Positions 1-27,968 of a DNA stretch of 27,968 nucleotides are shown here, one piece after another. Under the pieces are notes generated by a model that worked only from the letters and a program-made list of their open reading frames with translations, did no database searches and was not told where the DNA came from. A program made the position numbers and the translations under genes. Within the stretch, counting starts at the first letter, position 1. Each line of letters opens with the position of its first letter. The stretch is from Candidatus Micrarchaeota archaeon (GTDB lineage Archaea; B1Sed10-29; JAJRYS01): contig CAZXTN010000002.1 in assembly GCA_964643685.1 (NCBI GenBank), positions 1 to 27,968 on the forward strand, written 5' to 3'.

Positions 1-2
1 AA

Positions 3-80
3 AAAGAAGCAAGGAAGTTTAAGGTAAGCAGGAGAATTCGTGAAAAATTTGAAAAAGTCATAAGAATAAAAAAAGCGTGA
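3..80 (+). CDS. 3' end of an upstream gene truncated by the window edge (…KEARKFKVSRRIREKFEKVIRIKKA*)
   Basis: Open frame from the window start to TGA at 78-80 with typical Lys/Glu codon usage; product unknown. Confidence 0.45.
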   Translation, partial: KEARKFKVSRRIREKFEKVIRIKKA

Positions 81-151
81 TTGTGAAGCTCTTTTATTAG
101 CAATTTTTTCAACCATTAAGTTTTTATTCTTTTAATTCATTTGAGGATAAT

Positions 152-643
152 ATGGAGTTCAGGGAGTATTCTTCAACTGGAAAGAACTTAATTGAATTTG
201 GAATTATTTTTGTCTTCATTTGGATGTTTATTTACATTGGCTTAGTTATCAGCCCTTATTCTGGAAAACTTTGGCCTACTTTTCCTTTCCTTGCTTTTGG
301 AATTTTAAGCGTTTTGCTTGGATTGGCTTTGAAAAAGAGGCCTAGGGAAATTTCAAAAAAGTACATTAGTGGAATTGAAGAGCTTGGGTTAGCTGTGTTG
401 TTTTTTGAATTCATCCCTGCTTTGATTCTGCTGATTTCCCTGCTCCCTAAATTAACTTTTGAAATTGGATTCGGTTCTTTCACTGCCTTGCTTGTACCAA
501 TTGCTTTTTCATTATTTGCTTTTATTTTATACTGGAGAAAAGCAAATGGAAGCAATTACAAGTTAATCAAGTACTCTAAGTGGATTTTATTCCTTGCCAT
601 TTTAAGCCATTTAATGTGGGTTAACTTGCTTTCAGTTGTTTAA
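152..643 (+). CDS. Hypothetical multi-pass membrane protein (~5 TM)
   Basis: 163-aa ORF with repeated hydrophobic stretches; GAGG upstream. Confidence 0.75.
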   Translation: MEFREYSSTGKNLIEFGIIFVFIWMFIYIGLVISPYSGKLWPTFPFLAFGILSVLLGLALKKRPREISKKYISGIEELGLAVLFFEFIPALILLISLLPKLTFEIGFGSFTALLVPIAFSLFAFILYWRKANGSNYKLIKYSKWILFLAILSHLMWVNLLSVV

Positions 644-678
644 AAAAAAATAGGAGGTTTTTAAGTTTTCAATTAGTT

Positions 679-1185
679 TTATTTCTTAAGAATTTCTGCA
701 TCTTTTATTAACCCATTTTCATGCAATTCTTTTAATTCTTTAATTGTTAAGAAATAAAGATGTTCTTTTAAGTGTGCCTCTTTTCCTTTCTTTGTTAACT
801 TTACTCTTACATGTCCTATTACTCTATTTTCAGGAAAGGAGTCAATTTTTCTTGATTTGACTGCTGTTTTAACTGCTTTTTCTGCATTAACTAAACTTTT
901 CTCTTCTTTTAACCCTGGTATCATGCCTACTTCTTTAACTGCGCCGTATTTTTCAAACAGGTTTTCTGGTATTTCATTAACATATTCTGTTACAAGTTTT
1001 CCTGCATCTGTGTAATACTTGACATAATACCTTTTTTCCCCTACTCTTAGGCGTTTAGGTAATCTAAATGACCTTTTTTTTATCCTTTCAATGTATCTTT
1101 TATATCTCCTTTTATACCCCTTTAATCTTTCTTCATAATCAGAGGGGAGTGGTTTATTCGGTGGAATTTTTTTTCGTAATGCCAT
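679..1185 (-). CDS. Hypothetical basic (Lys/Arg-rich) protein
   Basis: 168-aa ORF, no recognisable motif. Confidence 0.7.
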   Translation of the reverse strand: MALRKKIPPNKPLPSDYEERLKGYKRRYKRYIERIKKRSFRLPKRLRVGEKRYYVKYYTDAGKLVTEYVNEIPENLFEKYGAVKEVGMIPGLKEEKSLVNAEKAVKTAVKSRKIDSFPENRVIGHVRVKLTKKGKEAHLKEHLYFLTIKELKELHENGLIKDAEILKK

Positions 1186-1340
1186 TAAATTTTTTTTTAT
1201 TTTTGCCTAAATTTAAATGTTTTTGTTTGAATCAAGAATAACCTGTTAATGAAAAGGTATTTATAAGGTTCTTGTTTTTATTTTGATTAACAATTTTTTG
1301 TTAAAAAAAATTAAAATAAAAAATCGGAGGTTGTTTTAAA

Positions 1341-1517
1341 ATGACTGAAATGTTAGTTGTACAAAGCAAAATTAAAGAAGAATTGAAAAAGCAGGGTGTT
1401 AATGTTGCAGGTGACTTTGCAGAAGCTTTAAGCAAGCATGTTGCTCATCATTTAAAAGAAGCAGCTGCAAGAGCAAAAGCAAACGGCAGAAAAACAGTAA
1501 GAGGATACGACATTTAA
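1341..1517 (+). CDS. Small histone-fold protein, truncated-alpha3 type (face-to-face/Bd0055-like), 58 aa; not in the ORF track
   Basis: Manual translation MTEMLVVQSKIKEELKKQGVNVAGDFAEALSKHVAHHLKEAAARAKANGRKTVRGYDI; L-V-V-x-S-K-I-K start and RAKANGRKTV-x-x-x-D end; GGAGG at 1326-1330; TTTATAA at ~1260. Confidence 0.88.
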   Translation: MTEMLVVQSKIKEELKKQGVNVAGDFAEALSKHVAHHLKEAAARAKANGRKTVRGYDI

Positions 1518-1621
1518 AAACCAAGCTTTGACTTTTTTTAAAAGAAAGAGGACTTTATGTCCTCTGTCAATCCAATCGGTTTACAAGAGCCTTTGCTCGC
1601 GTAAACTTCAGACGGCCCTTG

Positions 1622-1656
1622 GGTAGGAAAACAGTAGGAAGCTACGACATTTAAAA
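1622..1656 (+). repeat. Degenerate direct copy of the histone gene 3' end (1485-1519)
   Basis: ggtaggaaaacagtaggaagctacgacatttaaaa vs ggcagaaaaacagtaagaggatacgacatttaaaa, 30/35 identical. Confidence 0.85.
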
Positions 1657-1758
1657 CACTATTTCTAAAAACCAATTTCAAATTTTAAAAGACGGCTTTA
1701 CGCCTTCTAATAATTTAATTTATTTTTGCAATTGGCTTTGTTTTTTTGAAAAAAATTA

Positions 1759-1830
1759 AAAAGCCTCAGGCCGGGTTTGAACCGAACCGCGGGGGGACAC
1801 ATTCCCCCCTCAGTTCCAGGGTCCTCCTGA
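1759..1830 (-). repeat. Duplicated 3' part of tRNA-Thr carrying a GC-rich hairpin insertion
   Basis: 1759-1784 is identical (26 nt) to 1861-1886; hairpin at 1784-1816; CAGGAGGAC resembles tRNA CAGGAGGTC. Confidence 0.85.
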
Positions 1831-1863
1831 TCCCCCTTTGTTAACTTGCTCATTTTTAATAAA

Positions 1864-1969
1864 AGCCTCAGGCCGGGTTTGAACCGGCGACCTCCTGTTT
1901 ACGAGACAGGCGCACTGCCACTTCACCTACCTTGAATTTTTTTTCAACAATAGACTGTGCTACTGAGGC
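1864..1969 (-). tRNA. tRNA-Thr(CGT) with a 34-nt D-loop intron at 15/16 (1921-1954)
   Basis: GCCTCAG/CTGAGGC acceptor, GCAC/GTGC D-stem, CCTGT-CT-CGT-AA-ACAGG, GCCGG-TTCAAAC-CCGGC, U73; removing the intron gives a 72-nt cloverleaf; relaxed BHB. Confidence 0.93.
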
Positions 1970-2015
1970 TTTTTCAATTCAATTTATATACACTGCAATA
2001 TTTAAAAATAAATCA

Positions 2016-2933
2016 ATGGTAATTCAAGTTATTTTTTTGTTCATAATAGGGCTCTTGTTTCTTTTAAAAGGAGCTGAGAAGTTAATTGATTCTTCAATAA
2101 AGATAGCAAGGCATTTTGGCATAAGCGAGTTAGTTATTGGCTTGACTTTAATTAGTTTTGGAACTTCTTTACCTGAATTTGCAATCGGAACAATTTCAGC
2201 TTTGCAAGGAGAGCCTGTAATTTCAATTGCTAATGTAATTGGAAGCAACATTTATAACTTACTGGTTTTAACTGCTTTGATTGGTTTTGTCACTACTTAT
2301 CATTTCAAGACAATTAACATTCTACAAAGGGATATTGTCTGGTTGTTGTTAACTGCAATTTGGCTTACTGCTGTTGCTTTTAATGGAACAATTTCAGTTG
2401 GTGTTGGCGTGCTGTTTATCAGCTCTTATTTAATTTATATTTATTACTTATACGACACTGGGGAGAAAGTCAAAACAAGAAAAAGAGATGGTGTTACTTG
2501 GAAAACTTACTTAGCTCTTGCAGTGAGCATTATCTTAATTTATTTAGGCGCAGAGTTAACAGTAACAAATGCAATTGAACTTGCTAAACTGCTTCATATA
2601 AGTGAGTGGGCAATATCAGCTGGTTTAATAGGAGCTGGAACAGGATTGCCTGAAACAGCAACAGCAGTTGTTGCTTTGAGAAAAAAGAAGCTGAAAATAG
2701 GAGTAGGTAATTTAATAGGAAGCAACATATTCAACATATTAATTGTTGCAGGAGTAACCAGCTTAATAACTCCAATGCAAGTTGATTTTGCAAGCCATTT
2801 TTACAGCTTCTTTTTCTTAATGATTTCATCTGTATTAATTGCATTAATTGCAATAAGAGGAAGTATTAGGAAAAAAACAGCCATGGTTTCAATAACTTTA
2901 TACTTGATTTACTTATGGCTGTTATTCAAATAA
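2016..2933 (+). CDS. Na+/Ca2+ (cation:Ca2+) exchanger, YrbG/CaCA family
   Basis: Two alpha-repeats, GTSLPE…GSNIYN and GTGLPE…GSNIFN, ~10 TM; start moved to ATG 2016 because the longer ORF overlaps tRNA-Thr. Confidence 0.92.
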   Translation: MVIQVIFLFIIGLLFLLKGAEKLIDSSIKIARHFGISELVIGLTLISFGTSLPEFAIGTISALQGEPVISIANVIGSNIYNLLVLTALIGFVTTYHFKTINILQRDIVWLLLTAIWLTAVAFNGTISVGVGVLFISSYLIYIYYLYDTGEKVKTRKRDGVTWKTYLALAVSIILIYLGAELTVTNAIELAKLLHISEWAISAGLIGAGTGLPETATAVVALRKKKLKIGVGNLIGSNIFNILIVAGVTSLITPMQVDFASHFYSFFFLMISSVLIALIAIRGSIRKKTAMVSITLYLIYLWLLFK

Positions 2934-2942
2934 GGTAATGAA

Positions 2943-3302
2943 ATGAGAGTTAAAGTTTTGTCAATCAGGCAGCCTTATGTTGAGTGGATTGTAAGCGGTA
3001 AAAAGAAGATTGAACTTAGGACTTGGAACACTAACTTCAGGGGAGAGTTTTTCATCCACGCAAGCGGAAAACATGACAAGCTTCCAACTGGCGTAATAAT
3101 TGGAAAAGCAGAATTAGTTGACGTTAAAAAATACGAAAATGAAGAGGAGTTCTTGAAAGACAAGAAAAAGCATTTGTCTAATAAATGGCTTTCGCCTGGT
3201 TCAAAACGCCCCTCGCAATACGGCTTTGTTTTAAAAAACGCGCAGAAAATAAAGCCGATTAAGGTAAAGGGAAAACTTGGCTTCTGGAATTACGAATTAT
3301 AA
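2943..3302 (+). CDS. ASCH domain protein
   Basis: LSIRQPY…I-x-SGKK-x-IELR-x-W…RG-x-x-x-IHAS, G-x-IIG, C-terminal KGKLGFW. Confidence 0.9.
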   Translation: MRVKVLSIRQPYVEWIVSGKKKIELRTWNTNFRGEFFIHASGKHDKLPTGVIIGKAELVDVKKYENEEEFLKDKKKHLSNKWLSPGSKRPSQYGFVLKNAQKIKPIKVKGKLGFWNYEL

Positions 3303-3325
3303 AATTATTTTTAAAAAGAAGTAAG

Positions 3326-3539
3326 CGCTGGCGGCAGGATTTTCATGAAGAGTTGCGCTAACCCGTTAAAAGGCGATTAAGCGAAGCGCACATCGCCTGC
3401 AGGGATAGAAGGGGCGCAGCCCCCTCTTTTTGAACCTGCGAGTCCAATGGACAGCGGTTTTCGAGACCGCCGCATTAACCATTGCAGCCGAAGCCCTAAA
3501 CAGTTGATTTGTTTGGGCTGGGGACTCTGCCACGCCAGC
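3326..3539 (-). tRNA. tRNA-Ser(CGA) with two non-canonical introns: 15/16 (3482-3524, 43 nt) and 59/60 (3340-3428, 89 nt)
   Basis: GCTGGCG/CGCCAGC acceptor, G73, GCGGT-CT-CGA-AA-ACCGC, long variable arm GTCC-ATT-GGAC; central helices GCAG/CTGC and TTCA/TGAA with AA^T 3' bulges; spliced length 82 nt. Confidence 0.92.
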
Positions 3540-3661
3540 ATTTCACAATCAATTGAAGCAGTTTGTGAATAATAATGTATTTATAGATGCGTATTCATAA
3601 AAATTAATGCCAATAATTCTATTTTAAGTTAATAAAAGTTGAAAAGTAGGTGAATTCCAAT

Positions 3662-4846
3662 ATGAAAAGCTTGATTAAAAACGCGATAAGTGAAAGCAAA
3701 CATGGCTTCACAGGAACAGGTAAAAATCTGATTATTGCAGATGACGATGCTCATAAAACAGTCAGGAAAAAAACTGTTGAAATAAAGCAAAGCAGTATCG
3801 GAGGAATGACTGACGAGGAATTAAAAGCTGCTTTGGAACAATCAATGGCAAAAGTAAGAGTAGTTGGAGCAGGAGGATCAGGAAACAACACAATGAAAAG
3901 AATGAAAGAAGTTGGAATTCACGGAGCAGAATTAATTGCAATTAACACTGACGTTCAACACTTACTGATAACACCAGCTGACAAAAAAGTTTTGATAGGA
4001 AAGCAAATAACAAACGGATTAGGAGCAGGAAGCAATCCAGAAGTAGGTGAAGCAGCTGCCAAAGAAAGCTTGAAAGACTTGTCAGCAGTTCTCACAGACA
4101 GCGACTTGGTTTTCGTAACATGCGGTATGGGTGGTGGAACAGGAACAGGCTCAGCTCCAATAGTTGCGCAAGTTGCAAGAGACATCGGCGCTTTAAGCGT
4201 TGGAATAGTCACGCTGCCATTCTCAGTTGAAGGAAAAAGAAGAATGCAAAACGCATTAACAGGACTAAGAAAATTAAAAAAAGAATGCGATACAGTAATA
4301 GTAATACCAAATGACAAGCTGCTTGAAATCGTACCTGAACTGCCTTTAAACGCTGCTTTCAAAGTAGCTGACGAAGTGCTTACAAACGCAGTGAAAGGAA
4401 TCACTGAATTAATCACAAAGCCAGGTTTAGTGAACCTTGACTTTGCTGATGTAAAAACAATTTTAAGCGAAGGTGGCTCTGCAATGATTGGACTTGGCGA
4501 GTCAAGCAATACAAGTTCAAGCGAGTCAAGGGCAATGGAAGCAGTAGAAGAAGCATTAAACTCTCCACTATTAGACGTTGACATAAGCGAAGCAAACAAA
4601 GCATTAATTAATGTTGTCGGCGGAAGCGACATGACCCTAAGAGAAGCTGAAATAATTTGTGAAGCAGTTGCAGCTAAAATCAGCGACAATGCCCACATTA
4701 TTTGGGGAGCAATGATCGATGACTCTCTTCCAAAAAACAGCATCAATGCAATGGTGCTCGTTGCAGGTGGAAGAATCCCTTACCTTGACATGGACAAAGG
4801 TGAAATGAAATCAGCTGCAGACGAGCTTGAAATAGACTACATTTAA
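3662..4846 (+). CDS. ftsZ: Cell division protein FtsZ
   Basis: GAGGSGNN, AINTD, GMGGGTGTG tubulin signature, NLDFADV; AGGTGA before ATG 3662; archaeal ftsZ-secE-spt5 order. Confidence 0.97.
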   Translation: MKSLIKNAISESKHGFTGTGKNLIIADDDAHKTVRKKTVEIKQSSIGGMTDEELKAALEQSMAKVRVVGAGGSGNNTMKRMKEVGIHGAELIAINTDVQHLLITPADKKVLIGKQITNGLGAGSNPEVGEAAAKESLKDLSAVLTDSDLVFVTCGMGGGTGTGSAPIVAQVARDIGALSVGIVTLPFSVEGKRRMQNALTGLRKLKKECDTVIVIPNDKLLEIVPELPLNAAFKVADEVLTNAVKGITELITKPGLVNLDFADVKTILSEGGSAMIGLGESSNTSSSESRAMEAVEEALNSPLLDVDISEANKALINVVGGSDMTLREAEIICEAVAAKISDNAHIIWGAMIDDSLPKNSINAMVLVAGGRIPYLDMDKGEMKSAADELEIDYI

Positions 4847-4856
4847 ACCTGTTTTA

Positions 4857-4941
4857 AAACCAAAAGGCATTGAAACATATGCCTTTTTATATTGGTTTAT
4901 TGACAAATAATTCAATTAATGCTTAATTTTAAAAGCATTAA
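4857..4941 (+). terminator. Hairpins after ftsZ (possible terminator or processing signal)
   Basis: aaggcat/atgcctt followed by a T-run, enclosed by aaaccaa/ttggttt; second inverted repeat ttaatgctt/aagcattaa. Confidence 0.4.
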
Positions 4942-5024
4942 CAAAAAAGTATTCTTTGAAATGAAAATCAATCGCGACTGCGTCGCTCAAACTTTTCATT
5001 TTACCTGTGAGGGAATGTGAAAAA

Positions 5025-5198
5025 ATGAAAATCAAATTCAACGCAAAGCAGTACATGCAAAAAGTAATAAGAGTATTAAGACTTACAACAAAGCCAGAGA
5101 AAAAAGAATTCTGGGACGTTGCAAAAATAACAGCACTTGGAATGATAATAATAGGCCTAGTTGGCTACGTAATAGAATCATTAAAATACTTATTATAA
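5025..5198 (+). CDS. secE: Protein translocase subunit SecE / Sec61-gamma
   Basis: RVLRLTTKP-x-x-x-EF…KITALG-x-x-IIG-x-VGY; conserved position between ftsZ and spt5. Confidence 0.93.
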   Translation: MKIKFNAKQYMQKVIRVLRLTTKPEKKEFWDVAKITALGMIIIGLVGYVIESLKYLL

Positions 5199-5227
5199 AA
5201 AACAAGGAATTAAAGAGGTTTTAAAAA

Positions 5228-5683
5228 ATGTTATATGGTGTAAAAACAACAATTGGGCAAGAAAAAATAATATCAGACCTATTGCTACACAAGCAAAAAC
5301 AAGAAAATAACCAAATATACAGCATATCAATACTTGACAACCTAAGAGGATACATCTTAGTAGAAGCTGATGAAGAAACAGAAGTCAGAAAACTAATATA
5401 CAAAGTTCCACATATAAGAGGCATAGTTAAAGGAGCAATAAAAATAGAAGAAGTAAAACACTTCCTAGAATCAAAGCCAATGACAGCAGAAATAGAAAGA
5501 GGAATGGTCGTAGAAATAACATCAGGTGCATTCAAAGGAGAAAAAGCAAAAGTAATAAGAGTAGACGAAAACAAAGACAAGATAACAGTCGAAATAATAG
5601 AAGCAGCAGTGCCAATACCAATAACAGTAAACGCTTCAAACATAAGAGTAGTGACAGACGTGACAGACGTCAAAAAAGAATGA
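5228..5683 (+). CDS. spt5: Transcription elongation factor Spt5 (NusG)
   Basis: NGN domain (TT-x-GQE, LRGYILVEA) plus KOW domain (VEITSGAFKGEKAKV); synteny. Confidence 0.95.
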   Translation: MLYGVKTTIGQEKIISDLLLHKQKQENNQIYSISILDNLRGYILVEADEETEVRKLIYKVPHIRGIVKGAIKIEEVKHFLESKPMTAEIERGMVVEITSGAFKGEKAKVIRVDENKDKITVEIIEAAVPIPITVNASNIRVVTDVTDVKKE

Positions 5684-5706
5684 AAAAAACAGAGAGGTAA
5701 TTGAAA

Positions 5707-6306
5707 ATGAGCGAACAAACAATAAGCGCATTAGTAGAAGGAGGAAAAGCAACAGCAGGACCACCACTCGGACCAGCACTAGGGCCACTTGGAATAAACG
5801 CTGGAAAAGTAGTTGCTGAAATCAACGAAAAAACAAAAGCATTCGCAGGAATAACAGTTCCAGTAAAAGTAATAGTCAACACTTCAGACAAAACATACAC
5901 AATAGAAGTAGGCACTCCATCAGTCGCTTCCCTAATAAAAAAAGAACTAGGAATACAAAAAGGAAGCGGAAAAGCAGCTGAACAAAAAGTAGGAAACATA
6001 ACAATAGACCAGATAATAAAAATAGCAAGGTCAAAAAAAGACGCTCTCCTAGCCAAGACAGACAAAGCAGCTGTAAAAGAAGTTATAGGAGCCTGCGTGC
6101 CAATGGGCGTGCTAGTCAACGAAAAATCCCCACAAGAAGTCATCAAAGAAGTTGATGAAGGCAAGTATGACAACAAAATCAATGGAAAAGAATCATTAAA
6201 AATGCCTACGCCAGAAGAACTGGCTGAAATGAGAAAAAAATACGCCGTTGTCGAGAAAAAAGAAGAAGAAACAAAAGGCAAAGGAAAAGGAAAAAAGAAA
6301 AAATAA
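5707..6306 (+). CDS. rpl11: 50S ribosomal protein uL11 with a Lys/Glu-rich C-terminal extension
   Basis: LVEGGKATAGPPLGPALGPLG, VPVKV, KEVIG-x-C-x-x-MGV. Confidence 0.96.
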   Translation: MSEQTISALVEGGKATAGPPLGPALGPLGINAGKVVAEINEKTKAFAGITVPVKVIVNTSDKTYTIEVGTPSVASLIKKELGIQKGSGKAAEQKVGNITIDQIIKIARSKKDALLAKTDKAAVKEVIGACVPMGVLVNEKSPQEVIKEVDEGKYDNKINGKESLKMPTPEELAEMRKKYAVVEKKEEETKGKGKGKKKK

Positions 6307-6342
6307 AAACCACCACAGCTTTGCCTGAAACAAAGGCAAAGC

Positions 6343-6350
6343 TTTATAAA
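6343..6350 (+). promoter_or_regulatory. Putative TATA box for rpl1-rpl10-rpl12
   Basis: TTTATAAA preceded by purine-rich BRE-like sequence in the 187-nt gap between rpl11 and rpl1. Confidence 0.5.
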
Positions 6351-6493
6351 CAATAGTAGTGAAAATAATTAATGCTCCCGCAACAACTAATTCAATTTTG
6401 AATTAGAAGGGAAATTCTAAAAAAATCAGCAATAAAAAAACAAGCCAAAAAAAGTTAGTTGTTCAAAAACTGCTTTAAACAAATTGATGCAAA

Positions 6494-7138
6494 ATGAATT
6501 TAAAACAAGCAATTGAAAAAGCAAAATCAGATTCAAAGAAAAGAAACTTCATACAATCACTAGAGCTAATCGTTAATTTCAAAAAAGTCGACTTTAAAAA
6601 GCCAGAAAACAGAATCAATGTGACAGCTGTTCTTCCAAAAGGAAGAGGCAAAAAGATAAAAGTAGCTGCAATAGTCGGCGACGAGCTGATGGTAGAAGCA
6701 AAGAAATACGCTGACAAAGTAATAACAAAAGAGGAACTAGCAACACTTGCTAAAAACAAAAAAGAAGCAAAAAGAATAGCAAAAAAATACGATTTCTTCA
6801 TAGCGCAAACAGACTTAATGGCAGAAGTAGGTAAAGTTCTCGGACAAATACTAGGTCCAAAAGGAAAAATGCCGAGGCCAGTTCCACCAACAGCAAAGCT
6901 AGGTGCTATGCTTGAATCAATGCAAAAAAACGTTTTAATTAAAATGAAAGGAAAGTTCCTTCCAACAGTACAATCTGTTATTGGAACAGAAGAAATGAGC
7001 GTAGATGACTTACACGCCAATGCTTCAAGCGTATTGGAAGCAATTAAAAACAAGCTGCCTAACAGGGAAGGAAACATAAAATCAGTTTACGTCAAAACAA
7101 CAATGGGAAAAAGCATCAAAGTAGATGAATTAAAATAA
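6494..7138 (+). CDS. rpl1: 50S ribosomal protein uL1
   Basis: KRNF-x-QS-x-ELIVN, LGPKGKMP-x-P, SVYVKTTMG. Confidence 0.97.
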   Translation: MNLKQAIEKAKSDSKKRNFIQSLELIVNFKKVDFKKPENRINVTAVLPKGRGKKIKVAAIVGDELMVEAKKYADKVITKEELATLAKNKKEAKRIAKKYDFFIAQTDLMAEVGKVLGQILGPKGKMPRPVPPTAKLGAMLESMQKNVLIKMKGKFLPTVQSVIGTEEMSVDDLHANASSVLEAIKNKLPNREGNIKSVYVKTTMGKSIKVDELK

Positions 7139-7148
7139 AAAAAAGTGA

Positions 7149-8021
7149 ATGTTTATGCATGACAAGAATTACGTGCCAGAAGCGAAGAAAAAAGAAGTAG
7201 AAAAATTGGAAAAAATTCTCAACGATAATGATATAATTGGAATCATTGACTTGGAAAAACTTCCATCATCTCAATTCCAAGCAATAAAGAAAAAGCTCAG
7301 AGGCACAGCTGAAGTAAAAGTAACAAGAAGCATGTACATTAGAAGAGCGCTTGAAAAAGTAAAAGATGAAAAAAAGAAAAAATTACTGGACTACGTAAAA
7401 GGACCAGTAGGATTAATATTCACAAAAGAAAACCCATTCAAGTTATACAAGTTCCTGAAAAACAACAGAAGCAAAGCATTTGCAAAACCAGGGCAAATAG
7501 CTGAAAAAGACTTGGTTGTTCCAGCTGGAGAAACAGACTTGCCAGTAGGACCAGCTTTGTCTGAATTGAAAATGGCTGGAGTCAACTGTAAAATAGACAA
7601 AGGAAAAATAGCAGTAATCAAAGACTCAATACTTACAAAAAAAGGAGAAAAAGTAACAGAACAAGTCGCAGCAGCATTGTCAAAATTAGGAATCAAGCCA
7701 ATGGAAATTGGAATCACATTAAAAGCAGTTTACGAAGAAGGAGTAGTATACACTCCTGACGTGCTTGACATAAACGAAGAAGAATTCATGCAAAACTTAC
7801 AAAATGCTTACATGTCAGCAGTCAACTTAGCAGTAAACGCAGGATACCCAACAAAACAAACAATTGAATTAATGCTACAAAAAGCATTCACAGAAGCAAG
7901 AAACCTTGCAGTGAACGCTGATATAATGACAAAAGAAACCAGCGAATTAATACTCGCAAAAGCATTCAACAAAATGAATGCGTTAAAAACAACCTTGCAA
8001 AGCAAGGGTTATGCTAACTAA
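7149..8021 (+). CDS. rpl10: 50S ribosomal protein uL10 (P0)
   Basis: NPFKLY, AKPG-x-IA-x-x-D-x-VVPAG-x-T, LGIKPMEIG; synteny. Confidence 0.96.
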   Translation: MFMHDKNYVPEAKKKEVEKLEKILNDNDIIGIIDLEKLPSSQFQAIKKKLRGTAEVKVTRSMYIRRALEKVKDEKKKKLLDYVKGPVGLIFTKENPFKLYKFLKNNRSKAFAKPGQIAEKDLVVPAGETDLPVGPALSELKMAGVNCKIDKGKIAVIKDSILTKKGEKVTEQVAAALSKLGIKPMEIGITLKAVYEEGVVYTPDVLDINEEEFMQNLQNAYMSAVNLAVNAGYPTKQTIELMLQKAFTEARNLAVNADIMTKETSELILAKAFNKMNALKTTLQSKGYAN

Positions 8022-8036
8022 ACGGAGGTTAAGAAA

Positions 8037-8342
8037 ATGGAGTATGTCTATGCAGCTTTGTTACTTCACTCAGCAGGAAAAGAGATAACAGAAGATGCTG
8101 TGAAAAAAGTAATAGAAGCAACTGGAGAAAAAGCAGACGAAGCAAAAGTAAAAGCTTTAGTAGCTTCATTAGAAGGAGTAAACATCGAAGAAGCAACAAA
8201 AGCAGCAGTTGCAGTAGCAGCACCAGCAGCCGCAGCAGCACCAGCAGCAAGCGGTGAAGAAAAGAAAGAAGAAAAGCCAGCTGAGGAAGAAAAGAAATCA
8301 GAAGAAGAAGCAGCAGGTGGACTAGCTGACTTATTCGGCTAA
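8037..8342 (+). CDS. rpl12: 50S ribosomal stalk protein P1 (aL12)
   Basis: [11 protein letters not shown], Ala-rich hinge, acidic tail ending GLADLFG. Confidence 0.97.
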
Positions 8343-8413
8343 AACCCTTAACTTTTTAAACCCTTTATTAGTTACTTTAAAAGTAACTGAAAAAAATTAG
8401 TTGAGGTGTTTAA

Positions 8414-8743
8414 TTGCCAATAAGAAAAGCAAAGTCAAAGAAAACTGCTGTGAAAAGCAAAAAGAATAGCTTAGCTTCTGAAATAAAAGAAGTTGAAGCT
8501 TACGAGTACTTGTTAGTCGAGTACTTGAAAGAAATAAGCAATGAAATAACTTACTTGTTGCTTATGATAGTGTCGCTGTTCCTCTACTTAATGATTGAAT
8601 TTATTCAATTGCCAAACACAGTTGACACGCAGATAGTAAAGCTAGTTTTCATAATCCTTACTCTAGGAGGCTTTGGATTATTCGGATTAAGCAGCTTTAC
8701 AAAAAGAAAAATTGAAAAAAAATTCGAACACATATTCTACTAA
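8414..8743 (+). CDS. Hypothetical membrane protein (2 TM)
   Basis: TTG start after GAGGTG; two hydrophobic segments. Confidence 0.7.
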   Translation: MPIRKAKSKKTAVKSKKNSLASEIKEVEAYEYLLVEYLKEISNEITYLLLMIVSLFLYLMIEFIQLPNTVDTQIVKLVFIILTLGGFGLFGLSSFTKRKIEKKFEHIFY

Positions 8744-8817
8744 CAAAAAACTTCAATTTTTCTTAACCTCCCTCCCCTACTTCTTTTTTATACTACTTAT
8801 TCATTAAATTAGAGAAT

Positions 8818-9003
8818 ATGAAAAAACAGATTGTAATTGAAGGCGAATTTTACCACATTATTGAAGAGCTTGGAAACAAGAAGTATGAACACATTGGCTT
8901 CAGAGACAAGGAAAACAAATTTGGCGACATGATGGAATCAATAGTCCCTGAAGTTGGAATGAATAAAAAAGCCAAGCTAATAGTAGAAATAGAAGAAGAA
9001 TAA
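8818..9003 (+). CDS. Small hypothetical protein
   Basis: 61-aa ORF with typical codon usage filling an intergenic gap. Confidence 0.6.
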   Translation: MKKQIVIEGEFYHIIEELGNKKYEHIGFRDKENKFGDMMESIVPEVGMNKKAKLIVEIEEE

Positions 9004-9015
9004 AAAAAAGGAGTT

Positions 9016-10080
9016 TCAGCCGCTTGTTATTACAAGCAAACCCATTGCAATCATAATCAAGCCAGCTATTAGGTGAAGCAGTCTTATCTTCTCTTTTCTT
9101 ATTTTTTCAGCTTTTTCAGTTGAAGACAAGCCGAAGTAAACAAGCAAGCTGATTAAAATCATTGGAAAGATAAAAACAAGGTTGTACAACAACAAAAGAG
9201 GAATAGCTGTTGCCATAGTCGCCTTGTTTGCAAGCATTCCAAGAATAACAATGTAGGGACCGCTTGTGCACGGTAACAGGAACAAGCTGATTATAAAGCC
9301 AATTAAGAAACTTCCTTTGACGCTTGTGACGCTTCTTATGAATTTTTTCATCGTAGGACGCCATGAACGCGGAACTTCAATTACAAAACCAGCTGCTCCG
9401 TAGGCAAAGTAATCCTTCAAATTAAGAGCACCTAATAAAAGAGCAAGCCCCCCTATTACTTTGTAAACAATATGAGTAAGAGAGCTTAATTGGATCACTT
9501 TGAACAAGCCAAAACCCATGGCAAAATAAGAAACATAAACAGCTGACGCAAACGCAAGCCCGCTGTACAAGGCTTTTTTCTTAGTTGAAGCTGATGAAAT
9601 CGTGCTTAGAAGCATTATCAAAACTGCAAAAGCACAGGGGTTGATTGCATCAACTGCAGCTGCACTTAAAACCATTGCAATAGTCAAAGGAGAAGTAACA
9701 TCAGTTCCTTGTTGTGCTTTTTCAATTGGATTAATGCATTCATGAGACTCGCAGTAACTAACTTCTTGCATTATCCTCTGCTGTATTTCTGAATTATAAC
9801 CCACAAGCATTTTGTCATTTATGAACACTGTAGGCACTCCTTTAAACTCTTTTCCATAAGCAGAGGAGTACTTCTGCGCAAGTTCACTATTTGAATGATT
9901 GTGATAAACTTCATAGTAAGTGATAGCTAAATCAGGATGCTGCGGCTGATATTCATTTAACCATGCTTCAAGAGCAGCGCAATGAGGACATCCTTGCCCG
10001 TAAAAAACAACCATGTTAGTTTGCGCAAACAAGACGCTTGAAAAAATCAAAAACAAGAAAAGCATTTTTTTAAAACCCAT
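9016..10080 (-). CDS. Exported glutaredoxin/thioredoxin domain fused to a CcdA/DsbD-type transmembrane domain
   Basis: Signal peptide, CPHC and GVPTVFI, then ~6 TM with INPCAF and LPCTSGPY cysteines. Confidence 0.88.
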   Translation of the reverse strand: MGFKKMLFLFLIFSSVLFAQTNMVVFYGQGCPHCAALEAWLNEYQPQHPDLAITYYEVYHNHSNSELAQKYSSAYGKEFKGVPTVFINDKMLVGYNSEIQQRIMQEVSYCESHECINPIEKAQQGTDVTSPLTIAMVLSAAAVDAINPCAFAVLIMLLSTISSASTKKKALYSGLAFASAVYVSYFAMGFGLFKVIQLSSLTHIVYKVIGGLALLLGALNLKDYFAYGAAGFVIEVPRSWRPTMKKFIRSVTSVKGSFLIGFIISLFLLPCTSGPYIVILGMLANKATMATAIPLLLLYNLVFIFPMILISLLVYFGLSSTEKAEKIRKEKIRLLHLIAGLIMIAMGLLVITSG

Positions 10081-10160
10081 AAAAATCAAACCACCTCTTT
10101 TTCATTTTTTTAATTCTTTTCTTAAATTGACTAAAGTAATCATCATTATTTTTAACTCAC

Positions 10161-11231
10161 TTATTTTTTAATAACTGCTTCAGCATCTTTTAAACCGTTT
10201 CCAGTTATAATCAACGCGACTTTATCATCTTTTTCATAGCTTATTTTTTTCAAAGCAGCTAATGGCGCAGCTGCAGCTGGCTCAGCAAACACTCCTTCCT
10301 TCCCAAGTTCTTTAATTGCGCGAATCATTTCCAAGTCATCAACTTTAACAAACTCTCCTTTGGACTCTTCAACACTGGCAATTGCTGTTTCGCCGTTCAT
10401 CGGCACCTTAACCATAATCGCAGAAGCAATAGTACTTGCTTTTTGAACTGGCTTGATTTCGCCCCCTGTCTTCCATGCATCTGCAATAGGCGCACATGCC
10501 CTTGCTTGCACTCCAATCATCTCAGGCAACTTGTCAATTATTTTCAGCTGTTTCAATTCTTTGAACGCTTTGTAAATAGCAGTTAATACTCCTCCGCTTC
10601 CAACAGGCACTATTATCTTATCAGGAACTTTTAATGATTCATATAATTCAAAGCCAATTGTCTTCAAACCCTCCAAGAAGTAAGGATTGTAGCCGCTTGC
10701 AGCCCAATAAACATTTTTTTCCTCAATCAATTTCTCACTTTCATTAATAGCATCTAAAAAACTGCCATTAACCCTATGCAACTCTGCGCCGTAAGCAATT
10801 ATCTGAGCAATTTTTTCTTCAGTTACACTGGTTGGCAAAAAAATATGCGCTTTCAAGTTACCGTAAGAAGAGTAAGCAGCTACTGAAGCACCCATGTTCC
10901 CAGTCGAAGCAACAGCAACTTCGTTCAACCTCCTGTTAAACGCGTTTGAAATCACGACAGTGCTTCCCCTATCTTTGAAGCTTCCAGTTGGATTGCTTCC
11001 TTCTAGCTTCAAGTAAACCTCATCGTTTGTATCTCTTCTTTTAATCAAGGGAGTTCCTCCTTCGCCTAAAGTAACTGATTCCTGCACTGGAATCATTGAT
11101 TGGTACCTCCACACTCCAAAACCCTGAGGAGCCCACTTCTTGTCTTCAAAATCAGTTAACAAAATGCTTCCGCATTCACACTTGTACTGGAACACTTTAT
11201 ACTTTTTTCCGCATTTAGGACAGTAAAACAT
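10161..11231 (-). CDS. thrC: Threonine synthase-family PLP enzyme with N-terminal Zn-ribbon
   Basis: LGEGGTPL, NPTGSFKDRG, ASTGN, VPVGSGG, EPAAA, ITGNGLKD. Confidence 0.9.
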   Translation of the reverse strand: MFYCPKCGKKYKVFQYKCECGSILLTDFEDKKWAPQGFGVWRYQSMIPVQESVTLGEGGTPLIKRRDTNDEVYLKLEGSNPTGSFKDRGSTVVISNAFNRRLNEVAVASTGNMGASVAAYSSYGNLKAHIFLPTSVTEEKIAQIIAYGAELHRVNGSFLDAINESEKLIEEKNVYWAASGYNPYFLEGLKTIGFELYESLKVPDKIIVPVGSGGVLTAIYKAFKELKQLKIIDKLPEMIGVQARACAPIADAWKTGGEIKPVQKASTIASAIMVKVPMNGETAIASVEESKGEFVKVDDLEMIRAIKELGKEGVFAEPAAAAPLAALKKISYEKDDKVALIITGNGLKDAEAVIKK

Positions 11232-11837
11232 TCAAATCACTTCTTCTTTTTCCAAATATTTATCAAGGAGTTGGGTAATATTAAGTTTTTCCTCTTCGCT
11301 TTTAATTTTTTCAACTGAACAAAAAGTGCTCGGTTTCCTAGGCACGAAATTGCAGCAGGCTCTCTCGCTAGTTGAAATTTCATAAGTTCCAATTTCCCTG
11401 GCAATCTTAATAATCTCCTGCTTGTCAAAGCCAATCAAAGGACGCACAATAGGAATCTTCACTGCCTCGCTTACAGTGACAAGGTTCTGCAAAGTTTGCG
11501 AAGCAACCTGCCCCAAGTTGTCTCCATTTACAAGAAAATCAGCTCCAATCTTCCCAGCTATTTTTTCAGCAAACCTAAGCATTGTCCTCTTGCAAAAAAC
11601 GCATTGAAACTTTCTATCAGCAGAGTCAAAATAAGCCTTCAAAACCTCTCCATAAGGAATTACATGCAGCTTCACGCCAAGCTTCTTAGCGTGCTTCTTA
11701 ACTCTTTCAATTCCCTTCGAACCTTCAATTGAAAAAGTATCAAAATAAACAGCCTCCAAATCCACTCCTTTCTTTTTCATCAAATAACCAGCAACAGGAG
11801 AATCAATTCCACCGCTCAGCAACAACAAACCCTTCAT
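11232..11837 (-). CDS. thiI: ThiI-like tRNA sulfurtransferase, PP-loop domain only (no THUMP domain)
   Basis: LLSGGIDSPVA, CVFC, GDNLGQVASQTLQNL, RPLIGFDKQEI, GTYEIS, CC. Confidence 0.85.
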   Translation of the reverse strand: MKGLLLLSGGIDSPVAGYLMKKKGVDLEAVYFDTFSIEGSKGIERVKKHAKKLGVKLHVIPYGEVLKAYFDSADRKFQCVFCKRTMLRFAEKIAGKIGADFLVNGDNLGQVASQTLQNLVTVSEAVKIPIVRPLIGFDKQEIIKIAREIGTYEISTSERACCNFVPRKPSTFCSVEKIKSEEEKLNITQLLDKYLEKEEVI

Positions 11838-11854
11838 GATGCATCCTTCTTCAT

Positions 11855-12388
11855 TTACTTTAATTGTTTTTTGAAAATTGTTTCATAAAAAGGCTTTTCT
11901 TTAGTCAAGACACTTTCAATCAATTCAACTTCGCTTGCTTCAAAAGAAAAATCAATCCCTCTTCCAATTTTCTTCAATTCACCGACAACTTCTTCGCTTA
12001 ATCTCCTCTTTACTCTCGCAAGAGTAATATGAGGAACATAATCCCTGTTTTCTTTCATAAAACCCTTTGAGTATAACTCTTTTTCAATAAAAGAATTCAA
12101 TTCAATTAATTCACTTGCTTCTGCTTCTGCAAAAACAACTTTGATAAACTCCTCACTTGGAAAAAAACCAATCCCCTTTACTTTAACTTCAAAAGGAGGT
12201 ACTCTTATTTTTTCTAAAACTTTTTTTATTAACTCAGCTTGGTTTTTATCAATTTCACCTAAAAACTTCAAGTTAATGTGCAAATTTTCATCTTCAACTG
12301 CCTTAACACCCTCTTGTTTTGAAAGGAAGCTAAGAGCTTTTCTTAACTGCTCGTTCGGCTTAACTCTCATTCCAATAAATGCCCTCAT
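11855..12388 (-). CDS. thpR: RNA 2',3'-cyclic phosphodiesterase / 2'-5' RNA ligase (2H family)
   Basis: MRAFIG, ENLHINLKFLG, PHITLARVK, L-x-ES-x-L. Confidence 0.9.
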   Translation of the reverse strand: MRAFIGMRVKPNEQLRKALSFLSKQEGVKAVEDENLHINLKFLGEIDKNQAELIKKVLEKIRVPPFEVKVKGIGFFPSEEFIKVVFAEAEASELIELNSFIEKELYSKGFMKENRDYVPHITLARVKRRLSEEVVGELKKIGRGIDFSFEASEVELIESVLTKEKPFYETIFKKQLK

Positions 12389-12455
12389 TCCAACCAGTTA
12401 ATAACAAGAAAAGCAAGATTAAAAATAATGCAGGGTTTAAAAAAAGTGATTAAAC

Positions 12456-13112
12456 ATGGCTCGTTTTGACAGAATCAAGTTAGTTGAAAAAAATTACAAG
12501 AAATTGAAGGGAAAAAAGGTTGGCATAGTCGGCTGCGGTTCTCTTGGCTCCAGAACAGCTGAGCTTTTAGCCAGGTGGGGCATTGATTTTATCTTGATTG
12601 ACTTTGACAAAATTGAAAAAAGCAACTTGGATTCTCAAATTTACTTCGAAAAAGACGTGGGCAAATTCAAGGCAATTGCTTTAAAAAACAAGTTGAAGCA
12701 AATTAATTCAAAAGCAAAACTAGAAGTGCTGAAGAAAGAACTAACTGAAGATAATGCAGAAAAGCTTTTAAGTAAATGCGATTTGGTTGTTGACGGAACT
12801 GACAACTTGAAAGCAAGGTTTGCAATTAACAAAGCATGCAAAAAACTGAAAATACCTTGGGTTTTTGGAAGCGCTGAGAAAAGTGTTGGCATGGCTTCTT
12901 GTTTTGGAAAAAAATACGAGTTTGACAAGTTAATTAAGAAGTCAGTTACTAAGAAGAAGTTTGGGGTTTCTCCGCAGGCAGCTGGCATTGTGGCTGGTTT
13001 TGAAGCAGAGTTTGCTATCAAACTTTTGCTTGGAAAAAGGTTTGAGAAGAAGCTTGTTTTAATTGATTTGAACAACTTTTCAGCTGAAGGATTAATTAAT
13101 CCTTTTTTCTGA
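12456..13112 (+). CDS. ThiF/MoeB/UbaA E1-like adenylyltransferase
   Basis: VGCGSLGS, IDFD-x-IE-x-SNL-x-x-Q, DLVVDGTDN-x-x-AR-x-x-IN; Zn-binding CxxC motifs absent. Confidence 0.87.
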   Translation: MARFDRIKLVEKNYKKLKGKKVGIVGCGSLGSRTAELLARWGIDFILIDFDKIEKSNLDSQIYFEKDVGKFKAIALKNKLKQINSKAKLEVLKKELTEDNAEKLLSKCDLVVDGTDNLKARFAINKACKKLKIPWVFGSAEKSVGMASCFGKKYEFDKLIKKSVTKKKFGVSPQAAGIVAGFEAEFAIKLLLGKRFEKKLVLIDLNNFSAEGLINPFF

Positions 13113-13152
13113 AATGTTTTTATAAGATGCTGATTAAATAATTAAATACATT

Positions 13153-13386
13153 GGAGGGTTGGCAGAGTCCCTTTCCGCTTGAATTATTTCAAGCGGCGGG
13201 GGCTGTAATGGCTATGCATCCGGCTGCAGTTGCCAAGCAGTTTGAATAAAATTGTTTTGGAACAGTAACCGGAAGATCCGAGTTCGAACAGCCGTATCCG
13301 GCTGGCGGGCTGGTTGGCCGTAAAGGCCAACTGTCCTCTTTCAGCGGATATGTCAGCTAGGCGGCGAGAAAGTCTCGGGCCCTCCT
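13153..13386 (+). tRNA. tRNA-Cys(GCA) with three introns: 15/16 (13168-13208, 41 nt), 37/38 (13230-13267, 38 nt), 59/60 (13289-13372, 84 nt)
   Basis: GGAGGGT/GCCCTCC acceptor, U73, TCCGG-CT-GCA-G^A-CCGGA, CCGAG-TTCGAA^T-CTCGG; each insert folds into a BHB/BHL motif; spliced length 71 nt; directly upstream of cysS. Confidence 0.9.
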
Positions 13387-13419
13387 CTTAAAAAAATAGA
13401 AGAAGAAGGTTTTTTTGAA

Positions 13420-14802
13420 ATGATTAAATTCTTTAATACAATGAGCAGGAAAGTGGAAGAGTTCAAGCCTATTCATGAAGAATGGGTTGGGATATACTCC
13501 TGTGGCCCTACTGTTTATTATTACGCGCATATTGGAAATTTAAGAGCTTATGTTTTTGCAGATGTGCTGAAAAGAACATTAGAGTATAACAATTTTAAAG
13601 TCAAGCACGTGATGAACATCACTGACGTGGGACACTTGACAAGTGACAACGACGTGGGTGAAGACAAGCTTGAAAAAGCTAAGGAGAAGGAAAGGAAAAC
13701 AGCTTGGGAAATTGCTCGCTTTTATGAAAAAGCTTTTTTTGAAGATACGGCAAAACTGAACATTATACGCCCAGATATTACTCCAAGAGCAACAGAAGAG
13801 ATAGAGGATCAAATAAAATTAATTCAAAAAATTGAACAAAATGGTTTTGCTTACATTATTGAAGATGGAGTTTATTTTGATACTTCAAAGCTTCCTGATT
13901 ATGGAAAATTAGCTCGTTTGGACATTGAAAATTTAAAGGCAGGTGCAAGAGTAGAAATGGTGGAAGGTAAGAAGAATCCCACTGATTTTGCCTTATGGAA
14001 GTTTTCACCTAAAGACAAGAAAAGAGACATGGAATGGGAGAGTCCTTGGGGTATTGGTTTTCCAGGGTGGCATATTGAATGTTCTGAAATGAGCACTAAA
14101 TACTTAGGGATACCTTTTGATATACACACAGGAGGAGTGGATCATATTCCAGTGCACCATACAAATGAAATTGCACAAGCTGAAGCAGCATACGGCAAAG
14201 AACCTGTAAATTACTGGATGCATAATGAATTTTTAATAATGAAAGATGAGAAGATGTCCAAAAGCAAAGGAGATATTATAACTTTACAAAAATTAATTGA
14301 TAAGGGTTATTCTCCAATGGATTATAGATACCTATTGTTAACTGCTCATTATCGCAAACAATTAACTTTTACATGGGAAGCATTAGATAACGCCAAAAAA
14401 ACCATGAAAAAACTTGAAAGAAAAGTGCTTGAAATCAAAACAGAAGAAAAAACACAACCAAATAGCAAGTATAAACAGAAATTTTTAGAAGCAATAAACA
14501 GCGACTTGAACACTTCAGAAGCATTGGCAGTAATGTGGCAAATGTTAAAAGACGAAGAGATAAGCAATATTGAAAAATATTCCACCTTGCTTGATTTTGA
14601 TAAAGTTCTTGGATTAAGACTAAGTGAAATCAAAGAAGAAGAATCAAGCATACCAGAAGAAGTGAAAAAGTTAGTTGAAGAAAGGGAGCAAGCGAGGAAG
14701 GAGAAGAATTGGAGCAAGGCAGATGAGCTAAGGGATAAGATTAAAGAACTTGGTTTTAGGGTAGTTGACACTAAAGAAGGAGCAAAAATTGAAAAAATTT
14801 AA
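13420..14802 (+). CDS. cysS: Cysteine--tRNA ligase
   Basis: CGPTVY, HIGN, NITDV, DFALWK, PGWHIECS, HHTNE, KMSKS. Confidence 0.98.
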   Translation: MIKFFNTMSRKVEEFKPIHEEWVGIYSCGPTVYYYAHIGNLRAYVFADVLKRTLEYNNFKVKHVMNITDVGHLTSDNDVGEDKLEKAKEKERKTAWEIARFYEKAFFEDTAKLNIIRPDITPRATEEIEDQIKLIQKIEQNGFAYIIEDGVYFDTSKLPDYGKLARLDIENLKAGARVEMVEGKKNPTDFALWKFSPKDKKRDMEWESPWGIGFPGWHIECSEMSTKYLGIPFDIHTGGVDHIPVHHTNEIAQAEAAYGKEPVNYWMHNEFLIMKDEKMSKSKGDIITLQKLIDKGYSPMDYRYLLLTAHYRKQLTFTWEALDNAKKTMKKLERKVLEIKTEEKTQPNSKYKQKFLEAINSDLNTSEALAVMWQMLKDEEISNIEKYSTLLDFDKVLGLRLSEIKEEESSIPEEVKKLVEEREQARKEKNWSKADELRDKIKELGFRVVDTKEGAKIEKI

Positions 14803-15038
14803 ATTTCAGTAGCTTCATCTTCTTTTTCTTCTTGTTTTTCTTTCAGTTTGTCGTTTAATGCTTTTACTAGTTCATCGGCGTCTATGCCGTGGGCTTGCGC
14901 TCCTTGTTCAATTGTTTCAAAATTAGAGAAAGCGCAGCCAAGGCAATGAATGCCGTATAAGATGAAAACGTGGTAAGTTTCAGGGTGTTTGTTTATCACT
15001 TGCATTATATTATCTGTTTTTTTAATTTCTTGACTCAT
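14799..15038 (-). CDS. DUF1858-like redox-disulfide domain protein
   Basis: HPET-x-x-VF-x-x-YGIHCLGC-x-x-x-x-FETIEQGA-x-AHGID. Confidence 0.85.
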   Translation of the reverse strand: MSQEIKKTDNIMQVINKHPETYHVFILYGIHCLGCAFSNFETIEQGAQAHGIDADELVKALNDKLKEKQEEKEDEATEI

Positions 15039-15095
15039 TAATGAATTATTTGATTAAAATAAGTTTTTAATGCTTTGCATGCATAATAAAAAGTA

Positions 15096-15629
15096 ATGGG
15101 AATAAAAAGCATGATTGAGCATAAAATTAAAGGAAAAATAGCTAGAAAAGCTGGAGTGGGAGAGGTATATGAAAAAATGCATACTGCAAAAGTATGGAAA
15201 AAAAGAATAGGAGGAGCAGTTAATAAATTAAAACCTAAACTAAGTTTTACAGAGCAAGTAAAAAAAGCAAGAGAATTAAATGCAAGAGGCAAAGCTAAAG
15301 TAAAAGAAAAAGTAACTAAAAAAACAGCAGAAAAAGAAGTTAAAGAAGAAGAGGGTTTAGTTAGTAAATTAAAAATTCACCCTAAACTACCTTATGCTTT
15401 TGTGCAGAAAGTTAGAAAAGGATTGAATGAAATTTACTTTCAGATAATGGGTTCTAAACTCTCAGCAGAACAAAAAAAAGCAGAAACTGAAATCCTTGAC
15501 ATTACAGCAAGCGCTATTTTAGAGCATATGATGCCTTTAGAAGCTTACAGAGAAGAGTTAATACAAAGAGGATACCCTCCTGAGATAGTGGAAAGATGGA
15601 CTAAAATTTTCCTTGAACTTGTCAAATAA
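15096..15629 (+). CDS. Hypothetical protein with basic N-terminal half
   Basis: 177-aa ORF, no motif recognised. Confidence 0.7.
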   Translation: MGIKSMIEHKIKGKIARKAGVGEVYEKMHTAKVWKKRIGGAVNKLKPKLSFTEQVKKARELNARGKAKVKEKVTKKTAEKEVKEEEGLVSKLKIHPKLPYAFVQKVRKGLNEIYFQIMGSKLSAEQKKAETEILDITASAILEHMMPLEAYREELIQRGYPPEIVERWTKIFLELVK

Positions 15630-15711
15630 CTGAAAAGAAGGATTAAGAAAGATTAAATTTTTTTAAAAACAAACAAGTTAAAAAAAGAAGCATGCAGAAG
15701 CAAATAATTAC

Positions 15712-15861
15712 TTATTTGCTTTTCTTTTCTCCTTTTTTAGGCCTTAATTGATCTGAACCGCATTTTCTGCATTTAGTTGCATTCCATGCATTTGTTGCCT
15801 TGCATTTTCTGCATATTTTTTTCTTCAATCTTCTTTCTTTTGTCTCTGGAAAAATAACCAT
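15712..15861 (-). CDS. rpl40e: 50S ribosomal protein eL40
   Basis: KKICRKC-x-A-x-N-x-x-x-A-x-KCRKCG-x-x-x-LRPK; GGAGG upstream of ATG 15861. Confidence 0.95.
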   Translation of the reverse strand: MVIFPETKERRLKKKICRKCKATNAWNATKCRKCGSDQLRPKKGEKKSK

Positions 15862-16084
15862 TTCAAAAAACCTCCGAGTAAACGTAAGATGAAATTTTCT
15901 CAACTGCTTTTAATTTTTCTGAAACTAAATGTTTAAAAAGCTTTGAGTGTATAATTTTTATGCTTACTTATATTTAAATACATTATCTTTTAAGTGCTGT
16001 ATATTTTTTTAAGATAACAGCAAGAAACGCTTAAAAAGAACAAAATAAAAAAAAGCATTATTGAAAAGACTAACATTAACCAGC

Positions 16085-16201
16085 GCTCCGATCTTCTAGT
16101 TCGGTCAAGGATGCAGGCCTTTCAAAGTGATTTGCTTTTGGAAACAGAAGCAAGCGAACTGAAGTTAGCCTGCGACCCGGGTTCAAATCCCGGTCGGAGC
16201 A
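16085..16201 (+). tRNA. tRNA-Glu(TTC) with a 42-nt canonical 37/38 intron (16125-16166)
   Basis: GCTCCGA/TCGGAGC acceptor, CAGGC-CT-TTC-A^A-GCCTG, CCGGG-TTCAAAT-CCCGG; strict BHB with CTTT/GAAG central helix. Confidence 0.94.
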
Positions 16202-16250
16202 TGGATTGTAAAAAAACCTGAGCACTTCAGCAAAGCTGAATGTGGTCACA

Positions 16251-16312
16251 TTTGATGCAAACTTTGTTAAAGTTTGCTGAAGCTCCCGGTCGGAGCATGT
16301 ATTGTAAAAAAA
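16251..16312 (+). repeat. 30-nt hairpin element followed by a duplicate of the tRNA-Glu 3' end
   Basis: 16284-16312 matches 16188-16216 at 28/29; element 16251-16280 is shared with 16671-16700. Confidence 0.9.
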
Positions 16313-16354
16313 GTTTAAATGAGGTAGAATAGAATTATAGGATGTGAATGTTGA

Positions 16355-16465
16355 ATGAAAAGCAAGCCAAGGAAATGGAAGAAGAAGAATAAGATGCGTT
16401 GGAAGTGGGTTAAGAAAAGAATGCGCAGGGAAAAGAGAAAGAGGAGAAAGAGAGCAGGCAAGTAA
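16355..16465 (+). CDS. rpl41e: Ribosomal protein eL41/eS32, long archaeal form, 36 aa; not in the ORF track
   Basis: Manual translation MKSKPRKWKKKNKMRWKWVKKRMRREKRKRRKRAGK contains the MRWKW-x-KKR-x-RR-x-KRKRR core. Confidence 0.88.
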   Translation: MKSKPRKWKKKNKMRWKWVKKRMRREKRKRRKRAGK

Positions 16466-16522
16466 AGCCTTGTTCTTTTTAATTTGCTTCCTTTTTTTCA
16501 TGTTTTTATTAAAAAGGTATTT

Positions 16523-16638
<116 letters not shown>

Positions 16639-16650
16639 TTTGGAAAAAAA

Positions 16651-16718
16651 TGGGCTTTATGCCCAGGGGTTTTGATGCAACTTTTGTTAAAAGTTGCTGA
16701 GGATCCCTTCCCCTGCAT
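16651..16718 (+). repeat. Two hairpins followed by a duplicate of the tRNA-Leu 3' end
   Basis: 16703-16718 is identical to 16624-16639 (atcccttcccctgcat); hairpin tgggc-tttat-gccca plus the shared 30-nt element at 16671-16700. Confidence 0.88.
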
Positions 16719-16740
16719 ACTAATTTTTTTAAAAATTTAC

Positions 16741-16878
16741 TTAAAAGATTAAGTTGCCTATTAGTGGTTTTGCCAGTTCATTGCTTGTTCCTATTGCGTT
16801 GTGGAAGCTGAGTGCTAGGAGTATTGCAAGGGTAATTACTGCAATTATTACGAAAATTAAAAGCCACTTGTTAATCAT
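16741..16878 (-). CDS. Small single-TM or signal-peptide protein, 45 aa; not in the ORF track
   Basis: Manual translation MINKWLLIFVIIAVITLAILLALSFHNAIGTSNELAKPLIGNLIF; co-oriented downstream of dedA. Confidence 0.55.
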   Translation of the reverse strand: MINKWLLIFVIIAVITLAILLALSFHNAIGTSNELAKPLIGNLIF

Positions 16879-16921
16879 TTTGAAAAACTCATTTTGTTTA
16901 GTTTAAAAGCTGGTTGTTTTT

Positions 16922-17521
16922 TTAATTCTTTTGTTTTTTGCTTTTCCTATGAAGGATAGGTGGCAAGGCAATGGAAGCGAGGATTATTAGGATAATGATT
17001 CCTGTCATTATTTCAACTGAGTTTGGAATCAAGTTGCCTAAGAGGTATCCTGCTAGCACAATTGAAAAAACCCAGGTTAGTCCTCCTAGGATGTTGTATA
17101 TTAGGAAGGAGGGGTAGTGCATTTCAGCAGTGCCTGCTAATGTAGGCGTGATTGTCCTGATTATAGGAACATACCTGGCGAAGAAGATGGATTTGTTGCC
17201 GTGTTTTTTGAAAAATTTTTTTGATTTCTCCAGGTTTTCAGGGTTAAGGTAAGTGTCAAGAAAGTGGTTGTTTTCAAATATTTTTTTTCCTATTTTTTTG
17301 CCTAGGTAGTATCCGAATGAATCGCCTATGACAACTGCAATGAATGAAATTAAGAGAAGGAGGTGGATGTTTAAAATGTTTTTAGAAGCTAGGACTCCTG
17401 CTGTGAAAAGCAAAGTGTCTCCTGGTAAAAAGAATCCGAACAGTAGCCCTGTTTCAGCGAACAAGGTTAAGAATAAAGCAAGGTATCCTGATGAGAGTAT
17501 TAATTCAGTTAAGTTGAACAT
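16922..17521 (-). CDS. dedA: DedA (VTT domain) membrane protein
   Basis: FAETGLLFGFFLPGDTLLF, GD-x-x-GY-x-x-G, FFARYVPIIRT, YN-x-LGG-x-x-W. Confidence 0.93.
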   Translation of the reverse strand: MFNLTELILSSGYLALFLTLFAETGLLFGFFLPGDTLLFTAGVLASKNILNIHLLLLISFIAVVIGDSFGYYLGKKIGKKIFENNHFLDTYLNPENLEKSKKFFKKHGNKSIFFARYVPIIRTITPTLAGTAEMHYPSFLIYNILGGLTWVFSIVLAGYLLGNLIPNSVEIMTGIIILIILASIALPPILHRKSKKQKN

Positions 17522-17545
17522 GTTTTTGATAAAAGATGAATTGGT

Positions 17546-17884
17546 TTAAAAGTTTAAGTATCCTCTGTCTCTAAGCCATTCTTCTTGAACTTTTCTGTAT
17601 TTCCATATAATGTCTGCTTTTTTGTCTCCTTCGATTTCCCATGGCTTGATTATTACGTAATCATCTGTTCTTACATAAACTCTTTTAAGTTTTCCTGGAA
17701 TGCGAGCCATTCTGATTTTTCCATCAGAGCATCTTACAGTCATTCTTTTTGCTCCGTTTAATTGTTCAACTTGTGCAAACAACTCGCCTTCTTCTTTTTT
17801 AGGAAGACGAACTCTCATTTCCTGTTCATTAGACGCGTGCTTGTTTTTCTGTTTCTTGTACCTTTGAAATTTGTTAAAACCCAT
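17546..17884 (-). CDS. eif1a: Translation initiation factor aIF-1A
   Basis: RVRLP, V-x-C-x-DG-x-x-R-x-x-RIPGKL, D-x-VI-x-x-PW, KADI-x-W-x-Y. Confidence 0.95.
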   Translation of the reverse strand: MGFNKFQRYKKQKNKHASNEQEMRVRLPKKEEGELFAQVEQLNGAKRMTVRCSDGKIRMARIPGKLKRVYVRTDDYVIIKPWEIEGDKKADIIWKYRKVQEEWLRDRGYLNF

Positions 17885-18004
17885 TAATGCAACTCCTTTT
17901 TTAAAAAATTAAATAATGCTTTTTATTTCAATGTTTTTTTTAGTTTTTACTCCTTTTAAAAACCCACTGCCTTTGTTTTTTCTGAAAAAACAAAAAGTTT
18001 TTAT

Positions 18005-18292
18005 TTAGATTTTGAAAACAATTGCAAATTTAATTCCATTGACTTCGTTGAATGTTTTTACTTTTCCCTGTTCAATTGCAATGTCCACTACTTTGTTTCC
18101 AACAAGGTTGATGTTGTCATGTTTTTTTAGAAGCGCTGTGAATTCTGAAACAGTTGCTTTTTCATCTCCGTAAAAAGAATTGCTGAGAAAAAGCTCAACA
18201 TCCCCCTGGGTTATAAGCTTGTTTAACAGTTCATAATCGCATGCTGCTAAAACATTTCCTTTTTTCGTAAAATGTTCTTTGTATGCAATCAT
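18005..18292 (-). CDS. DUF424 family protein
   Basis: LAACD-x-ELL, FYG, INLVG-x-x-x-V-x-x-A; common neighbour of aIF-2beta. Confidence 0.85.
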   Translation of the reverse strand: MIAYKEHFTKKGNVLAACDYELLNKLITQGDVELFLSNSFYGDEKATVSEFTALLKKHDNINLVGNKVVDIAIEQGKVKTFNEVNGIKFAIVFKI

Positions 18293-18314
18293 GTTAATCA
18301 GAAAAATTTTGACT

Positions 18315-18728
18315 TTAAATGTGTTTTACAGGTGCTCTTGCTCCGCATACTTCGCATCTTTTGTATTCAATTCCTTCGAATTTGATTAATTCAGTGTCTG
18401 GTTTTCCGCATTCCTTGCAAATCAAGTATTCCTTGATGTAATTGTCAAACCTTGATGAAATTAATTGTTGCTTGAAGTTTCCTGTAAGCACTCCTCTCTG
18501 CCCGTCAACAGTTCCAGTTGTTCCCAAATCTTTTGCAATGTATTTCAAAATATGCTTCGGGTCCCTGTTTATCTTGTTAGCTGCTTCTGTTAAATTTTTA
18601 ATAATAGTCTGCTTGCCTTGGATGAAGGATATGAGTGTAGGTAATTCAAACCTTTCTTTTGACTTTGTTTTTTTAGGCATTTTTTCAAAAGCAGTTTCCA
18701 GAAGTTTTTCATAGTTAAATTCAGTCAT
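18315..18728 (-). CDS. eif2b: Translation initiation factor aIF-2 subunit beta
   Basis: YE-x-LL, ERFELP, G-x-x-TII-x-N, NRDP-x-H, C-x-ECG-x-PDT, CEVCGA. Confidence 0.96.
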   Translation of the reverse strand: MTEFNYEKLLETAFEKMPKKTKSKERFELPTLISFIQGKQTIIKNLTEAANKINRDPKHILKYIAKDLGTTGTVDGQRGVLTGNFKQQLISSRFDNYIKEYLICKECGKPDTELIKFEGIEYKRCEVCGARAPVKHI

Positions 18729-18748
18729 TTTGCTTCCCCTTATTTTAT

Positions 18749-19246
18749 TTATTCTTCAATTTCACCTAAGTCTTGGACAATTGCATCCTCTGAAGATTTT
18801 TGTGTGTCTTGTTCTTCAACTCTTGTTTTAGATTTATCTTTGTTTTTAAAGCTTGTTTCAGAAGAAAAAAGTTCATTTTTTCGGATTTCAAAGTAATTCT
18901 TTGGAACTTTTTTAACAATCTCTCCTAAAATATAAATATCTTCAGCTTGTTTTCTGACTTTTCCTATGACTTTAACCAAGTCACCTTCATTAAAATCACT
19001 TAAATCAATGCCTTCAAAAAACTTGGCTTTTAATTCACTGCCATCATCATCCTGCAAAGTAATGCTGCAGTAATTAGCTTCAGGATTCTCATACTTGCTT
19101 TTTAAAAAACCAATAGTGTTAACCCTGATAATTTTTTCATCGTTCACTAGAATATGATTAGGGTGTTCAATATCATTTCCTGCAAAATAAGGAGCATTAA
19201 CAATAGTTTTAATCATCAATTTTCTTGCAACAGCTCTTGTAACCAT
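18749..19246 (-). CDS. OB-fold protein, RPA32/RPA2-like
   Basis: R-x-VARKL-x-I, RVN-x-x-G, L-x-D-x-x-G, GD-x-V-x-VIGKVR, acidic tail. Confidence 0.75.
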   Translation of the reverse strand: MVTRAVARKLMIKTIVNAPYFAGNDIEHPNHILVNDEKIIRVNTIGFLKSKYENPEANYCSITLQDDDGSELKAKFFEGIDLSDFNEGDLVKVIGKVRKQAEDIYILGEIVKKVPKNYFEIRKNELFSSETSFKNKDKSKTRVEEQDTQKSSEDAIVQDLGEIEE

Positions 19247-19395
19247 TAACTGAATTAATGTTTTTCAAAGTTTAAATAAGTTTAACAACATGCATTCAAC
19301 TGAAAAAAAGCAAAATTTTCAAAAAAACAAGGAAAAAAGACAAGAAGCAAAAGCATAAAATGTTTTTTAAACCCCCTTTGATTTAATTTTTTACA

Positions 19396-22300
19396 ATGAA
19401 CAAAGGAAAAATAGGAGCATTCATAGGCTTTATTTTCGCATTACTTCTCATAGCAAGCGTTTTCGCTACTCTTACAAGCATAACAGTAAATTCACCTGTT
19501 AATTTTCAAAACATTTCAGGAACCTTTTTACTGAACGCAACTTTGCCTTCAAGCGACAATGCAACCATTGTTGACTTCTGGTGGTTCGATGGAAACATCT
19601 GGAACCTCATAGGTGAAAACACGACACCAGGCAACAATTTCACTTACTCCTGGGACACGACAGGAATCAACAAGGACCCAGTGCAAGTGAAAGCAAATGC
19701 AACAAACGGCAGCGTTGAAGTGACAAGCGCATCTGTGCAGAACATAACAATTGACAACATAGCTCCTTTAGCTGAAAACATTACAAATTCAAGCATTGGG
19801 CAATGGAGCGCTTTAATTACATTTGACACAAATGAAAAAACAAATGCAAGCGTAAACTACGGGCAAACAACTTCGCTTGGAACAATTAAAACAAACAATA
19901 CTTATTCATATTCACATTACGTCAAATTAACAAACTTAACTGAAAACAAAGTTTATTACTACAACGTAACTGCATGCGATTTCAGCGGAAACTGCAACCA
20001 AAGCAGTTCAACTTATTCATTTACAACACTTAATCAAATACCTTTAATTGAAAACATAAGCGTTTCAGTTACAAACGAAACAGCTTACATTACATGGGAC
20101 ACTGACGAGCTTGCAAATTCATCAGTAAATTACGGCACATCAACTTCGCTTGGAACAATAGCATTAAATGCAACAAATGTCACTTCGCATGCAATTAATG
20201 TGACGGGATTGACAAACGGAACAACTTATTATTATAACATTACAAGCTGCGACTTGGTTGGAAACTGCAACGAAACAGGAACATACAACTTTACAACTCA
20301 CTTGGATGACACTCCTCCTCAATTCACAGGAGGAATTACAATAAGAGACAGTGCAGGAAACGATGTTACAAGCGTTAACCAAGATGAATATGTGAACATA
20401 ACAGCAAGCGTAGGGGACAACATTCAAATTGACGAGATATGGGCGCAGTTAGAACTTCAAGATGGAAGCGTTTTCAACAGAACCATGAATGTAACAAGCG
20501 GAGAAGGTTCATTAACTAACAATTCTCTCGCAAGCTTGTATTACAACTGCACTTCAAGCGGAGTGCATAACGTAACAGTGTATGCAAATGACACAAGCGG
20601 AAACGTGGCGCATACTGACAAGAACAGCTGGACTGTATATGGTTACTTTACTTTCCTAAGCAATACAAGCACTGGGTTTAAGAATTTCACAAACGGGCAG
20701 AACCTCAGCATCTTATACACTGTTATTAATGACAGGGCTGTTTCAGATGATTATTCATTCAGCTTCAACTTAACAAGCTCAGCAACAGGAGCAAGCATAA
20801 ACGGAACTGCAGGGTGGCTGATAAGCAGCAACGCAACAAGCGCTTCATCCATAGCTTCAGGAGCAAAAGCTTATTTCAAAATAGAAGTGTCAGTTCCCTT
20901 AAATGCAACTGGAACTTTTTACGTGAACACAAGGGTAAACAGCAGCAGCGGAAAAAGCGAGTCAAAAACACTGGCTTTTCCTCAGGAAACAATTTCAATC
21001 AGCCTCCCTTCAACTGTAAAAGTAAGCAACAGCACTGCATACACTGGAATTCTTTACGAGTATTACAATTACACCAACACCAGCTGGATGAAATCAATGA
21101 ACGTCACTTACTTCTCAGTTTCATCAGAAGCAAGCTCTAATATTACAAACAGCAGTTTCTCATGCGGGTTATATAACGGAACAAGTTTGAAAAAATCAGG
21201 AGTAGTTATTTTAACAAATTCAAACATGAGTAGCAACGGGTTGTCCTTGTCAAATGCAAGCTGCGTTATAAACGTCACTGGAGTGACAGCTGGAAAATAC
21301 AATTTGACAATTAATGTAACCAACGACAAGAACCATAAAGGAAGCGCTTACAAGCAAGTCATAGTGCCAGGAGAAGTAGTAATATCAGCTGAAAACGGCA
21401 CTCTTTCAAAAGGAGTGGGATTTACTTTAACAGGCTCAGCTTATTACTCAGAAGATTCTGATTACAAAGTTGTTAAAGGAAAAGTAAAAGCAGAATACGA
21501 CAACAAAGTCTGCCTAGGTGAAACCCTTTACAACGGAGCTTTTTCATTAAGCTGCCCTGGATTTTCAAAAGAAGGCGAACAAGAGCTTAACTTGACTGTC
21601 ACAGGAGCATTTAACATTTCAAAAACAAAGAAGTTGAAAATGAAAGTAATAAGCAATTCCAAAGACACTTCTGAAAAAATAAGCATTGTAACAAGCAAGA
21701 ATGAAATTGAATTAAAAAACCAGACAACAATTTCAATAACAGTATTCAACAATTACCTGACTTCAAAAAATGTTTCAATAAAAGCAATAGAAGAAGGGGC
21801 AACCAGCCACTTCAACATAAGTTATGATTCAGCAAGCGTTGTGATTCAAAGCAATTCAAGCGCAGAGTTCAACTTGACTCTGACTCCATTTAACTACCCT
21901 AAACCAGGTTCATACAATGTAATCATTTCAGCTGACAGCGCTTCAAAGGAAATAAAAGTAACAATTCCTTCATTTGATTACAAGAACAATTCAGTGAACA
22001 CGAACAGGTTCGTTGAAAAAAAAGGAGATGAAACAATAATAGGAATAGAAGTTAAAAATGAACTTGATTTCAGCGTCAAAGTAAACATCACTGAATCAAT
22101 TTCTAAAAAAATAGCAGAAACCACTGACTTAATTGAATTCAGCATAGAACCTGTAATAATTCAAAAAGACCCTGTTGTAATGTGGACCTTGAACCTCTCA
22201 CCTGGGCAAAAAACAGAATTAACTTACACTATCAAAAAAGACGTTGCTTCAAGCAATTTTGAAAAACCAACAATATTAGCAACTTCTTTAACAGAAGAAG

Positions 22301-22593
22301 GAAGCTCAGAACAAGTAGTAGTAGAGGAAAGCAAGACAAAAAAATTAATTTACATAATCATCATTTTCTTGCTAACAGGAGCAGGCATCTTCTACATCCT
22401 TTTCAAGGACCAATTTTTCAAGCCAAAACAGAAAAATTTCCTAAAACCAGGATTAATCGAAGAATCAAAGAGAAAATTATTAGGAGATGGAAAATACCAT
22501 TTCAAGAAAAAGAAAGAAGAAAAAAAACAAAATGAAGAAAGCAGAGAACCTGTTTTTAATTTCAGCGGAGTCAGCAGAAGAGACGATGATTAA
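19396..22593 (+). CDS. Large secreted, membrane-anchored surface glycoprotein with Ig/FN3-like repeats
   Basis: Signal peptide, very many N-x-S/T sequons, two tandem FN3-like units (YG-x-x-TSLGT…YYYN-x-T-x-CD-x-x-GNC), C-terminal TM and charged tail. Confidence 0.88.
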   Translation: MNKGKIGAFIGFIFALLLIASVFATLTSITVNSPVNFQNISGTFLLNATLPSSDNATIVDFWWFDGNIWNLIGENTTPGNNFTYSWDTTGINKDPVQVKANATNGSVEVTSASVQNITIDNIAPLAENITNSSIGQWSALITFDTNEKTNASVNYGQTTSLGTIKTNNTYSYSHYVKLTNLTENKVYYYNVTACDFSGNCNQSSSTYSFTTLNQIPLIENISVSVTNETAYITWDTDELANSSVNYGTSTSLGTIALNATNVTSHAINVTGLTNGTTYYYNITSCDLVGNCNETGTYNFTTHLDDTPPQFTGGITIRDSAGNDVTSVNQDEYVNITASVGDNIQIDEIWAQLELQDGSVFNRTMNVTSGEGSLTNNSLASLYYNCTSSGVHNVTVYANDTSGNVAHTDKNSWTVYGYFTFLSNTSTGFKNFTNGQNLSILYTVINDRAVSDDYSFSFNLTSSATGASINGTAGWLISSNATSASSIASGAKAYFKIEVSVPLNATGTFYVNTRVNSSSGKSESKTLAFPQETISISLPSTVKVSNSTAYTGILYEYYNYTNTSWMKSMNVTYFSVSSEASSNITNSSFSCGLYNGTSLKKSGVVILTNSNMSSNGLSLSNASCVINVTGVTAGKYNLTINVTNDKNHKGSAYKQVIVPGEVVISAENGTLSKGVGFTLTGSAYYSEDSDYKVVKGKVKAEYDNKVCLGETLYNGAFSLSCPGFSKEGEQELNLTVTGAFNISKTKKLKMKVISNSKDTSEKISIVTSKNEIELKNQTTISITVFNNYLTSKNVSIKAIEEGATSHFNISYDSASVVIQSNSSAEFNLTLTPFNYPKPGSYNVIISADSASKEIKVTIPSFDYKNNSVNTNRFVEKKGDETIIGIEVKNELDFSVKVNITESISKKIAETTDLIEFSIEPVIIQKDPVVMWTLNLSPGQKTELTYTIKKDVASSNFEKPTILATSLTEEGSSEQVVVEESKTKKLIYIIIIFLLTGAGIFYILFKDQFFKPKQKNFLKPGLIEESKRKLLGDGKYHFKKKKEEKKQNEESREPVFNFSGVSRRDDD

Positions 22594-22697
22594 TTAAAAC
22601 TTGATTTTCTTCAAAGCAAAAAGAAAAGGAAGTTAACTTCACAGATAAAGCTTTTTAAACATAAATTTCTAAATTAACTACTTGTCAGTGAAGTTTT

Positions 22698-23279
22698 ATG
22701 GCTGTTACTCAAATCGTAAGCGTTTATAAAAACAAAGAAGCTTTGAAACAAAGCTTGAAAAAAATGAGCACTGAAAAAGTAATTTTCTTAGCTTCAAAAA
22801 ACAGCATAAAAGAAGTAATTGGAGTTAGGAACGAATTCGCTTTAGAAACCAAGCTGCCTACAGAAGTGAAGGCAGTGGCAAGAAATTACAGCAGTTTAGG
22901 GGAGTTATTCAAGGAAAACAAGAACAGCGTAGTCCACATCATTGACCATGATTACTTCAATTACGGATTAGTCAACGCTGCTTTCATTACAGGAGTGCCT
23001 GTTTACTTAACCAACGGGCATGTAATGGAAAAAGTACCTGGATTAAATCTCAAACTAAAGGAATTGATAAGCAGCATTCAAGTCGAGTTACTGGAAAAAC
23101 TTGAAGAAGGGCCTTTAAGCATCAGAGAACTTGCTTTAAAACTTGACGTTGACGAAAACATGCTTTACTACTACCTGCATGGAAGCAAGTCACTGAAAGG
23201 CCTTGTAAGCCTCGGTCTCGTAAAAGAAGGAGACATGATTGAACTAACAGACCTAGGAAGACTAGTTATTGAAAGCTGA
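22698..23279 (+). CDS. Putative regulator: Rossmann/CARF-like N-domain plus C-terminal winged HTH (DUF6293-like)
   Basis: EKVIFL strand, AAF-x-x-GV-x-x-Y, then LL-x-x-L…SIRELA-x-x-L…YL-x-G…GL-x-x-LGLV…LT-x-LG; CARF assignment is inferred. Confidence 0.55.
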   Translation: MAVTQIVSVYKNKEALKQSLKKMSTEKVIFLASKNSIKEVIGVRNEFALETKLPTEVKAVARNYSSLGELFKENKNSVVHIIDHDYFNYGLVNAAFITGVPVYLTNGHVMEKVPGLNLKLKELISSIQVELLEKLEEGPLSIRELALKLDVDENMLYYYLHGSKSLKGLVSLGLVKEGDMIELTDLGRLVIES

Positions 23280-23326
23280 AAAATATTCACGAATTTTTTT
23301 ATACTTTTTTTCCTTAAAAAGTAAAT

Positions 23327-23830
23327 ATGAAAATTGTTATTACTGGCGCGCCTAACAGCGGAAAAACAACACTAGTTAAAAAACTTGAAGAACAAGGGCA
23401 TCTTGTTTTGCATGAAGTAGCAAGAGAAGTGATTAAAGAAGGGTTTAATTTTAAAAACAGCTTGGATTTTCAATATGAAATATTTAAAAGAACGATTGAA
23501 AGAAACAAAAAAATAATAAGTAAAAAAATTCACTTCCTTGATGTTGATTTGATTGAAGGCATTGCTTACTTGAAATTAAAAGGAATAGAAGCGCCTGAAT
23601 GGCTGCATAAAGCAGCGTCAGAAGCAAGTTATGACAAAGTGTTTTTTCTTGAATCCAATCCTATATGGGTTGATGATGGAGTGCGTTTTCAGACAAAAGA
23701 AGAAGCAGAAAAAATAGGAAAAATGATAAAAGAAGCTTATGAAAATTTCGGATTCAGGCCAATAATTATACCTTGGATAAGTTTAAATGAAAGAATTGAA
23801 TTAATAAAAAAAGAAGCTGGTTTAAAATGA
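23327..23830 (+). CDS. P-loop ATPase/kinase, NadR/AAA_28 type
   Basis: IVITGAPNSGKTT, E-x-AR-x-x-I, YD-x-VF-x-L, DDG-x-R, ER-x-x-x-I. Confidence 0.85.
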   Translation: MKIVITGAPNSGKTTLVKKLEEQGHLVLHEVAREVIKEGFNFKNSLDFQYEIFKRTIERNKKIISKKIHFLDVDLIEGIAYLKLKGIEAPEWLHKAASEASYDKVFFLESNPIWVDDGVRFQTKEEAEKIGKMIKEAYENFGFRPIIIPWISLNERIELIKKEAGLK

Positions 23831-24471
23831 CTGAAGTTGATTTTGAAAAAATTAAAAAACAAGCAAAGCCTTTTTTTGAAGAAGTGCATGGTTCTCATGG
23901 CTGGTTTCATGTCGAAAGAGTATTCAACTTAACAAAACACATTTGCGAAAAAGAAAAAGCTGACTTTTCAATAGCAGGAACAGCTGCTTTATTGCATGAC
24001 CTTGCAAGAAAACAAGAAGATGAAGGCTTGGTTGAAGACCATGCAGTTGCAGGCGCTGAAAAATCAAAAGAAATTCTTAAAAGCCTAGGCTACGGAAAAG
24101 AATTTGCTGAAAAAGTAAGTTACTGCATTGAAGTGCACAGGTTCAGTAAAGGAATAAAACCAGAAACACTTGAAGCAAAGATATTGCAAGATGCTGACAG
24201 GCTGGATGTGCTGGGAGCAATTGGAGTGGCAAGAGTTTTTGACTACGGCGGAAGAAAAAACAGGCCACTATATGCAGATGAAAAAATTGAAAAAAACCAT
24301 GAATATAAGGGACAGTCGCAGTCTGACTTGATTCATTTTTATGAAAAAATTTTAAAAATAAATCCAGAAAGTTTCAATACTGAAACAGCGAAAGAAATAG
24401 CAAAAGAAAGGTTTGAGTTCACTGAAAGATTTGTTGAAAAATTCCTGAAAGAATGGAGAGGAGAGGAATGA
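23827..24471 (+). CDS. HD-domain phosphohydrolase
   Basis: H-x-x-x-H-x-x-RV, AALLHD, HRFS, LQDADRLD-x-LGAIG-x-AR. Confidence 0.93.
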   Translation: MTEVDFEKIKKQAKPFFEEVHGSHGWFHVERVFNLTKHICEKEKADFSIAGTAALLHDLARKQEDEGLVEDHAVAGAEKSKEILKSLGYGKEFAEKVSYCIEVHRFSKGIKPETLEAKILQDADRLDVLGAIGVARVFDYGGRKNRPLYADEKIEKNHEYKGQSQSDLIHFYEKILKINPESFNTETAKEIAKERFEFTERFVEKFLKEWRGEE

Positions 24472-24506
24472 AAAAGAAATTGCTTTCTTTCCTCTAATTG
24501 GTTTTT

Positions 24507-24728
24507 TCAAAGAGTTTCTATTTTGAATAAAGCATTGCATCCTTTAAGAGTAGCATGCACTTGATTAGCTAAATTCAAAGCATCTTCTGTATGAGGCTGA
24601 GAACCCCAGTTATAAACATAGTCATATTCTCCTTTCTGCGGCTGAAAACCCATGCTCATGAGCCTTTCAGTAATTTCAGTTGGGCTTGCTCCGTCGCTGT
24701 TAAACCATATTGTCAAGTAACTTTTCAT
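24507..24728 (-). CDS. Small hypothetical protein, probably conserved in archaea
   Basis: MKSYLTIWFNSDGASP…GF…G-x-YD-x-VY-x-W; strong GGAGG upstream. Confidence 0.75.
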   Translation of the reverse strand: MKSYLTIWFNSDGASPTEITERLMSMGFQPQKGEYDYVYNWGSQPHTEDALNLANQVHATLKGCNALFKIETL

Positions 24729-24848
24729 AAAAAACACCCCTCCTCCTTATTTTTCTTTAATAATTTCTAAACAGGGCTAGTATTTATTAATTTCTTACCT
24801 TTTACTGTGAATAAAATTTTTTTAAACAAAGGAAAACTAAATATTTTC

Positions 24849-25307
24849 ATGGAAGATTGTGTTTTTTGTAAAATTGTAAACAGAGAAATTGATTCTGCAA
24901 AGATATGGGAAGATGAAAAATTCATTGCAATACTTGACATTATGCCAAATACAAAAGGAATGACTCTTGTTTTAACAAAAGAACATTATGACTCTTATGC
25001 GTTTGATATGCCTAAAAAGGAGTATCTTGAATTCATGTCTGCTTCAAAAAAAGTTGCAAAAATACTTGAAAAAGGACTTGGGGTAAAAAGAGTTGCAATG
25101 GTAATGGAAGGAATGGGAATAAACCACGCTCATATAAAACTTTACCCCCTTCACGGTTTAGAAGAAAAATTTGAAGAAACATGGGCTGAAAAAAGAGTCT
25201 TTTTTGAAAAATATGAAGGGTATATAACAACACAATCAGGAGAACAAGTTGAATTAAGAAAATTAAAAGATATTGCAAAAGAAATAAAAGAAAAAGCAGA
25301 GGTTTAA
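24849..25307 (+). CDS. HIT family nucleotide hydrolase
   Basis: DCVFCKIV start and variant triad HAHIK (third His replaced by Lys). Confidence 0.88.
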   Translation: MEDCVFCKIVNREIDSAKIWEDEKFIAILDIMPNTKGMTLVLTKEHYDSYAFDMPKKEYLEFMSASKKVAKILEKGLGVKRVAMVMEGMGINHAHIKLYPLHGLEEKFEETWAEKRVFFEKYEGYITTQSGEQVELRKLKDIAKEIKEKAEV

Positions 25308-25341
25308 GAATTTAAAAGCTTAGAAATAGAGGAAAAAGATA

Positions 25342-25881
25342 ATGAAAGAAGCTGTTTATGAGCCAAGCGAAGACACTTTTTTAATGGAAAAAGCCCTGCC
25401 TAAAAACTTAACTGGAAAAAGAGTTTTAGAAGTGGGTTGCGGCAGAGGGTTTTTGTCAGTTGAATGCGCTTTGCGCGGAGGGAAAGTAACTGCTGTTGAC
25501 ATTAATGAAAACGCCCTAAATGCAGCGGAGAGGCTGGCTGTTTTAAAAGGAGTTGAAGTTGACTTGATTGAAAGCAACTTGTTTGAAAAAGTTGAAGGGA
25601 AATTTGACTTGATTTTGTTCAATCCTCCTTATGTCGATTCCTGCTTTGAAGGGCTTGATGGCGAGCATGCTTGGGCTGGCGGAAAAAAAGGAAGAGAAGT
25701 AATTGACAAGTTTTTAAAAGAATTTAAGAATTATTTGAATAAAGAAGGAGTTTGCTTGCTTTTGATTTCAAGCATTAATGAAATGAAACAAGAGCTTGAA
25801 GAAAAAGGATGGATTGAAATTGAAAAAACGAGGCTAATGGATGGAGAGGAATTGTTTGTAATGAGATTCGTTCATAATTAA
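25342..25881 (+). CDS. HemK2/MTQ2-type N5-glutamine methyltransferase
   Basis: VYEPSEDTFL, VLEVGCGRG, FDLILFNPPY, GG-x-x-G. Confidence 0.9.
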   Translation: MKEAVYEPSEDTFLMEKALPKNLTGKRVLEVGCGRGFLSVECALRGGKVTAVDINENALNAAERLAVLKGVEVDLIESNLFEKVEGKFDLILFNPPYVDSCFEGLDGEHAWAGGKKGREVIDKFLKEFKNYLNKEGVCLLLISSINEMKQELEEKGWIEIEKTRLMDGEELFVMRFVHN

Positions 25882-25883
25882 AG

Positions 25884-26510
25884 TTACAGCCTTTTATAAT
25901 TTCTTTTCGAGGTTCCTAAAATTTTTTCAAAAAAGCCTTTTTTTGCCTTCTCTTCTTCTAAAATTCTTGCTTTTATTTCCCTTGCTTTTCTTTCCTTGTA
26001 CTTGTTTATTAATTTTTTGAACACTGGGCGTGATCCCATGTATTCTTGTTCTTCTTTTTTTAAGCGTAATTTTTTCAGCATTTTTACTGTAAACAAGTCT
26101 GCTTCTAATTCTTCAAGCAGTGTTGGTCCTTCAAAACCAGCTCTTGATAAGTGTTTTAATTCATGAAGTAATGTTACTATGCCTTGCTTTTTAACAGCTA
26201 TTTTTCCATTATGTATTGCAAAAAACTGCTCTTCAGGAAGAGTAATTACATGCCTTACTACTTCTCCTGTTTGAGGGTAATAAAATGTTGTTGTCAATCC
26301 CTTTGTTTCCATTTTATAATCCCCGAATTCCTTTGAATTTATTGCTTTTTGCTTTGGAAGTATTTTAAAAGAAACCTGTTTGCTGTTTATTTTTTCCCTG
26401 AGTAATTGTGCAGTGTGCGGTTCTACTTGTTCAATTTCATTAAGAAGAAACTTCAGCGTCTCATTTATTATCTTCTGCTTTTTGGATGGCATTACTTTGT
26501 AATTCATCAA
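25884..26510 (-). CDS. Hypothetical protein with a zincin-like HExxH motif
   Basis: TLLHELKH followed by EELEAD. Confidence 0.65.
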   Translation of the reverse strand: MMNYKVMPSKKQKIINETLKFLLNEIEQVEPHTAQLLREKINSKQVSFKILPKQKAINSKEFGDYKMETKGLTTTFYYPQTGEVVRHVITLPEEQFFAIHNGKIAVKKQGIVTLLHELKHLSRAGFEGPTLLEELEADLFTVKMLKKLRLKKEEQEYMGSRPVFKKLINKYKERKAREIKARILEEEKAKKGFFEKILGTSKRNYKRL

Positions 26511-26543
26511 CTTTTATTAAGTGCGTTTTTGTTAATTAATGTT

Positions 26544-27380
26544 ATGCCAATTAATGCAGGCCCTGAATTCATGGAAGCGCAGAAAAAATACGAAGAAGCA
26601 AGAACACTTCCTGACAAAATAAAATACTTAAAAGAAATGCTTAGCACTGCCCCTAGTCACAAAGGAGCTGAGAAACTGAGAAGGCAGTTGACTACTCGTC
26701 TTGCCAAGCTGAAGCAGGAGCTGGAGAAAGAGAAGAAAAGCAGGAAAGGCAGAAAAAGCTTGGCTGTGAAAAAAGTTGGCTTTCAAATTGTAATTATTGG
26801 CTTCACTAACAGCGGCAAAAGCAGTTTGCTGAAGGCTTTGACTAATGCCGAGCCTAGGATTGCTAGCTATGCTTTCACCACCAAAGAGCCTGAAGTGGGC
26901 ATGCTTGATTTTAACGGCGCTCAGTTGCAGTTGGTTGAAGTGCCTGCTTTGATGAAAGGAGCTGCGAAGGAACAGGGGGAGTTGATGAGCATAATCATCA
27001 ACAGTGACGGCATTATTTTGCTTTATAGAAATGAGGAGGAGAGAAGGGCTTTGATGAAGGAGTTGTTTGAGTTTGGAGTTGAGAAGCCTGTTATGTTTGT
27101 TGAAAGTTTCAGTGTTCCTAAGAAGGAGGCGTTGTTTAATTTTTTTGACTTGATTCGAGTGTATACTAAGGAGCCGGGTGAGGAGCCTGTTATGGAAAAA
27201 CCTTTAGTGGTTAAGAGGGGAACGAATGTGCTTGAAGCTGGGCGTAGGATTCATAAGGATTTTGTCAGGAAGTTTAAGTTTGCTCGTGTTTGGGGCAGCG
27301 CTCGTTTTCCTGGGCAGAGGGTTGACAAGGATTTTGTTTTAAAAGACGGAGACGTGATTGAGTTTCACTTACGCAAGTAA
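26544..27380 (+). CDS. DRG/OBG-family GTPase with C-terminal TGS domain (short form)
   Basis: MPIN start, P-x-HKG-x-E, GFTNSGKS, YAFTT, IRVYTK-x-PG, FARVWG…GQ-x-V…L-x-DGDV-x-E; likely start ATG 26544. Confidence 0.9.
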   Translation: MPINAGPEFMEAQKKYEEARTLPDKIKYLKEMLSTAPSHKGAEKLRRQLTTRLAKLKQELEKEKKSRKGRKSLAVKKVGFQIVIIGFTNSGKSSLLKALTNAEPRIASYAFTTKEPEVGMLDFNGAQLQLVEVPALMKGAAKEQGELMSIIINSDGIILLYRNEEERRALMKELFEFGVEKPVMFVESFSVPKKEALFNFFDLIRVYTKEPGEEPVMEKPLVVKRGTNVLEAGRRIHKDFVRKFKFARVWGSARFPGQRVDKDFVLKDGDVIEFHLRK

Positions 27381-27453
27381 GTGGAACGTTTGAACGAGCA
27401 AAGCGAGTGATTAAGTTTCATTTACGCAAGTAAATGAAACGTTTGAATGAACA
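27354..27453 (+). repeat. Tandem 47-nt repeat (period 53) containing an 11-bp GCAA-loop hairpin that overlaps the GTPase stop codon
   Basis: 27354-27400 vs 27407-27453, 41/47 identical; stems at 27362-27387 and 27415-27440. Confidence 0.9.
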
Positions 27454-27564
27454 TGGCTTCCGCTATCCTGTTTTTTTAAAAAAATAAAAAATTAGCTTGG
27501 TTTTTTCTTTTTGTTGTTTTTGTTTTTAAGATTATTAATTGTTTAATTTAAAATTATTAACTCT

Positions 27565-27753
27565 TTAATATCTTCTGCTGTTGTAGTTGCTTCTGCCGTA
27601 GTTGTTTCTCTGTGGCCTGTGGTTCCTGTAGCAGTCTTTGCAGTACACTGGCCTTCCTTCTGTTGGTTCAAAAGGCACTTCGCATTCCTGACCGCAGTCA
27701 GAGCACACTGCTTTGTACATTTTTCTTTCTTCTCCGTACATTGATTTATTCAC
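27565..27753 (-). CDS. CxxC-x17-CxxC zinc-ribbon protein
   Basis: CSDCGQECEVPFEP-x-x-GRPVYCKDCY. Confidence 0.9.
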   Translation of the reverse strand: MNKSMYGEERKMYKAVCSDCGQECEVPFEPTEGRPVYCKDCYRNHRPQRNNYGRSNYNSRRY

Positions 27754-27968
27754 TTCTTTTAAACTAGTAAGTTATGCAATTTCTTTTTCTTAGAAATAGT
27801 TTTTTCTTAGAATTTCATTAATTACTTTAACTTCTGATTGAGTAAAGGTTTTCTTGGGTTTATAAAGCAGTTGGTTTGGCTTTTTTATAGTTATAACTGC
27901 CTAATTATAGTAGTGTTGAAAAATGGGAAGGGTAAGGGATTTTTTTAAAAACTTAAAAAAAAGCAAAA

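What the first reader, a model, noticed from the sequence alone, without database searches (positions are those of the whole stretch)
1485..27453. Recurrent gene-end duplication with hairpins at five unrelated loci: candidate undescribed micro-element or recombination process
Seen: five genes are followed closely by a copy of their own last 16-47 nt. They are the histone (1485-1519 / 1622-1656), tRNA-Thr (1861-1886 / 1759-1784), tRNA-Glu (16188-16216 / 16284-16312), tRNA-Leu (16624-16639 / 16703-16718) and the TGS-GTPase (27354-27400 / 27407-27453). Repeat periods are only 53-137 nt, and hairpins lie between or inside the copies. Known: integrative elements duplicate tRNA 3' ends, but normally around kb-sized cargo with an integrase. 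Inference: five such sites in 28 kb, hitting both tRNA and protein genes with related hairpins, point to a non-autonomous hairpin element or a retro/repair process that regenerates gene ends. The enzyme is not in this window.
Basis: partly seen in the sequence, partly recalled or inferred. Interest (0 to 1): 0.8.

Follow-up and report, generated by a model that had tools for sequence, protein, structure and literature searches.

The report
Hairpin modules that duplicate gene ends
In this tiny vent archaeon, short conserved hairpin modules sit between many genes (mostly tRNAs) and a second copy of that gene's own end, which may show how odd archaeal tRNA introns and tRNA fragments arise.

Summary
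All five repeats are real, and short-range repeats are about 5-10 times commoner genome-wide than in simulations. Four of the five belong to one phenomenon. A conserved hairpin module lies directly before a second copy of the neighbouring gene's terminal segment.

- **Extent:** 15 of 34 tRNA genes in this 695-kb DPANN (Nanoarchaeota/Woesearchaeota-like) genome carry a downstream copy of their own last 14 nt (0 of 34 upstream; cross-control 19 of 1122). Copies start in the T-loop, where this genome's T-loop introns sit.
- **Other targets:** tRNA 5' exons and the ends and starts of protein genes are duplicated in the same way.
- **Orientation:** the same module end always faces the copy, and the module is flipped when the copy is a 5' segment.
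- **Link to introns:** both main module types also occur as ends of genuine tRNA introns.
- **Enzymes:** no RT, integrase, HUH, DDE, serine recombinase, Cas1 or clear TnpB was found.
- **Exception:** the GTPase repeat is a plain tandem duplication.

Best reading (about 0.45): duplicative, microhomology-guided copying of intron-like modules, leaving spare terminal exons. No RNA data exist. Interest is fairly high.

The parts
1341..1517 (+).
   Evidence: ORF read. Orthologues were found in 12 of 30 relatives. There is no Pfam match.
1485..1519 (+). copy 1: the true end of the 58-aa gene, including the stop codon
   Evidence: repeat D5
1520..1621 (+). spacer/module 'T4', with hairpins at about 1547-1565 and 1579-1606
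   Evidence: Positions 1545-1614 are 95.7% identical over 70 nt to C3:9643-9712. There, another protein-gene end is duplicated 207 nt downstream.
1622..1656 (+). copy 2 of the gene end (86% identity, decaying pseudo-end)
   Evidence: repeat D5. It differs from copy 1 by 2 synonymous and 3 non-synonymous changes (read). No such copy is seen in the 11 relatives examined.
1864..1969 (-). tRNA-Thr (anticodon CGU by reading) with a D-loop intron; its 3' part is copy 1 (1861-1886)
   Evidence: Rfam hit 1870-1922. Acceptor ends were located.
1785..1860 (-). inserted element: an A-rich start, a truncated first hairpin, then the T2 module
   Evidence: Covariance model R1 hit at 1776-1873, 72.4 bits. 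nhmmer hit. Included in the alignment.
1759..1784 (-). copy 2 of the tRNA-Thr 3' part (26 nt, 100% identity)
   Evidence: repeat D9. An independent contig spans both copies.
16085..16201 (+). tRNA-Glu(UUC) with an anticodon-loop intron; copy 1 = 16188-16216
   Evidence: repeat D7
16217..16283 (+). inserted element: first hairpin (16219-16249) plus T1 hairpin module (16250-16280)
   Evidence: 92% identical over 53 nt to C4:866-918, which lies downstream of another tRNA. R2 hit.
16284..16312 (+). copy 2 of the tRNA-Glu 3' exon plus trailer; exact identity begins at tRNA nt 60
   Evidence: repeat D7
16523..16638 (+). tRNA-Leu with an anticodon-loop intron; copy 1 = 16624-16639
   Evidence: repeat D14
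16640..16702 (+). inserted element: GC hairpin (16651-16665) plus T1 hairpin module (16670-16700)
   Evidence: 94% identical over 49 nt to C1:110427-110475. R2 hit.
16703..16718 (+). copy 2 of the tRNA-Leu 3' exon (16 nt, 100% identity); a T-run follows it
   Evidence: repeat D14. An independent contig spans both copies.
26406..27380 (+). GTPase gene with MMR_HSR1 and TGS domains
27354..27453 (+). plain tandem duplication (period 53) of the gene end plus its hairpin. There is no shared module, so it is probably a separate, simpler event.
   Evidence: repeat D2. blastn finds no other copy in the genome. The hairpin arms differ between the two copies by a compensatory pair (read). None of the 5 relatives examined has the duplication.

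Best explanation
A family of short (about 60-150 nt) structured hairpin modules has been copied repeatedly into gene termini of this lineage by a duplicative DNA-level process. I call the modules T1, T2 and T4, and each is usually preceded by a smaller hairpin.

**Architecture (shown).** One defined end of the module is joined to the gene at a point of short sequence resemblance. For tRNAs that point is the T-loop. The gene segment from that point to just past the gene's end is present twice: [gene...end][A-rich start, hairpin, module][copy of end]. The upstream copy keeps the gene intact.

**Mechanism (inferred).** I favour template switching during replication or repair. The nascent strand leaves the gene at the T-loop or a similar site and anneals to the look-alike end of a module elsewhere. 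It copies that module, then returns to the original template a little further back. This would be tandem duplication with a templated insertion and needs no dedicated transposase.

**Consequence for tRNAs (inferred).** The product is a spare 3' (or 5') exon attached to an intron-like junction. A read-through transcript could use that exon through the splicing endonuclease. It would therefore be raw material for T-loop or D-loop introns and for scattered tRNA fragments.

The architecture, orientation rule, distribution and absence of known enzymes are shown. The template switch, the splicing and the path to introns are inferred.
For: 1. **Recurrence.** 15 of 34 tRNAs have a copy of their own last 14 nt (<=2 mismatches) within 400 nt downstream. 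None of the 34 has one upstream, and the cross-control with foreign 3' ends gave 19 of 1122.
2. **Copy boundaries.** For 17 copies, exact identity starts at tRNA nt 51-60, with 12 of 17 at nt 57-60. It ends 0-4 nt past the discriminator in 13 of 17.
3. **Same design at other termini.**
   - tRNA 5' exons: C1:166248, C1:112426, C6:17069, C6:36066.
   - Protein 3' ends: C3:66357, C3:44224, C3:9594, C3:6602, and C6 at about 700.
   - A protein start: C3:63939.
   - Of 113 local repeats, 28 are at tRNA loci, 12 at protein 3' ends and 7 at protein 5' ends.
4. **T2 sites abut copies.** By my reading, 11 of 14 distinct T2 sites in the genome abut a copy of a neighbouring gene segment.
5. **Orientation rule.** The same module end faces the copy. 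The module is reverse-complemented when the copy is a 5' exon, as at the tRNA-Leu of G004, which has three 5' exons.
6. **Resemblance at the junction.** The T2 end resembles a T-arm. The T4 end resembles both of its targets.
7. **Variable duplication length**, about 14 to about 63 nt, and mosaic or nested modules.
8. **Plain tandem duplications without an insert** occur in the same genome: the GTPase, C5:42138 and C2:71252.
9. **No dedicated enzyme found.** RVT_1, Phage_integrase, Y1_Tnp, DDE_Tnp_1, Resolvase and Cas1 gave no hit. The TnpB zinc-ribbon model gave only a sub-threshold hit.
10. **Link to introns.**
   - T2 forms the 3' end of a genuine T-loop intron at C1:166541.
   - T1 starts anticodon-loop introns in G015 and G006.
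   - The bases before the copies resemble the 3' ends of real T-loop introns.
   - EndA is present.
   - With copy 1 forced single-stranded, folding gives a helix, a 3-nt bulge and a 4-bp helix at the module/copy junction.
11. **Negative control genome.** G010, fetched whole (569,033 bases held in 2 contigs), has 46 tRNAs, 5 with predicted introns (4 in the anticodon loop). It has no tRNA-end duplications.
12. **Structure is kept in the modules.** 16 of 24 predicted pairs show a compensatory change among 10 copies.
Against: - No step of the mechanism is observed directly. There are no RNA data and no presence/absence polymorphism.
- The link to introns is thin. Only 1 of 13 genuine T-loop introns in this genome contains T2, and none contains T1.
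- The predicted continuum to introns is not seen. Short repeats at T-loop intron junctions average 2.5 nt, against 1.8 nt when junctions are permuted between tRNAs. Only one intron has a 7-nt partial copy.
- Both duplication boundaries coincide with RNA boundaries (the T-loop splice site and the mature 3' end). A DNA-level process explains this only by invoking selection plus proximity.
- tRNA copies are nearly always identical to copy 1: 13 of 17 have 0 mismatches in 14 nt. At tRNA-Arg the flank beyond the first 33 nt is only about 70% identical. This points to homogenisation or selection, meaning some function, which the neutral model does not predict.
- The genome is 92% complete, so an enzyme could lie in the missing part or in a partner organism or virus.
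- Among relatives' best-scoring tRNAs, only 2 of 30 carry a copy, so the process is patchy.
Confidence: 0.45

Rival explanations
1. The modules are a non-autonomous mobile DNA element. An unidentified enzyme, encoded in the missing 8% of the genome or by a host, partner or virus, mobilises them in trans. It makes staggered cuts of variable distance, so the duplications are true target-site duplications.
For: - Modules at different loci are 92-96% identical.
- One module end is constant.
- 11 of 14 T2 sites are flanked by a duplicated target.
- Module structure is conserved, with compensatory changes.
- Distribution across relatives is patchy: T2 in 4 of 31 genomes and T1 in 7 of 31.
Against: - The elements have no terminal inverted repeats, and their two ends are unlike each other.
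- Duplication length ranges from about 14 to about 63 nt.
- No match was found to six tested enzyme families, and TnpB gave only a sub-threshold hit.
- The left boundary and content of the element vary.
Confidence: 0.2
2. The events start at the RNA level. A splicing intermediate (intron plus 3' exon) or a module RNA is ligated to, or copied onto, the 3' end of a tRNA or mRNA. The chimera is then copied back into DNA.
For: - The duplicated unit matches RNA boundaries. It starts at tRNA nt 57-60 in 12 of 17 copies and ends 0-4 nt after the discriminator in 13 of 17.
- By my reading, the protein-gene copies end at or a few nt after the stop codon.
- The elements start with an A-run.
- EndA is present.
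Against: - No RVT_1 match in the genome.
- The copies carry no encoded CCA.
- Some copies include up to 20 exact nt of trailer, or more if mismatches are allowed.
- Copies of 5' exons include upstream promoter-side sequence, for example C6:36066. An RNA would not carry that sequence.
Confidence: 0.1
3. The arrangement is kept because it is used. Copy 2 might serve as a spare or alternative terminal exon. Alternatively, the structured module plus the gene-derived segment might act as an RNA in its own right (decoy, guide-like or processing signal).
For: - tRNA copies stay identical to their own tRNA. This holds in class-level relatives whose tRNA sequence differs: G018:C17 has 18 nt exact, G025:C37 has 22 nt exact, and G007:C4 has three copies.
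- At tRNA-Arg there is a sharp drop from 100% to about 70% identity past the first 33 nt.
- In several loci the strong T-run follows the last copy, not copy 1 (by eye).
- The modules keep their structure through compensatory changes.
Against: - The same design at the ends and starts of protein genes has no obvious use, and those copies decay (86% and 87% identity in the window).
- All copies of one tRNA are identical, so nothing is diversified.
- No nuclease or partner protein was identified.
- There are no RNA data.
Confidence: 0.15
4. The copies are attL/attR scars of integrase-driven integrative plasmids or viruses that were later deleted down to a stub.
For: Direct repeats of tRNA 3' or 5' parts beside a reconstituted tRNA are the known footprint of archaeal integrative elements. 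Intron gain through an intron-bearing attP has been proposed (PMC3293823; abstract and first part of the Discussion read).
Against: - No Phage_integrase match in the genome.
- The cargo is only 60-150 nt at every one of more than 25 sites.
- Dozens of different targets, including the ends and starts of protein genes, would each need a matching attP.
- The same module lies next to unrelated targets.
Confidence: 0.05
5. The repeats are chance or an assembly artefact.
For: Two of the 113 local repeats flank N-gaps and are scaffolding artefacts. Contigs tend to break at the modules.
Against: - 113 repeats were observed against 10-24 simulated.
- Contigs from an independent sample span both copies at the Thr and Leu loci with 0 differences.
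- Some copies have diverged.
- The same architecture appears in separately assembled relatives.
Confidence: 0.02

Closest known systems
tRNA direct repeats and intron gain from integrative elements (SSV/pNOB8-type; model of Sugahara et al. 2012, PMC3293823)
   Same: A partial copy of a tRNA lies beside a complete tRNA gene, at the 3' or the 5' side. The phenomenon is linked to intron gain and to tRNA fragments.
   Different: - No integrase was found here.
- The intervening DNA is 60-150 nt, not kilobases.
- The same small hairpin modules recur at many different tRNAs.
- Ends and starts of protein genes are hit too.
Non-canonical BHB introns and 'intron transposition' between tRNA genes in Thermoproteales (Fujishima 2010, as cited in section 2.5 of 10.64898/2026.10.13.758758, which I read; the original paper was not read)
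   Same: Related intervening sequences occur in different tRNA types of one genome, at non-canonical sites (T-loop, D-loop), and a splicing endonuclease is present.
   Different: - Here most modules lie outside an intact tRNA and are followed by a duplicated terminal exon.
- Only 1 of 13 genuine T-loop introns in this genome carries T2.
- Exon duplication is not part of the transposition model in the parts I read.
Split and tri-split tRNA genes (Nanoarchaeum, Caldivirga, Desulfurococcales; PMC3218864, abstract read)
   Same: Separate tRNA pieces are flanked by structured, GC-rich leader or trailer sequence. A 5' piece followed by the reverse complement of the module that precedes a 3' piece is formally the split-tRNA layout.
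   Different: The pieces here are redundant copies next to a complete gene. They cover only the first ~20 nt or the last ~15 nt of the tRNA and could not make a tRNA on their own.
Tandem duplication with templated insertion by template switching (FoSTeS/MMBIR, polymerase-theta-type repair). Recalled from general knowledge; no paper read here.
   Same: Variable-length duplication, an inserted stretch copied from elsewhere, microhomology at junctions, and no dedicated transposase.
   Different: Those events are sporadic and use arbitrary donors. Here the same few modules are reused dozens of times, always with the same end at the junction.
REP/BIME-RAYT and IS200/IS605 hairpin elements; MITEs
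   Same: Short intergenic hairpin repeats at gene ends, multiplied within a compact genome.
   Different: No Y1 transposase was found and only a sub-threshold TnpB hit. The elements have no terminal inverted repeats. The long, variable target duplications are not a feature of those families (recalled).

Membership tests
Integrase-mediated integrative element (att duplication at a tRNA) | tyrosine (SSV/pNOB8-type) integrase gene in or near the element | tested here: not met
   PF00589 gave no match in the 92%-complete genome, while it matched all 14 control genomes.
Integrase-mediated integrative element (att duplication at a tRNA) | direct repeat of a tRNA part flanking the inserted DNA | tested here: met
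Integrase-mediated integrative element (att duplication at a tRNA) | kilobase-sized cargo, or recognisable remnants of it | tested here: not met
   Spacers are 53-210 nt and consist of hairpin modules only.
Archaeal BHB (splicing-endonuclease) intron | interrupts the mature RNA sequence, so that removal is required | tested here: not met
   At the window loci the upstream tRNA is already complete. The feature is met only for C1:166541, where T2 ends a real T-loop intron.
Archaeal BHB (splicing-endonuclease) intron | bulge-helix-bulge, or a relaxed form of it, at the boundaries | tested here: inconclusive
   Constrained folding gives a helix, a 3-nt bulge and a 4-bp helix at the 3' junction of Glu. 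The 5' site lies in an open loop. 8 of 17 copies have a GA-purine motif within the 9 nt before the copy.
Archaeal BHB (splicing-endonuclease) intron | splicing endonuclease present | tested here: met
   PF01974 hit at C1:21078-21338, 115.8 bits.
Archaeal BHB (splicing-endonuclease) intron | excised or spliced RNA observed | not testable with these tools
   No RNA run is listed for this organism.
IS200/IS605 or REP-RAYT hairpin elements | HUH/Y1 transposase (TnpA/RAYT) in the genome | tested here: not met
   PF01797 gave no match. The TnpB zinc-ribbon model gave only 23.6 bits, below its cut-off, in a 94-aa frame.
MITE of a DDE transposon | terminal inverted repeats and a fixed-length target-site duplication | tested here: not met
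   The element ends are unlike each other. Duplications range from about 14 to about 63 nt. There is no DDE_Tnp_1 match; other DDE families were not searched.
Diversity-generating retroelement (TR/VR pair at a gene's 3' end) | reverse transcriptase, and adenine-specific differences between the repeats | tested here: not met
   No RVT_1 match. The differences between the two 'histone' copies are C>T, A>G, A>G, G>A and A>C, which are not adenine-specific.
Box C/D-type K-turn RNA (considered for module T1) | tandem G.A pairs from conserved C-box and D-box motifs | tested here: not met
   The two flanking motifs are replaced by other bases in 3 of 9 (5' side) and 3-4 of 9 (3' side) aligned copies, while the stem is kept. 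Rfam gives no match.
Split tRNA gene | the pieces together encode a whole tRNA and no intact gene exists | tested here: not met
   Intact genes are present. The copies cover only the terminal exons.

The most novel reading that the evidence does not exclude
These loci are fresh footprints of the still unknown route by which archaeal non-canonical tRNA introns, tRNA fragments and perhaps split tRNAs are born.

On this reading, structured modules whose end pairs with or mimics the T-loop are copied into gene termini by the cell's own replication, repair or RNA-processing machinery. No transposase is involved, and RNA may serve as the template, because the duplicated unit matches RNA boundaries. 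Each event creates a spare terminal exon. Read-through transcripts use that exon via the splicing endonuclease. Loss of the first copy then fixes an obligatory intron.
Probability: 0.25. Interest if true: 0.9.

Novelty: new variant of a known kind. Interest (0 to 1): 0.72.

Why it matters
How archaeal tRNA introns arrive is an open question. [quoted passage not shown] It concluded that 'how they arrive remains open' (10.64898/2026.10.13.758758; abstract and section 2.5 read).

This genome offers dozens of recent, sequence-resolved events in only 0.7 Mb. Intron-like modules sit next to duplicated terminal exons, with a clear orientation rule, junction resemblance and no known mobile-element enzyme. 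Related genomes that lack the feature are available as controls. That makes the question testable with RNA-seq, EndA assays and denser sampling of this family.

There is also a practical point. These structures hide tRNA genes from standard finders and break assemblies at tRNA loci.

Tried and rejected
- **K-turn / box C/D reading of T1.** The flanking motifs are not conserved and Rfam gives no hit.
- **Known RNA families for any module.** E-value scans of 1450-1950, 13100-16750 and 3300-3570 gave only tRNA or noise.
- **Hammerhead-like reading of T2.** Rejected by eye because the core does not fit.
- **Short target duplications flanking genuine T-loop introns.** Observed mean 2.5 nt against 1.8 nt for permuted junctions (156 pairs), so this is not supported. 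Registration was poor for 3 of the 13 introns.
- **DGR.** Rejected; see the membership test.
- **Guide-RNA/TnpB-like reading (scaffold plus gene-derived segment).** No nuclease was found.
- **RNA evidence.** No RNA holder is listed.
- **Empty alleles.**
  - No joint across any of the four loci laid in four runs. The GTPase locus was outside the stretch laid.
  - A metagenome-contig scan with the neighbouring 333-aa ORF found only 3 distant loci at 28-35% identity.
- **Orthologous loci.**
  - None of the 11 'histone' orthologues examined has the copy. A twelfth, L021, was printed on the wrong strand and was not evaluated.
  - None of the 5 GTPase orthologues examined has it. Synteny differs, so these are not true empty sites.
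- **Loop motif of the first hairpin.** 64 hits (<=1 mismatch) in G000 against 14 in G010, but my stem test was crude, so I draw nothing from it.
- **Periods of protein 3'-end duplications.** By my count, 5 of 7 are multiples of 3. That is marginal (about 0.05) and unexplained.
- **Not available or not used.** Structure, complex and atlas tools were not used because no protein is at issue.
- **Literature searches for a prior description** listed nothing on duplicated terminal exons beside hairpin modules in DPANN. Subscription journals are not covered.

Full report
**1. Observation**

The window is contig C2:1-27968 of a 695,104-base, 12-contig genome. The genome is about 36% G+C and 91.75% complete. 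Names on relatives' records place it among Nanoarchaeota/Woesearchaeota-type DPANN archaea. The DNA occurs in hydrothermal-vent metagenomes.

All five repeat pairs are present at the stated coordinates:

| Gene | Length | Identity | Spacing |
|---|---|---|---|
| 58-aa gene end | 35 nt | 86% | 137 |
| tRNA-Thr | 26 nt | 100% | 102 |
| tRNA-Glu | 29 nt | 97% | 96 |
| tRNA-Leu | 16 nt | 100% | 79 |
| GTPase end | 47 nt | 87% | 53 |

- The three tRNAs are Rfam hits. Default ARAGORN found none because all three carry introns.
- The GTPase has MMR_HSR1 and TGS domains.
- Genome-wide there are 113 exact direct repeats of >=13 nt lying 30-400 nt apart. Five Markov-3 simulations gave 10-24, and the same genome at a distance of about 2.2 kb gave 29. 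Two of the 113 flank N-gaps (artefacts) and three are contig-redundancy duplicates.
- Contigs from an independent sample span both Thr copies and both Leu copies without a difference.

**2. What lies between the copies**

- **Glu and Leu spacers (module T1).** They share a conserved hairpin at 16250-16280 and 16670-16700, preceded by a smaller hairpin. The Glu spacer is 92% identical over 53 nt to the spacer after another tRNA (C4:866-918). The Leu spacer is 94% identical over 49 nt to C1:110427-110475.
- **Thr spacer (module T2).** nhmmer and a covariance model built from ten copies place T2 at 14 distinct sites in the genome. Among the ten copies, 16 of 24 predicted base pairs show a compensatory change.
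- **58-aa-gene spacer (module T4).** It is 95.7% identical over 70 nt to C3:9643-9712. There, the end of an unrelated 191-aa ORF is duplicated 207 nt downstream.
- **GTPase repeat.** It has no counterpart elsewhere in the genome. It is a plain 53-nt tandem duplication of the gene end with its own hairpin.

**3. The phenomenon across the genome**

- 15 of 34 tRNA genes carry at least one copy of their own last 14 nt (<=2 mismatches) within 400 nt downstream. None of the 34 has one upstream. Foreign 3' ends turn up in 19 of 1122 cross-comparisons. Two tRNAs carry two extra copies.
- For the 17 copies, exact identity begins at tRNA nt 51-60, with 12 of 17 at nt 57-60 and a mode of 59. It stops 0-4 nt past the discriminator in 13 of 17, with a maximum of 20. 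The duplicated unit is essentially the 3' exon as a T-loop intron would define it.
- 5' exons are duplicated upstream of at least four tRNAs (C1:166248, C1:112426, C6:17069, C6:36066), in one case with 15 nt of upstream flank.
- Protein genes show the same design:
  - 3' ends at C3:66357, C3:44224, C3:9594, C3:6602 and C6 at about 700.
  - A start codon region at C3:63939.
- A coordinate-based classification of the 113 repeats gives 50 inside one ORF, 28 at tRNA loci, 12 at protein 3' ends, 7 at protein 5' ends and 16 other.
- By my reading, 11 of the 14 T2 sites abut a copy of a neighbouring gene segment. One is the 3' end of a genuine T-loop intron, and two abut nothing recognisable.

**4. 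Orientation rule and junctions**

- The same end of the module always faces the duplicated segment. When the segment is a 3' piece, the module is forward.
- When it is a 5' piece, the module is reverse-complemented. The clearest case is the tRNA-Leu of relative G004, which has three tandem 5' exons, two of them followed by reversed T2.
- The facing end of T2 looks like a T-arm, and in the consensus fold it is part of a long stem.
- The end of T4 resembles the start of both of its targets.
- The other side of the element is variable. It usually starts with an A-run.
- Duplication length runs from about 14 nt to about 63 nt (G004:C33).

**5. Link to introns**

- This genome is full of non-canonical introns. 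I located 13 T-loop introns.
- At least five of them share a conserved ~110-nt sequence, T3. One of these is the overlooked tRNA in the window at 13153-13395, whose T3 match is weak but whose intron is 90% identical over 59 nt to C6's.
- T2 ends one genuine T-loop intron, at C1:166541.
- In relatives G015 and G006, T1 sits reversed at the start of anticodon-loop introns.
- The bases just before the copies resemble the 3' ends of genuine T-loop introns.
- When copy 1 is made unavailable, folding pairs the T-stem and T-loop with the module/copy-2 junction as a helix, a 3-nt bulge and a 4-bp helix.
- EndA is present.

The link should not be overstated:
- Only 1 of 13 genuine T-loop introns carries T2, and none carries T1.
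- The expected intermediates, introns flanked by partial exon copies, are not enriched. The mean repeat is 2.5 nt, against 1.8 nt for permuted junctions. One intron has 7 nt.

**6. Relatives**

| Feature | Where found |
|---|---|
| T2 module | 4 of 31 genomes of the class (G000 15 hits, G004 8, G002 1, G005 1) |
| T1 module | 7 of 31 genomes of the class |
| Hairpin-T1-copy layout after tRNAs | G018, G025 and G007; each copy matches its own tRNA |
| Downstream copy among best-scoring tRNAs of G001, G004, G018 | 2 of 30 |
| Copy of the 58-aa gene end | none of 11 orthologues examined |
| Duplication of the GTPase end | none of 5 orthologues examined |

G010 was fetched whole as a control. It has 46 tRNAs, of which 5 have predicted introns (4 in the anticodon loop), and no tRNA-end duplication.

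**7. Enzymes**

- No match was found to RVT_1, Phage_integrase, Y1_Tnp, DDE_Tnp_1, Resolvase or Cas1.
- The TnpB zinc-ribbon model gave one sub-threshold hit, in a 94-aa frame.
- The genome is 92% complete, so absence is not proven.

**8. Interpretation**

*Shown:* the architecture, its recurrence, the orientation rule, junction resemblance, variable duplication length, mosaic modules, co-occurrence with plain tandem duplications, and the absence of known mobile-element enzymes.

*Inferred:* a template-switch type of duplicative copying. The nascent strand leaves the gene at the T-loop or a similar site, copies a look-alike module, and returns slightly further back. In a compact genome, only events that leave a complete gene upstream survive. 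For tRNAs the product is a spare exon with an intron-like junction.

Points against, or left open:
- The duplicated unit matches RNA boundaries.
- tRNA copies stay identical while flanks and protein-gene copies decay. This hints at use or homogenisation.
- No RNA data or polymorphism are available.

**9. Comparison with what is known**

- **Closest published model.** Integration of a mobile element leaves a tRNA fragment and an added intron (PMC3293823; abstract and Discussion part 1 read).
- **Intron transposition in Thermoproteales.** Known to me only as cited in 10.64898/2026.10.13.758758.
- **What differs here.** The size is miniature, there is no recombinase, the same modules are reused, the terminal exon is systematically duplicated, and protein genes are included.
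- **Literature searches.** Four full-text searches listed no description of this arrangement.
- **Supplements.** I did not open the supplements of any paper. Those of the Asgard census, a bioRxiv preprint whose supplements are closed, might bear on whether similar duplications were seen.

**10. Verdict**

This is a real, recurrent and unusual feature. The process is tied to intron-like modules rather than to any known mobile-element enzyme. The mechanism is unresolved.

Noticed in passing
window 13153-13395 (+): A fourth tRNA gene, heavily interrupted, that both ARAGORN and Rfam missed. It has matching acceptor ends, and its T-loop intron carries the conserved ~110-nt T3 sequence shared by at least four other tRNAs (C1:32386, C1:112265, C6:17237, C9:5932; also C6:36297, more weakly).
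   Followed up: partly
window 3322-3548 (+): A strongly structured intergenic RNA candidate: MFE -91.4 kcal/mol, z = -4.64, with a closing helix between its two ends. It contains the first-hairpin motif and a partial T2 (R1 hit at 3367-3436). It matches no Rfam family, and its identity is unknown.
   Followed up: partly
window 16344-16466 (+): A very small Lys/Arg-rich ORF lies between tRNA-Glu and tRNA-Leu. It is conserved next to these tRNAs in relatives (DNA hits to query positions 296-403). It looks like ribosomal protein eL41; that name is recalled and was not tested.
   Followed up: no
G000 C1:199881-200090 and C4:40522-40731: In both places, 55-nt exact repeats flank a run of 100 N. These are unmerged scaffold overlaps, not biology. 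Contig C8 also duplicates part of C1 (for example C8:9845 = C1:85634).
   Followed up: partly
G000 C1:112921-113100, C1:113930-114040, C6:36620-36720, C3:54780-54883: A recurring three-hairpin trailer follows several tRNAs or their last exon copy. It is a further module family and was not analysed.
   Followed up: no
G001 contigs C27, C14, C26, C20, C30, C31: Many contigs of this relative end 50-170 nt from a tRNA gene. That is what repeated modules beside tRNAs would do to an assembly, so counts of tRNA-end copies in draft genomes are lower bounds.
   Followed up: no
G000 C3:6602-6749: A 46-52-nt duplication lies inside the cysteine-rich C-terminal coding region of an ORF, with a module in between and a period of 102. 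Read straight through, the frame ends at a stop inside the module. By my count, five of seven protein 3'-end duplications have periods divisible by 3, which is unexplained.
   Followed up: partly
window 27364-27389 and 27417-27442: The hairpin that spans the GTPase stop codon differs between the two tandem copies by a compensatory pair of changes. The hairpin itself therefore seems to be under selection, perhaps as a terminator or for stability.
   Followed up: no
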